64,000 bases of DNA from Paragordius varius (Eukaryota; Animalia; Nematomorpha). Position numbers and translations under genes: made by a program. Location of the stretch: assembly GCA_964247055.1 (NCBI GenBank), contig OZ176053.1, positions 1,922,001 through 1,986,000 of the forward strand, written 5' to 3'. The notes below the pieces were generated by a model, which had not been told where the DNA came from, searched no databases, and saw only the letters and a program-made list of their open reading frames with translations. Positions within the stretch are counted from its first letter, which is position 1; every line of letters starts with the position of its first letter. Below, in pieces: positions 1 to 64,000 of the stretch.

Positions 1-1084
1 GGATGCTGGGCAGCCACTTTTATTACCAGGATTATAGATAATATATCATAATTTTATGCAATGCAATAATATTTGAACTTATCTAATTTTCTAAAATATT
101 TGGACAATTTACTCCAAAGCGATAGCTTATAATTAATTAAAATTAATTAGACTTAGGGATTTTATGTCCAAAAGTCGGGATTAATAGCCAAAATAGTACA
201 TGCATAAAATCGCAGTGTTTATATTTATCAAAATTGTCATATTTATACGATAATTTTTTATAAGGCTAATTTTATTGGGTACCTATAATATATATTCATA
301 TATATATATTATATATGATCTTTAAAATAAAAATTAAGATATTCAATCGTAATTGCCCCATATCGGATCGCAAAATTTGCCCACAGTATTCTTATTTTCT
401 TGGCTAAATAGTGCTATATTCCAAAAAACATCATTATTTACTATATTATAATAAAAAAACAAAACAATATTTTAATAAAATTTTAACTTTTAGATGTGGG
501 CTTCCAAACTCTCATTTATTTGGTTCCCTCCAAAATGGGCCAGATTTTAATTAAACACACAAAAGCCGAAATTTTACGATAATAAATACGTGGTAAACTA
601 AAATAATATTTTAATGCATTTTTGTTAAATAATTTTAACAAAATCTTTTACCTTATAATATATGGAAAATTTTGAAAACGATATAAAAGCAGTAATCATA
701 AACATAATTTTTCTATATAATTTGATGATGTATAACATTTCTATCACCACAGAATCTACAGTTGTCCGTCTAATTTAAAAATATTTTTTGTGAAAATGTG
801 CGATAAATGTTGATTTTAGGTCCAGATATTAAATTTATAAATCTTATATTATCCTGAAGCTTTTAGCCATCAAATGATACATTTATTATAACCTTATATT
901 TTTTAATGTGCATCGTGTATAGTGCGAATATTTTATACACCATATCATAAGTACTAACAATCACCAAAATTACTATAAATTTTCAATCATTATTTATTAA
1001 AAAAATTATATTTATGGCTTGTACTACAGACCAATGATACGAAGGTCTATCATTTTAAACAGTATATATATATATATATATGTG

Positions 1085-1320
1085 TGTAAGCGTACAGCGC
1101 CCACAAAAGATAACCTGTTAAAATATATACATTTAGATAGGAAAATGTATCAGGATTACACTTTTGATCTGGCCGTTACGAGTAATATAAGAAAGATATA
1201 CAGTTTTGTGCTAAGTGCCCCATATCAGAAAATTCCAAATTTGCGCACATTTTTTAAATGTTTTGGGTGAAAGCTAAATGCTTTATTACAAAAGATATCA
1301 CGAAAATATATTATCTACCT
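1085..1320 (+). repeat. Dispersed repeat with core GATAGGAAAATGTATCAGGATTA; other copies about 21560-21770, 44560-44790 (-), 58480-58720
   Basis: Recurrent core plus downstream AAATTTGCGCACATTTTTTAAA and AAAGCTAAATGCT; boundaries not resolved. Confidence 0.6.
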
Positions 1321-1994
1321 ATGATCAGCAAAACATTATTTTAATTTTATTTAAAGGTAGGGGAAAGTCCCAATTTTTTCACTCTTCTAAAATGGGCTGG
1401 TTTTTTCAAAATAAACCCAAAAATGCCGAGAGTGCGTGCCTGACAAAATTTTAAATATTTTAGATTTTAATATTAACTAAAAATATTTATAATGCATATA
1501 TTTTTCATAAATTTTATCTTTAGCAATTTGTTGAAGCGTACGCATACTATTTTGAGGCTTGATGGAAACGGTGTAAAAACGCTTTAAGATATTAAAAAAC
1601 ACTATTTCTTAATAATTCAATGATGCTGAACATTTTTATTACCTCGTTTTCAAATTTATATTTATAAATTGTCTTTTTTATAAAAATCCGCCAAAATTTG
1701 AAAGTCGAACTTGAGGCGATATGAATGTTCAGCTTAAGAGAACAGCCCATTTAAAAGAGCGAAAAATTTTCGGCTCATGGAGCCGGAATTTTTTAAAATA
1801 TTATTTTGCTTTTTACAGGTAATTGATATATTTAATGATATTTTTGGGGTTGAATCATTTAGCTTTCACCAAAAAAATGACAAATTGTACCATTTTCTGC
1901 TATTTAGAAAATACCACAAAAGTTTAAATAATTTATCTTATATCAATCGTAAGGGCCGACACGCATTATAATAATCCTGATATATTTTCCTATA

Positions 1995-1996
<2 letters not shown>

Positions 1997-2059
<63 letters not shown>

Positions 2060-2073
2060 TATATATATATATA
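1997..2073. repeat. (TA)n microsatellite (others at about 16688, 32036, 45866, 46185, 46467, 51856, 52725, 55782)
   Basis: Direct observation; several runs abut MITE-A or Helitron ends. Confidence 0.95.
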
Positions 2074-2381
2074 CCATTTACAGTTCAAATTCACCCTTGA
2101 ACAATTCAAATTCACCCTAAAAATAAATTATGTGTTTTCGAACTAATATAACTCATTATTAATAAAAAATATATCTTTATGGCATAATCAATTATTTTTT
2201 TCAGTATTATTTTAATTTAAAACAAAATTTTATTTTTTAAAAATATATTAAAATATAGGTAATTTTTAATCTTAAAAAACATGTTATTTATTTGAGGGTG
2301 AATTTGAATTGTTCGAGGGTGAATTCGAATTGTTTAAGGGTGAATTTGAATTGTTTAAGGGTGAATTTCAACTGTAAATGG
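2074..2381. mobile_element. MITE-A (TATA|CCATTTACA...TGTAAATGG|TATA) with subterminal 21-bp arrays
   Basis: TIR plus TTCAAATTCACCCTTGAACAA units (2 left, 4 right); abuts a long (TA)n run. Confidence 0.88.
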
Positions 2382-3563
2382 TATATATTTCATCATACCC
2401 TTCGATTTTAACGCAGTTTATATATAAACTACATTTCGTTAATATGGTAGTATCGGTTTTGTTACAAAAATTATTATTTTATGGCTAAAATATTCAAACG
2501 AAAACCGTAAAATTGAGAAAATAGACTTGCATTATTTTTTGGTGTTGTGCTAAGAATTATAGCAAAACAGGTGTCGATATGTTTTAAATAAAAAATACCG
2601 ATTATTTATAATGCATTCTATTGTTAATAATTTAAAAAAATGAACTTAAAAATATTTTTTTTAGAAAAATACAGTTCTTCTGCATTTTACCATAATTTAT
2701 CCATGTTATATTAATCAAAAATCATCTCAAATTAAATAATTTTTCCATTTTAACCTATTATGTACATAGATTTCGCCAACACATCATAACACATTTTTGT
2801 TCATGAGATTAATCAGATAAAAAAATGCAAAAAACAGAAAATATAAATTCTAGGGCTGAACCGCGACTACATGGAACCAAAACACGGTTAATAAGATTTT
2901 AGTGGAAACCGGTTACTTGAGTTGGAACCAGCCTCGTTGCGGTTCCATTCCCTAATTACGCCGGTCATTAAATTCTTAAAACATGCTGAGTTCCACTTAC
3001 CGTCCGACAACCAGTCCGGTTCCATCTCCAAAATAATAGTTCCCATATGGTTTTATTATTAAAAATAATATTACATGTATATGATAATATTTAATCTGGT
3101 TTTCATAATAATAAATAAGTATCATATAATTTTAATTTTGTTTTCGAATACTATTTTAGAAAAAATGAACATATGATGTAACATTTTTTTCTCGTATTCG
3201 GTTTGCACTGGAATTGGAATATTGAGAACCACCGATTTAATTACGTAAATTTTTAATCTGAAGATTCAAAGCATTTATTATTTTGACAATGAAATATACT
3301 TCTGGTATTAAAGTATAAACAATATATTGGGGTCTCATAGCTTAGGAAAAAAGAATTTACAATAAATTTATCTAGGTTTATGCCTTGGCATAATTTTTTA
3401 AAAAATTTCAAAATATTATTTCAAATAATTTTACAATCCCTAAAATTAAATAAAACCGACTATAGCATAAACCATACTATATATCAGTAAGCCAACATAC
3501 TTTCGATATCGGATAGATATATGTGCATTTTATAATTTATAAATAAATATTTGAGAACATACA

Positions 3564-6500
3564 TCATAATTGTATAACAGCATTATTATAACAATCGAAT
3601 ATTGAATCAAAAAATCTAGATTGTGGACCAAAGTCAAACATATATGGAAAATTATAAATAACATCGATTGGTGTGGCATTAAAAGTCGCAAGAAATATCC
3701 AATGGCGTACCACGAATTCCTTAAAATCGTTTAATGCTTCCAGTAAATAATACTCTGTGTAATAAGTGCAAATCATATCAATAACTTCGGAGATTGTTGT
3801 AAGGTGGTGAGAATATGTTTTACAATATATATCAGCATCTATGTTGTGAAAATTGGAACAATAAAATAGAACCAGACTTGGTATGACATATGTTCGGATC
3901 CAGCACTCCAACTCAATCAACAGAAAACGATGCGAGTATCGATAAATACTCAAAAACTTTTCAATCAAAGCTACAATGTGGGTAGGAAAATACGTTGATG
4001 CTAATATGACATAAGGAGAAGAAGGGCTCATGATTTCTTGATTATGGTACATTCGGAGATAATGTAACACATTGGCAAAATCTATCATGCTTATATCCTT
4101 AAGTATAATTTCATTAGGCTTGTGGTGTTCAGAAAAAAAGGCAGCATCCCCACACGATAAAAGGGTAGCAAAAAATTGAGATTGTTCCCTCAAAAGTAGT
4201 TTGTAAGATTCGGGGGCTTGATTCAAATCCAAATATACAATAGATTCAATTGGCAGTTTTTGCGTTACTTCTGGAAGTAAATTTTGTTGACTTTTTGTAT
4301 TACGGAGGATCCAATCCCAATTACCTTGAACGTCTTCTTGTTCGCCATTCAAAATTATTTTATGCGTCCTGTCATGTTTCAATAGGGTATGAGCAAACGC
4401 TATTAATTTTGGTATAGTTAAGTTTTTGGCACATACGTTATGCAAATTTGTATCTCCATAAGTACTATTAGGAATATTTTGATTTATATAGTGTATGGCT
4501 AACAGAATATAAGGTATATAATAACAAGAGGTGGATGAATTTTGATAATCAGGCAAACCATTCTGATCGTATTCGTTTTCATGATCAAATAAATATCCTC
4601 CTTTGAGACAATAGTATGGTTGGGATGTGATGAGAGTATGTAATCTCGTTACATAATTATAGTCATGGAGAATACGTTTAAACCCATTTCTAAATAATTA
4701 ATTTGATAATGATATATATTCATTGTATTGAAAAAAATTAATCAATATCATATAAGGTAATATGTTATCTAATTTTAACTCTCGCATATGACCAAAAATA
4801 TTTTAAAGGAAAAAATTGGTATTATGGATAGGCGTTAAAAAAAAGGAAAAAAATATGAATTGGCATACATTCCATATTTAAGAACCTAGTCAAAATTGAC
4901 TTTTAAAATTGTTTATTTTGTCTACATTCTAAATTAATCTATGGAAGGATTGTTGTCAATATAATGAATGATGAAAATTAAAGGTTAACAAACGAAAGAT
5001 GTCATAAATTTATCACGAAAAAAAATCAAGAGTTATGATTTTACACCGATAGTTAAAATTTATTATACTTTTTTGCCACTTATTCAATTGGGTTGAAATA
5101 AAATTAGAATATAGTTTTGTTAATAATTATTTTTTACATTTTTAAATCCTGGCTATAATATTTACCAATAAAATTGTTTTGTAACTTAATAAGTAGTCTT
5201 CACTATGTTAAATAAACTGAGTTAAAAAGGCACAACAACACTTACTTAGATTCTAAAAAGGGTAAAGAGAGTAGGACCAACATATCAGATTGGCTCATTC
5301 TATAATCCGTATTCATGTCACAAGTTTGTAGCACTTTTTTCACATAATCTATGGCCTGGGCATCCCTGAAACTTTGTTGCAAACACTTTAACAATTTTGT
5401 CAGGTAACCCATTAAATTTTTGGATGAACCGCCATTCTCGTTCATTTTTCTCCGCTTAATTTTGGGTGATTTATGAGAAATATTATTATTAGTATTATCA
5501 AAAAATGTAAATTTATGTTCATCACTTATGGTAGCAATCGAACTGGTGCAGCAAAGACTTTGATGAACATCATGATATACTTTAAGGGCATAGATGAGAG
5601 GTGGAATACCACACTGCATAAGTATGTGAGTGTAACGTGTATCTTTAACTAATCGTAACAATGTTTTAATCAATATTTTAGGTGGCGGTTTAATTTTGTC
5701 CTCCGACATCAAAAACGCCATGAGTGTATGGAAAAGTTCTAAGAATATGCAATTACGAAAATATATATCATGTTTCATAATCGGGAAATATACATATGAA
5801 ATCAAGTTTGGTTTTTTATATTTTCCCCATTTATAATAAAAACAGCAAATAAGATTTAACTTTAATGGCAAAAAAACGTGTATAATGGGGAAAACGTGGT
5901 AAATTAAAATTTTGAGTTCAAACAAAAATCCGTATGTTAAACGTCCCATCGATTTTACACCCCAAACAAAATTATAATTAGACGTAACTTTAAGGGGTAA
6001 AACTTCTTGGGCATGTTGTTATAAAAAAATCATAATAAAACATTGAGTTATAATTATGGTAAATATTATTTCTACAATCTATATAATTAATTATTAAGAT
6101 CATACAGAGGAGCCTCCCCCCCTTAAAATAACCTTTTTTCTGATATTTAAATAGGGCACTAGTTTAATATAAGTTATAATCGCTAGAGTTTAGAATACTT
6201 TTCCTTTAAAGGCATCATAATGAGCAAAAAACAATTTAAGAAATTCCATATATTAATATGTATATACACATATATTCTTAAAAACAACATTAACAATTTT
6301 ATTTTTTAATAAATGAAAGATCTATTAGAATCTTTAGCGTTAATTTAAAATTGGGCATATGTTATGATGAATAATTTTAATGAGACATTAATTATTAAAT
6401 ATTTACATGTATTATATACTAGTCAAAAAAATATATCCGCATCTTGACCCTATTTTAAAAATATTAAAAAAAAGTTCAATCTAATTATTATCTAATTTGA

Positions 6501-8787
6501 AAATTTAAATACTTTATAAAGAGAATGGGAATAATTGTATTAAATTAAACTCACCAATATTTTTGCCCAAATATTTTGGCGTTTCCATCATTTTCAATTG
6601 GAACAACAATATCGTTACTGCATCTTGAAGTGTAGTTGATACATCCCTTTTGAGGCAGTGTTTTGGATTATTATGGGCTTTTGTGGTATTTAAATTTGTG
6701 GTACCAGGTAAATCTGTATTATGGCTGCTTCCAATAGACAAATTTTGTAATTCTTTCATTTCGTTGGAAGATTTTAAATTAGGATGATCAGATTTAGCAG
6801 AGTTTTGTATGATTGATGATACATCAGTTGTGTTTGTGGGCATATTAGCCTCTCCTATTCCTTGACCCATAATATCCATTTTATCATTCGCATTATTGTT
6901 AAAAGACGCGGTTGACGATAACTCTTCAATGTAAAATTCTTCTTCACTGCTATAATCATTTTGACAACAGGATGATTGGGCGCTAACATTTATATAATTA
7001 GCAGTTCCACCGTATTGATTGTTGTCAAAATAGGTGTAAGTTGGACTACTTAGGAGTGAACCATAGTATGAACTACTAACCCCTGTTCCCGTTGAAGACC
7101 CAGGAGAATTGGAAAAGGGGGAAGCGTAGTATCTATTACTATAATGTGAAGGTGATGACCCAAAATAATAGTTATATTTGGGTGATTGAGAAGAAACCGA
7201 AAAACAATATTCACTATTGTGGGGTGAAGAATTTATCGTGCATGTGGGTGATATCCTACTGTCATCATTTGGACTGTCGCAAGGTCTGTTTTTACACGTG
7301 TCAACGATATTATTATCATTATTTTCCAATACTACGACGAGGGGATTCAGATAGCGGTTAGTTGAAAATGCCTCAAAAAGTGTCTCATAACCAATAAAAC
7401 TGTGCACAATACTTTGATAATCTAAAGTTTGGAGATCTACATCTTTTTTTACCTGCTTGATATAATCATTGTTTTCAATAGTTAAATCTGAATGTTGATT
7501 ACTGTTTATCTCCAATTCTATATCTTGTTGTAGTGGAGTAATTCCGTACTCTTTTGAAAATTTCCCCCTCGGTAAATCAAGGAAATGTTTCAAGACTCCA
7601 TTTAAAAAATGAAAAATACCATGGCTCATTAAAACGTGAGCCGATAGTGTATCATACAAAAAGTTTTTGAAAATGGCAACAAACGTCGTCAAAATATGAT
7701 CATCTATGGTGCAAAAATTTGTGGTTTTTAAGCCAAAATCACACCTTAAAAACCAATTAGCTAAATCAAGTAACAATATCAAACCACCAAAATCTCGTAT
7801 ACGCGCTCGATTAGACGATTCCAACGATAGATGATAAATTAAAATTAGTAAGTTTAAAGTGTTGTGCAAAGAATCATATGGAGTTAAACTTTTATTGTTA
7901 GCGCTATAATGATTTCGTAGTAATACAAATAGAACCTTGACTAAACCAACCGTACCGAAGGCATGATTGATTTCAGAAACACCTAACATTTGGATGAAGA
8001 GGTCATATAAAGTTAAGCTTTGTATCATAGTTTTTGCATCAAGATCGTTTGTTACATTGGCAAAAAGATTCACTTGTAGATTATTCAAAAATTCGGGGTT
8101 TAAAAGCGATTCAAAAGGTGTATTGGTAGTGTCGAAAAATCCTGATGTATTCAAAAGCAGTAATTTGGTTCGTTTTGCTGTTTTAGATGATTCGCTTAAA
8201 TTTTTCCCCGTAATAACCAAAAACATACGAAGCAACACGGTATTCAATTGGTCATAATAAAGTTGTTTATCGTCCAAAGTATCCAAATAAGGTACTGCAT
8301 TATACAAAGACACTACAATATAAGCGAGATCATCGTATAAATACATCTAAATTTATAATTTAAATGTACTTGCTTGATATTATGAATATTCGTAACTTTC
8401 AGCAAAAATCGGCACACGTTTTTAATCAGATTCGTGTTAGGTTGAAAGTTCCATAAAATATTTTTACATAAATGTAAAGGCTAACATAATTAATAGTAAA
8501 TTAAACTTTTAATTTCAAAACATCATCCATATATTTTTCATTTTTTATTATATTAGAAAAACAGCGAAATATATCTGCTTGAATCTCAAGAGAAAAATTA
8601 TTCGATCGCATAATATCGCCTAAATATTTAAAAAATATTTACCTAAAAAGCTTAATGTTTGGCGAACATATTTATCTTCACGATATTTTGCCAAGCAAAA
8701 TAGATTAGCTAGTTTTGCCATATATTTCCGTATTTTAATTTCATCACCATTTGTTAAGGATTGTAAAATAAAGTCAATTTTATCCAT
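3564..8787 (-). CDS. ARMC5: Armadillo repeat-containing protein 5 (ARM repeats plus C-terminal BTB); exons 8787-8643, 8619-8507, 8346-6555, 5738-5246, 4689-3564
   Basis: All junctions are GT-AG and phase-compatible. SSNRARIRDFGGLILLLDL and NFLYDTLSAHVLMSHGIFHFL match recalled ARMC5 segments (NRARLRDAGGLDLL, GFLYDTGALGRL). BTB-like LLREQSQFFATLLSCG...EIILKDIS..F.NVLHYL lies in the last exon. The two short 5' exons are less certain. Confidence 0.88.
8620..8642 (-). other. 23-nt GT-AG intron (ARMC5 intron 1)
   Basis: GTAAATATTTTTTAAATATTTAG. Read-through hits TAG; removal joins ...RQTLSFL-G-DIMRSNNFSLEIQADIFRCFSNI (ARM-like). Confidence 0.75.
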
Positions 8788-9009
8788 TTAAATACAATTC
8801 ATGTGGGGCCGAATAACATGATAATTACGCGTCTGAAAAAAATAAAAAATGTAACATATCTACACTGCACATTATAGAGGGATATAATTTTCTTAAAATA
8901 TAAAATAAAAAAGCATCAGTGCGAATAATATTTTTGGTTTTTATAATTTAAAAAGTTATGATAACTTTTGCGGTGTTCGCATTACACAGTCTCCACAAAA
9001 AAACCGTTA

Positions 9010-9220
9010 AAATATACCGTGGGGTGATAAAAAAATTTTGGATCTAAGTTTTTCAAGACAAGCAAGAAAACTTGATTCGTATCAGATAAAAACATTTATT
9101 TATTAAATGGGCGTGGGCTCACCTGAGAGGTTCAATAATATGCATAATATTTTGGGAACTATTTATGTATATAATATCAAATTGGGTGGATACAAAAGAG
9201 GATAAAATTTTAGAGAAATC
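9010..9220 (+). repeat. Dispersed degenerate repeat shared with about 58730-59090
   Basis: Collinear blocks GGGGT.ATAAAAAA, AGTTTTTCAAG, AGAAAACTTGATTCG, GGAACTATTTATGTATA, GTGGAT.CAAAA. Confidence 0.55.
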
Positions 9221-10295
9221 TGCTAACATTTAATAACAATGCAAATAAAATGCTAAATTTATCTTTTCGTAACCAGCAAAAAATTGATTCTCGAAAATAT
9301 CTAAAAATAAATAATTAAATATTACTCTGGACAAAATTTTCAAGTTTCACATAAATTAATAAACGTACGAGGTCCATAAAATCATGTAAAGAGTTTATGT
9401 CAACATAAATTTTCTTCAAATGCAATCATGATCAATTAAAAATACTAATATGTAATATTGTATAAACATCCTCCCATTATATTCGCAAATGGACCCCCAG
9501 CAAAATGAGTAGTGTGTTAAAATAATAGAGAGTGTTTTGAGAACGAATTATGTCATCAACTTAAAATTCTTAGTTACCGGTCTCAATATATAAAAAAATA
9601 ATAAGATACAGCATGAGTTTAAAAACTTCAATAAATGGATATTGTTTTGATTGTTCATCTTTTTGTGCCTTATTTTATAAATTTTGGATGAAAATGATAA
9701 AATAATTTTCGTAAAATTGGAAGTGGCAAAAAATTTAACATTCATAAGTAAAAAAGTGTTTTTTATTACCGAGTACACTTGACTTAAGGAACTTGCTCAA
9801 CTTCCTACGCTTGGCATATCAAGTGCGGCATTTTTCTCACCCCACCTATTGTTTTGTTTTTTATATATAGTTTATAGTAGATTTTATTGATATTTTTTAG
9901 TTTAGAGCATTTTGCTTTTACCAAAAAATTTATTTAAAAAAGCGCAAATTTTGCCGTCGGAGAAGAAAAGTGTAAATAACTTTTTTAAATTAACTCGCAA
10001 AGGCCAAATTACAAAATTACCATGAAAATTTTTATACATTTTTCCATCAGCATATATAAATTACACCCAGAAAAAGATGGTCAAAACGATTAACAGATGA
10101 TACTTATCTTAGAATCTCTAATCTGATCAATTTATCCTCAGACAGATCAGCATGTCCATGAAGTCCAGCAAAATGTTGAATATTAACTACGCTGTCATTC
10201 ATTCATTCTTGATTTCGGGCGCGTTTTATATTGCAATCTACAAGCGCTCATCACAAAATTGGGGGATGTAAAAAGCTTCTAATAGATCTCACTAA

Positions 10296-11375
10296 TCTAT
10301 ATATTTATAATAATGGAAAATGCTGGCTTTGTGATCTGTTTCTGGAAAACCGGTAAACCCATTCAAATCCAAATATGAAAAAAGTATAATCATTAATAAA
10401 TGCCCCGACATTCGCCCTTTTTTAAAATTAGGCCCCCAGTTCGGGCCCACCCCGTGTAAAAAACGGTGTTTTTTTTAAACACAAGTCCACAAAAATCGTG
10501 TCTTTGAGACAATTTTCCTGAGAATGTGTTGGACCATTCAATTTCAAATATGATTTTTGTTTAGTTATTTTCGATTGCGAACATAGTTGTCTCGCTTTTT
10601 TAATTAAGGCCCTCTTTTTGCCCGCTCCCCCGTAAAATGCCATTTTTTTCAAAAAACGGAGTTCACAAAAAAAATTTTTGAATCTATTTTTCGCCAAAGG
10701 TATGAGACCGTAAAAATTCAATAAGGATTCTACCTATTCCCTGTTAAAAGGCAAAAATTTTAATCAAGCGTTTCTTTGATGATAGCTGCAGGGTAGGGAG
10801 CTACCAGCTAAAAACTGATCCGTTATGTGGCTTTGTGATCTGGTACCGGAAAACCGGTAGACCCATTCAAATCCAAATATCGAAAAATTATAATCACTAA
10901 TGAAAGCCCCGACAATATCTTCGCCCTTTTTTTGAAATAGAATCCCAGTTCGGACCCCGGTGTGAAAAATGGTTTTTTTGAAAACAGAAGTCCACAAAAA
11001 TCGTGTCTTTGAGACAATTTTCCGGAGAAGGTGTTGGACCATTCAATTTCAAATATGATTTTTGTTTACTTATTTTCGATTGCGCCGAACATAGTCGTCT
11101 CGCTTTTTTAATTTAGGCCCTCTTTTTACCCGCTCCCCCGTAAAATGCCGCTATCATAAAACAAAGTCCACAAAAATAATTTTATTTTTCTCCCAAGTAA
11201 ACAATATATTAGTATGAATGCACCGTTTTGAAATTCATATGAAATCATAGGTATTAAATAATGTTTCGAAATAATTTACATATGTGGATCATTTTATTGT
11301 CCCTTTTTTTCAAATCTCCCCCCAGAATTACGAAGGACTTCCTCGGGCTGCGTAGCAGCACTAGATTTACGCTAG
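10296..11375 (+). mobile_element. Non-autonomous Helitron with an internal tandem unit of about 504 bp (about 1.7 copies)
   Basis: 5' A|TCTATATATTTATAA; 3' hairpin GCTGC-GTA-GCAGC followed by ...ACGCTAG|T; inserted between A and T with no TSD. Confidence 0.88.
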
Positions 11376-14284
11376 TAAATGTATAAAAAACTCATTTTAG
11401 GCCTGATATTAGAAACAACATTTATGTTTAATTTTTCATAGAAAATTCGCAAAATTAGCGAATATTAATTATTCATATGCTTATATTCAAAAGCAAACAA
11501 ATTTTAACAATTTTAGTTTTTAAATGTGTGCTCCAAAAGTAAAATTTCCCCCCTCTTAAATGGGCTAATTTACGCGCAAAAATGTCGTGGTCGGGAGATA
11601 AAATTAATACGTGCAACATTATGGCATCAAAGATTTAAAATGTATATTTTCTTTTTAAATTTTAATTTTGGAAATTTTTTTATAAATATACTTTATTGTA
11701 TTTTAGAAATAAAAACGGTAAAAATACACTTTAACATCATAAAAACCCTTTTAAGAATCATGATTCCGAATATGAATAACACCACGGAATAATTTAAGTT
11801 AATTATATGTATTTTTCACAAAGCATAAATTTGATATCGAACAAATTATTTGAGGTGAGTGAAATAGTTAGCTAATTTAAGTTCCTATGCCCTAAATATA
11901 ATAAATTGCGGTTTATCAAAATTCAAAAATATTTATTTTCTATTATTTTCTTTTACATGTCATTATCTAAAAATAAAATTTATATCGCCTAATCTTGGCT
12001 TATTATGCGGTAACTAACTAAATTTCGAGGTTGACACCAAATTGAAAGTTTAGGAGGGCGCCATTTTTTATGGTATACTTACCACAAAAGTGGAAATATT
12101 TGAAATGACTCGTAAGACTCAAAACCAAAAGAATTACAAGAATTTTTCTACAGGAATATATATTTGGTTAAGATATTTTTTGTGTTAAAAACCCACCGCA
12201 ATATCAGCAATGTTATGGGACATTTCATCCCGAATTAATTATAATTTATAATATTTATCTATGAAAATTTCCAGTCCATGATAATTACCTTGTTAATTAT
12301 ATGGTCGCTGTTAAAAAGCTCATATAGGGGTTCGAGATAGGGGGGCCCACTGCAAGAGTTTGTAAAAATTTATCCTCACGTCTAGTAGACGATGCAATGT
12401 GATGAGGTAGCTAAACTAAATACATTTATTACTTAAGTCCACTGTTTTTTTATTAGGTTAAATAGACTCTAAAATTAATCCGTAAAAATATGCAGTTTAG
12501 ATTCTTTTTTTCCCTTTTTTATTAAGGACTTAAATTCAGGTCTTAAGGAAGCATTAACACTCGTATGCTCAGGGCTAATTGATAATGATGATAGTGCCTA
12601 ATTTCGAACTCCTCACACGGAATGTAAGAGTTTGGCGCCCTGCGCACTTTACTAGTGGGATTCGAACCGCAGTCCATCAGTTGCCTAAAAAGTGCCTTTT
12701 TGGACCCTGAATTATATATAAATTTTTTTGATTTGTCAAATATCTGCAAATGTGTCAAACGACTATAAAAATTGCAAAATTTCGATAAAAACTTTACTAT
12801 AAAAGTTGAAAATTAAAATTTATATTTTTTTTATAAGATACGAACTTCAGCCTAATTTTTAATAAATTTCAGACTATAAAAATTATCGTTAAAGAACGAA
12901 AATAAAAATTTTTTGCTTTAAAATGATTTGGTGAGTAACACTGCACTATATACTATCAGGCTTTCTAAACCTATATAAAAATGTAATATCTAACGATTCT
13001 ATAAAAATTATTTTTTAGTATACGCAGACTTGTAAACCATAATTGAGAACATGATAGTTGAAAGTTGCAATAGGAACTAAATATATTAGCTTGTTTGAAT
13101 ATTGAGATTAGAGTTTTCTGAGATATTGATGTTAAGATAAAATAAAGTAGGATCTAAATACAGAGTCGCCGTTTTGCTTGTTATGTTTAAAAGTATGTAT
13201 CAATGTCAAAACCATTGTTTCAACTAATTAGTCTAATATTTAGATTTAAATCTTGTAAAACATTTATTTATACTATATCACAATGAAATTTTTTCTTTGC
13301 TGTTTTATTTTTATACAAGGTAATTAGTGTGTAAGATTGTTGTGCATACCTTGAAAACCACTTGAAGTAAAAAATATGTATTATTGTCAAAAACAAATCT
13401 ATACAACTTATCGGACGGACATGTAAATCAATTGTTGTTTTAAAAATAAATATTGATTGAAAGATATATATATTCCCAATTTATATTGAAACTTTGTACT
13501 ACAATAAATGATACATATATATCTATGTCAATAAATCAACAATTAATCAATCAAAGATGAAATAATTTATATTATTTATATTACAAATATTGATTTTGAA
13601 ACAAAAATGAAATTATTTTAGCAGACCTCTGTTAGACTACTTGTAATGCTGAAAAAGAAACGAATTTTTTAAATTACAAAATTATAATTTGTCTACAACT
13701 AAATGTTAGTAATATAATAAGCCCAATTAACTAATAGATTTCTTCCTTTAAAGGGTCCATAGGTTTGCTTTAATTATTTTGTGGTTATTTTTAAACAACC
13801 ATTATAAAACTATATCTCTTTTTTGCTTTAATTTATGCAAATATATATTAGTAGCATGTCATTAATTAACCACCATATTTGGGTTCAAATTTTTATATGT
13901 TTTGACTGGAATATGGACGAATTAAATTTGCCTTTTGGGTATGTCAAATTGTTTTCTATATGCGCATATAATTTGACGCTTAATTAAGGAGCATTTGAGT
14001 TCAATAACTTGGTAAATTGCCAAAATCAAAATATTTTTTTTGGTAAATTGTTAAAATTTAAGAATTTAAAAATAAAAGGCACTATTTTGCTATTAGAGAC
14101 ACAGAAACCATAATATAAACAATATATTAGTCGATATATTATACAATTTATTAATGTGGGTGCTAAAATATATATTTAGTTACAATTTCATGAAAAAAAA
14201 GATGATTATGCGAATTGTCTAAGTTTGATTGGCTAAAATTTATAATCATAAAAGCTATATAATTATAAAAAAATTGTTAAAAAG

Positions 14285-15463
14285 CTAAAACAGTGGTGCA
14301 ATTAATGCAGAAATTGGGATATCACCAAATTCATCCTTAATCCCTTGATATGTATTTGTAGACGTTTCCTGGCTTTTGAAATTTATTGCATAATTTTTGT
14401 AGGCATGAGTATCAGTGATAGATGATTGCATTTGATACGGCATTTGGGCTATTGAGCCATTTTTTAAACCATCTTTACCATTAAAATTCATATTTTGGCT
14501 GACCATATGATTAACAGAGTCGGTAGCTAAACAGTCCTGCAAGCTTTTAATATAATCTATGGCGGCTCGTAAGGTGTCGACTTTAGACCATTTTTTGGTG
14601 ACACATTTAGGCACAGAATTTTGGCTACTTTGATTCGAATTTCTGACACCGTTAAATGCTTGGGAATTTTTGGTAAAATTAATTTGGTTTTCACAATCGC
14701 CATTTAAACCGCCGCTCAGTGAAGAAGGATGATAGTTGTCAGTTAAAACGGGAGATGAATTAGAATGTTTAATATGATGATTCTTTGTGAGCAATGCGAA
14801 ATTTTGCGGACAGTTTTTTGATTTATTCCCATTCCTATCCTCCTTATCAGAACTATTATTTGTCGTAGTGTTTAAATTTTCTAGTATTTGTGTTATTAGG
14901 TGTTGTGACATGGAATTTGTTACGCGTTCTCTCAAATCTTCGAAACCTTTGTTAATCAATTTGACACGTTTCCTTTCTCTGGCATTGCGTTTGGTCGAAG
15001 TTTTACGGGTATTTTTATTCGCTGAAACTTTTGTATTTTTTTCTATGCTGCCCATTTTAGATGGGCCATTAGACCAACAATTGAAATTATTTATATTTTC
15101 TTTGGTTGTTTTTACATGCAATGTTTCTGGTAAAATAATTTCTTTCGGGAATTTTGAATTATCCATACAATTGCTTACGGTTGAATGATTGGAGAGGGGT
15201 GAATAATTGTCAGGACTATAGGATATTGTTGAATAATTTCCATTATAGGTGTAAAAAGATTTTTTCGTTTCCAACGCATGCTGGAAAGAATTCGGGCTAG
15301 GATTATACATAACTTTAGTAGGTAGTACGGAATTGTTCGACTGGTACTTTCGAATTATTTCTTGATTAAAAGTTGTCTGTAATTCGCACATTGATTGATT
15401 AGAAATTTTTTGATCAAAATTATCATTAAAATTGATGAAATTAGTGTAATTCAAGTTTGCCAT
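14285..15463 (-). CDS. ASCL: Achaete-scute family proneural bHLH transcription factor, intronless, 392 aa
   Basis: Basic/helix 1 KRNARERKRVKLINKGFEDLRERV and helix 2 KKWSKVDTLRAAIDYIKSLQ are diagnostic of the achaete-scute family. Confidence 0.92.
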   Translation of the reverse strand: MANLNYTNFINFNDNFDQKISNQSMCELQTTFNQEIIRKYQSNNSVLPTKVMYNPSPNSFQHALETKKSFYTYNGNYSTISYSPDNYSPLSNHSTVSNCMDNSKFPKEIILPETLHVKTTKENINNFNCWSNGPSKMGSIEKNTKVSANKNTRKTSTKRNARERKRVKLINKGFEDLRERVTNSMSQHLITQILENLNTTTNNSSDKEDRNGNKSKNCPQNFALLTKNHHIKHSNSSPVLTDNYHPSSLSGGLNGDCENQINFTKNSQAFNGVRNSNQSSQNSVPKCVTKKWSKVDTLRAAIDYIKSLQDCLATDSVNHMVSQNMNFNGKDGLKNGSIAQMPYQMQSSITDTHAYKNYAINFKSQETSTNTYQGIKDEFGDIPISALIAPLF

Positions 15464-16685
15464 AGATTTATTTTTATTTAATGGAAGCCTAAATTTTATT
15501 TAAAAAAATATGCTAAATAAAGAATAATGTAAAATAAATTACTGAATTTTTTTATAGTGTATACTGATCAGTATATAAAAAAATACTATAATGGACAATA
15601 GGACAAATATATATGTATAATGGGTATTAAAAAGTCAATTATGCTTTACTTTATTATTGACAAAGAAAACAAAAAAATATACATTTTTTAATCATTGAAG
15701 TTTAGTTAGCCTTTTAAAACAATTCATATAATTGTAACAAATTTAATTGTTTTATGATTTAAGTTATTTTTTGTAAAAATACATATCCTTTAATTAAACA
15801 ATGCTGGTTACATATTACAGTAAAAATATTTGTCTTTGGGATAATTATGATTAAAAAAGATATATACTTTAAGGTTAAACAAAGACTCTCTCCTCTTTAC
15901 TCTTACATAAACTTAAACTTTTCTTATGCTCAAAATTAGGGTCGCAATAATTTTAAGACAAAACAAACTTATTTAAATAAAAAATAATATATATTCCGTT
16001 TTTTTCAAGAACGTCATGTCTTTTTATATTAATTTCAAACATTTTTGCCATTAATAAAAACAAAAAATTCATGTCATTATATTATTTATATTACATTTTG
16101 AAGCGTGTCGCACAAGTACAAAATACCAAATGAGATTCATGGTTGACATTAATTATTCTAAAAGAATTTTGCATGAAAAAAAAACTATAAAAAAAGGTAG
16201 AGTTAAGGACCCAATCTTGTTTTTTCGAAAAAAAACTACCAACACTCTTGTTAAGTATACAAGTTTGTGTTTCAACAGTACCTATCATCTTATAAATATA
16301 TAAAATAAAAGTTGAATAAATTAATATTTATAGTATTGTACTAGAGAAGCATTTATCCAAATATTGTGCAATAAAAGTATTTGCCCGCAAGCAAAATATA
16401 CCCACGTGCCAGAGGTCTTTAGATTGTAAAAATATCAAAATTTTAAGTTGCTGAAACAATGGTTAAATCCGTTAATTTTTGTTATTAAAATAGCAAGAAG
16501 GAATTTTAAAGTATTCAATGATAGGATATGAATAATTATAATTTAATAAAATAAAGTTAATTTAAGTCCTGTAAAAAAATATGCTATAACCACTCATATA
16601 AAATTGTGGGTTTTCTTCGCAAAAGGTAAATATATTGTGTAATTTGTGTCTAAATTTTTTTAATATGTGAATAAAAATCAAAAAT

Positions 16686-16719
<34 letters not shown>

Positions 16720-17543
16720 TACCATCTAAAAAAATCCATATTTTATAAAATGTATCAAGTTTTTATAGGGCAAAACTGGGATAATCCTGCAAAAAAATTT
16801 TCAATACACTAAATCAATTAACACTTTTTAATATTTTTTTTAAAAAAATCATTTTTTAAAATAAGAAACTGAATAAATATAATTTAACAAACTAGTAAAA
16901 CGGTAATGTATCTACAGCATATTTCTGTTTTAAAGTATCATGACTGGTGCACTTTTGAAACATTGTCTAGATCAGATAAGTATTTTATTTAATATTTATA
17001 TTGTATATATATGTGTAACATTACATAATTTTTTGTGAAAAAAATAAACTTTTTAGTGAAAAATACCCATATCTCATATCTCAAATACTTTTCAATATTG
17101 CCTTATTTTAGTGATAAAATCTACACCACCGACATTGCGATGCGATTTGTTTATATTTATTATTGCATTATACAATACCTCTATGGAGTAAAATAAAAAA
17201 GAAAAATTTATTGTAATTTGCAATCGATAAAATAAAGTTTTTTTAGGGGGGCTTATTCATTTGATGACGCTTTAAGATAAAACTATATCTTCCGCATACA
17301 TACACAGACTCACTCAGACAGACAGAAAGAAATTAATCATTAGATTTTTTCAATTTTTTTTCATTTATTTTTGCGTCTTTCAATACGTTTTTAATGCGAT
17401 TATGTCATATATTAAAATAAAAAAAAATAGAGTGACTTTTCAAAGACAGTGAAAGATTTCATTAATTTTATGATATAGGTATTTATAATACATAGTAAAG
17501 GTACCCTTTTGAAAAAAAACAATGAATGATAAAGTTTTATTTA

Positions 17544-17713
17544 CAATAGCGTATGACATAAAACAATATTAGTCCATAAAAGAAGAAAAATTAATTTTAT
17601 TAAAAAAAACAAGTGGATATGATGGATACTGTATATACAAAAAGGCTTGTTTTTTTAAAAAAACATTTTTTATCTTATTATGGACTAATAATGCTTTATG
17701 CTATACGCTACTG
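17544..17713. mobile_element. Tc1/mariner-type MITE-D (TA|CA.TAGCGTATG...CATACGCTACTG|TA); other copies 33413-33570, 35557-35668
   Basis: TIR CAGTAGCGTATGACATAAAACAAT.TTAGTCCATAA; TA flanks. Confidence 0.75.
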
Positions 17714-18735
17714 TATGTCAAATCAAGGTTGTCATAAGCTTTATTATAGAATTGAAGTGTTTAATCTAAACAAAAAAATGATATCGGCAAAATGCTTAAC
17801 TTTAATGCTTTTAATTCTCAAGTAAGCCTTAATTAGATAATTAAATTTAAAGGATTAGGTAGAATATAAAAAATATTTTATGTATTTATTAGTCAGTAGT
17901 CATTCGTAGGAAGAATAATATATGATTTATATAGGTTAACTGTGTTATATAACTTATTGACGCCAACTTAATGTCGTGTTTTTTTTATAATTTTATTTAT
18001 ATATCTTTTTTTGAGATATATGTCTCCCCAATAAGATAATTAAATTTAAAAATTATATTTATGGACTTATATAATAATTTATATAATAATATTTGATGTT
18101 CTTTCCTTAAAAGAGAGGCTATTATACCGAAAAATCTCTCAATGCCGTAATTATATTGTTAACTTAACCTTAATTTTAAATGATTGCGAAATCTCGTTTT
18201 ATCGAAAATCGAGCTATGAGAATTTAGGATTTATATCAAATGACAACTAAAATGTGACTGATTTCAGTTTTTTTTAAGCTAACTTGCTTAAATCAGAACA
18301 ATGAGAGAACTAACCGTTGTATATTTTTATTTTTAAACAATAATCCAATATTATTGATCCCAAAATAAGACTTAAATGTTACAAAGAGTTTCCAATTACA
18401 TAAACAATCATAATAATTTTAATCCGTACTCATTTCGACATCGCCCATTTTCAAACCATTTTAGTAACTTTTGTAGCGATTCTAAAAATTATAATATTTG
18501 TGCTATATAGCCCATAGCCATAGTTTTATTAAACATGAACATAAAGCAGCATTTTTTCAAAAAGACTGCTAATTGTTAAATATAACATTCCAAGAAAACT
18601 CGAATCATAGCATTCTAATATTCAGAAGTAGATTTGGATAGGACAGGCACTCACTATTTTGATCTAATAAAAACTCATTTGCAATTTATTTAATTTGTGA
18701 GTCGGTCAGTATAGTCTATTATAAATGCTCTATAT

Positions 18736-20337
18736 CAGGGCTTCTTAAACTTTTGTAGTTCCCGACCCCATTTATGATTGCGAGTTTCTTAGCGACCCCA
18801 ACAAATATAAAAGAAAAATTATAGTTTCTTTGTAATAACACTCAAAAATTTTGTTGGTATTTATCTGGATTATTTTGGTTTTATTGAAAAAAATAAATCT
18901 ACATTATTAATAAATTTCCATAAAATTTTTTGTTCTATAGTAAATTTATACAATATACTAGCTGGTCCTCGCTGTGACCAGTCTCATCGATAATTATCCT
19001 TAACAATTTGCAAATAGAGTTAATGGAGATAAAAAATAATAAAAAACACATTTAATAAAATGGCTGTATTTAATTATCTTTTACGGGTTTTGCATAGGCT
19101 AAAACATTGTTTACTCGAAATTGACCATATTTAAACTGTCCCTTATTAAGGTTAATATTCGGCTATCATTGGATTTATTTTTTTCGCTTTATTAAATATT
19201 TGAAATTGTGTTCACACAGCTGGGATCAAGGGTTATAAAAAGTAAAACATTTGTGGTCCCATTGAAAGAATGATATTAAACTAGAAATGTGGTTAACCGA
19301 ACTCGTATGGCTTCTTAAGTTTTTAAAAATTAGCTTAAAAACTACGCCATTTTTATATGGCGTCTCAGTTTTAAACAGTAGACCCCTACCCATAATCCTA
19401 TATGGAAAAAGCGCTGAGTTAACTTCTTTGCCTTTATAGGGCAAATATTTGGAGTCATCTGTGATAGCATCGTCTTCATGGGTTTTTCCAAAAAATCAAC
19501 ACTAAATAATCTTTATATGGCGTATATTTAGGGCATAAAGGCCCCAAATTAACGGCTAATAAAAAAAGCCCGACCTTACTGATTTCAAGCTTTTACTACT
19601 CATATGGCTTCATAAATTTTCTGTTTAGTCCAAAACAACGCAATCTCCACATAGTGGCGCAGGTTTTCCGGCTATGCGTCTACCCACATCCAATATTTAA
19701 AAAACCCGACTAAAACTTTTGCCTTTTAACAGGTAATACCTGGAATCCTTATTGAATTTTAAACGTTTCTTACCCTGGGCAATAAATTATTTAGTTTTTT
19801 TGAAAATGGCATTTTACGAGGGGAGCGGATAAAAAGAGGGCCTAAATTTAAAAAGTAAGCCGACTATATTTGGTGCAATCGAAAAAAGTAAAAATCATAT
19901 TTGAAATCGAATGGTCCCACACGTTTTCCGGAAAATTGTCTCAAAGACACGATTTTTGTGGACTGGTATTTAAAAAAACGTTTTTTAGATGTAATGGGCC
20001 CGAACTGGGGGCTTAATATAAAAAAAGGCGGAGCTACGGGGCATTCATTAATAATTATATTTTTTGATATTTGGATTTGAATGGGTGTACCGGTTTTCCA
20101 GAAACAGATCACAAAGCCAACATTTTTCATTTTTATAAATAATTAGATTTTAATGATAGGAATAGAAATGCTGGTATAAACTATCTTTCCAAATTAGAAA
20201 ATTTTATGATATATTTATCTACCATGATTGTAATTTTTCTTTATAACAAAAATTTTACAAGTTAAAAAACATTTTTTGTTAAATTGTATTATTATCACCG
20301 CGACCCCAAATGGGGTCGCAACCCATAGTTTACCCTG
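18736..20337 (+). mobile_element. hAT (Charlie-like) MITE, about 412 bp without the nested Helitron
   Basis: Perfect 8-bp TSD CTCTATAT (18728-18735, 20338-20345); TIR CAGGGCTTCTTAAAC / GTTTA-----CCCTG (right TIR lacks 5 bp); subterminal CGACCCC motifs. Confidence 0.85.
18958..20147 (-). mobile_element. Helitron sharing the family 5' part but carrying a different 3' part and terminus
   Basis: About 19700-20147 is the reverse complement of the family 5' unit. 18958-18985 reads CTGGTC-ACAGCGAG-GACCAG-CTAG|T on the minus strand; insertion site is A|T. Confidence 0.72.
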
Positions 20338-20799
20338 CTCTATATTATTGTTTGCCAAATTCAGGGTCAAAAATGATTATTCTAACTCTGATATTTTTGG
20401 ATAGAAAAACATTGAAGATTTAAGAAATTAAACTTGGGGGATCGTCGTATATAACAAAAGGGAAAACAATTTTTAATCAGATATTGATATAGATATATTA
20501 TAGAGCATCAATTTTGCATAGTTCTAGCTTTTATTAGTTCATTCACCTGTACCAATGGGAAATTTATATAAAATTTATAGCAAACAAAAATATTTTTAAA
20601 ATAAGCTTATTTTATCAAGTTAGCCAATATTATTTGAGTGAAACATGTATTTTTTGTTTATTGACATCAAGTACCGAACGGTTTGATCATATTTTAGTAA
20701 TAAAAAGTGAAGTAACGTGCAAAGCATTTAAAGATAATAAAACAAGCTTTAATATAAATTATGACTTTTTAAAACCACCATATATAATTTTTTTAGCTT

Positions 20800-22420
20800 T
20801 TTTTAAAATATTTTTGAATTTCCGACGCAATGCCCAAAATCAGCCTATAAATATGTATATACTTCTATTAATTTTCAAAGTTAAACGATTCTGGTTCACA
20901 AATATAATCATATGACGAACATTGACTCACAGGTGACTGCTTAATATCGGTTCATCAGTTTTATTTTCGATGCATCGTGCCATATTTTCGTTACAAAGCT
21001 GATGATTATATTTAAAAGTTTATTAAGAACTACATTATTTGTAATTAAAATGATTTATATTTCAAATGTAAATAATGATTTTTCAAATACCGTAGAGGTT
21101 TATCAATATGGACTATATTAAATGATAAAGACAAGTTTTGACAAGCGATTTACACAATATAAATGCATATTTGAGCATTTGTAATACAAATTTATACAAA
21201 GTTTGACCTAATTTTAAAACTCTAACTGTATTACGAATCCCCACTCTAGAATCGTGAAAGTTTATCAAAACACACGCCTATTCTACAAATTGCTACAACC
21301 GCTTTGATTTTATAAAAAAGTGAATAACAAAAAAAGCTGATTTCTTATTGTAGGCATTGTTCCACAAAATCGAGATTAAAATTCTCGATAAAATCTCACA
21401 GATAAATGTATCAGGATTCTCATCGTACTGGACCTTAGAGAATCTAAAAAATTTAATACCACTTTTTTGTAACTGCATATGATCGCAAAATTAGCGAAAT
21501 GTCAAAAAATTTATTTAGAAAATAAACACTTCATTTCACATCATAATATATCATATTTACTACGCCCAAAATCTGGGTATACAAAAAAATATATTGAAAT
21601 ATATATATTAATATATTCAGATAGGAACATGTATCAGGATTATGATAGTACTTTTGGTTATAACCTGTGGTAAGCATATCAAAACATTATTTTAACATTT
21701 TTTTTGTTGAAAGCTTACTGCTCTATTACAAAATAACACATAATAAACTACATATAAAATGTAGAACGATATTTGAAATTCATTAGATGTGAACTCAGTG
21801 CTCGAAAGACTAGTATACTTAATACACGCAAAAGCGCCGAGGTTCTGTGATAAATAACTTGTATTTTAAAAGTTTTCTAACCTACACAGTTTATTGAAAT
21901 AGTCCAAATTCAATAGACGGCTGAATCCAACCCAATATATATCAAAAATTTGTTCTAAAATGCAATATGAAGACTGCTAATTATTATTTCACAACAGATA
22001 AACATTCATTTGCATATTAGTATTGGTGATTTAAAACTAAAAATGGTGTTGGAAATCATGTGATAAATTTTTAACAATTACCTTTTAAAAAATGAAACAT
22101 GCGATAAAAACTAAGCCTTTTTTAAATTAAGCCTAATAGTTTTAGGTCATTTAAATTTTAATTGCTGTAAGGTATCCACCCAAAATACAATGAAGTATTA
22201 TTATTATGTACATTTTATTAAAATAATATTATATGCATATTTCCTGTCATTTTTGCATTAATCTTCTATAAAATGATAAAAATTTATAATAATGAAACTT
22301 TTTTATATTATTGTGAAATAATGCAAACCCTTGATATAATTATATTAAATTACAAATTTTATAGAAGATTGTCTAACAGGTTTGGTGTCAACTACTTCAA
22401 TCTCTATCAAAGCGAATAGG
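20800..22420 (-). CDS. Candidate unidentified multi-exon gene divergent from PWP2 (candidate exons 21976-21882, 21857-about 21760, 20998-20931; 24-nt intron 21858-21881)
   Basis: Exon 20998-20931 has clean CAG and GTGAGT sites and one open frame (LCNENMARCIENKTDEPILSSH). The 21976-21882 and 21857 exons join in frame across a 24-nt intron. No homology recognised and the full model is unresolved. Confidence 0.4.
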
Positions 22421-22722
22421 CATATTTTTGTTTAAATAAAAAAACCTCCTTTTAGTGTTCAAAAATTTAGATCTTTTGCCTCGCAAACCTTTTAATTAAT
22501 GGATTGTAAATAGTTATAATGTTTAGAAGGTATTTAGATATCTCCAAAAATTAAGAAAATATAGCTATTTCAATGACTATTACAAAATTTTGTAAAAGTT
22601 TAAAGCTCTTGTATGGCCTAAAACGAAAAACTCCATGAGTACCTCACTACTTTTTTGCTAATACATTTTCAGCAAGATATTTTTCGTGCACACTGGCTAC
22701 ATGAATTTGTGCGATATTTGAC

Positions 22723-25700
22723 ATGAAGCACGCTTTTCAGGTATATCATTTTTCACCCTTAAGTTTTCTAATTTATTGGGTACTCTCTACCGTAAAGGAA
22801 ATATCTGTTTAACGGATGAAAATGAATTAATAACACCTGTTGGCAATAAATTATCTATTTATTCTTTAAAAAGGTTTTTAATTGTTTAATTTTTTTAGAG
22901 GCAAATCCGAAACGTTACCCCTAGAAAGTTCTTATAATATAACAACTTTTGCCATTACAAGCGATAACTCTACCCTTATAGTAATTAATGAAGGTTTATA
23001 ATACCCATAATGATAATTATAGAGGGAGAAACTATAATATACAGTTTAATATCTATGTGCATCATTCAAAAATATAAATTTTTCACACACATTAATCAAT
23101 GCAAAATATCACCCAACAATAAGTAAATGAGTTTATAAATGTATAGATACTTTGCTGTTACCAAAAATAATTTAGTGCAAATTTTTGCTTTACCTCATTG
23201 TACACAACGACAGTTCAATCCATTTAAATTGTTAAAGACTTACAAGAAATCATTTGAAGAAATAACTTGTTTGGATTGGTCAAATACGAACAGGTTATAG
23301 AAAATTTTTAAATTTATAAAGTATCAGGGATTTCTATATAAATCCCGTTTTCAGTTTGGTCCCAAATATTAAACATTTTTTTATCCGTAAGTTTAGGTTA
23401 TAAATATTTTATTTGCCAAAAAACAATAACCCGGTTACAGCTTAACTGTTTTTATTGGTTTTTTAATTTAATTTGCAATTCGCAAAAGTTGTAATTAATT
23501 AATTATGTATAATATGTTGCAAAAAATACCAATCCTAAAAGTTTTTTTTAAAAACTACAATTTTAAATATGGTTAAAACTATATAAAAATATTTTTTTGT
23601 TTCTTTTTCTAAAAACAATCTACCAAAATTTACATTAAAATGGTTTTAGTCCATACTATCATAATATTTTTAGTTAAATTTTTTCTCTTTTTTTCATAAT
23701 TGTTTAAATTGATTTCACGATACCATGATCATACATATGCTTAAAATATTTTTTTTTTGAAAATATCATGTTTGTTTCAAATATTTTTCACACAGTTTTA
23801 TGGTTTGTGGTGGAATTGATTCCGTTGTACGTTTTTACAGCCTCGTACCATACAAAAATTTTGGGGGAAGTTTATCCCTATCTGGTCACAAGTCCCCGAT
23901 TGTTGGTGTTTTCTTCCTTAAAGATTCACTGAATGTATAATATGTTCTATTTAGCCTTTTGATTTATATAAAAACTAACCTCTGTCCAAAAATAAATATA
24001 TATATATATAATATATGGATGGGTTTCACACTAAAATATTAAGCAAAAAACATATTTATAATTATACAGAAATATTGTTAATAGTATCATGCCTTTATAT
24101 TTTTGGACAGTAATTTTTTTTACAAAAGTATTTTCTACTAAAGTACATAAAAATGACTTTTAATGTCATAAAGAATTTCGTTATTTAAAACAAAAGAGTG
24201 TTTTATGCCCATAGACACAGTAAATATTGAAATTATACGGATAAAACGTAATAATATAAACACAAATATTTGTTTTAAAAGACTTTTATTAAATATACTG
24301 CAATTACAATAGAGATGTAAATTGGTAACACAATCAATTTTATATTATACGATTGTAAATAAATAACTTTTCTAAGCTAAATTAGTGTTTAGCAAAGTAT
24401 GTTTTGTCTTTTGAAAAAATTTTTGTCTATATATTTTTACGTTTTGTTCCTATATTTCACTGTAATATATAAAAATATCGTTAATATTTAGAAAAAACAA
24501 TAGGTCAATTCACAAATATAATTACAAAAAAATTACACCTGTATTTTTAATGTAAAAAACTGAAAATATGTTTTTCATTGCAAAAAAATTATTCAACATC
24601 TAATCCCGATTTAATCACTCAACATTATTCTATCCCATTATTTTTTTAATCGAGCTTTAGATTTTTCCAATTAAATTCAAAACCTTTCCAATGACCATTT
24701 AACCAACGCACTTGCCAACTAATTAAAAGTATCATTTGAACGTTTAAAAAGCATAGGAAATCGTTGTCTCACGGAACTCTCTTTAATTTGTTGTAAAAAA
24801 TAAATTATTAGTTTTCATTTAAAATTATCCCCTTTAAAGCGAAAGTAGATTTAATATTTTGACTAAAAAACAAAAAATATAATTAAAAAAGAAATGGACT
24901 ATGCTATTTATTAAACGTTAAATTTAAATGCTTTATTTTTATAAATAATTTATTAATAATCCGTTAAATATGACTGGAATACTATTAAATTTAGTTAAGA
25001 AAAGTGTTTACCATTTAAACTTTAAAAATGTCCTTAAGCAACTTCAAGTGGTCTTTAAACATATCAAGTTCATCTTAAAACATCGTTATTTTGTTTATAC
25101 TTAGTCAACCATTTAATATGTTCGATATCATTTGTAATATATTCTTTTTATATAACCTAACGTTTAAATGAATTTAATCTAAAAACAGTATATTTATTAT
25201 TTCTCATAAATATATTAATTTTAATATAAATAAGGTTTTTATTATAATTTTTGTGGGTTTTTACTTTTAATTTTTAGTTAAAATATTAATAAGTTGTTAA
25301 TCTGGTTAAATTAGAGATAGTTAGAAACAAAAAGTTTTTTTTTCAAAATATGTTAATTTAAAAAAACACCAATAAATAAAGATATTAGGTAAAAAAATTA
25401 AATAGATAAATACAGCCAAATATTATGTCATCCGCAAACTTTAAAGATTAAGGACCAACTTGAAGTCTTCAATGACATTCTTGAAGTGAAAATGATATAT
25501 ATTATTTTTTATATTTACTCAAACTCATCCTTGAAAAAAGTTAATTCACCCTTGAACAATTAAAAATATTATATTATAATGGTAATATTTAATCTTAAAA
25601 ACACATAATTTATTTTAGGGTGAATTTGAATTGTTCGAGCGTGAATTTGAATTGTTCAAGGGTGAATTTGAACTGTAAATGGTATATCATTTTTTTATTC

Positions 25701-28700
25701 AAAATTATAGATTGTAAGCGTTAGTACAAATGGCAAAGTTGTTTTATGGCATTGTAATACAAAACTCCAGGATATGGAAATCGATCATGAATATGTGAAG
25801 GGAAAAATGCTCTTGTCTTCTCTAACCAATGAATTTTGCACGAATCCTGAAGGTTATAATATATACACTATTAATGTTACCATACGAAACTTTTATTGGA
25901 AATCATTTACTTATAGTTGTATGGCGTAGTTTTGATAAAATGAGAAAAAATTATTTATATTAACATACTGGAAAACAAGTAAGTAATTATAATTATGCAT
26001 ACATAATTTTTTAATACTTAATTATCAATTATTTTAAATAATATTATACGAGCAAAAGTTATATTAATTATGACATATAATATCCATTTACTTTAAATAT
26101 TATTTAAATCAGGGGGGTGTACAACACTAAAATAAATTGTTGGTAAGTTTTTACAGCCTTATGTTTAAATTATCAATAAAATATTTGTTAATGCCGCGTT
26201 CATATATCAATGTAGGTGTTAGACATGAGTTTATGAGTTTTTGAACCCTAATAATATACCATTTAACTTTTTTATTTTTTTATATTTATAAAAAATGAAG
26301 TTTTGTTTGTAATTTTATTAATACTGAAAAAATAATAAACTAAGCCATAAAAATAGATTTATTTCGTATTAATAATGAGTTATATTAGCCCGAAAACGAT
26401 AAATTATTTTTAGGGTTAATAATTGTTCAGGGGTGAATTTGAATTTTAAATGGTATATATTGGATTTGAGTTCATATATACAGTATGTATTTTGATAGTT
26501 ACCTATTTCACACTTTACTATGGCAATTTGCAACACAACAGTACTGTATGGAAAAAGAAAGGAAATAATTGTTTATTCACTATTTTGTTGCGTTTTTTCC
26601 ATACACTATTGTTGTGTTTCAAATTGCCCTACTATATTGTGAAATAAGCAACCATTAAAATGCCACTGTATATTGATAAAAAATTTTTTTATAGAAGACG
26701 AATATATACGAGACGTGATGCAAGACAAAAATAATGAGGATAGAGAATCTAACGCGTATTTATTTTATCTAACTTTTCGTTTTTAACATAAATTTATCAA
26801 GTAAATATTAATTCACATAAATGGCATATTTGGTTTATAATTTTTTTTAACACATCCTCAATTGTTAATGATAATATACCATTTATTTTGTAACCGCCAT
26901 ATACCCTTTTTAAATATATTGTTTATAAAAATGTATAAAAATATATATGTTTTATTTAGCGATAAAATCATTGGAAAAAATAGTGACGTTGAACCAACAA
27001 TCAAAATTAAATTATCATCAAATCCTCCCCCCTTAATCCGTTATAAAATTGAAAAAAAGTACAAATTGATTATTACTTGTTTTATGTTATTATAAAAAAA
27101 TTAGTGTATTATTATTAAATACCAACTCTTTTTTTAACAAACGGTCATATTATATGTATGTTAATATTAATTAAACTGTTTTTCAAAATATAAATATTGA
27201 CCTAATATAAAAACGTAATTGGCGAAATGGCTAAAGAATATATATTCTTTTGATAATTTTTCATTTGCTCAATTTTTATTTTAAACGACAATATATACCA
27301 ATTACAATTCAAATTCACCCTCAAAAAAATGGTTTTTTATGATGAAAAATTATTTATATTTTTGTTGTATTTTTTAAAAAATAAAATTTTGTTTAAAGTT
27401 GTAATAATACTGAAAAAATAATAAATTATATGCCATATGAATAAATTATATTTATGATGAGTTATATTAGTTTGAAAAACACATAATTTATTTTTAGGGT
27501 GATTTGAATTGTTCGAGGGTGAATTCAAACTGTAAATGGTATATTAATAGTAAACAATTATTGTTATGATTATATGATATTTTTATTCATTTTTTACAGA
27601 TTTTTATATGAAAAACCATCTTCAAATCATTCCACTTTACAAGAAAAACGTGACAATAATGTTAACAATTATTTTGAATCACCCTTTATTGATGCTGCAG
27701 GAGAAAAGCCTAAAAAAACTACTAACGATTTAGATTTTAGGGAATGTAATAATAAAAATAAAAATGATGAAATTAAATGGGCTGTATCAGGCCCATTCGT
27801 TATAACGTGTTGTGATTTCAATACACTCAGGGGTCTTTTAGTATCCGGAACAAATATTGGCGTTTTTTATATACATGAAATGCCAGAATTTTTACCGCTT
27901 CAAACGCTGAGGTAAACTGCGTAAAAATTATATGTATATCTTATTTTGGAACGTTGATGAAAAAATTTTTTATATATGGTAATTAAAGCTATGAAATTTA
28001 AAAATAATCTTTTTTTGCAGAAAAATGATATTTATTCCTTGGTTTTTCATATATAATCAATATGATTACAATTGGAATGTAAAATTGAATGTTTCACTTC
28101 GCTATTTTTTTTATTGGGCTAAGCTATTTTTAGAGAATAGAGATATATAAAATTGGTGTATTTTTAATAAATATTTTTTTTACCTTTAAGTCATATATAA
28201 ACATTTGTTATTGAGGCTAACGATAAAAAAATTTGCTTTATTACACATTTTGCAAATTTAGGGCATAAGGATGTGTTTCGAATATTAAGAAATCTACATA
28301 GTTTGGTTTTGGCACCATATGCCCATTTTATTTAAATCTTAAATAAAATTCCATATTATATAACTCAATCGTGCTCCGATTTATACATACGAAACAGTTT
28401 ATTCAAAAATTTAATATAATTGAAAAGACTTGACGTAATCATTTACAGTATGCATTTTAATGGTTATCACACTATAGTAGAGCTATTTGAAACACAGGAG
28501 TGTATGGAAAAAACAATAAAATGTTGAATAAACAATTATTTTCTTTCTTTTTTTACACCCATGTGTTGCAAATTGTCCCCTTCTATATCGTGAAATAAGC
28601 AATTATTAAAATACATACTGTTAAGCCATTATCTCTGATTTAATGTATAAATACCCATTTGATATTATCATAACTACCAATATTTCGAAAAAACATTTAT

Positions 28701-31700
28701 CATGTTAACTGCCAGCTTCTTTTTATAAACGATATGGATTTATAACCAATCAATCAAACAAACCTAAACCTCACCTTAGTCAACTATTATTAACATCTAT
28801 GAATACACGAAATATATATATAATTAACACATAGTTTACCAGAACATAACCCGTTGAATGCCATAACAGTTAACCCAAGTGGGGAATGGATAGCTTTAGC
28901 AACCGCTATAACTGGTAATCTCGTGGTTTGGGAATGGCAAACCTCCAATTTTGTCCTAAATCAACGCGGTCATTTCAATGATGTTTGTGTTTTAGCTTAT
29001 GGACCTGACAACTCACGCCTAGCTTCGGGTTGTTGGGATGGAAAAGTTTAGTTTTATTTTGCGGTTAATTTTTTTTCTGAAAAAAATCCTGAAAATTTTG
29101 GTTTTATTTCAAAAAAAAATTTTTTCACTTTTGTACACATGACTTTTTATGTTTAGATTTGGGTTGTTTGGGATGGAAAATTAGTTTTAATTTTTTTTAA
29201 GGTAAATTTGTTAGATTTAATATTATAAATTATTCTGATTTATGAGATTGTTATTAAGATACAATAAGTAGTATAATGAAGAATTATAAAATTAACCTGT
29301 TAAAATTAGAATTATTTAAAATGTTTTTCTCAGGTTTTTGATTGATTTTATTCATATAATTATTTAAGAAAAGTATCTTTGTTTTTACCGTATGTTTTGA
29401 TTACAAATTAATAAATATGATAGATTTTGATTCTTTTTTAGTTTCTGACACCAATGTTTACTAATATAAATGTAATGTACTCTTTTGAAAGTTTATATTT
29501 TTTTATGGCGGTTTACATAATTATGTAAAAAACAGAATCAAACTAAATTTTTAGATTTCATAACTTTAATATTCATTATTAAATTTTTCTTTAGGTGAAA
29601 ATTTGGGATACCGTGTCGGGCCTATGTCTCAAAACCTTTATGGATCATTCATCCGCTATAACGCAAATTAGGTTTGGAGCTAAAGGAAATGCTGTATTTA
29701 CCTCCTCACTTGATGGCACAGTTAAAGCTTATGATTTAGTTAGGTACGTTCCCCTTTTCTTAAAAAAAAGATTGGTTTAAAGAGTATTTTAATTGGTGCC
29801 CACCCAAAGAGAAGTTTTTTACCTAAATAATAATTAAAGTAAAGAATTTGATAAATATTTTACTTTTGAAATATGTGCTATTTATTTATAACTTTTTGGC
29901 TAATAAATGGGTTTTATTGCTATTACCAATGAATTTCATCAAAAATGTTTTTTGATAAATTGTTTAAAACTTTATTGTTAAAAAACTGCGTACGTTTTTT
30001 CTACCTATGGAAGAAAAGCATTTTTACAGTTATCTTTATATACATACGCTTTTTTGATTTTTTATATGCGCTATTTTATTCTAAATAATATATATTTCTT
30101 TTTTTATTAGATTCAAATAGCGACGCACAACTATACTAAAATAATTAATAAATTTATTAAAGTATTAATTTTTTCCACTAAACCATTGATCGCCCTACAT
30201 TTAAGAAAATTACCTATTAATTTAAAAAATTCACTTTCTTTATTTTTATTAGGATTAGTATTTTTTAAAAACTAAGGTAGTACACTTGCACAAATATTTT
30301 GGATAAGAAATTTTTTTACAATTTCAATTTTATTTCACATAATTTTTGAAAAACTTGGAAATAATTATTATTTTTATAATTGCATTTATAAATATCCTTG
30401 TATATTTTTTAAAATTTGTATGGTAGGTGTTTGTTTAGTTATGAATAATTTTTATCATTTATTATAGAATGAAATGTTTTCGAACATTTTCCTGTCCAGT
30501 ACCAGAAGATAGTTCCAGGACTCATCAATTATCAAGCTTAGCTTTAGATAATTCATCTGGTATCTATTTATTTTCGTTATCAATAAAAAAAGGGGGTTAA
30601 AATACTTTTTACACCCATATTTAAAATTTTTATTCTAATCTTAGATTTTTTTAATATATCACTCTTAATATGTCTATAATATAAAAAATAATTATACTAT
30701 TTTTTAAAAAAGACTCAATTTTTTATGCATCATATATAATTTGTTCTTTAATTATCCAGGTAATACTTTTGCCAGCCAACTTTCAACCCAATTCGTATTT
30801 GCCGGTTCAAGTTTGTCCTTTGAAATATATTTGTGGAGCTGTAAAACAGGACAACTCCTTGAAGTGTTTACTTTGTTTTTTTTTTCGTTTTTTATAAACA
30901 CATTTTTTGAATTATTTTTAACATAAATTACATATATATCCATGTTTACAGTAAAAACTGAAATTATACGGACAAAACGTAAAAACATAAAGACAAATAT
31001 TTTTTTCTAAAAGACAACCATATTTTTTATATCTTGATGTTTAAAAAGGCAAAGTTTGAAATAGATATATATATATATATATATAACACAATTAATTATA
31101 TATTTTACAATTGTAATGATGAGAAACATTAAGGTTTTACAAAGTATGGTTGGTTGGTTGGTTGTCTTTTTGAAAAAAATATTTGTCTTTAAATTTATAC
31201 GTTCGCCGTATAATTTTAATTTTATTATTTTTTGTTTAAAAAATTATTAATTTCTATTTTGTCAAAATATTTATTTATTAAAGACGCTTAGCGGTCACAG
31301 TGGTCCAATTAGTGCCCTTGAATTCGATGCACAAAATTGTATCCTTATTAGCGCAAGTTGGGACCAAACTATAAAAACTTGGGATGTTTTAGGTTCTAAA
31401 ACCTGTACAGAAACGATAATTGTCGGTTCAGAAGGTCAGTTAATTTTTTTTAAAACTAAACCTCAAACATTGGCCGATTATTTTTTTAGCTTAATTGCAA
31501 TTTTTACTTCAATTTTTGCATTTAACTGAAAATTATAATAAAAATATTAAATTCTTGTGTAAAAAAAAACTTTACTAGTATATATATTAAAAAATAATAG
31601 ATAGCTTTTATGTTTTTTAATGCTCTATAGATATAATGTTTATTACATTTTATATATATTTTTTGTAATAATAGTTGATTTTACAAAAAGCTTCAATATA

Positions 31701-32034
31701 AAAACTAAAAATTTACCCCAAATTAGAAATGAAATTTAAAAAAATGTATTTGTAATTTTAAGACAAAATGCAAGTAAAAACTTTTTATGCGGACAATACG
31801 TAAAAATATAAAGACAAATATATTTTTCTAAACAACCATACTTTCCAAATCGAGATTTAATATAACTCATCTTCAAATGGCAAAGTGTGGATATATATAA
31901 TACTAAGAAAATCAATTCTATATTCAATTTTAACTAAATAGCTTATATGGAAATAAGGTTTTAAAAAATATAATTGCTTTTTATAAAAAATATTTGTCTT
32001 TATTTTTTTACCTTTTGTCCGTATAATTTCATTT

Positions 32035-32070
<36 letters not shown>

Positions 32071-35000
32071 TTTTATATTTGTAACATATGTTATAAAATT
32101 TTATTTTTTATCGCTTAATATAAGTGTTTATGTTTAGTCCTTACTATGGCACTCCACCCTTTGGGTGGAATAATTGGAATATCTACGCTAAATGGTCATC
32201 TCAGTTTTTGGGACACAAAAAGTGCTGAGCCCTTGGGTACTATTGAAGGTGCTCAAACAGATTTACAACCTGGGCGATCACATACAGACCTTATAAAAGC
32301 AACCACAATAGCTAAATCAAAGTAGTAGCCCTAGCTAATAATCATTAATTGGTTAAAATATTTTAGTTTTTTTTAAATCAAAAGATCATTTTTGGAATAA
32401 CGCGAGAACGGGAATAATGTATGCATTTTAATGGTTGCACATTTGACATTATAGTTGGGCAATTCGCAACACAGTGGTATATAGAAAAAACAACAAAATG
32501 TTGAATAAACAATTATTTCCTTTTTTTCCATACACTCCTGTGTTGTAAATTGCCCCGCTACAGTGTAAAATAAGCAACCAGTAAATGCTTACTGTAATAA
32601 TTTTAAATAAGGGCGATTACTGTATTAATTTTCAGTAATTATGTCTCAAAAATTATAACCTTATAGGAAATCGGAAACGTCCATGATAACCAATTTGGTT
32701 AATTATTCATAGAAAAGACCGCTTATTTTTTGAGGGAGGGGGATGGTAAATTTTGAACAAAAAATTGCTTGTTTGGCAGCATGATTTGATTAGTTTATTG
32801 TTATGCGTTATTTTATAAAGCTAAGAAGGTATGTTTTCAGTTTCGTGAACATTTTAACTAAATTATTCATTTTCCATTAATTAGGGCTTTTACCGCCCTT
32901 GCTTTTAGTCCGGATGGGGAAACACTTCTGGCGGGTGGTGATTCCAAATATATATGTTTTTATGCCCTACCCTATATGGATGAAACCAATCAAACGAATA
33001 ATAATTCAAATATTGCCTGGAATCAGGTTACGCTACTCAAAAAATGGGCTATAAATCAAAACCGATCGCTTGACCGGTTAGCCAGTGATGAAAGTTTGGA
33101 CCGAAGACGATTAACGGAATTTGGTATAGATAAAATAAATTTTTCACGAAAAATGGTTCATTAAAATCTCGTATATCATGTTTCTATACCTTACTAATTT
33201 ACAATTAAACTTTTTAAACACTTTTTTATGCTTAAATCTTTTGTGAATTCACGTTTGTATCTCCTATTAATTTCCATTTTTTCAATTACTCCTTTAATTA
33301 CGAAATTAAGTACATTTAATTCCTAATCATAAGTTACCACGTTTTCCTCAATATACTAAAAAACAATAAAACGCAATCATCATACTGTATGTTTAGTTTA
33401 ATTACATATATAAAGTAGCGTATGGCATAAAACAATGTTAGTCCATAAAAGAATAATTTTCTGAAAAACAACTCTAGTTGTATATTATCATATCCATAAT
33501 GAGCCCTTTTTTAAAAAATGTTTTTATTCTTCAATGATGAACTAACGTTGTTTTATGTCATACGTTACTGTATTCCATTATATATATATGGAATTTTATG
33601 TATAAATTTATTAATTATTAGGTAACTTAGCGCGCTCAGAATTTGAAGTTAATACAAACATTATGGATGACATTGAAAATGGTGGTGCTGGAACAGGGAG
33701 CAATAATTCTGCTGCTGGAATAAAAGCCATGGCAATCAAATTACCAGGCGTCCGGGCCCAAGGGGGCGTTGATGGAAGTTCGCGTTTTTTTGCGCCTGAA
33801 ATGCGTTTAACCTCAATTAACTTTTCTCCTGATGGTATATATCTACATACCATTTACATTTCAATTTCACCCTTTGAACAATGCAAATTCACCCTTAAAA
33901 ATTCAAATTCAGTCGTAAAAATATATTTCATGTTAATGATGAATTATATTATCCCGAAAACACATAACTTATTTTTAGGGTGATTTTGAATTGTTTAAGA
34001 GTGAATTTGAATTGTTCGAGGGTGAATTTGAATTGCACAAGGGTAAATTAAATTGTAAATGGTATATAAATGTTTGGGCTTAAAAATGTTTTTGATGGGT
34101 AATTATATATATTTATATGTTAATGATTGCATTGCCAATTGATTTATTATATATGGAGATGGTTAAACACCTCTATCGTATAAAATAAAATTTATGTTTT
34201 TTTGCAGTAATTACTAGCTATTTTTCGCAAGAAAATATTGTGCAAAAAATATGAAATCCAAATGAATACATTTTGTTTTTGTCTATAGTTTTAACTGTTT
34301 ACTGAATTTACATATACCTTTTGTTAACAATTTTTCCATTTTTTAACCATGTTATAACCTTTTTTCTTTTATGAGTAGAAAAGAACGATACTCAATTGCT
34401 TTTGTATGTAACTATTATATTTCAATTTTTATTTTTTTTAGATAGTTGTCGGATAACACACGATTTTCGGTTAAGCTTTATAGAGAATTTTACCTTTATA
34501 GCTTTTATTATATATTTAATAGGCCGTTCTTTTGCAACAGCATGTACTGAAGGAATACTCATTTATTCAGTTGATCCACCCCCGCGTTTATCATTAGCCC
34601 ATTATTTTGATACGGCTTTAGGTATGGATAGTAGTGTAACGCCACAAAATATTCAACATTATTTACGTCAGGATGTAAGGGAATATGGGCGTGCCTTGAT
34701 AGCTAGCTTGAAACTTGGTGACATGGAAATGTTAAAATTAACACTTATAACTATACCTGAGAATGAGGGTATGTTTTTAGCTTTATTTTATTTTATTGGT
34801 TTAGAATGTTTTAAAATATCTACATTTTTTGGATAAATATTGAATTGTAATGCTACCTTAATTCATGGTAAACTTGATTTTTTTTTCAACGCTTAAATTT
34901 TGTGTAAAATTTATTACACACTTTTAAGACTCTAGAGAAAAAAAGATTTTTTCATAACATAATATTTCCTAAAATTAAACATACGCAATATGAAAATAGA

Positions 35001-36101
35001 TTTATTTCGGTATGTAGCTTTTACAAACATTTAATAATATTTATAGTAAAAAAATGTTTTATCTATTTTTTTTTCAAAATGCTAGTTAACCGTTTAATTA
35101 AATGCCTTTCCCCACCATGTGTCTTGCGATTATCCCAAGCCCTAACTCAATGTGTCACCACGTCACAAAAAGATAAAAGTAATGAAATTTCACGCCTGAA
35201 TACAACAACTGCAGAACAATCATTAAATAACTCCTCGCCTCCCAATGTAAAACAAATACCGATTGAATTTTATATGCGTTGGATACATGCCCTATTAGTG
35301 GTTAGGGGTCCTGATGTTTTTTCCAAGTCTGCATATCAAAAAACAACATTATTATTTGATGAGCCTAAAAGCATCAATAATAAAAACCAGGATAATATAA
35401 TGCCAATATCTTCACACTTACAGATTGGACCAATCCTTATGGGATTGCGACAGGCCCTGTCATCCCGATACGATTCTTTGAGAGAAATGTAATATAAACA
35501 AAAATTATTATTGTTGTAAATTTTAAAGACGCAGCATATAAAGTGAAGGACTAATACAGTAGCGTATTGTGTAACAAACAGTTACTCTATAAATTAAATA
35601 AGTTATGTGGAATGATAGGGAAAAAATGTTTATTTGTATAACTTGTAGTGTTTTACCATACGCTACTGTAATAGTTTCTTTGCAAAGAAATGACTCTCTT
35701 TTCTTTATAACCTACCTATATGATTACTATTATTAAAGATTAAAGTGAGTGTACGCTCTACTTCTTATTTTACAACCGAAAATATAGGTTATCATTAGAA
35801 ATTAACTTTTTATAAAATAGGACTTAAAATTAGGCTTTTTACTTTATGTCTTGATAATATGATTTTTACCGTATATAAATATCATTAGAAATTAACTTTT
35901 TAAAAAATCGGATTTAAAATTAGTCTTTTTACTTTATGTCTTGATAATATAATTTTTACCGTATATAAATATCATTATTTAAGTATTTTTATATATTATA
36001 ACCTATTGATGTGCTTTTGCAGATGTAATCACAACAAATATTATGGGGAATATGCGGAAATGTTGAATGGTTTTAAAGATAATCATCTCTCTGTAAAATA
36101 A
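22723..36101 (+). CDS. PWP2: Periodic tryptophan protein 2 (UTP1, WD40, SSU processome); exons 22723-22740, 22764-22873, 22899-22993, 23023-23122, 23147-23293, 23796-23934, 25711-25852, 26695-26755, 27600-27911, 28835-29045, 29595-29743, 30468-30559, 30760-30863, 31284-31434, 32138-32321, 32885-33123, 33622-33834, 34523-34768, 35086-35488, 36023-36101
   Basis: The spliced product reads MKHAFQFSNLLGTLYRKGN..., GNLVVWEWQTSNFVLNQRGHF, LSGHSGPIS...SASWDQTIKTW, AFTALAFSPDG..LAGGDSKYIC, FAPEMRLTSINFSPDGRSFATACTEGILIYS, collinear with recalled PWP2 from end to end. All 19 junctions are GT-AG and in phase. Confidence 0.95.
22741..22763 (+). other. 23-nt GT-AG intron (PWP2 intron 1)
   Basis: GTATATCATTTTTCACCCTTAAG; removal gives MKHAFQ-FSNLLG (recalled PWP2 N-terminus MKFAYRFSNLLG). 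Confidence 0.88.
22874..22898 (+). other. 25-nt GT-AG intron (PWP2 intron 2)
   Basis: GTTTTTAATTGTTTAATTTTTTTAG; removal gives LSIYSLK-R-GKSETLPL (cf. VTVFDLKNNKSDTLPL). Confidence 0.88.
22994..23022 (+). other. 29-nt GT-AG intron (PWP2 intron 3)
   Basis: GTTTATAATACCCATAATGATAATTATAG; removal gives LIVINE-E-GETIIYSL (cf. AIIVDEGGDALLVSL). Confidence 0.85.
23123..23146 (+). other. 24-nt GT-AG intron (PWP2 intron 4)
   Basis: GTAAATGAGTTTATAAATGTATAG. Length is 3n but read-through meets an in-frame TAA; removal gives KISPNN-K-YFAVTK (cf. FSPDGRKFVVTK). Confidence 0.88.
25541..25682. mobile_element. MITE-A, left-truncated
   Basis: GGGTGAATTTGAA x3 then TGTAAATGG|TATA. Confidence 0.75.
26259..26453. 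mobile_element. MITE-A, internally deleted
   Basis: TATA|CCATTTA ... GGGTGAATTTGAATTTTAAATGG|TATA. Confidence 0.75.
26481..26668. mobile_element. Tc1/mariner-type MITE-C (TA|CAGTATG...CACTG|TA); other copies 28446-28620, about 32417-32594
   Basis: Near-palindromic element of about 180 bp, TA TSD, shared internal AATAAACAATTATT and TTGCAAATTG.CCC; all three copies lie in PWP2 introns. Confidence 0.78.
27298..27539. mobile_element. MITE-A
   Basis: Both TIRs present, TATA flanks. Confidence 0.82.
33850..34062. mobile_element. MITE-A in a PWP2 intron, 15 nt after the donor
   Basis: Both TIRs, 21-bp arrays, CATA/TATA flanks. Confidence 0.82.
35791..35977 (+). repeat. Tandem duplication, 90-bp unit x2, in the last PWP2 intron
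   Basis: ATCATTAGAAATTAACTTTTT...ACCGTATATAAAT starts at 35791 and 35881; a third ATCATTA at 35971. Confidence 0.9.
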
Positions 36102-36319
36102 CATAAAAATATACTTTCTTTTCATACAACTATTGTAAAATAAATATATGCTCCACTACATAATCAACATTATTTATATATGTACTGAAGTTTGAGCATT
36201 TTTATTATAATGTTTTTCTTTAAGGTTTTTTAGTATTGCCTATATATTGCTCGAAGTTTTTTTTCATGATATATTTTGGCAGCGCATTATGTTCTTAGCA
36301 TGGCTGAGATAAGATAATA

Positions 36320-37296
36320 AACGGCCCGTGGTTATAATTCAAGGCATACATGTTTGATATTTTTCAGTCTCGAATCTTTTATATAGCTAAAAATAATGGT
36401 TCAAAGGCCTAGATTGCTGAGATATTAGAATACTCGGTTGAAATCTGATTATTACATTTGTTTGATATTGTATAAATTTTATTTAACACAGGAAAATTGA
36501 ATTTAAACCTAAACAAATTTCGAAACAATGTTTCTGTACTATTTATAGCTGAGGCATACCTTACGTCATCGCGAAAATGTTATGAAGTGGATATATTTTC
36601 TATTTAAATAATGTACTAAGAGGATTTGAATCAAATTCTTTTAAAATTTTAAAACAACTTTTTTTCTCATATTCTAACATATTTTAAAAATTGTTAACAA
36701 TCTCCATATTTTTAATTTATTTTAACCAATGTCGCCCATTTTCGAGGGGATAAATATTTTGGCTACATGTAAAATTTACATACTATTGTCGTTATTTTTG
36801 AATATAACATGATATACTTTTTACAATTCAATTTCACCCTTAAACAATACAAATTCACCTTTGAACAATTCAAATTCCCCCTCGAACAATTCAAATTCAA
36901 CCTCAAATAAAATATGTTTTTTAAGATTAAAAATTACCTATATTTTATATATTTTTCAAAAATAAAAATTTTGTTTTAAATTAAAATAATACTGAAAAAG
37001 TAATAAACTATACCATAAACAATATTTTATATTAATAATGAGTTATAATAGTTCGAAAACACATAATTCATTTTTAGGGTGAATTTGAATTGTTCAAAGG
37101 TGAATTTAAATTGTTCAAGAGTGAATTTGAATTGTTCAAGGGTGAATTTGAAATGTTGGTATAGTATAAAATTTTTTGAAATGATACTAAAAAAAATACT
37201 TTCAGTATAATGTGGACTAATAATTTTGATATATAAAGATATAAAAATTTCAAATAACAAACGCAAGCTAATGCCAAAAACGCTTTCCAGCTCCAT
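36320..37296 (-). CDS. Candidate small gene divergent from INTS13 (exons about 37296-37200, 36764-36727, 36601-36564, 36537-36510, plus an unresolved last exon)
   Basis: A phase-consistent GT-AG chain can be built (MELESVFG...HYTE-TKIFIPRKWATL-KIYPLHNIFAM-TTETLFRNLF), including a 26-nt intron. No homology recognised; coordinates approximate. Confidence 0.25.
36817..37159. mobile_element. MITE-A
   Basis: 4 left and 4 right 21-bp units; termini slightly decayed. Confidence 0.82.
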
Positions 37297-37409
37297 TTTT
37301 CTATCAGAAACATTTATATATCATAAGGAAATTTTTTTGTGCATTGTCTCATAAAGCATAATGTTATAACTTCATATAGTGCACTATTCTGTCTTAAATC
37401 GCATCTGTC

Positions 37410-40400
37410 ATGCCTTCAGTAATATTTCTGCTAGAATATTGCAAATTTTTTCAGGACAATCCATTTTATTGGACTAATTCAATTATATCAATTATTGAAT
37501 ACACCAGAATTTTATATGATATATCGTTTGAACGAAATATCAAATGCTTATTATATTATAATGACAATGTAATTGAAATATTTGATTCTCCTCCGAAAAT
37601 GTCAACAATTCTTAAAGAGTTTGCCAAAATAAATTCGAAAATTATTGTGAACAGCAATATTAACAGTTGTAATTTTGATCTTAATGCTATTTTAAAACAT
37701 ATAAATTATGAGGTAAACATTTTTAATATTTTAGAGTGGAACTAAATTTATATTTATTACTCATAGACCAGATTTTATTAAAAATGATTTGAAAAACTTC
37801 CATACTTTTATAGAATTTAATAATATTGTCCTTAATGCGACTGGTCAAAGTTGTATGGACCATGAATTCATTGATAAAGCTACCTTTTATAATTATGTAA
37901 CAAATCTTACAGATCTACAATGCTTAATCCTTTACCTTATCCAAGTTGATTTTATTTTTAAATAAAATTTTAGCGACATTTTAAATTATGTTCAACAACA
38001 ATTAGCGGAATACCCATGAAAGAAGAACAAAATACATCTGGAACCTCAATTAATTACGATGTGGAAATCATACACAGCCAATATGCCTATCTATATTCCG
38101 ATGGAGTGATATACCGTGACAAAATAAAATTAATTGAAAATGGTGTTTTAGATTTTGAACCAGAATCCTTAAAAACGCGACAAGTATCCTCCAAATCTGT
38201 ATTGAGTGGAAATTTTGCAAGTTATAGAAGCGTACTTTTACAATGGTCAACATTCCCAAAAAATATGTTACAATCATTAGGTACATACAAACATAAAATG
38301 TTTATTCAATGCTGTTTTTGTAAAATCTAATATATTTTATATCGTTTGCTCGCACAATGGCATTATTCAATGTTCCGATAGCTGTTTCCAGATTTTCCAC
38401 ATAAAAATAATTAGCATTTGTATCACATACGACAAATTTGGCTTTGTGTTCAATATTTTCGACAAATTTAATATTCACATTAGAGTTTTTCATAAAATTT
38501 AGTGCATTTAAAAATTTTTCGCGTAATTTGAAGCATGCTTTTTGTTCAGCCGTATCATCTGAGTTTTCCATCAAAAGGTGAAACAGCAGGAATTAATTAT
38601 ATTTGTTAATATCAAGATAACTATAATATTAATTTATTATAAGAATTATAAAGAAATTGGCGAAATATATTATTTTTATATATTTTATGTACACATATTT
38701 TTAATTCACTGATTTTGTTAAATATATTTTTTCACTCCAATTAAAACACGAGTAAAATTAAATCATGAACATATAAAATAGAATATTTTAATGGGTAATT
38801 ATTATATCATTGAATTGTAAGCAATGTTTAATTTTTTAAATGTATACTTATATTATTTGTAGACTATTACCAGCAAAATTCTCAGGGTGCTTTTAAGGTG
38901 TCTCCGGTGGAACCACATTCCCGTCCCTCATCATGTTTAACCAATTTCGTTCTTTCAAACCGTATAGTTTTGCTTGAACAACAACAAAACTTCAAAAAGT
39001 TTTTTTCCGTTTATCCATACGAGGAGAACGGGAGTAAGGCAAAAACACCCTTGGAAAACAATATGAATGTTAATATATCGGTTCCTGATCCTAAAGTCAT
39101 GACCCATATGTTGTGTCATATTCAAGGGGCCATATATATCCTAAGTTTGATTCAACCCCATTCGCCTGGGACGCAATGGAAAAAGGCGCTGTTTGAAAAT
39201 GTTGCGGGGATAACTGAAGGCCCAGGTGGCAAAATTACTGATTATCGAATACCGGTAGAGTTGTTTTGCTATAGTTTTTTAAATTATGCTAAAACTCTTT
39301 ATCCAATTTTAATGAATTTTGAGATGTCAACTATTTAACCCACTGTTTCCAACTTTTTTACGCCCAAATTTGAATAAAAGTCTTTCAACATCCCCCCTCC
39401 TTCTTTTCCATAAAAAAAACAAAGATTAAAATGCAAAATTTTAAAAATCATAAACAGTGAGATCTTAGTATCTGCAATTTTTTTCCATATCGGGGACGAA
39501 TCTTGATAATTACCTGAAATCATGAATAACCTTAAATTAGTTCCTACTTTTTTCAAAATTATCCATATTTTTCTCCCCCCCCCAGATTTTACTACTCCTT
39601 TTGGAAACTACTGTTTTTACCAATAAAGTTAGTTATATATCAACATTCAAGGTATAACTTTTTTATATCATATCAAAAGACTTATTAAATACGAAAATAT
39701 TTAACATAACTTATGGTTAATGCCTTTTTACCCTTATAATCACGTGTAGGATTTCTGCAAACTTATCAAGCTTTGTACCCTAACACAAGCATGCCTACAA
39801 AATGGGGTAGAACAATCCATCCTAGGCTTGTCCCATATTAAACCGGAAAAGGTTGATGATAAATATGCCTCCAAACAAAACCGTTTTGCTCGACAACAAT
39901 TAAACCATCTAACCATGTATTGGCCAATAGTTTATAGTGATAGTTTGTTGTTTCATATACCCATGGTAATATAACTTTCTTTTGCTTTTTATACAATATA
40001 TTTTATCTTAACCTTTGTTTTTGTCTGCAAAATTTATTTTATGTTCAATTAAATTGTCGTGTGGTTTTATATCAGGGATGTCCAACCCACTTTTTTCGGT
40101 ACACAAATAATAAAATAATTAAATTTCAATCAAAATGTTTGCGATTATTTAGAAGATAAAGCATGCAAAATTGGGCTTAAAATAAAATAAATTTAAAAAT
40201 TATCAAAGCATCCGCGAAGATATTTGTGTTGGACACCCCTGCTCTATATTATGATTGGGACGGACTCGATCCTTAAATGGTCCCCTCATGTTTAATATAC
40301 GCGCCTATAAATTTATTTCTTATCTAAAAATTGCTCACGGAATTTATTCCTTAATATTTTATATTATTTTAATTTTAATCTTTTTCTCAAAAAGGGTCAT

Positions 40401-43400
40401 CTATCACCTTACCGAAAGCCATGTATTTATTTTTTCCCACTAATGTCACCTTGTGTCTGTAAAGACTTTTTTCTTCCAAAAATTTTAATTTTGACTTAAT
40501 AAACTTTTTTGTGTTATTAGATCAATCCCATATTCGATCTCATATCAACAGGTCTTCGATCAATCAATGAAGTAAGTATATATATATATATGAATAAACC
40601 ATTTTTCAACCAAGTTCCATTTGGATGAGAAATGCTGCGTTTGCTTGAAAAAATGTTGCGTTTAATTGATAAAGTGTTGCTTTTGACTAAAAAATGGTAT
40701 ACCCAATTTTTAATCTCTAAATGAAATATTGAAATTAATACTTGACTTATTTGATACTTGTTTAAATCTATCTAATATTTATTTAATATTTATTTTTTCA
40801 TCTTTAGATAAAAAGGTTTTCTATTTTCTAAATTTAGCACGATAGGGAAAAAGCGTTTGAAGATTGTTGTGAATTAATGGATAGCTTAAGGGAAGAGGAA
40901 TTACAAGGCCACTCTTTGCCCATACCACCTGCTTTAATTACCAAGGCATTAGGTACTTTTAACACTTGGATACAACACATTCATTTTAGTCCTTCGATTC
41001 AAATTGGGGTAGTTAGATAGCCCAGGCCTGTTTAAAATTAAATTCATTAAAAAATATGGAAGGAACCGAAACCATGGCAAAATTTTGCACTTATATAACA
41101 TAAATAAACCGAAATATATAAAAAAATTTATTCAAAAATGCTTATTACTTATTTTAAGCTAAAACCGAAAGGTAAATATTTAGTCAACGTGACATGTGTG
41201 CCGTGGTAATATTGAATAAAATACAAAATAAACAGCTTTTTCTATTTCTATCAATGTTAGATACAATTCAAAAAAAAATTAGCTTTAATTTTACCCTTAA
41301 AATTATATGAAGGCGATATTTTGCAAAAAATTTTTAAAATAAAAATGGCGCCGAAGTAGTTTGACATGGAACTTTTTTTTCAAAACAAAATTTTATTTAT
41401 ATATTTTGGCATATTTATATAATTTTTATTAGGATAGAAGCATAAATTTAAATTGGGACCGTTTCTTTCTGTAGTTTTTTTAAAAATCCTAACTCAAATT
41501 TAGTCTGGGGTATTTGAATACCCCAATTTGAATCGAAGTGTTAAAGACATTTCATTTAACCATTTTTACTTTATTGATAATATACCCAAACGGTGTACAA
41601 ATATACAAGGATTTTCGCGTTACAAAGTCTAAAACTTTTATTCTCTGGTTTTTTTAAATAAATTATCTTTTTATACTTGTAGTTGCATTCGAGAATTGTG
41701 GTAATGGTAATTCATTAGAAGAAAATACTACAGGGAAATCAAATTTGACTGTGGCCAACAAAAAACGCTTATATAAATGTGTTTGGCAAGAATTGTATAC
41801 TTTAATCATGGTTCATTATGAAAATTATAGCAGTAAGAGTAATTCCAATTCTACCAACAAGATCATTGCGGACCTTTTTGAAAAACTACGCAATCATTTG
41901 TTTGAATTGGTCGGCTCTACTGAAACGTTTGATTCGATTTGCGGCATTAAAAGTGTTTTTGATAACTCAAACACTGTAAATGCCACCAATGAGAAAAATG
42001 GGAAAAGAGCTGAAGATTTGAATAACAATGCAGATGGAAATAGGTTTTTAACATTTGTAGATTAATGTTTGCTATTTTTAACATTTGTAGTTTTTATTTA
42101 AGTTTTTAATTTTAAGTATACCAGGATGTTGAACTATGAAAACGTACATTAATCCGAAACATTAACTTTTATGCCACAAAATAAATTGTAGGCTATTTTC
42201 TTTATTCCAAATAAAATAAATTATTAATTATACATTGATTGTGTAAATTAATAATTTTTATACTTATAAACCGTGGTTTCGCTTGCATCACTGGTATGTA
42301 ATATTCTTTTTACAGGCGAATACTATGTGTGCAAATATTTTCTCGCCTTACTATATACCATTTACAATTCAAATTCACCCTTGAAGAATTCAAATTCATC
42401 CTTCAACAATTCAAATTCACCCTCGAACAATTCAAATTCACCCTAAAAATAAATTATGAAATTTCGGTCTAATATAACTCATCATAATAATTAAATATAT
42501 TTTTATGGCAAAGTTTATTTTGTCAGTATTATTTGATTAAATACAAACTTTCTTTTTTAAAAATATAAAAAAATATAGGTAATATTTAATTTAAAAATAC
42601 ACATAATTTATTTTAGGGTGATTTTGAATTGTTCGAAGGTGAATTTGAATTGTTCAAGGGTGAATTTGAATTGTTTAAGGGTGAACTTGAATTGTTTAGG
42701 GGCGAATTTGAAATGTAAATGGTATATTATATTCAATATTACATTTAAATATATATATTCATATTTTTAGCATTTCACCTTTGGCCACAATCATTATACC
42801 TCAATTTGGTAAATTTAATACTTTTTTACAAATTTTATATATATTTTTAATGAAAAAATCAAATTAAATTATTTATTAACCACTTCTTTTTTTTAAAGAT
42901 GAACCACCAATTAATCTGGGGGAATTAATGCAGCGAATAACTCAAAAAGAAGAAAGTGAAAAACGACACAGACCCTCTCTCGATTCGCTTATGGTGAACG
43001 CCATTGAAAATAAGGTGGAACTTTATCCACACATTAAGGACAAAACTAATCCTTTTAACAAGTTTGTGTTACTTTTTTTTATGAATTAATATTTTTTTGG
43101 CTTTACAAAATATTTTGATGTTTATTTATTCAATCTGGCTTTCTTTGTTGGGTTATAAATGTTTGGTTGAAATGTATTTTTTGATTTGGGGTTTATTTGT
43201 TTAATTTTTTAGTAGAATGTTTTATGATACAAACAACTGCGTTTTTAATAATAAATGTGAAACAGCAAAAGGTTATGACTTGTTCGATAGGTGGTTCTAT
43301 GAAATTTGAATCTTAAATTATTTGAAATAAGATTAAAATGGGAGGTTTTTTAATTTAATTACAATATTACAATTTTTGTGTATTTATACCTTAATAACAT

Positions 43401-43484
43401 AATACAAACCAGTTTAAAAATATTTATTTTCATTCTATTTTTTTTTAATTTAGGGACATGACCAAAGAAATACTCACAAATTAA
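37410..43484 (+). CDS. INTS13: Integrator complex subunit 13 / asunder; exons 37410-37712, 37735-37944, 37974-38280, 38863-39254, 39750-39965, 40521-40571, 40838-40952, 41683-42043, 42771-42808, 42899-43061, 43454-43484 (last three less certain)
   Basis: STTISGIPMKEEQNTSGTSINYDVEIIH, FKVSPVEPHSRPSSCLTNF, EGPGGKITDYRI, YWPIVYS and WQELYTLI match recalled INTS13/ASUN motifs in order; junctions are in phase. Confidence 0.92.
37713..37734 (+). other. 22-nt GT-AG intron (INTS13 intron 1)
   Basis: GTAAACATTTTTAATATTTTAG. Read-through stops at 37745; removal opens a 70-codon frame that leads into conserved INTS13 sequence. Confidence 0.8.
37945..37973 (+). other. 29-nt GT-AG intron (INTS13 intron 2)
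   Basis: GTTGATTTTATTTTTAAATAAAATTTTAG; removal gives LYLIQ-RHFKLCSTTISGIPMKEEQ (cf. LVQQHFDLASTTITNIPMKEEQ). Confidence 0.85.
38302..38571 (-). CDS. GEMIN7: Gem-associated protein 7 (SMN complex, Sm-like fold), intronless, nested in INTS13 intron 3
   Basis: EQKACFKLREKFLNAL...ANYFYVENLETAIGTLNNAIVRANDI parallels recalled Gemin7 (EQRARAALRERYLRSL...NFYVSQLQTPIGVQAEALLRCSDI). ATG at 38571, with an in-frame stop shortly upstream. Confidence 0.88.
   Translation of the reverse strand: MENSDDTAEQKACFKLREKFLNALNFMKNSNVNIKFVENIEHKAKFVVCDTNANYFYVENLETAIGTLNNAIVRANDIKYIRFYKNSIE
40073..40241. mobile_element. hAT MITE, 169 bp
   Basis: TIR CAGGGATGTCCAAC / GTTGGACACCCCTG; flanks TTTTATAT and CTCTATAT match at 6 of 8 positions (decayed TSD). 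Confidence 0.75.
40963..41540 (+). mobile_element. piggyBac-like MITE, 578 bp
   Basis: TTAA on both flanks; 13-bp TIR CACTT(G/C)GAT(A/T)CAA plus subterminal TTCGATTCAAATTGGGGTA with asymmetric spacing at the two ends. Confidence 0.8.
42358..42722. mobile_element. MITE-A (longest copy)
   Basis: Intact TIRs, TATA flanks, 4 left and about 5 right units. Confidence 0.88.
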
Positions 43485-43624
43485 AGAACCCAAAATGTGT
43501 ACAATAGAACGTAGATTCTATTCTTATTTATATTACGTGTGATATAGAATAAATTAAATATTACGTGTTCTATAGAGCCTTAAATAAAACGAAATCTTTC
43601 AATTGTGTAAAATTTTCATTGCCT

Positions 43625-45861
43625 ATGAATATTTTATCTCTACACTCTCCGTTCGTTTTTAATGAACGTTCTAACCTTGTCCCAGAAACTTACATAATTA
43701 AAGTCCAGGGTCAAGAATTTATAATTCCTATAAATCCAATCACATATCCCTTGCTTGATGTTATTCGTTGTTTGGATAAACGTTGCCTTACCCCAACACA
43801 TTATGAGTTAGAGTTAGATGGATGGCTAAATATTAGCCTAGATTCATTTATTCCTGTTTATGATTATATGGAAATTGGTATTATTTTGAATTTAAAAGTT
43901 TTTTAACCCATGGGTTAAATTAATTGATTGATTGATTGAATGTTCTGATAGTAGATCCGTTAAAATTAATCTTTTTGGTGCTAAAAACAATGTATACCAT
44001 CATTGTTGTTTTTATGATTGAGTATACTTTGGAATATTATATTTATATAAGTATTAGACATTAAAATGAAATTATCATAGTGAACTATTTAATAAATGTG
44101 GTAAATTAAAATAATTTATAAGTTTCATAGCTTGATTATAAAGGCGTTGAATAGATATAAATTTGGATCAATATTGTTATAATATAAACTGTTTCAAGAA
44201 ATTAAATCATATCAACACTGCATTTCTCTATATATTTGACGAATGCGATCATCTCAGTAAAACTAATGCTTGTTAAAAAAAACCACACCAAAAATAAAAA
44301 AAATAAGTTATTGATTTTTCCGAGTAATTATTTAAGTCACGGGTGCCGCATGGCCTTGATTCGAAGAGTTACGAAATAATTACAAATTTAATTTAAAATA
44401 TATGCTCTTATCATATCAGCAAAATATCATTTGAATCAGACAATTTTTTTGAAAAGATCTTTAAAAATGGCAGTGAACTAAATATTGGATTCCATTTTAA
44501 AAGGGCTAAAAAATTTGTTACTTTTGGAGCCCATCCAAATTTGTAAAAATATTGTTTTCCTTTATGTGTAGTTTATAATCTGTTTTAATGATATTTTTGG
44601 AATGAAGCATTTAGCTTTGAAGATTTAATATGATGTGCGGCGCCATTTTATGATATGGAACTAAAAGTCCTTTCTTAAATCACTCGTGAGGGTCAAACTC
44701 AAAAGCACTATAATCCTGATACTTATTCCTATCAGAATATAAATATTTTATCAGGAAATTTGTGTACACTGTGTAAGGGACAGTTATTTTTGATAAAATT
44801 TTATCAAATATTTTAAAATATGTCACAATTGTATCAAAAAAATTGATAGTTTCTTCATGAAAAAGTTTGTTTGAAATTGTGGCAAAGACATTTGCATCTA
44901 TTTATTTAGATATTAAGCAGACGCTGATGACTGATGGTTTAAACAAAATTGGGCATGTAGACGGCATATTGTTTTTTTCCCATAAAATATTCACAGGATG
45001 GTTTTGAACGTTAGAAGGAAAAATCGGTTTGGATATTGTATTTGTATCTAAGAAGTTTTCTCCTTTGATAGTATATAATTTCGGAGCGTTAAATATACCA
45101 TTATAACAAAGCAAAAACAAAATTATTGTTAGATTCCACAAGCTTTATTATCACACGTAATTTTTATAACAGGCTTTGGAAAAATGGTTTAGGCTCCAAC
45201 CCTATTCTGCCAATAAAAATTTGATTTTAGCACAATAGTATTATTTTAGGTCAATATATTCAAGATAATTAAATTATTTTTAATAAAGAAACTTATAAAA
45301 TAAGAGCGAAAAATGGCTAATCTGATGGCTTAAGAAAAAGAAATGAATTGCTTTATAAATTATCTTTTTTTCTTACGCATAAATAGGTTATTTTTCTTGT
45401 TCAAGCGAAAAATTGTTTGACATCCTTAACATTGCTACCTTTCTACCACTCAATGAGCTCAAGCAAATGGTCATAAATCGAATTGCTAAAGGTATAATAT
45501 AATTGTTCTTTTATTTTATGAACCTAAATTCCAAAAAGCCCTCGTTTATTGTTGCACTTGTAAAATGGCATTCATTACTTTACAAATTTTAGACCTAATA
45601 AACAAATTTAAAAAATTATTTTTTTCATAGATTTTATATTTTTGACGGAAACACCCGAATTTTACCGGCTTTCACCCAATGCCCTGATAGATTTATTAGC
45701 TGCTGACTCGCTCGTGGTATTTTTTGAGCTTGATGTTTTTTCGGCTGCACTTCGATGGTCTCTAGTCAATTGTCAAAGTGCAACAACGTTTCCCGAAATC
45801 TTTGATGAAAGTTTATATATTTAATATCTTTATGGAGAAATTTGACATTGAATAAATAATC

Positions 45862-45913
<52 letters not shown>

Positions 45914-48900
45914 AGTGATACTCAAACACCGGCCCTAAAAGTCTTTTTATGGCCCTGAATTAATTATTTAATTTTTTGTATACTTATATTGACTATAAAT
46001 ATATCTGCAAATGTGTCAAACAGCTACGTAATTTTTATCGGTATTATATAGTCTACAACCCAGAGACAAGATAAATATTTTTTGCGGCCATTTAAAATGT
46101 TTTTGGTGAATAGCACTCCTTTAATTATATGTTCAAAAATTTAATTAATAAATTTGTGGATCAATCTTATAACAAATGCCTTATATATATATATATATAT
46201 ACCATTTATAGTTCAAATTTACCCTTGAACAATTCATATTCACCCTAAAAATAAATTATGTGTTTTCGAACTAATATAACTCATTATTAATGTGAAATAT
46301 ATCTTTATGGCATACTTTATTATTTTTTCAGTATTATTTTAATTTAAAACAAAATTTTATTTTTAAAAATATATGAAAATATTGGTAATTTTAATCTTAA
46401 AAAACAAATAATTTATTTGAGGATGACTTTTTGAATTGCTTAAGGGTGAATTTGAATTGTAAATGGTATATATATATATATATATATATATTTTACAATA
46501 GTCAGATGGTTACACATGCCATCCCAAATGTTACAACAATGTTATGATATAACAGATGAGGTTATGCACGATGCATCGTTTAAGGCGGATTTGTTGGAAA
46601 TTATTTGGTAATTAGAGAGACTTTATGCGAACAAAATTAAATATATATATATATATATATTATATAAAGTAGGCATACACAAATGGCTTCGCGGGTCGCA
46701 TATATAAAACTCGAACTTTCGAAAAATATATGGGCATTAATAATAATTTTATTAGATTTCAAACATAAAACTGTAAAAAATACGAACATAATATTACTAC
46801 TCTAATGTTTTCGCTAGCTTTTTGCCAAAATTTGGGAAGACATGGTCAGAAATTTAGTTTAAGATAAATCATAAAATTTTTATTCCATCATATTTTGCTA
46901 AATGATCAACTTTGTAAATAATTATCCAAAAATTTCGCGCAGGCTGCCCAAAATATTTTGCAGGCCGCATGTTGGACACTCTTCTGAGTAAATTATATTA
47001 CCCAATTTAAATGGATATATACACATTTATGTTAATTGTCTGCTTATGATCAACGCCTATTCCTAAGTAATCAGACCGGTATTTTTAACGGATGCAAAAA
47101 CAACCTAAGTAACTCTTTTTTAATTTTATATCTAACCAAAATAGGGTTAGACAACAATATGAACTAGGAGTATCTTGGGCAACTGGCAAAGATTTTGAAA
47201 CGCCACCGCGCTCCTATATCGGCATAGATTCATCACCTAATGTATTTTTACATTTCTTTCAATAAATATTATTATTCTTATTATCATTAAGGTATAAAAA
47301 TTAAAATAATATAAAATAAATGTATAATAAAATGTTTGATTTTCGCGTACTATATAATGCCTTTTTAACTCGATTACAAGCAAACAAAATGCATAAAGGA
47401 TTGACATTTTTATCTAATTTCCAATCTTTTTCTATTTATTTGGTTTTAGTTTAGTATTAATTATTTTATTAACAATAGGTGTTAATTTGAATACCTGGTG
47501 ATATATTAAAAATATTCTAATTTTAAATATATAATAAAAAATAATGAAAATTAGATATATGAAACTTTACGGCGAAAATTGGCAACGTTATTGTTGGATC
47601 GGGAAAATATAATATCATACGATAATAAACCTAATAACAAGTATTTCACTAAATTAATCAAATATTACTTGATGAAAATTCATAAAAAAGTTAACTAAAA
47701 ATTAATAATTAAAAAATGCTATGTGAAACCCTTAGTCAACAGAAAAGCCAAACTATTTTGCGCCTGTCGTCACTTATCAGTAAGACATAAATATTTGACT
47801 TGGGGTTTACTACCTAATTTATGTTGAATCCCACTTGCATTTTGGCAGATATCAGTCGAAATCAAATATAATATACAAATTTTATCTCGTCACTTTAGTT
47901 TTTAATTTAATTTTAGGTTCATTTTAATGAACTACATAAAATTTACCCAACTCATAGCGATATCATAAAATATTCTTAGATCGGATTATGCAATAATTGA
48001 TTCTACCCCGTCATCACCAAACGTTATATTTGACAAAGGCTCTAAAGCAATATTGGTAAATATTTTTCAAAAAATAAGTAAAAAATTGATTTTTTCAATA
48101 ATGCTCAAATAATGTAAATAGCCTCGAAAAATTCCTGCAAAACGTAATGCAATTACCAACAAGTTAGGGGAGAAAACATCCCCTAAACCCCCGAAAAAAT
48201 GTGAGGATTGCCGTAAAATACTTGAAAAGTGTGTATGCAAAAAGGAAGTTAAAGCCAAGTCCAAATCACCCGCGAAAGATGTGAAAACTAAAGTTAATAA
48301 TTCTTGGATTTGTTTAAATCATAAATTATTGTTTTATGTTTTTTTGAAAAATGGTAATTAAAATGGCATAATATAAATGTTTTTTTAAGAAAAAAGTTGA
48401 AGATAAACAGAAAGAAGTGGCCAAACCAGTAAAAGCTGAACCTAAGCCTACTCCCAAGAAAAAAATAGAAACTGCTAACAAAACAGCAAATAAAATGTAT
48501 ATCTTAGTTTAATTTAAATTTGGAAAGAATTGCGTTTTGAAATTATATAATCCAAAGTTTTTAGTTTTATAGTGACATTTGGAATATAAAATTTGTTTAT
48601 AAACTTAGACCTCCTAAAACAAATGAAAGGCCGATCACAGTCCAAGTGCCAGTTGTGCCAAAGTATTGAGATATATCTGCTTGTTTTTGGCTAAAATCAA
48701 TTTTTTATTTAACTAGCATTCTGCCCATAACCTCCTGAAATAACGTATTTTATTTGCATTTTCAGAATTGTAGAACCACCGAAAGTAACCAAAGAAACTG
48801 TGAAAATCGAAATCGAACCGGATCATCCAAAAGCCGAAGATCGAATGGTAGCAAGGCGTTTTTCAAGTATATTTACTGTTTATTATATGCATTCTTGACC

Positions 48901-51059
48901 TAGACTGTAACCGTTATCAAAAATCAGACGAATATTAAACATCTATATACAGTATGGATAAGTAGACATTGCTAGTTTTTTATTAATTATTGTCAGATGA
49001 TAAATAAAGTGAAAGAAATATATTTGAGCCAATAATTCTTTTTGCTGCATATGCTCTCTGACAATATTTAATAAAAAACTCATTTACACATCATACTATA
49101 TATTTTATATTATATATTAATTTAAATTTGGTATCAAAATATTAAAACAAATTAAATATTGAATGTGAGCTAATGATATTTGATTAAATTATTCAAAAAA
49201 TATTAATAAACACATGAATATCATAGATATACCGAAAAATGAGGCACCATCAAAACATTCGCAATTACTTTCTCCGCCCATGAAAGAACGGCGTAAATCT
49301 AGTGTCAAGTATAATTTTTTTTTTAAAAATCAAATTATATTTGAAATATCGAAAAAATAATGCAATAACATAAATTATAGATTCTAGCAAATTATCCCTA
49401 AGTGACATTTATAATAAATATAAAAGACGTCTATTAAAATAATAGTAAAATATTGTCTTCCATAATTTATTTGGTCCGATATAATTTTAACCGTTTTTTT
49501 GAATTTCGAAATTTAGTTTACACAATCCCATTTATCTTTATGTAATAGACCAATCCAACCCCTAGAACCGGACAAAACCTTAGCTGATACGCCACCAATG
49601 GTGGAAATGCATATCGATGCGCCTTTATTAGACATTCTAACCGAACAAATTATTTGTCAAACCAAATTGACGGATCTCTATCTCATTGGTTATATCATAT
49701 TATATGAACTTTTTTATCTAATCTATAAATTTTAGACCTAGAATAATAATAAAGATACCCAAATTCAAAAATTTTTCTTCATTTTAAAATATTTAGTCAG
49801 CTAAGTCAATTCTTTTTCATTACAAACAGGCTCTAATCGGCTAAAATGGTCAGATCCGATTACGGATACTCCTTGCATTAATTTATGTTGGAAACAATTT
49901 TATAGTCAAGGTTGGACACCTATCAAGGGTATGCCAGAGGCCAGAAGTAATCACACAGTTTGTGCTATGTATGGTGAAATTTATGTAATTGGTGGCAAGA
50001 ATACAACTAATCAGTAAACATTTTTTTTCTATGTTGTCTCAAAATTTATTAAACCACATATTTAGATCTTTGGCTTAAAATACATCTTTTTTATGGCAGA
50101 ATTGTGAATGATACTATTGCATATACGGCAATAACTGATACCTGGAGGCCAATTGAACCCATGATAACTCCACGGTTTGGATGTGCAGCAGCCGAATATC
50201 TAAGACAATTATTTGTGATTGGTGGATTTGTTAGCAATCACGATGGTACTGCATTAACATTGACCAACTCTATCGAAGTGTATGATCCGTTTGAAAAAAT
50301 GTATATCATTCTACATTTTCATAGAGTTTATGTCAAGGAATAAGGATAGAAATATAACTCTTTTAGATATCTCTACTGTATGAATAATAATATAAACTTC
50401 TTCGCTGTATATTTGTTTATTTTTTCCACCCTTTAGTTGGAAACCGGCTAATCCCTTTAACAAACCCATTTGTTATGCTGGACTATGTGAATCGAATGGT
50501 TCATTTTATTTGATTGGGGGAGCTACTGGGACCGATCCTCAGGCCCTAGCGCCTTGCAATGAGATCTACCGTTATAACTATGAATATGATGTATGGCAAC
50601 CACTTACACAGCTCCGTATACCACGTTATAAATTTGGTGTACTAAGTATAGGTAATAATTATGAGATGGGTAGGTTTATATTAACATAAAATTTGATTAG
50701 CATATTTGACTGCTTTGTCGGCGAAATTTTTGCAAGTCCTAATATATAAAAACGTAGGTGCACTCATTTCCATAGGCACATTGTTAGAAATAAACGAAAA
50801 ATTTTTATTGTAGTACCATTTATATAGAGGTTAACTTTTTGGAATTTCTATATGTACCAGATAAAATTGTAAAAAATTAATATTATGATGCCGCTTTTTA
50901 GGCAAATACATCAATATAGTCAATGGAATCGGACTCAATAATGAGCCCATAAAATCTATTGAGAAATGGAATACGGCGCTGGAAATTTGGGACAGAGAAA
51001 CTGCTTGTACCGAGGCGTGTGAAGTCAATTCCATATGTGCCTCTTTAAGGTATATTTAG
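43625..51059 (+). CDS. Kelch-like protein: BTB (43625-43877, 45387-45491), BACK (45631-45810, 46502-46607), Pro/Lys-rich linker exons (47145-49688), five Kelch repeats (49549-49688, 49830-50013, 50100-50300, 50437-50651, 50902-51049/51059)
   Basis: BACK motif TPEFYRLSPNALIDLLAADSLVVFFELDVFSAALRW; Kelch motifs IYVIGG...W...MITPRFGCAA, LFVIGG...IEVYDP, FYLIGG...VWQ...IPRYKFG. Continuity across 47242-47979 needs a small exon (candidate 47555-47586); this could instead be two genes. Confidence 0.75.
46202..46466. mobile_element. MITE-A inside a (TA)n microsatellite
   Basis: Intact TIRs with (TA)n on both sides. Confidence 0.85.
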
Positions 51060-51653
51060 ATGTTTTTAGAGCGAGTGTGGAAATTTCATTATGTATGCAT
51101 CGGGTATTTTACAGCATATATTTATTTACATATGATTAAAATTTATTAACCTTCTTACATTTTTGTCCATTAAGGCTTTAAGAAACTTTTTATATTGTCT
51201 TACATAATACTTGATTTCTAATTTTTACCTAACAAACATAGGATAATATGAAATTTAGAGTCTCATTTCCTTTTAATAAAGAGTAAAAAGAATATCAATT
51301 CTTAAAAGATTAAACAATTTATAGGTTGAGTCTAACGAGGTAAAAGATTTTACATTTATGCGGCTAACTATGTCACCTCTTCATTGTATTGACTAGGTAA
51401 CCTTGAAAACAACAAAGGGTTTGGATATTTTGCAAAAACAATTTTATTTCATTAACATAAATTATTATTCGGCATCCATTATTATTAATTAACCCGTTTT
51501 TCGAAAAATGCCCATAAAGATATTTAGCTTATAACTTATTGGTAGAAGCCTTTTTTCTCGAATCTTTGAAACACGGTTTGGTATATTTACCAATTAAAGG
51601 TTTATAAAATATTATTAAATATACTAATAAAATCATAATTTTATTGCATATAG

Positions 51654-52724
51654 AGGCCAAATCAAAGCCGAAGTATGGGATATTCCTTGGCCAGAGCTGA
51701 AACTTAACATTGAAAAGTTAAAGTTGGATGACAAAATTTTGGGTCAAGGCCATTTTGGGATGGTTAAGAAGGGCAGCTACAAATGGGACAATAAAGAAGA
51801 GTTGATGGCAGTCAAAATGTTAAAAGCCGCAGGAGGTTATATATAGATATATATCTATATATATATATATATATATATATTTATAAAAATGGAAAATGCT
51901 GGCTTTGTGATCTGGTACAGGAAAACCGGTAAACCCATTCAAATCCAAACTTCGAAAAAATATAATCATTAATGAATGCCCCGACAATAGCGTCGCCCTT
52001 TTTTTCAAATAGGCCCCCGGTTCGGTCCCACCCCGTGTGAAAAACGGGTTTTTTTGAAAACAAAAGTCCACAAAAATCGTGTCTCTGAGACAATTTTCCG
52101 GAGAACGTGTTGGACCATTCAATTTCAAATATGATTTTTGTTTACTTATTTTCGATTGCGCCGAACATGGTCGAGTCACTTTTTTGATTTAGGCCCTCTT
52201 TTTACCCGCTACCCCCGTAAAATGCCATTTTTTTCAAAAAACAAAGTCCACAAAAATGATTTTTTAAATCGATTTTTCGCCCTAGGTATGAGATCGTAAA
52301 AATTCAATATGGATTCCACGTATTCCCTGTTAAAAGGCAAAAATTTTAGCCAGGCGTTTCTTTGATGATAGCTGCTGGGTAAGGAGCTACCCGCTAAAAA
52401 CTGATTTTTCATTTAACTTTGTCATCTGTTTCCGGAAAACCGGTGAATAAGGATTTTTCGTATTACCCGTTACTTTAATGATAGCTGCTGAGTAAGGAGT
52501 TTCTATCATACGTATAAATATTTATTTAAATCTATTTTTCCCTCAAGTAAATAATCAATGTATGAATGCACCGTATTATAATTCCTATGAGATCATAGCT
52601 ATTAAAAAATGTTTCGAAATAATCCACATATGTGGATCATTTTATTGTCCCTTTTTTCAAATAACCCCCCCCAGTAGTCCGAAGTACTTCCTCGGGCTGC
52701 GTAGCAGCACGAGATTTACGCTAG

Positions 52725-52755
<31 letters not shown>

Positions 52756-55576
52756 TAATCTAACAAAAAATTTTGCGCAATGTTTTGTACCATGTAATAT
52801 ATAAATGTATATCTTAGCTGGGTCTAATCCACTTGAAGAACAAAAAATGTTTATTGACAGTGTACGTGAACTGAATATTATGTCCAAAATTGGTGTTCAT
52901 AACAACATTGTCAACACGATTGGAGCATTAATTAATAAAGGTAGGTAAGGCATTTCTTTGATATATATATATTCCACTTATATATCAATTTCAACCTTAA
53001 ATTCAAATTCACCCTTGAACAATTTAAATTTACCCTAAAAAGAAATTATGTATTTTCGGACTAATATAACTTATCTTTAATATGAACCATTTTTTTATGG
53101 TACATTCTATTATTTTTTTCAGTATTATCTTAATATTAAAGGAAATTTTATTTTCCAAAAATATAAAAAATTATATGAAGTTTTTATTCGAAAACACATG
53201 ATTTATTTTAGGATTTAGTATTCATGGATCTGTTCAAGGGGTGAATTTGGGCTGTAAATGATATTTCAGGAATTTCAACGATTGATAACACAAAATATAT
53301 TTTCATATATATTTAAATATATACAAATTAGGTATGCTTTATATTTGCACCGAATTTTGTCCAAACGGTGATCTCAAGGGTTTCCTGAACAAAGCCAAAA
53401 ATTTTGATGGAGAATGTTCCGTTATTGATATGATTGGATTTGCGTGGGGTATTGCGCTTGGTATGGCTCATTTAGCTGATCATGGCGTAAGCAATATTAG
53501 AGATAGCTTTTACTTATTTTCATAAATATTAGGCGTCTCATTTAATAAAATTAATGATTATATAACACCTTTCTTTAGATTATTCACCGAGATTTGGCCG
53601 CTCGTAACATATTGTTGGCAGAAGGTAATTTACCGAAAGTTTGTGATTTTGGACTAGCTAAAGACGAGGGGATATACCAAAGGAAAGTCATGGTAAATAT
53701 TTGTTGGGATTTGTAGTGTTCAGTATATAAATGTATTTGATAAAAAAATGACTTTACAGTTATCTAAAAAATTGCATTTAGCTAATTTAATTTTTTTATA
53801 TATTTTTCTTTAGACTGGCCGTGAGGATTACCCAAATACTCCACAATTTAATAACATCCTTGTCAGCTCTGGGCAGGCGAGTGTTGAAGCTTTGACAAGT
53901 CCTAATATAATTTAAGTCCTTTCCCTTTAGTAAAAAAAGGAACAAAATAGCTCTCAACTGTAATAAAAATATATTTATTGACCTACAATTTTGTGTGAAA
54001 GCCGCATATTTTAAAAATATTATTTTTTATCATTACTATTATATGGCTTAATTTACCACAATATTACTTAATTACACATAATTCTGCTGCATGTTTACCT
54101 TTTGTCTATAATTTTATTGATAAAAATTTGTATTTACGCATAAAAGGTATAGTTAATCATTTACGGTAAAAATTGAATTTTACGGACAAAACGTAATGAT
54201 ATAAAGACAAATATTTTTTTCTAAACGACAACCATACTTTTATTATAATCTATTTAATACCTCATGTTTTAAACTGTAAAGTATAAAATAGAGATGTATA
54301 TTGGTAACACAATCAGTATGTGTTTTGCAATTGTAAAAAGGATAAATTAAGGCGTAAAAAAATATTGTTGTCTTTTGAAAAAAAAGGTGTCTTTAAATTT
54401 TTACGTTTTATCCGTATAAAATCTAATTTTTACTGTATCTACATGATTGGTAAAAAAGGTACTCCGTAACCTACCTATCAAATGGTTAGCCCTAGAGTGT
54501 TTAACTCACGTGTGCTTTAGCCAAAAATCTGATGTTTGGGCTTTTGGAGTCACTTTGTGGGAAATTGTAACGCTCGGAGATGGTCCTTATCCCGGTTGGA
54601 ATAATATGGAAGCCAAGGCTAAAATACAAGAGGGCTATCGAATGCCCAAACCTGCTAAATGTTTGGATGAACTGTAATCATTACTTATAAATAAAACTGA
54701 AATGAATAGGACACAGATTTTACCTTTTTTCGGTTTTAACGAATCTTCCCCAAATCAATTTTAGATTTGTCTATTGAAAGTTAATTCAGCCAATTGGTTA
54801 ATTTTTGTTTGATTTATAAATGAACATATGGACCATTCACGCATAAATTTGGTTTTTGTACGTGATCATACAATCATGTATATGTCATTAGCAGTAAGGT
54901 AAGAGCTTTAGCACATTTGTCTGTACACTTATTTTTACATCTCTATCTCTCTGCCTAAACTGGTTCAAATGGACTACAATAAAAAACGAATTATTGATTG
55001 ATAGAAATTTTAGAGGGAAATACAGCGTATATACATGTAAAAATTCCACGTATGATTCAGTAATTTTTATTTTACGCTCAATTTCGCTCCCTCTCATGTG
55101 AAAACTGGTATATTAATCCATTTTTTTAGCTTCCTAAAAATATTATATCATTTTCGTTTAAGTCATGGGCGCGAGTAGATACTAGCTCTTAAGGAGCAAT
55201 AAATTGCCGTAAATTGAAAAGTTTTTTTACATTTAGCAAATTAACACGGCTTAAACAACGATAGCGAAATAAATTTATGCTAAACGCTTCACTTTTACTT
55301 AAATATATTCTTATGAATCAAAAATCTGCATCTTGATAATCGGGATATTCCGTTTATGTCTTCTACTGTTTATTTTTTCATTTTTGATAAGCTTACATGC
55401 TATTACATTGGTTGTAATTTATTTTAAATTATTTGGTTTGTCATAATTTAAGATATGATATGATGGTGGATTGTTGGAAAGCAAGCCCGGATGAACGTCC
55501 GACTTTTGATGAATTAGCGATAAGATTGGAGGAGTTGTATAAAAAGGAACTAGAGGTTGATATTACCAAATTATAA
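51654..55576 (+). CDS. Receptor-type (Tie/FGFR/Ret-like) tyrosine kinase catalytic domain; exons 51654-51835, 52818-52940, 53332-53486, 53579-53692, (53814-53876), 54459-54673, 55453-55576; 5' end unresolved
   Basis: [66 protein letters not shown] and CW...P.ERPTF are all present and in phase. Confidence 0.92.
51854..52724 (+). mobile_element. Non-autonomous Helitron, same family, inside the first kinase intron
   Basis: Same TC 5' end, same internal unit and the same GCTGCGTAGCAGC...CTAG|T 3' end as 10296-11375. Confidence 0.88.
52973..53261. mobile_element. MITE-A, decayed
   Basis: TTCAAATTCACCCTTGAACAATT core and internal sequence match the other copies; ends eroded. Confidence 0.7.
54164..54435. 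mobile_element. Tc1/mariner-type MITE-B (TA|C(A/G)GTAAAAA...TTTTTACTG|TA); other copies 24218-24462, 30949-about 31226, about 31771-32036
   Basis: Long TIR containing TACGGACAAAACGTAA..ATAAAGACAAATATTTT; TA flanks; four copies recognised by eye. Confidence 0.78.
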
Positions 55577-56245
55577 TATTTTACAATATAAGCCCTTTAT
55601 TTATAAAAATATTTTACCATGTTTATTGATATACGTAGATAACTAAAACGTCGAAAAAGCCTGTTAAGATAACTGTTAAAGTCCCCTTAAATCAGACTGA
55701 TAATACCAAGATGAGTTTTTGGCGTAAATCAACGTTTGGCATGAAAGCAAAATGATATAGAATTTATATAACTGCCCACCATATATATATATATATATAT
55801 ATATTATATTATATTTAGTTACCCAACATTTATATATAATTGTACAATAAAGTCTTGACACAGGGTTTCATATTAACATTTATGAATACAACTACAAATA
55901 GATTTTGTAATGTGAAAAATGGAAAATTATTTTTTGAATAACAAATTAAAGTTAGGAGCAAAAAATATGGATTTAAAAAATGGCTTAGTTGTCTTTTTAT
56001 AATTCCATGTTGCAGGTAAAATGAATCTTTTTGTTCCATATAAAATTTATCCTAAAAACCCTATTATAATGCAATTTAGCCAAATTTTTAGTTTAATTTA
56101 TATGAAAATGCGCTAAGACAAATTTGCAGTTTTCTCGTACTCTAGGTCTAAAAATGCCAAATGAGTTAACCGAGTCAACCTTATTGTTCAGATTTAATTC
56201 AAAAAAATTTGCATTGATATGGGGAGTAAAAGTCTGCTTTGTAAT

Positions 56246-56723
56246 CACATTTGGATACAACACATTCATTTCAGTCCTTCGATTCAAATTTGGGTTGTTG
56301 GATACCCCAGACCTGTTTAAAATTAAATACATCGCACTTAAATAACATTGATAAACCGAAATATAAAAAAATTCGTACAAAGTACTTGATCTTACTTTTA
56401 AGATAAAACCCAATGTGTTTAGTCATTATGACATAAACCACTTTTTCGTAATGATAGATGTGATCAAAAAATAAAGCTTTAATTTTAGCTCAACATTAAA
56501 TAAACCCGATATTTTGCAGAAAGGCTGAAAATAAAAATAGCGGCAAAGTATTTTGATATGGAACTTTTTTCAAAAAAAATTTATTTAGATATTTTGGCTT
56601 ATTTATAAGATTTTTAAATGAAAGAACAAAAATTTGAATTTAGACCGTTTTTTCCGGTTGTTATTAAAAAATATAAACTTAAATATAGTCTGTGATATAT
56701 AGATACCCCAATTAATCGACGTG
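56246..56723 (+). mobile_element. Diverged third copy of the piggyBac-like MITE
   Basis: TTGGATACAACACATTCATTTCAGTCCTTCGATTCAAATT at the left end, GATACCCCAATT..AATCGACGTG at the right end. Confidence 0.72.
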
Positions 56724-56967
56724 TTAGGATAAATAATTTATAGTTAAAAAACAGCTTTTAGCTCAATTTTGGAAAGATCTAAGCTAATTATAAAGAATGT
56801 TTATTGAGTATATTATTTATCAATAAAATATATCAGGATTCTCATTTGTTTAAGTCGTTAAGAGACCACTTTTATGGCAACTGCTAGATATTGTAAAATA
56901 GGAAAAATTGCACACTGTAAAATATATTTATTGATTTAAACGCTTTATTCCTAAATATCATTTAACA

Positions 56968-58057
56968 TGGATATAACACTTTCATTTCAGTCCTCTGTCA
57001 AATTGGGTTGGGGCCCTTAAGCCTGTTTAAAATCAAATATAAAAATATAGAAATCTCGCAAAAGTTTGCACTTATATAATATTGATGCACTAAATATAAA
57101 AAAAGAATTACTTAAAAAGATATTACTTATTTAATAGCTAAACCTCAAGGTAAAAATTTCACATTGTTTGCATTTGCTAATTAAAAAAATATTGCAAAAT
57201 AAACAACTCATCTGTTTATGTCAATGTTCGTGAATAAAATAAAAAATTAGGTTTAATTTTAGCATAAGAATCAAATAAGGACATTTGTAAATTAGTAAAC
57301 TAAAAATGGTGTCGTAGTAGTTTAACACTTCGATTCAAATTGGGGTATCTAAACCAGACTAAATTTAAATTAATATTTTTAAAAAACTACTGAAAGAAAC
57401 GGTCCCAATTTAAATTTATGCTTCTATCCTGATAAATATTATATAAATATGCCAAAATATCTTGATAAAATTTTGTTAAAAAAAAGCTCCATCTCAAACT
57501 ACTTTGACGCCATTTTTATTTTACAAAATTTTTGCAAAATATCGTCTTCATTTAATTTTAAGGGTAAAACAAAAGCTATTATATAAATTACATCTAACAT
57601 TGATAGAAATAGAAAAAGCGGTTTAGTTTGTATAATTTTTCAATTTTACAATTTGACACATGTCACGTTGACGAAGTTTTTACCTTTCGGTTTTAGCTTA
57701 AAATAAGTAATATCAAGTATTTTTGATTAAAATTTTTTATATATTTCGGTTTATTAATGTTAGATAAGTGCAAAATTTTGCCATGGTTCCGATTCCTTCT
57801 ATATTTTTAAGGAATTTAATTTTAAACAGGCCTGGGGTATCCAACTACCCCAATATGAATCGAAGGACTAAAATGAGTGTGTTGTATCCAAGTGTTAATA
57901 TGAAACCTTTTTTGCTAGATTTTATTCCAATATTTTGGCTTATTCGTATAATTTTTTTAGGATATAAAAATATATGAATCCGTTTCTTCTAGTAGTTTTT
58001 AAAAATATCCACTTAATTATAGTCTTTGGTATTTAAAATCTCAATTTAAATGAAGTT
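56968..58057 (+). mobile_element. Older copy of the same piggyBac-like MITE, split by the 57326-57894 insertion
   Basis: 56968-57325 matches the left part up to AAAATGG.G.CG.AGTAGTTT; 57899-58057 resumes with the remainder of the consensus. Confidence 0.7.
57326..57894 (-). mobile_element. piggyBac-like MITE, inverted copy of 40963-41540
   Basis: Reverse-complement match along the whole length; TTAA at 57322-57325 and 57895-57898. Confidence 0.82.
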
Positions 58058-59597
58058 TAAAAAGTGAAGAGAAACAATGGAGGCTAGAAAGTATGTGGAT
58101 TCTTCGGTAATTTTACATTTTTACAAAAATATTTGAATCATGCGCCTAAGCTATTAAAATGTATTTATAAATTTGGTCCATGCTTAAAAATTTTTGAAGT
58201 TACAATGACCCTGGCCGAGATGTGTTAATAAACTGTGAGAGCAAAACGTTTGATTCCATAAAATAATTTAAATACATCTGTTCAAAGAAAAATAATATTT
58301 TTTAGAAATTTTACTTTTTAGATATGGGATCAGAAAAAAACCATTTTTTAAATAAAGCGTAAATGCCGATAGCACAATATTAAAATATATGCTAAATTTT
58401 CACATCAAAAGAAGTTTTTCCTAAAAAATTATTTTTTGCTCAAAAATTTGATTTATTGCAAAATTTTGTTGAAGCATAATTACAAACACAGTGCACAAAC
58501 AATAACATGGTGAATATGTATATTTTGATAGGAAAATGTATCAGGATTATCATGGTGCTTTTAATTACGGCTCTTAGGAGTGATAGAAAGTTATTTACAT
58601 TTTTGTGGTGAGAGTTTTATAGAAATTGTTAAATTTGCGCACATTTTTTAAAATAAAAGTTTTTGCGAGGGGTTTCATTCAAAAAATTGTCGTTAAAAAT
58701 ATAATAAACTACATATTCAAAGTAAAACATATTGGGTGGGGTAATAAAAAATTTTTTTTAACTTGAGTTGCAAGTTTTTCAAGTCATGACTTGCTTTCAT
58801 GTGATAAAAAAATTTAACATTACACGACTTAAGTCAAGCTAGAAAACTTGATTCGGAGGTGATAAAAAATGATATGATCAAGTAAAACTTAAAGATTTTG
58901 CAAGTGTGGTGTAGGACACACTTGACAGATTTAAAAATATGGATAAAATTATTTTGGAAACTATTTATGTATAAAATTTAGGTTTTATATGTAATTCAAA
59001 CCTTTGTTAATGCCATAAATTGTTAATTTGATAAATGTTATCTAATTAACCTATTCATTGAGTGGATTCAAAATGGGATAAATTTATAGCAATAGTGTTT
59101 TTATAATGTCTTAAAGGGTTTTTAAACCGTTTTCATCATGACTTAAAATAATATGAAGTAAGATTGAACAATTTAATTATTTTTCATAAATATCCATAAT
59201 TTTTAGTTGATATCAACATTTACCATATATTGAAAAATTTTATTTACCAATCTCAGTATTTTTAGATTTATATGAGCGATCTACTTTGAAGTTTTTTAAC
59301 CCACATTTTTTAATTATAATTACAGAACTATTGTTTTCTTTTTTATATCTAGTTTGTTTTATTTAAAAAAATAGCTTTCACTAAAAAAAATTAAAAGCGC
59401 AAATTTTACCATTTTGCCTTGGCTCAGTTACTAAACAAGCGATATTACTTTTCTTACTATCGTAACAAAACCAAAATACCATGATAATCCTCATATTCCT
59501 CTAAGATTTATTATATTATATAATTACCCCTGATTTTGGACGCATAAATATGCAATATTTTTTTAATCACATGGTTTAATCTATCAATTGTAAGCAA

Positions 59598-61340
59598 ATG
59601 CTAAATGCATTACCCTATGATATCTATCTCAAAATTTTTGGCTATTTAAATGGTAAATCTGTCATTAATCTAAGCTCAACATGCAATTTTATACGCCAAA
59701 ATTTATATGATATAACCGTCACTCATCCCAAGTTTTGGTATAACCTGTGTCTTTCGGAAATCGATGATCAATACCTTATAGAATTTAAACAAGGAAAACA
59801 ATCATCTTACAAGGAAGATAATGATTATTGGGAAAAAGTATACCGTTTATATCTTTGCCAAGAAAATTTTAAGTTGCTGAAACTTAATTCCGAGGTATAT
59901 GTGAAATCAGAAATTAAGGAATCTGAAAATGTAATAGTCGATGCTATCACTAAATGTTTGATTCGAGATAAATATATTATAACCGGTCACAAATCAGGAT
60001 GCATTTGTCAATGGAACGTTGATGGAAACAAAAATATTACGATCCTTATAAAACACACAAGCGGGGAGATTCGGGATTTAATATTTTTAAACCCTGTCAT
60101 GGAAAATAATGGCCATACATATCCTCCTATCATTGTTTCAATTGCCCAAGATAATATAATAAAATTTTGTTCAACCGTCTTTTCACCCGATACTTGTGCT
60201 GATAATTTTTTATCTTTAACTATGAAGCATCCACCAGGGATACATGAATTATCTTTGCTATCGTCTAGGAGTGAAACTCACCTCCCTTTACCATTCATGA
60301 CTAATTTGTGCCCTGTAGGTCATTTGAATGTACCTTATTTTGCTGTTGGATTCCGGAGTGGATTCTTGAGTTTATGGGAATTTCGTTATCCGCCTCTAAT
60401 AATAGATGACGACAATATTGATAGGAATGTTGACGATGAGGGCAGAAGTAAAAAATTTGCCACAAATACCCCTAAAGCCTTTATGCGAAGCGTTTTACGG
60501 GCTCATGATTCAGAAATTTTGCATATGGCTTATTGGGATGGATTTTTAGCCACGGCATCCATTAGGCTGGAATTAAAAATTTGGAAAATTTCTCTTTCGT
60601 CTCCGTTTGATATGACTACTAACAGTTCTCCAACACCGTCAGGGGGATCAATTAAACCGAGATTTAGGTGTTATCATACACTCACGTTTGGTTTTCACTC
60701 CTATCAACAATCCTTACCGTTTGGTGGTTCTTTCTATCTTGCCCCGTGGAATTTTGCCTTTAAATATAACCATATTATAGCAGCCAATCTTAAATTGATT
60801 GCTGTAGTTGGTATAAATGATAACGATGATGGGAAAAATGTCACCAAAAATGAAATTGTCCAATCTAACAATATAACATCTGTGACAAGTAGCTCGACGA
60901 CAGGGGGTCAAACACCAGCCATAGAAACGGAGATATGTTATCGCCAATTTCGAACGGCCTCTAAACTTCCCATGGGCCTAGAAAATGAATCCATTCAAAC
61001 CCTACTGTGCAAGGGATCTCTCCTATGCTTAGCAACTGGAAATTCCTGGATTTTGGTTTATCATATTGGCCATACCCATAGGGGGGCTGCCACTACTGCA
61101 TCACTTAAAGAATTGCTTTTTATGCAAGATGGTCCAGTTTTTATGAGGCATCTTGATATGCACAGTGATGCATGTGAATTTCGTAAAAATGATATACCCT
61201 CCTCTTTGTTAACCAAATACAGGGCTACTCAAATTACGGGTTTGGATCTTTCGTTTGAAACGACACGTATCATATTAACGGTCACGACGGAATTGGGTGT
61301 GGTTGTATACAAATTTGAGAAGCGATTTTGCGCTTTTTAA
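59598..61340 (+). CDS. F-box and WD40-repeat protein, intronless, 580 aa
   Basis: N-terminal F-box LPYDIYLKIFGYLNGKSVINLSSTCN; WD-like segments YIITGHKSGCICQWN, FAVGFRSGFLSLWE, RAHDSEILHMAYWDGFLATASIRLELKIWK. Confidence 0.85.
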   Translation: MLNALPYDIYLKIFGYLNGKSVINLSSTCNFIRQNLYDITVTHPKFWYNLCLSEIDDQYLIEFKQGKQSSYKEDNDYWEKVYRLYLCQENFKLLKLNSEVYVKSEIKESENVIVDAITKCLIRDKYIITGHKSGCICQWNVDGNKNITILIKHTSGEIRDLIFLNPVMENNGHTYPPIIVSIAQDNIIKFCSTVFSPDTCADNFLSLTMKHPPGIHELSLLSSRSETHLPLPFMTNLCPVGHLNVPYFAVGFRSGFLSLWEFRYPPLIIDDDNIDRNVDDEGRSKKFATNTPKAFMRSVLRAHDSEILHMAYWDGFLATASIRLELKIWKISLSSPFDMTTNSSPTPSGGSIKPRFRCYHTLTFGFHSYQQSLPFGGSFYLAPWNFAFKYNHIIAANLKLIAVVGINDNDDGKNVTKNEIVQSNNITSVTSSSTTGGQTPAIETEICYRQFRTASKLPMGLENESIQTLLCKGSLLCLATGNSWILVYHIGHTHRGAATTASLKELLFMQDGPVFMRHLDMHSDACEFRKNDIPSSLLTKYRATQITGLDLSFETTRIILTVTTELGVVVYKFEKRFCAF

Positions 61341-61811
61341 AGCGTTTTTTTCGCCTCAGATTTATTAGTCATGGAAAAACTAACCATTGTTTAAATGTTA
61401 TAAAAATAGGGAAGAGTGTATGTTAAAAAATTGTAGAGCCCTTTTTTCAACAAAATTCCAACCTGCAACTTTTCTCTATTCACGAATGATACCCATGTGA
61501 TTTAACTAATTATCATTTATCGGACAAATATTTTATACTTTTGCCTCTTCTGATTTTACTTAAAAATACCATTCGCGAATGATAAAACATGAAATAACTC
61601 TATTCAATTATAGTAATAAAAGTAAATTTATTTTGAATATCAAGAATTTGGTTCGGTGTTACTAATTATAAGTTTAATACATTTTTCTCTAAACGCTTGA
61701 TATCCTTGGCAACAAAAATTTTGGAAATTATCCAAGCACCTTAGGAATATCCCACGCATATCTTTGCTAAACCGTGATTGTCTGTGATAATGCATTATAT
61801 GTATATATATA

Positions 61812-62094
61812 CCATTTACAATTCAAATTCACCCTGGAACAATTCAAATTCACCCTCAAATAAATTACATGTTTTTTAAGATAAAAAATTACCCATATTT
61901 TTTATCTTTTTAAAAAAAATAAAGTTCTGTATTAAATTAAAATAATACTGAAATAATAAATTATACCATAAAGATATATTTCATAGTAATAATGAGTTAT
62001 ATTAGTTCGAAAACACATAATTTATTTTTAGGGTGATCTTGATTTGTTCTGGCGTGAATCCATTTTGTTCGAGGGTGAATTCGAACTGTAATGG
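61812..62094. mobile_element. MITE-A
   Basis: TATA|CCATTTACA ... ACTGTAATGG|TATA. Confidence 0.82.
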
Positions 62095-62159
62095 TATATT
62101 TGAAATAAGAAGTCAATTAAATATATTAATCAAAGAATAAATATTTACAAATATATTAT

Positions 62160-64000
62160 TTAGTCAAGCACAGTATTTACTAACTTTACAAAAGGGCGCC
62201 AACAAAGTTTGTTGGAATTTGCTTCTTCAAGATTTTCGCAAATATGATTATTGCATTTTCGGTACTGCGTTTGTGATCTTTGGGATAATATATCGCAAAT
62301 TTTAAGATTATATTTACTTTAAATAAAAAGTATACCCAACAATTTAAATAATTAAGGCATAATTTTGTAGTTAAACATGACTGACAAAGTTGATCATATT
62401 TAATTCATGTAATATATTCTTAATTATAATACTTTTACAGCAAGATTTTAATGATTAAACATACCCGAACCAAAAATAATTTTAAGAAATTATTTAAGAA
62501 AATAAACAATAAGCCCAAAGTTACAATCAAAGGATTTTTTAGTTTTGCCTTAATAAACAATATAATGTCTATAACAGCTTCCAGTTAGGGTACCATTAAA
62601 CTCTAGATTTTTTTGATAAAATTCAAGTTTTTAAACTCTTACAATTAACTCCCCAATTAAACTGTTTTAAACTATCCTAATTTTCTGAAAATAGTTTTGT
62701 GACTCGTTATATACCAGTATACATATTAATACTACAGTACCTTTTGGGGTAGTTTTATATCCAGAACTATTTGAAACTAGAATATCTTAAAATATATAGG
62801 TACTAAGCCGAATTTAAAAATATGCTTTCTCTGCATTTGGTGCTATACAAAAATATTTAAAAAAATGTAAAATTGTAAAAAAGATCCTCACCTCATGCCG
62901 CCAGTTTTTTCTATAAATTTTTAAAAAGAAACAGGCAGGTATAAATGTATAATATGGTTAAAAATGTATATAATTAACTTTACAAAGCTTTTAGGCACTA
63001 TTTTACCAGAAAAAATTTTCTATATATTGATTTTAATATCAGCTGTTCGTTTCAATCGCGTTTGGGAGTTGTCCCAATTTTATAATATAGAAGTCATAAA
63101 ACTGTAAAAAATATAAGCTTTATCTAATGCATGAAAACTTTGATAATTAAACTTTAACTGAAAAAACTGTCAAAACTGTAGTTTATTCACAAAATTGAGC
63201 TGTGAGATACAATACTACCCCAATATGTAAACTAAAAAAAAGTTAAAGGGTAATGTTAAGTGCTTACATTGATTGATCACATGTTAAACAATATTTTCTC
63301 CGGATTTGCAAACCACAACCTCCACAAGGATAAGAACAAGGTGACCAATTTGTCCAACTATTCCAAATGCTTCTCTCATACTCTATTTTGTCGGCTAAAA
63401 AATTTTTTTATAAGATCTCTATGAACATAAAAAATAATTTTAAAAAAGAAGAGCATTCACGTTGTAATAATTAAATTTAATTGACAAAAATTTAAATATA
63501 TACTGCTCCTTGTGACAATTTCATGATCCGGTTGTACTGTCATATAAGAAACGGCCTTAACCTCATCCTTAGATTCGCCAATGTGATTGACTTCAATAAA
63601 ATCCTTTTCATTTTTGTCAAAACTTTGTTCAATGTTATACAAACTACTATGTTCTGTCGACGATTCGTCTAAATCATCCTCCCTTTCAAACGTATTACTT
63701 GTTGAATTATTGAATAAATTTACATGTAAATTATAATTATGGTTTGCTGTAAAATTGTTGGATAGACTGTGAGGTAATAACTCCCTTCCATCAATATCCA
63801 ATTGTATCCTTTGGTTAGGTTTTCTTCGTCTTCTCCTACGTATAATGTTTAATGAACGAGTTTCAGATTCACTACTAGGAACTATTATTGGTTGATCTGT
63901 TTGGGGTTGTTCATTCGTCGACGTTACCGTAATTAAGTTTTCCGTATTATCAGTTTGGGGTGGAATTGATTCCGTAGTGGGTAATAGAGTTGTCAATGTT
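62160..64000 (-). CDS. 3' part of a thrombospondin type-1 (TSP1) domain protein with a Thr/Ser-rich linker; exons >64000-63504, 63394-63268, 62316-62160
   Basis: The spliced product contains WNSWTNWSPCSYPCGGCGLQIRRKYC...RSQTQYRKCNNHIC, a complete TSP1 signature; junctions are GT-AG and in phase; the gene starts beyond the window. Confidence 0.8.

Follow-up and report, generated by a model that had tools for sequence, protein, structure and literature searches.

The analyzed window, a continuous stretch of 64,000 nucleotides, yields clean exons under the standard genetic code, and its gene set is that of an animal, including INTS13 (Mat89Bb), ARMC5, and PWP2. For one gene of the window, a protein of the hairworm Gordionus was the only relative. 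An initial assignment to a Paramecium-type ciliate was rejected on these three grounds. A homolog search with the bHLH ORF of the window found none, and scanning the window for Rfam families and tRNAs gave no match. PWP2, INTS13, and an ARMC5-like gene together contain nine supported tiny introns of 22, 23, 23, 24, 25, 26, 29, 29, and 32 nt, of which we graded six as strongly and three as moderately supported. In PWP2 and INTS13, these segments have GT...AG ends and their removal restores an open frame collinear with the orthologs, while in the ARMC5-like gene the frame is restored along a chain of ORFs. From these frames and homologies, we infer that the 22- to 32-nt GT-AG segments of the three genes are removed by splicing. 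Below, offsets from the 3' end start with -1 at the G of the final AG, and positive offsets count from the donor.

PWP2, on the forward strand, carries four of the tiny introns. Intron 1 (22741–22763, 23 nt) runs from GTATAT to TTCACCCTTAAG, and its candidate branch A at 22755 (-9, +15) lies in the motif TCAC, with the A that pairs best with U2 also at -9. Intron 2 (22874–22898, 25 nt) has its candidate branch A at 22889 (-10, +16) in TTTAAT, after which a run of seven T's leads into the AG. For intron 3 (22994–23022, 29 nt), the preliminary description had picked TGA with the A at 23013 (-10), but this was an unforced choice, since TAAT is present at -13 and -7 as well, and the U2-pairing score at -7 ties with that at -10. 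Intron 4 (23123–23146, 24 nt) has its candidate branch A at 23138 (-9, +16) in TATAAAT, and splicing would pass over an earlier AG at intron position 8. Collinearity with human PWP2, on which introns 3 and 4 are based, fixes the intron boundaries of this gene: exon 1 encodes 6 aa and exon 2 begins at human residue 7, while the stretch from the end of exon 2 to residue 2 of exon 5 comprises 67 residues in our model and 67 in the human protein. A representative search with one PWP2 exon yielded only five weak fragments, and PDB searches gave no match for PWP2 exons 3 and 4 or for INTS13 exon 2.

Two further tiny introns lie in INTS13, also on the forward strand. Intron 1 (37713–37734, 22 nt; candidate branch A at 37726, -9 and +14, in TTTAAT) connects a 105-codon open frame to one of 76 codons, and its retained form reaches a stop; the exon upstream of it shows a weak match to the INTS13 N-terminus. 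Intron 2 (37945–37973, 29 nt) links open frames of 70 and 118 codons, and the exon that follows, which has a Pfam Mat89Bb match, opens exactly at human INTS13 residue 253, fixing the acceptor. The A originally proposed for this intron is at 37965 (-9, +21), but U2 pairing is best at -13/-12 (+17/+18). Both this intron and the one at 22994 have branch-like sites at -7, -13, or -12 that equal or surpass the one first chosen.

The ARMC5-like gene, on the reverse strand, consists of a Met-started exon 1 of 48 codons, exons 2 and 3 of 37 and 45 codons, and then a 598-codon exon that has an ARM_ARMC5 match and lies in an ORF of 610 codons. A homolog search with this ORF found none, and it is from the ORF chain alone that its introns are called. 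Candidate branch A's are located at 8628 (-9, +15) in TTTAAAT for intron 1 (8620–8642, 23 nt) and at 8490 (-10, +17) in ATTAAT for intron 2 (8481–8506, 26 nt), the latter with the highest U2-pairing score of the whole set, at -10. Intron 3 (8313–8344, 32 nt) has TTA with the A at 8321 (-9, +24). Other in-frame splice sites are available for the last two introns, namely a donor that would lengthen intron 2 to 41 nt with the acceptor unchanged and an acceptor at 8295 that would lengthen intron 3 to 50 nt.

Several other segments were treated as weak or were rejected. One of the eight tiny introns of the preliminary description, on the reverse strand at 21858–21881 (24 nt, GTTAGA...ATACAAG, motif A at 21866), lacks a T tract, and its flanking ORFs have coding-model scores of 1.1 and 2.5 and no start codon; with poor coding scores on both sides, it is unsupported as an intron, while the other seven (four in PWP2, two in INTS13, and one in the ARMC5-like gene) are supported. 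A forward-strand candidate in the 3' part of INTS13 (40816–40837, 22 nt), called by the ORF criterion only, has TAA with the A at -7 (+16), and a Pfam search with the single short exons on either side gave no support. The candidates at 43191–43212 and 59574–59594 stand in doubtful coding context and were kept only as a weak class, because intron calling from ORFs alone yields false positives. Two more segments, 23294–23321 and 33600–33621, proved to be the ends of introns of about 480–500 nt.

A T-N-A triplet with its A at -9 or -10 was present in all eight segments first described, in nine of nine supported tiny introns, and in 12 of 13 when the weak candidates are included. The offsets reported earlier were reproduced throughout, with TAA at -9 in 8620(-), 21858(-), 23123, 37713, and 37945, TCA at -9 in 22741, TAA at -10 in 22874, and TGA at -10 in 22994. 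The assertion that every tiny intron has the motif extends to 8481–8506 and 8313–8344, which had not been listed, but fails for the weak candidate at 40816–40837, which violates the -9/-10 rule. As decoys, we used AT-rich GT..AG segments of 21–32 nt from the same window, in which T-N-A occurs at 0.15–0.2 per position and at -9/-10 in a fraction of 0.30–0.36; requiring a T tract at -6 to -3 gave 0.285, so that this condition did not raise the null. The earlier estimate that eight of eight would be improbable by chance held up against these decoys (P about 1e-4 pointwise, and 0.004 family-wise when every 2-nt window on either ruler is counted). On the same family-wise basis, P was 0.018–0.023 for n=6, about 0.001 for n=9, and at most 5e-5 for n=13. 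The family-wise values correct for the choice of position and ruler. The sample is small, and the motif was picked after the data had been seen.

The placement of the motif is specific to tiny introns, since T-N-A at -9/-10 is seen at just 3 of the 20 acceptors curated for longer introns of this window, compared to nine of nine tiny introns (Fisher, 2e-5), and in longer introns of the same genes branch-like motifs occur anywhere from -7 to -19. A crude score for pairing with U2 GUAGUA, which is independent of the T-N-A motif, placed the best A at -8 to -10 in 10 of 13. The proposal of a yUnA-type branch point is strengthened by an enrichment that is real and confined to tiny introns, but the position matrix of the nine introns has an A block flanked by two T blocks, with the A-rich signal spread over 4 nt (-10 to -7) rather than held at a single nucleotide, and the strict yUnAy consensus is satisfied in only some of the supported introns. 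The second T block, with T at -6 to -3 in six to eight of the nine, forms a 4-nt tract before the AG, and the statement that there is no separate polypyrimidine tract was accordingly too strong. No AG intervenes between the candidate A and the AG that is used. A leave-one-out column model over -12 to -9 scored -2.0 bits at n=9, where it is not predictive, and only +8.4 bits at n=13, which indicates that the signal of the tiny introns jitters by 1–2 nt.

Taken together, these features suggest that the tiny introns are probably ordinary U2-type spliceosomal introns near their physical minimum, with the A at -9/-10 as the branch adenosine. All share one layout, in which a GTWWAT donor and a spacer rich in T are followed by the A-rich block at -10 to -7, typically TTTAAT or TAAAT and preceded by T at -11/-12, and finally by a 4-nt T tract and AG. 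Judged from sequence, the A at -9/-10 with a T two bases before it is most likely the branch adenosine, and it may be bulged out of a weak U2 branch helix, while the short T tract and AG would represent what remains of the 3' splice site and its polypyrimidine tract. The minimal distances would then be about 14 nt from donor to branch and about 9 nt from branch to AG, and the spacing may appear fixed because these two distances leave almost no freedom in an intron of 22–25 nt. T-N-A itself lies at -9/-10 in nine of nine, but the best-pairing A spans -7 to -13 across the set, and the two minimal distances may be sufficient to explain the near-invariant spacing first described. Likewise, the candidate A positions imply lariat loops of 14–24 nt, as opposed to the 13–19 nt first given.

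The same regularity could arise if the branch A were measured from the 5' splice site, at about +14 to +17, with its constancy at -9/-10 only apparent because the introns are mostly 22–26 nt long. We regard this as rather unlikely, although that narrow length range keeps a 5'-measured position at +15/+16 in contention. T-N-A has its A at +15/+16 in 9 of 13, an A is found at +16 in seven of nine, the weak candidate at 40816 that fails the 3' rule has its A at +16, U2 pairing in the 37945 intron is best at +17/+18, and PMC13644364 reports that the distance of the A residues from the AG grows with intron length. On the other hand, in a sample with few long members, the 3' windows fit 12 of 13 compared to 9 of 13, and six of six compared to four of six in the best set, while the 22-nt introns have their A at +13/+14, outside +15/+16. 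Leave-one-out scores slightly favor the 3' anchor at n=9 (-2.0 versus -4.8 to -7.8 bits) and again at n=13 (+8.4 versus -6 to -9 bits).

It is also conceivable, but in our judgment improbable, that the A block is real without being a branch point, and instead is a binding element for a protein, the upstream boundary of a mini U tract of fixed length, or a set of TAA/TGA stops maintained to end translation when the intron is retained. The T tract found at -6 to -3 in most tiny introns would suit such a tract edge, but decoys conditioned on that tract reach just 0.285. Stop codons make up seven of the nine triplets, and four of these seven are in frame with the upstream exon, which is not different from the expected one third; moreover, TCA and TTA fill the same slot. 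The arrangement of T at -2 and A is, in addition, exactly the conserved core of the branch site, as in the human yUnAy consensus with T at -2 and A at 0 (PMC2367711). Finally, chance combined with the post hoc selection of a permissive motif in AT-rich sequence strikes us as very improbable. T-N-A is indeed common in any 2-nt window, motif and window were selected after inspection, the column models fail to generalize at n=9, and one of the eight original segments is unsupported as an intron; yet the family-wise permutation P at n=9 is low, two likely introns that were absent from the original list fit as well, and the acceptors of longer introns seldom have the motif at this position.

Tiny introns of this kind have a close animal counterpart. 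Across 51 animal genomes, PMC13644364 (Mol Biol Evol 2026) reports introns of <30 bp only in myxobolid Myxozoa, which are cnidarians, and in Dicyema japonicum, describes two to three weakly conserved A's before their AG, and leaves open how they are recognized; its main text names no nematomorph, with the list of 51 species placed in the supplement. Our literature search on nematomorph introns found no paper. Both sets are animal GT-AG introns of 20–30 nt, and a length test of less than about 30 nt places those described here in the same class. As far as can be told from sequence features, a hairworm-like ecdysozoan thus has introns of the same kind, in which a branch-like A is defined by position, and has them beside long introns. 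The differences are that the A in myxobolids and Dicyema moves away from the AG with length, implying a 5' ruler, whereas here the 3' anchor appears to fit slightly better; that tiny introns here make up a minority, located at the 5' ends of genes beside long TE-filled introns; and that the donor here retains +5 A and +6 T, with a T4 tract kept at the 3' end.

More distant systems share single features. The ciliate Stentor coeruleus has introns of 15–16 nt with the branch A at a nearly invariant position, +10/+11, and a 5-nt tail (PMC9505925), and resembles our set in its minimal AU-rich introns, weak branch consensus, and presumed U2-type splicing; its introns are essentially of one length, unlike the 22–32 nt, tail of about 8–9 nt, and implied loop of 14–24 nt in this animal. 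The intron-poor genomes of Trichomonas, Giardia, and Yarrowia combine a strong, extended WCTAAC placed 2–4 nt from the AG with introns that are not short, and no branch-point signature was reported for short-intron lineages (PMC2483917). Those genomes resemble ours in keeping the branch site, here a candidate one, within a narrow range close to the AG, but T-N-A, often as TTAAT, makes for a weak consensus here, and the distance is about 8–9 nt. CTAAC is absent from the nine supported tiny introns, which sets them apart from the anchored WCTAAC-type arrangement of branch point and 3' splice site. Human introns likewise have U at -2 and a branch A, but human splicing fails when donor and branch are less than about 46–50 nt apart (PMC11291888), compared to the 14–24 nt implied here.

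We tentatively raise the possibility that hairworm-like animals are a third independent animal lineage with introns of <30 nt, and that a two-sided ruler acts in them, keeping the branch A about 9 nt away from the AG and no closer than about 14 nt to the donor. This would impose a hard floor of about 21–22 nt, alongside conventional long introns in the same genes. Such a ruler, if true, would be distinct from the A run that myxozoans and dicyemids measure from the 5' side, and its presence beside long introns would point to two recognition modes in one spliceosome or to a specialized factor. If the pattern is genome-wide, the recognition of minimal introns could be compared naturally with that of conventional ones inside a single genome. 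We also conjecture that gene predictors that do not allow introns this short would introduce frameshifts at the 5' ends of genes, and that these frameshifts could add to the low BUSCO values of hairworm genomes, that of Gordionus being 71.6% (10.1101/2023.06.26.546503).

The preliminary description reported eight tiny introns carrying T-N-A, with the A at -9 or -10 (the G of the 3' AG being -1), and we placed these within gene models using homology searches run exon by exon, with single exons as queries. Since PWP2 is collinear with its homologs, its four tiny introns are fixed (named by start coordinate: 22741, 22874, 22994, and 23123, plus strand). Exon 1 encodes 6 residues, the exon 2 alignment begins at residue 7 in both the human and the yeast protein, and residue 2 of exon 5 is partnered with human residue 111, with 67 residues separating it from the end of exon 2 in both the model and human PWP2. 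INTS13 introns 37713 and 37945 (plus strand) each link open frames of 70-118 codons, and the exon that follows 37973 begins precisely at residue 253 of human INTS13. Intron 8620 (minus strand) is the first of an ARMC5-like ORF chain, which runs from a Met-started exon through 37-codon and 45-codon exons to a 598-codon exon with an ARMC5 repeat match. The same chain contains two minus-strand tiny introns absent from the preliminary description, at 8481-8506 (26 nt) and 8313-8344 (32 nt), each with one alternative in-frame site. Thus, seven of the original eight are supported (four in PWP2, two in INTS13, and one in the ARMC5-like gene), while 21858 on the minus strand has no support as an intron; the frames beside it scored 1.1 and 2.5 under a codon model trained on the long exons of the window, and they contain no start codon. 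On the opposite strand, 21861-21889 (plus) spans 29 nt as GT...CTAAC...CACAG and includes a textbook branch motif whose A is at -10; coding context is absent on both sides. Two other candidates, 23294-23321 and 33600-33621, mark the ends of much longer introns (roughly 480-500 nt each), so intron calling by ORF logic alone is unsafe in this window. In each gene, the supported tiny introns (8313-8642, 22741-23146, and 37713-37973) make up the opening 2-4 introns; those that come later range in length from 50 nt to more than 1000 nt, and many of them bear repeats.

The T-N-A triplets named in the preliminary description are correct at all eight sites (8/8). The A lies at -9/-10 in 9/9 supported tiny introns and in 12/13 once four weak candidates join them, the sole exception being weak candidate 40816-40837, which has TAA at -7. 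As a null, we drew decoys from either strand of the window, each a GT..AG segment 21-32 nt long. The motif occurred in 22% of decoys overall and in 30-36% of those as AT-rich as the introns or sharing their GTW/TAG ends, and demanding a T tract at -6 to -3 did not move this null upward (0.285). A family-wise test, which took the maximum across all 2-nt windows on rulers measured from the AG and from the donor, was run against interior shuffles or length-matched AT-rich decoys. P was 0.018-0.023 with the six best introns, about 0.001 with the supported nine, and <=5e-5 with all 13, confirming that the motif exceeds chance.

For comparison, we curated 20 longer-intron acceptors from the PWP2, INTS13, Kelch, and kinase genes, blind to the motif. 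Only 3/20 had T-N-A at -9/-10, and their branch-like motifs were spread from -7 to -19 (Fisher test against the tiny introns, 2e-5 for 9/9 and 4e-4 for 6/6). Since the supported tiny introns all have it, the -9/-10 placement is a trait of the tiny-intron class and not general to acceptors. At 50424-50436 (plus), a longer intron of the Kelch gene has an acceptor region (TTCCACCCTTTAG) very similar to the 3' terminus of the first PWP2 tiny intron at 22752-22763 (plus; TTCACCCTTAAG); in both, a C/T tract follows an isolated A at -9.

Aligned at the 3' end, the nine supported introns form a T block at -15 to -11, an A block at -10 to -7 (A in 7, 6, 4, and 5 of the 9), a T block at -6 to -3 (T in 6-8 of 9), and AG, with typical ends such as TTTAAT-TTTT-AG and TTTAAAT-ATTT-AG. 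At the donor, the consensus is GTWWAT, A occupying +5 and T occupying +6 in 7/9 introns each. A miniature U tract does exist, and the earlier statement that there is no separate polypyrimidine tract was therefore too strong. We also scored pairing to the GUAGUA box of U2, which is independent of the T-N-A motif. With donor-adjacent +7/+8 sites excluded (they scored highest in 22874 and 8313), the best-pairing A fell at -8 to -10 in 10/13 introns, most often at -9, and its positions span -7 to -13 overall; 22994 ties between -7 and -10, and 37945 is best at -13/-12. Leave-one-out column models had no predictive power at n=9 (-2.0 bits across -12 to -9) and gained +8.4 bits at n=13. It is a block, jittering by 1-2 nt, that carries the signal rather than an invariant nucleotide.

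The branch-point interpretation first proposed is partly supported, a probable branch site at a short and almost constant distance from the AG being the best reading of the sequence. The most economical form of it would be an ordinary U2-type branch site compressed between minimal donor-side and AG-side distances; in yUnAy, the conserved core is the branch A together with the U two bases before it (PMC2367711). In introns of 22-25 nt the candidate A lies at +14 to +16 from the donor and at -9/-10. About 14 nt on the donor side plus about 9 nt to the AG would set a length floor of about 22 nt, and the shortest supported intron in the window is 22 nt. The AG used is the first one after the candidate A, and 23123 passes over an AG that lies further upstream, a pattern that fits a "first AG downstream of the branch" rule. 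Alternatively, the TAA could be retained as an in-frame stop, but the stop triplets are in frame in 4/7 cases and TCA and TTA occupy the same slot, leaving this explanation no support. As to which end positions the branch site, 3' windows fit 12/13 introns and 5' windows 9/13, although most lengths are 22-26 nt and the two rulers are hard to separate; likelihood mildly favors the 3' anchor.

The implied lariat loop of 14-24 nt would fall well under the roughly 46-nt donor-to-branch limit of human splicing (PMC11291888). Stentor already provides a positional branch adenosine in minimal introns, which are 15-16 nt long and carry it at +10/+11 (PMC9505925). Trichomonas, Giardia, and Yarrowia combine anchored branch-AG distances with a strong CTAAC consensus (PMC2483917), which is absent from the tiny introns here. 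A survey of 51 animal genomes (September 2026; PMC13644364) reports introns under 30 bp only in myxobolid Myxozoa and Dicyema, which are the closest known case, and nematomorphs go unmentioned in its main text; our literature searches for nematomorph introns found no paper. Should the anchoring at the 3' end, or the sharing of genes with long introns, hold across the genome, these introns could stand apart from the known kind.

G+C across the 64 kb window is 23-31%, and its short exons of animal genes read cleanly in the standard genetic code. Besides the ARMC5-like gene (about 3.5-8.8 kb, minus), PWP2 (22.7-35.5 kb, plus), and INTS13/Mat89Bb (37.4-42 kb, plus), it holds a bHLH gene, BTB-Kelch exons, tyrosine-kinase exons, and an F-box/WD gene. 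The sole database relative of the F-box/WD protein is an unnamed protein from the horsehair worm Gordionus sp. (38% identity, E 7e-88), whose genome has a G+C of 26.9%, nearly that of the window. This one protein and the base composition point to a hairworm-like source; a ciliate origin was considered and rejected. In the 59580-59790 region (plus), the alignment with this 512-aa homolog begins only at 59790; the homolog is missing the F-box part of the window ORF, and its annotated 5' end may be truncated. The ORF at 63460-63999 shows only a weak match to Paf1, below threshold; immediately downstream, an ORF at 63267-63407 (minus) contains the motif WSPCS...CGGCG, which is thrombospondin type 1-like.

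In DNA sequencing run X1, two contigs cover the start of PWP2 with its initial exons and tiny introns (22724-23066): one is identical to the window, and the other, with 27 differences in 343 nt (8%), may represent a divergent haplotype or else a close paralog. Very high-copy repeats lie within the long PWP2 introns (at 24100-24500, 25300-25700, 26300-26700, and 27100-27500), with a summed contig word depth in X1 of 4e5 to 4e6 versus about 400 for single-copy sequence, and their numerous inverted and rearranged joints suggest MITE or foldback-like elements. A short tandem unit recurs on both strands at 2276-2374, 36813-37161, 42270-42715, and 61819-62088; it translates to GEFELFKGEFEL in one frame and a 12-letter peptide in another and looks like part of a dispersed repeat. 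Finally, a TE-like repeated ORF family is present at 10431-11112 and 51823-52188 (both minus), with one copy inside an intron of the tyrosine-kinase gene.

Follow-up and report, generated by a model that had tools for sequence, protein, structure and literature searches.

Among 51 animal genomes surveyed in 2026, intron medians of 22–27 bp were found in myxobolid myxozoans, with similar values only in Dicyema japonicum (PMC13644364). In these myxobolids (Henneguya, Thelohanellus, Myxobolus) short introns adjoin other short ones in an AT-rich genome, and the canonical U2 snRNA and U2AF are present, as they also are in Stentor according to work cited in the same paper (PMC13644364). The dicyemids have GT–AG introns below 30 nt, whose splice-site motifs are reduced and in which A residues precede the AG (PMC6543705, PMC6736024, PMC13644364); the median is 27 bp in Dicyema sp. 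(PMC6543705), and D. japonicum has a mean intron of 38 bp in a genome of 36.7% GC (PMC6736024). Ciliate introns fall in the same length range (about 25 nt in Paramecium, 15–16 nt in Stentor), are expected to bring premature stops when retained, and are handled by a canonical spliceosome (PMC9505925, 10.1101/2021.08.05.455221). A further class is found in flatworms (Opisthorchis felineus, Schistosoma mansoni, Gyrodactylus salaris and tapeworms), where short introns lie in runs, are biased to the 5′ end and occur alongside kb-scale introns in non-compact genomes, and where they have been overlooked by standard annotation and by RNA-seq assemblers (PMC6530080, PMC4040987, PMC3254664). For instance, the microintrons of S. 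mansoni are gathered at gene 5′ ends (PMC3254664), Gyrodactylus shows a 32-bp mode at intron positions 1–2 (PMC4040987), and the intron lengths of O. felineus peak at 37 and 90 bp (PMC6530080). The initial annotation of the DNA considered here had rightly placed dicyemids and ciliates among the known cases, but its list was incomplete, lacking both the myxobolid myxozoans and the flatworm microintrons.

We analysed a window of 64 kb, the whole stretch of DNA studied, in which the genes PWP2, INTS13 and ARMC5 are interrupted by nine segments of 22–29 nt. From gene structure, homology and the DNA itself we infer that these segments are very probably genuine U2-type GT–AG spliceosomal introns, near the minimum workable length and arranged in 5′ runs. 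The arrangement is that of the flatworms, whose modes are nevertheless longer (about 32–37 nt, with a second at 58–90 nt), and the nearest protein relative of our window is a nematomorph. The lengths are those of dicyemids and myxobolids. However, nearly all dicyemid introns are tiny, at the GC noted above, whereas here the tiny ones stand at gene starts beside introns of about 500 nt or more in DNA of about 27% GC; the myxobolids, for their part, are cnidarian parasites with compact, fast-evolving genomes for which a 5′ polarity is not reported, while the nearest protein relative here is an ecdysozoan. The ciliates differ in being unicellular, with nearly all introns tiny and no accompanying long ones. 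In the present case flatworm architecture is joined to dicyemid- or myxozoan-like lengths, and the organism is probably an ecdysozoan. In the literature that we covered, with Cunha et al. 2023 outside its scope, short introns in nematomorphs are unreported, and introns go unmentioned in two nematomorph genome papers, the report on Gordionus and a preprint on Mermithidae and Nematomorpha.

Gene models of PWP2, INTS13 and ARMC5

The PWP2 frame begins with an ATG at 22723 on the forward strand, and removal of four GT..AG segments leaves it open for 156 codons, to position 23293, where a GT at 23294 ends it. Exon 1 (22723..22740) consists of six codons including the start. Exon 2 (22764..22873, 110 nt) matches residues 7–43 of human PWP2 (E 4.6e-7) and residues 7–42 of the yeast protein (E 2e-7; phmmer against the PDB), and since this homology begins at residue 7, the six codons of exon 1 supply exactly the residues that are missing. 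The segment between them, micro-intron 1 (22741..22763), has 23 nt in phase 0 with GT..AG ends, and its retention shifts the frame and brings a stop 46 nt downstream. Micro-introns 2 (22874..22898, 25 nt, phase 2) and 3 (22994..23022, 29 nt, phase 1) each contain a stop if retained; micro-intron 4 (23123..23146, 24 nt, phase 2) is the sole one of the nine with a length divisible by three, and carries two in-frame TAA codons. Exons 3 (22899..22993, 95 nt) and 4 (23023..23122, 100 nt) are open in the frame that splicing requires, and exon 5 (23147..23293, 147 nt), which is followed by a long intron, matches human residues 111–154 (E 1.6e-6, phmmer against the PDB).

With the four segments removed, the model is offset by one from the human protein (residue n against n+1) at both anchors, in exon 2 and in exon 5. 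The spacing between the anchors is thus exactly that of the human protein, from which it follows that introns 2–4 (78 nt in total) are precisely the excess DNA and that exons 3 and 4 must be coding, though neither has a significant PDB or Pfam match when searched alone. The claim that removal restores the frame and gives a sequence collinear with orthologues is therefore borne out at the two anchors, 7–43 and 111–154, and the lengths originally given for the four introns (23, 25, 29 and 24 nt) agree to the nucleotide in their coordinates with those recovered by the blind search described below. A downstream exon confirms the identity of the gene as PWP2 (E 4e-26 to 2e-22). Its next coding block lies near 23800, giving an intron of about 0.5 kb after exon 5, and the whole gene spans about 13 kb. 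In an exhaustive protein search with a 64-aa WD40 exon, long proteins with many WD40 repeats dominated the results and no PWP2 orthologues appeared; a metagenome scan gave no PWP2 relatives.

A similar picture emerges for INTS13, also on the forward strand, where the two introns of 22 and 29 nt that had been described were found in place. The first (37713..37734, 22 nt, phase 0) links an ORF of 303 nt to one of 210 nt, and the second (37945..37973, 29 nt, phase 0) ends in a TAG, a stop codon in the reading frame of exon 3. The match of exon 3 to Pfam Mat89Bb (E 3.6e-14) starts at its residue 2, one residue past the second 3′ site; exon 1 has a weak match to the same family, and a search for significant homology of exon 2 on its own found none. 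An open run in this genome is expected to last about 12 codons; the three ORFs have 101, 70 and 118, with gaps of only 22 and 29 nt between them that begin with GT and end in AG. The intron after exon 3 is long, about 0.5–0.6 kb.

ARMC5 lies on the reverse strand. The 23-nt intron reported for it is present, though the count of one was wrong, as there are three: micro-intron 1 at 8620..8642 (23 nt, phase 1), micro-intron 2 at 8481..8506 (26 nt, phase 0) and micro-intron 3 at 8347..8369 (23 nt, phase 0), which adjoins a 610-codon exon. Once the three are removed, this 610-codon ORF grows to 733 codons from an ATG at 8787. The large exon bears a Pfam ARM_ARMC5 match, and the basis of the model is frame continuity alone, from that ATG into the ARM_ARMC5 exon; exons 1–3 gave no significant homology of their own, and the ORF found nothing in word-indexed protein searches.

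All nine retained segments meet a stop, as had been proposed for shifts or stops on retention: six of them contain it, and for the others it follows no more than 46 nt beyond.

Alternative readings and support in the reads

To judge frame restoration against chance we determined by dynamic programming the longest ORF that a given ATG can open when up to four GT..AG segments of 20–32 nt may be skipped. With no coordinates supplied, this search recovered exactly the four PWP2, two INTS13 and three ARMC5 segments. Yet GT..AG pairs at a fitting spacing are common in DNA this rich in A+T, and three copies of the window made by block shuffling contained 6892 ATGs, of which 10 opened a chain of 476 nt or more with no more than four segments, or about three per window. 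Frame restoration alone is weak evidence for micro-introns in such DNA, and the case consequently rests on homology and spacing. This is also a point in favour of a reading in which the gene models are wrong and the segments are chance GT..AG pairs, with fewer and larger introns in reality (PWP2 exons 3 and 4 being skipped) or with ARMC5 starting at 8346. Two apparent micro-introns among Kelch-repeat exons of the window, for which a single intron of about 145 nt is the better reading, speak for it as well, as does the lack of homology of their own in PWP2 exons 3–4 and ARMC5 exons 1–3. However, skipping PWP2 exons 3 and 4 would lose 66 residues where the spliced model gives the human spacing exactly, chance would not keep open exons as long as those of INTS13, and the pattern recurs in three genes of the window, so that we regard wrong models as improbable. 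Further candidate chains, at 10152(+), 19898(-), 21478(-) and 22015(-), are likely due to chance: their translations are not protein-like and several of their 3′ ends are CAG, AAG or GAG as against TAG.

Two other readings concern the DNA itself. As the initial annotation recognised, interrupted frames can stem from assembly errors, or the genes could be decaying pseudogenes; such an alternative can be raised wherever a frame is interrupted, and nothing specific to the locus favours it. A contig assembled from the reads of one sequencing run (X1) covers 22724–23066 with 0 differences at a depth of 220, and a second haplotype contig of the same length over the same interval has 27 substitutions and no gaps at a depth of 178. 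Thus a haplotype that is about 8% diverged (27 of 343 nt) keeps the total length across three of the four PWP2 micro-introns, and since the read contig is identical and the second haplotype equally long, the segments are not assembly artefacts. In a downstream PWP2 exon the haplotypes differ at 15 sites, 10 of them third codon positions (P 0.0085), though 7 of the 12 affected codons alter the residue; the bias is mild evidence of constraint, weakened by those residue changes. All nine segments run from GT to AG within a narrow range of lengths, and three unrelated genes are alike in this, which together with the reads makes errors or decay highly implausible. We give equally little credence to a non-spliceosomal removal, either by programmed elimination of DNA in the manner of ciliate internal eliminated sequences (IESs) or by bypass during translation. 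Paramecium IESs are indeed similar in size to the segments of 22–29 nt. Here, however, the segments run from GT to AG and not from TA to TA, the DNA reads contain them at the depth of their flanks (contig depths 220–222), and we know of no animal precedent for elimination or translational bypass of such segments. A ciliate-type IES can be rejected on the same two features, the GT..AG ends and the full read depth across the segments.

The reads also gave some observations in their own right. In run X1 two haplotypes occur at similar depth at 22724–23066 and 27600–27860, and their divergence of about 8% far exceeds the heterozygosity of 0.55% reported for Gordionus; hybrid origin, two strains or a pair of cryptic species could account for it. 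Two runs labelled as two other organisms (X5 and X6) yielded, on 22400–28399, contigs that are mostly identical to the window at a depth of 2–6, which seems to reflect the same organism at low abundance, by way of an infected host, mislabelling or lane carry-over. Searches for RNA runs that cover the PWP2 locus found none: runs of the same species labelled as RNA contained no sampled words of it, and the largest of them had no match even at 85% likeness.

Splice signals and recognition

The nine micro-introns, which we again read as spliceosomal, are 84% A+T, their phases are mixed and all of them have GT at the 5′ and AG at the 3′ end. At the 5′ site the GT is followed by A or T at +3, by A at +5 (8/9) and by T at +6 (7/9), giving GTWWAT. 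The 3′ region is T-rich from -14 to -11 and has T at -5 to -3 in seven to eight of the nine; T at -3 is found in eight, so that eight end in TAG. An A stands at -10 in eight of the nine, against a background frequency of A of 0.35, a comparison that concerns nine sequences in AT-rich DNA. This A is a putative branch point, about 10 nt from the 3′ end across the nine introns, and in the shortest of them (22 nt) it would lie about 12 nt from the 5′ G.

Ordinary U2-type intron definition fits this combination of GTWWAT, the A at -10 and a few T ahead of TAG. The U12 type does not fit, as the 5′ sites are GTWWAT rather than RTATCCTT accompanied by a TCCTTAAC branch site 8–15 nt from the 3′ end; CCTTAA is present only in PWP2 intron 1, where it overlaps the 3′ AG. 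Each micro-intron would then keep the core signals only, namely GTWWAT, a T-rich stretch, the A at -10, a T run of 3–5 nt and TAG, and could be recognised as a single unit by intron definition, with U1 and U2 bound about 12–19 nt apart. Unspliced messages would be non-productive, because every retained micro-intron brings a premature stop, and would probably be degraded. Introns this small had been thought to imply a modified spliceosome or a special mode of intron definition. A modified spliceosome is not required, given the signals described and the canonical U2 snRNA and U2AF of myxobolids with such introns.

Neighbouring introns, repeats and the nematomorph context

The micro-introns come first in each of the three genes and adjoin one another (PWP2 4/4, INTS13 2/2, ARMC5 3/3), while the introns downstream in the same genes are long, about 0.5 kb or more where they could be placed. 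With introns of about 500 nt or longer in the very same genes, genome compaction is no explanation for the micro-introns. Likewise, miniaturisation of the genome-wide type, with most introns below 30–40 nt and a median below 30, is contradicted within the window by the long, repeat-bearing introns of PWP2. Among the Kelch-repeat exons at 49900–50700 (+) there are intermediate introns of about 57–95 nt and about 145 nt, so that intron sizes here are not strictly of two classes. The apparent micro-introns at 50326–50349 (24 nt) and 50415–50436 are those that are better taken as the single intron of about 145 nt. The 24-nt intron that the initial annotation gave to a candidate gene could be the one at 50326–50349 or else a putative segment at 52794–52817, which precedes a kinase exon; the kinase exons near 52800 and the BTB-Kelch part possibly belong to one gene.

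Repeats in the long PWP2 introns reach 10^3 to 10^4 times the depth of single-copy sequence. Very high-copy repeats lie at 24200–24600, 25400–25800, 26200–26800 and 27200–27600, with word depths of 10^5 to 4x10^6 as against about 400 for single-copy DNA, and the read depth at 25600–25800 is about 10^4 times that of single-copy sequence. Many strand-switch joints within these repeats suggest MITE or foldback elements. Additionally, arrays with a period of 21 bp and a unit near GTGAATTTGAATTGTTCAAG occur at 25620–25676, 33860–33922, 33973–34056, 36823–36907 and 37076–37157; they are arranged as inverted pairs, within a PWP2 intron and also upstream of INTS13, and resemble subterminal repeats from a family of foldback elements. 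A 90-bp tandem repeat of 2.1 copies with 94% matches lies at 35790–35977, near the 3′ end of PWP2.

The GC content of the window is 22–34%, with a mean of about 27%. An F-box/WD ORF of 580 aa at 59598–61337 has a sole homologue among 5.8 billion proteins, a protein from Gordionus sp. m RMFG-2023 (38% identity over 88% of the query, E 7e-88); a protein atlas gave only generic F-box/WD clusters. The genome of Gordionus montsenyensis has 26.93% GC and 64% repeats, mostly DNA transposons (10.1101/2023.06.26.546503), and the base composition and repeat-laden introns of the window match these features. From this one protein and the base composition, the organism is probably a nematomorph or close kin. 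Dicyema japonicum was set aside for its GC of 36.7% and its mean intron of 38 bp (PMC6736024), and the single informative protein hit lends no support to a flatworm, a myxozoan or a member of Strepsiptera. At the one Gordionus locus that we considered (L001), the introns that could be placed are 55 nt (in a PID domain), about 265 nt and 5.3 kb long, with none below 30 nt, and those of an astacin gene are about 100–300 nt by eye, the few introns sampled lying mostly away from 5′ ends. Either the phylum as a whole does not share the micro-intron class, which may then be restricted to one lineage, or the organism is not a nematomorph.

A broader proposal, possible but doubtful on what we have seen, is that Nematomorpha, or this lineage, independently evolved a discrete class of introns of about 23 nt, confined to the 5′ ends of genes in a large, repeat-rich genome. 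If true, it would be the first ultra-short 5′ intron class of this sort in Ecdysozoa, and at least the third animal origin of introns below 30 nt, beside the two lineages of the 2026 survey. The low BUSCO completeness and ‘gene loss’ reported for nematomorph genomes could then be partly an artefact of annotation, because such introns lie outside what standard predictors and BUSCO can model. Default aligners and gene predictors reject them, and in a genome of this kind the gene sets, the BUSCO scores and any gene loss that has been claimed should be checked again with a minimum intron of about 15 nt; should both the nematomorph assignment and a genome-wide mode hold, annotation-based claims about the gene content of Nematomorpha would need re-examination. 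Lengths of 22–29 nt are near the physical limit of the spliceosome, so that each independent lineage helps to define the minimal signals, which here appear to consist of GTWWAT, the A at -10 and a brief run of T. The case also separates intron miniaturisation from genome compaction, since tiny introns and introns of about 0.5 kb or more occur in the same genes, and the confinement of the micro-introns to the 5′ end points to early co-transcriptional processing rather than to economy of DNA.

Some further features of the window and of its Gordionus counterpart were seen. Exact look-ups of the window ORFs in public assemblies were empty, as were Rfam and tRNA scans of the 64 kb. In Gordionus (OX940784.2, L001 9863–10102) the annotated orthologue of the F-box/WD protein begins at an internal ATG (10001), and an in-frame ATG upstream, near 9863, adds an F-box that is absent from both deposited protein models. 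An achaete-scute-type bHLH gene at 14285–15463 (-), for whose ORF word-indexed protein searches found nothing, is intronless and encodes 392 aa with a Pfam HLH match (E 9e-13), its helices being split by a loop of about 110 residues rich in Asn and Ser.

What the first reader, a model, noticed from the sequence alone, without database searches (positions are those of the whole stretch)
43625..55576. Possible BTB-BACK-Kelch-tyrosine kinase fusion gene
Seen: the first kinase exon (acceptor TAG at 51651-51653, phase 2) has an in-frame stop directly upstream, so it needs an upstream exon. Only about 600 nt separate it from the last Kelch exon, and I found no signal peptide, ectodomain or TM exon there. 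The last Kelch exon has a good donor AAG|GTATAT at 51049/51050, also phase 2, giving ...[20 protein letters not shown]... in frame. Known: this kinase type (W.I....L.L...LGQG.FG.V; HRDLAARN) normally sits in receptors, and I know of no animal KLHL-kinase fusion. Inference: either a CUL3-adaptor/kinase chimera of roughly 1050 aa or a stand-alone cytoplasmic RTK-derived kinase. Counter-evidence: read-through gives a natural end (LRYI*) and an AATAAA lies near 51275.
Basis: inference. Interest (0 to 1): 0.8.

Follow-up and report, generated by a model that had tools for sequence, protein, structure and literature searches.

The report
Probable Kelch–tyrosine kinase fusion gene
In a horsehair-worm genome, a Kelch-repeat gene and a tyrosine-kinase gene lie end to end with matching splice sites that are conserved in a second genus, so they probably make one fused protein of a type not reported in animals, but no RNA evidence could be obtained.

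Summary
BACK and Kelch exons (45.6-51.05 kb) are followed after 604 nt by six intact PK_Tyr exons (51654-55576). The first kinase exon has no start codon and an in-frame stop just upstream. The last Kelch exon ends in a good donor (AAG|GTATAT) in the matching phase.

New evidence: the only close relative in 1.8 billion representative proteins is a 124-aa gene-model fragment from Gordionus sp. m RMFG-2023. Its locus (L001) is collinear exon by exon with the window, from Ke0-Ke4 through K1-K6. All intron phases match. The Kelch donor and the kinase acceptor sit at the same codon position, with the split codon AG|A = Arg. The spacer is 519 nt and holds no conserved sequence, and the downstream neighbour gene differs.

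The first kinase exon has no conserved Met, which argues against an operon or trans-spliced start. I put a Kelch-kinase fusion transcript at about 0.68.

The Gordionus K2 exon has two frameshifts at homopolymers.

The parts
43625..43877 (+). B1: putative first coding exon (ATG at 43625), in the position where a BTB domain would sit. BTB is not confirmed.
   Evidence: Open frame and donor TTG|gtatta. No Pfam hit at E<=1, no PDB hit at E<=10, AF2 single-sequence model pLDDT 43.5.
45387..45491 (+). B2: candidate exon between B1 and BACK.
   Evidence: Phase-compatible acceptor and donor; no family hit.
45631..45810 (+). B3: BACK-domain exon.
   Evidence: Pfam BACK E 2.3e-8; weak PDB matches to the BACK regions of KEAP1, gigaxonin and KBTBD2.
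46506..46607 (+). B4: candidate end-of-BACK exon. Its link to the Kelch exons is unresolved.
   Evidence: Open frame, donor TTG|gtaatt. Joining it directly to Ke0 would give TGA.
48390..49308 (+). Candidate K/P/E-rich linker exons Kr2 48390-48496, Kr3 48766-48866 and Kr4 49227-49308, phase-compatible with each other and with Ke0. Inferred only.
   Evidence: Splice-site and phase enumeration; no Pfam hit; not conserved in L001.
49549..49688 (+). Ke0: first clear Kelch-repeat exon.
   Evidence: 50% identical to L001 4479-4610 with the same phases.
49830..50013 (+). Ke1: Kelch exon.
   Evidence: Pfam Kelch_1 E 6.9e-6; 53% identical to L001.
50100..50300 (+). Ke2: Kelch exon.
   Evidence: Pfam Kelch_1 E 6.2e-9; best natural PDB hits are IVNS1ABP and KEAP1; 52% identical to L001.
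50437..50651 (+). Ke3: Kelch exon. The donor is moved to TAG|gtaata at 50651 by comparison with Gordionus.
   Evidence: Pfam Kelch_1; PDB IVNS1ABP and KEAP1; L001 donor ATTG|gtaata at the same codon; 56% identical.
50902..51049 (+). Ke4: last Kelch exon, ending in the closing strand, with donor AAG|GTATAT. If unspliced it ends RYI* at 51059.
   Evidence: donor PWM 6.69 bits; L001 8566-8716 ends AAG|gtttat at the same codon; 29% identical.
51050..51653 (+). 604-nt spacer, read here as the fusion intron.
   Evidence: No sequence conserved with the 519-nt L001 spacer by blastn or tblastx; no Rfam family; the ATG mini-exon candidates are not conserved.
51654..51835 (+). K1: segment before the kinase domain (WDIPW), the Gly-rich loop GQGHFG and the AVK lysine. 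It is an internal exon with no usable start codon.
   Evidence: 72% identical to L001 9237-9416 from the first residue; the L001 K1 exon has no Met at all.
52818..52940 (+). K2: alpha-C exon (..VRELNIM..).
   Evidence: Pfam; reading. The L001 counterpart has two frameshifts.
53332..53486 (+). K3: hinge exon.
53579..53692 (+). K4: catalytic-loop HRDLAARN and DFG exon. The donor ATG|gtaaat was chosen by comparison with Gordionus.
   Evidence: Pfam E 2.2e-10; 71% identical.
54459..54673 (+). K5: P+1 loop (PIKW) and C-lobe exon.
   Evidence: Pfam E 1.6e-25; 61% identical.
55453..55576 (+). K6: end of the kinase domain (CW..RP), a short tail and the stop codon.
   Evidence: Pfam.

Best explanation
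One transcription unit encodes a KLHL-type Kelch propeller joined through a single Arg codon split across a 604-nt intron (51050-51653) to a complete, catalytically competent tyrosine-kinase domain of receptor-kinase ancestry that has no ectodomain or membrane segment. The propeller probably follows the upstream BACK exons and a charged linker. The fusion most likely arose when the intracellular exons of a receptor kinase landed behind a Kelch gene and the last Kelch codons became a splice donor. The proposed working is inferred, not shown. The Kelch propeller, and a BTB/BACK dimerising module if it is present, would replace the receptor's ligand-binding and dimerising parts. The kinase would then be brought to the propeller's binding partners and/or held as a dimer for trans-autophosphorylation, much as in somatic receptor-kinase fusions in cancer. 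If the BTB/BACK part still binds CUL3, the protein could phosphorylate the substrates it recruits for ubiquitination. Reading through the donor gives a Kelch-only product ending RYI*, so a Kelch-only isoform made by intron retention or early polyadenylation may exist as well.
For: 1. K1 is an internal exon. It has an in-frame stop directly upstream and no ATG before the Gly-rich loop in the window. The Gordionus K1 exon contains no Met.
2. Ke4 ends in a donor that scores in the upper third of this locus's donors, in the matching phase. The chance estimate is about 0.5%.
3. In Gordionus sp. m RMFG-2023 (L001) the same eleven exons occur in the same order and with the same phases. The Ke4 donor and K1 acceptor sit at the same codon, AG|A = Arg is kept, and the spacer is 519 nt against 604 nt.
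4. Similarity between the two loci starts and stops exactly at these splice sites. The read-through tails differ (RYI* against RFIYIFYTYK*), and nothing in the spacer is conserved.
5. No other conserved exon, SH2 motif, signal peptide or membrane-segment exon was found upstream in either locus.
6. The downstream neighbour differs between the loci (an F-box/WD ORF against a malectin gene), yet the Kelch-kinase pair stays together.
7. Ke0 through K6 make 599 codons without a stop, and all kinase motifs are present.
Against: The runs guessed to be RNA for this species hold none of the sampled words. The NCBI models in Gordionus do not join the two parts, but they also miss the conserved exons Ke3, Ke4, K1, K2 and K6, so they are fragmentary. 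The Gordionus K2 exon has two frameshifts and two stops in the expected frame; this is either an assembly error at homopolymers or decay of that copy. Short unconserved ATG mini-exons with usable phase-2 donors exist in both spacers. None of the 150 best kinase relatives carries Kelch repeats, so the architecture has no precedent in that set. The BTB domain and the BACK-to-Kelch link are unproven.
Confidence: 0.68

Rival explanations
1. There are two separate genes. A Kelch gene ends at TAG 51057-51059 and is polyadenylated in the spacer. A kinase-only gene starts from its own promoter in the 604-nt spacer with a very short, fast-evolving first coding exon (for example 51248-51282 or 51060-51103) spliced to 51654. 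Its product would be a roughly 310-aa cytoplasmic kinase with no targeting domain.
For: Phase-2 ATG mini-exons with donors of 4.7-5.0 bits exist in the window spacer, and others exist in the Gordionus spacer. The read-through stop is close. NCBI annotates separate models in Gordionus.
Against: None of the mini-exons is conserved between the two loci. A 3' end, a promoter and a first exon would all have to fit in 519-604 nt. This reading leaves unexplained the conserved, phase-matched donor at the end of Ke4 and the persistence of the pair while the downstream neighbour changed.
Confidence: 0.2
2. The fusion is real but does not include the BTB/BACK exons. A BACK-containing gene would end at the stop just after B4 (TAA 46611-46613), and a second gene would start in the K-rich region near 48-49 kb and encode linker, Kelch and kinase.
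For: B4 cannot be joined directly to Ke0, because TG+A gives a stop. Read-through after B4 stops after one codon. An ATG at 49214 and phase-compatible K-rich exons lie upstream of Ke0.
Against: BACK followed by Kelch on one strand is the standard KLHL order (my own knowledge of the family). The NCBI Gordionus model that contains Ke0-Ke2 is 864 aa and extends well upstream.
Confidence: 0.2
3. The kinase part is a decaying remnant of a receptor-kinase gene that lost its 5' exons, and it is not translated as a functional protein.
For: Frameshifts in the Gordionus K2 exon. No start codon. No expression seen in the runs listed.
Against: All six exons in the window are open, with intact splice sites and every catalytic motif. 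The kinase exons are 61-75% identical between genera, more than the Kelch exons at 29-56%. The two Gordionus frameshifts sit in G and A runs of an assembly built from nanopore reads (bioRxiv 10.1101/2023.06.26.546503).
Confidence: 0.07

Closest known systems
KLHL-family BTB-BACK-Kelch CUL3 substrate adaptors (KEAP1, IVNS1ABP/KLHL39)
   Same: A BACK domain followed by Kelch repeats on one strand. The Kelch exons' best natural solved matches are IVNS1ABP and KEAP1. The propeller ends in a closing strand at the exon end.
   Different: A kinase domain probably follows the propeller. No BTB domain is detectable by sequence. Only five clear repeats plus a closing strand were counted by eye. A K/P/E-rich stretch lies between BACK and Kelch.
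Receptor tyrosine kinases of the Tie/Axl/torso/FGFR-like kind
   Same: The kinase domain is 40-56% identical, exon by exon, to receptors with fn3, F5/8-C, Ig or torso-like ectodomains. The Gordionus fragment is named Tie-1-like by NCBI. The motifs [15 protein letters not shown] and CW..RP are all present.
   Different: No signal peptide, ectodomain or membrane-segment exon is present in either locus. Only about 8 residues lie between the propeller and the W-D-I-P motif. There is no kinase insert and the C-terminal tail is very short.
Somatic receptor-kinase fusions in cancer (EML4-ALK, TPR-MET, ETV6-NTRK3; from my own knowledge, not tested here)
   Same: An unrelated N-terminal partner is joined just upstream of the kinase domain, with loss of the ectodomain and membrane segment.
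   Different: This one is germline and conserved between two genera. Whether the partner oligomerises here is unknown.
Kelch-containing tyrosine kinases reported in Entamoeba histolytica and in unicellular holozoans
   Same: Kelch motifs and a tyrosine-kinase domain in one protein are mentioned in PMC2939887 and in a figure legend of PMC4342544.
   Different: These are different lineages, and neither paper reports a BACK/KLHL context. I did not see their sequences, so no relationship was tested.

Membership tests
Tyrosine kinase (PK_Tyr_Ser-Thr, TK group) | Pfam PK_Tyr match across the whole domain | tested here: met
   All six exons hit PF07714, covering profile positions 5-258, with the best at E 1.6e-25.
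Tyrosine kinase (PK_Tyr_Ser-Thr, TK group) | Catalytic motifs: Gly-rich loop, beta-3 Lys, alpha-C Glu, [12 protein letters not shown]-x-x-W, CW..RP | tested here: met
   [30 protein letters not shown] and CW..RP read exon by exon.
Receptor tyrosine kinase | Signal peptide, ectodomain and membrane segment upstream of the kinase | tested here: not met
   Apart from the Kelch exons, no conserved exon lies upstream in the window or in L001, and the spacer holds no conserved ORF.
Syk/ZAP-70/Shark cytoplasmic kinases | Tandem SH2 domains before the kinase | tested here: not met
   The K1 exon's best solved match is SYK at 27 bits, but no FLVRxS-type motif occurs in any frame of the window. This was a motif scan only.
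KLHL BTB-BACK-Kelch adaptors | BTB domain | tested here: inconclusive
   B1 has no Pfam hit and no PDB hit. The AF2 model has pLDDT 43.5.
KLHL BTB-BACK-Kelch adaptors | BACK domain | tested here: met
   PF07707 E 2.3e-8, above the gathering score.
KLHL BTB-BACK-Kelch adaptors | Six-bladed Kelch propeller | tested here: inconclusive
   Kelch_1 scores above cut-off in three exons, with KEAP1 and IVNS1ABP as best matches. I count five repeats plus a closing strand. The joined domain was not folded.
KLHL BTB-BACK-Kelch adaptors | BACK and Kelch exons lie in one transcript; the protein binds CUL3 | not testable with these tools
   The exon chain between 46607 and 49549 is unresolved. No RNA data were available.
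Kelch-kinase fusion transcript | Spliced junction 51049^51654 present in RNA | not testable with these tools
No transcript-derived protein exists in the collections.
Kelch-kinase fusion transcript | Junction sites, phase and adjacency conserved in a second genus | tested here: met
   L001 from Gordionus.

The most novel reading that the evidence does not exclude
Horsehair worms carry a germline, conserved BTB/BACK-Kelch-tyrosine kinase protein. It would be a natural counterpart of oncogenic receptor-kinase fusions, in which a CUL3-adaptor-type module replaces the receptor's ectodomain. It would either dimerise the kinase without a ligand or let a ubiquitin-ligase adaptor phosphorylate its own substrates. 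To my knowledge and in the papers searched, this architecture has not been reported in any animal.
Probability: 0.45. Interest if true: 0.75.

Novelty: new variant of a known kind. Interest (0 to 1): 0.62.

Why it matters
If the transcript is confirmed, it would add a new domain architecture to the animal tyrosine-kinase repertoire. It would show how a receptor kinase can become a cytoplasmic kinase by capturing another gene's exons. It would also give a natural system for asking what happens when a substrate-recruiting Kelch propeller, possibly a CUL3 adaptor, is physically coupled to a tyrosine kinase. It is also a practical warning for annotation of hairworm genomes: the public Gordionus models at this locus miss five conserved exons.

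Tried and rejected
The runs guessed to be RNA hold none of the words.
- Word searches: K1 found nothing. K5 found only distant fragments. P0028 found no second close relative.
- Syk-like reading: rejected. There is no SH2 motif, and the nearest full-length relatives are receptors.
- Operon or trans-spliced start: rejected. K1 has no conserved in-frame Met. No paper in the library links Nematomorpha with spliced leaders, though that is absence of evidence only.
- A 22-29-nt intron before K1, of the kind earlier notes describe at gene starts in this genome: there is no GT in the 34 nt upstream of 51654.
- AATAAA at 51275: uninformative, with 177 copies on this strand.
- Paralogues in the window: none.
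- Rfam on 43000-53288: nothing.
- AF2 of exon B1 alone: too poor to use.
- Source assembly: looking up the F-box ORF to identify it found nothing on record.
They were included unintentionally, because that tool widened my stretch (49500-53200) by 1,500 letters on each side. Otherwise I worked beside them and masked them in local comparisons. One sandbox printout showed a 17-mer ending at 53332.
Full report
**What is in the window**

The window is AT-rich, at 22-34% GC per 2 kb. On the + strand between 43.6 and 55.6 kb there are two sets of exons.
- Pfam finds BACK in 45612-45821 (E 2.3e-8) and Kelch_1 in three exons between 49.8 and 50.7 kb.
- Pfam finds PK_Tyr_Ser-Thr in six exons between 51655 and 55573, which together cover the whole kinase profile.
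- The exon proposed as BTB (43625-43877) has no Pfam or PDB match, and a single-sequence AlphaFold model of it is unusable. BTB is therefore unconfirmed.

**The observation**

- The acceptor TAG is at 51651-51653 and the exon starts at 51654.
- An in-frame TAA lies at 51628-51630, and there is no ATG before the glycine-rich loop.
- The donor AAG|GTATAT lies at 51049/51050.
- AG plus A makes an Arg codon.
- Read-through gives RYI and then a stop.

I worked out splice sites and phases for all exons. I refined two donors by comparison with a relative, Ke3 to 50651 and K4 to 53692. Joined in a local script, Ke0 to K6 give 599 codons without a stop, and only junction peptides were printed.

A PWM was built from twelve other donors of this locus. 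On it the Ke4 donor scores 6.69 bits, in the upper third. Only 86 GT sites in 64 kb do as well. That gives about 0.5% for such a donor by chance, in the right phase, within the last four codons. The figure is post hoc.

AATAAA occurs 177 times on this strand, so the one at 51275 says nothing.

**RNA evidence**

None could be obtained.
- The look-up of sequencing runs listed DNA-like holders, plus small runs guessed to be RNA that hold none of the sampled words.
- From then on I kept those places out of searches, with one unintended exception, where the tool widened my range.

**Relatives**

- Word searches with the K1 and K5 exons found no close relatives.
- The exhaustive search with the K5 exon returned 15,521 hits. 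Only one was close: P0028, 124 aa, 64% identical.
- P0028 is 'tyrosine-protein kinase receptor Tie-1-like [Gordionus sp. m RMFG-2023]', encoded on OX940787.2 of GCA_954871325.2.
- The published Gordionus montsenyensis genome has 26.9% GC (10.1101/2023.06.26.546503), which is like this window. Earlier scan notes had already guessed a horsehair worm.
- The window is probably from another hairworm. Its 580-aa F-box ORF is not on record in the collection, and runs from 2015-2017 carry the window species' label.

**The comparative test**

The 21.8-kb Gordionus locus L001 matches the window exon by exon and in order.

| Exon | L001 coordinates | Identity to window |
|---|---|---|
| Ke0 | 4478-4611 | 50% |
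| Ke1 | 5153-5333 | 53% |
| Ke2 | 5398-5592 | 52% |
| Ke3 | 6121-6336 | 56% |
| Ke4 | 8566-8716 | 29% |
| K1 | 9236-9417 | 72% |
| K2 | about 9706-9828 | not computed (frameshifts) |
| K3 | 9888-10042 | 75% |
| K4 | 11433-11546 | 71% |
| K5 | 11605-11819 | 61% |
| K6 | 12279-12390 | 32% |

Every intron has the same phase as in the window.
- The last Kelch exon ends ...CAAAG|GTTTAT, at the same codon as the window's ...TTAAG|GTATAT.
- The first kinase exon starts CTAG|AGGGCAA, against ATAG|AGGCCAA in the window.
- The split Arg codon is kept.
- Similarity begins and ends at these sites.
- The read-through tails differ (RYI* against RFIYIFYTYK*).
- The spacers (604 and 519 nt) share nothing detectable by blastn or tblastx.
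- The Gordionus K1 exon has no Met at all, so K1 is an internal coding exon in both species. An operon or trans-spliced start would not give a kinase.
- ATG mini-exons with phase-2 donors exist in both spacers, but they are unrelated to each other.
- No other conserved exon lies upstream in either locus.
- The downstream neighbours differ: an F-box/WD ORF in the window and a malectin gene in Gordionus.

**Caveats from Gordionus**

- The NCBI models there do not join the parts. One model of 864 aa ends just after Ke2, and the kinase model covers only part of K3 through K5. They miss five conserved exons, so they are no evidence either way.
- The Gordionus K2 exon has two frameshifts, at a G run and at an AAAGG run, with two stops in the expected frame. 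This could be an error in a nanopore-based assembly or decay of that copy.

**What kind of kinase and Kelch**

- Summed exon by exon, the nearest full-length kinases are receptors with fn3, F5/8-C, Ig or torso-like ectodomains, at 40-56% identity.
- The K1 exon's best solved match is SYK, but there is no SH2 motif in the window.
- None of the 150 best kinase relatives has Kelch repeats.
- The Kelch exons match IVNS1ABP and KEAP1 best among natural solved proteins.
- I count five clear repeats plus a closing strand that ends exactly at the Ke4 exon end. The domain boundary therefore coincides with the exon boundary.

**Unresolved upstream part**

B4 (46506-46607) cannot join Ke0 directly. A phase-compatible chain of K/P/E-rich exons (48390-49308) can reach Ke0, but it is not conserved and has no family hit. 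Whether BACK and Kelch are in one transcript is therefore inferred from the usual KLHL order only.

**Verdict**

A Kelch-kinase fusion transcript is the best-supported reading, at about 0.68. It rests on gene structure and on conservation between two genera, not on RNA. Kelch motifs in tyrosine kinases are mentioned for Entamoeba and for unicellular holozoans (PMC2939887; PMC4342544). I found no report for animals.

The joined model was not searched or folded.

Noticed in passing
window 59598-61340 (+): Intronless 580-aa ORF with an N-terminal F-box (PF12937 E 1.5e-5) and weak WD/beta-propeller matches. No identical product is on record in the public collection.
   Followed up: partly
window 51836-52817 (K1-K2 intron): The intron holds an insert of about 850 nt that is richer in G+C (0.34). 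It is bounded by (TA)n tracts at 51837-51890 and 52725-52760 and has internal direct repeats. The Gordionus counterpart intron is only 288 nt. It is probably a repeat-element insertion.
   Followed up: partly
window 56093-56413 (-) and 57768-57977 (+): Two ORFs in opposite orientation share a peptide of the form NR(S/P)GVSN.PN(L/M)NRRT(E/K)M(N/S)VLYP. They look like inverted copies of a dispersed repeat downstream of the kinase.
   Followed up: no
L001 2236-2955: A long GAA/AAG-type tract, open in three frames as E/K/R runs, lies upstream of the Gordionus Kelch exons. The window has K/P/E-rich ORFs (48122-48895) in the equivalent place. Whether either is coding is unknown.
   Followed up: partly
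L001 9706-9760: The Gordionus K2 exon is broken by two frameshifts at homopolymer runs, with two stops in the expected frame. This is either an assembly error or a decaying copy.
   Followed up: partly
L001 1-5596 and 10001-11823: The public gene models at this Gordionus locus end the upstream gene after Ke2 and start the kinase inside K3. They miss five exons that are conserved with the window.
   Followed up: yes
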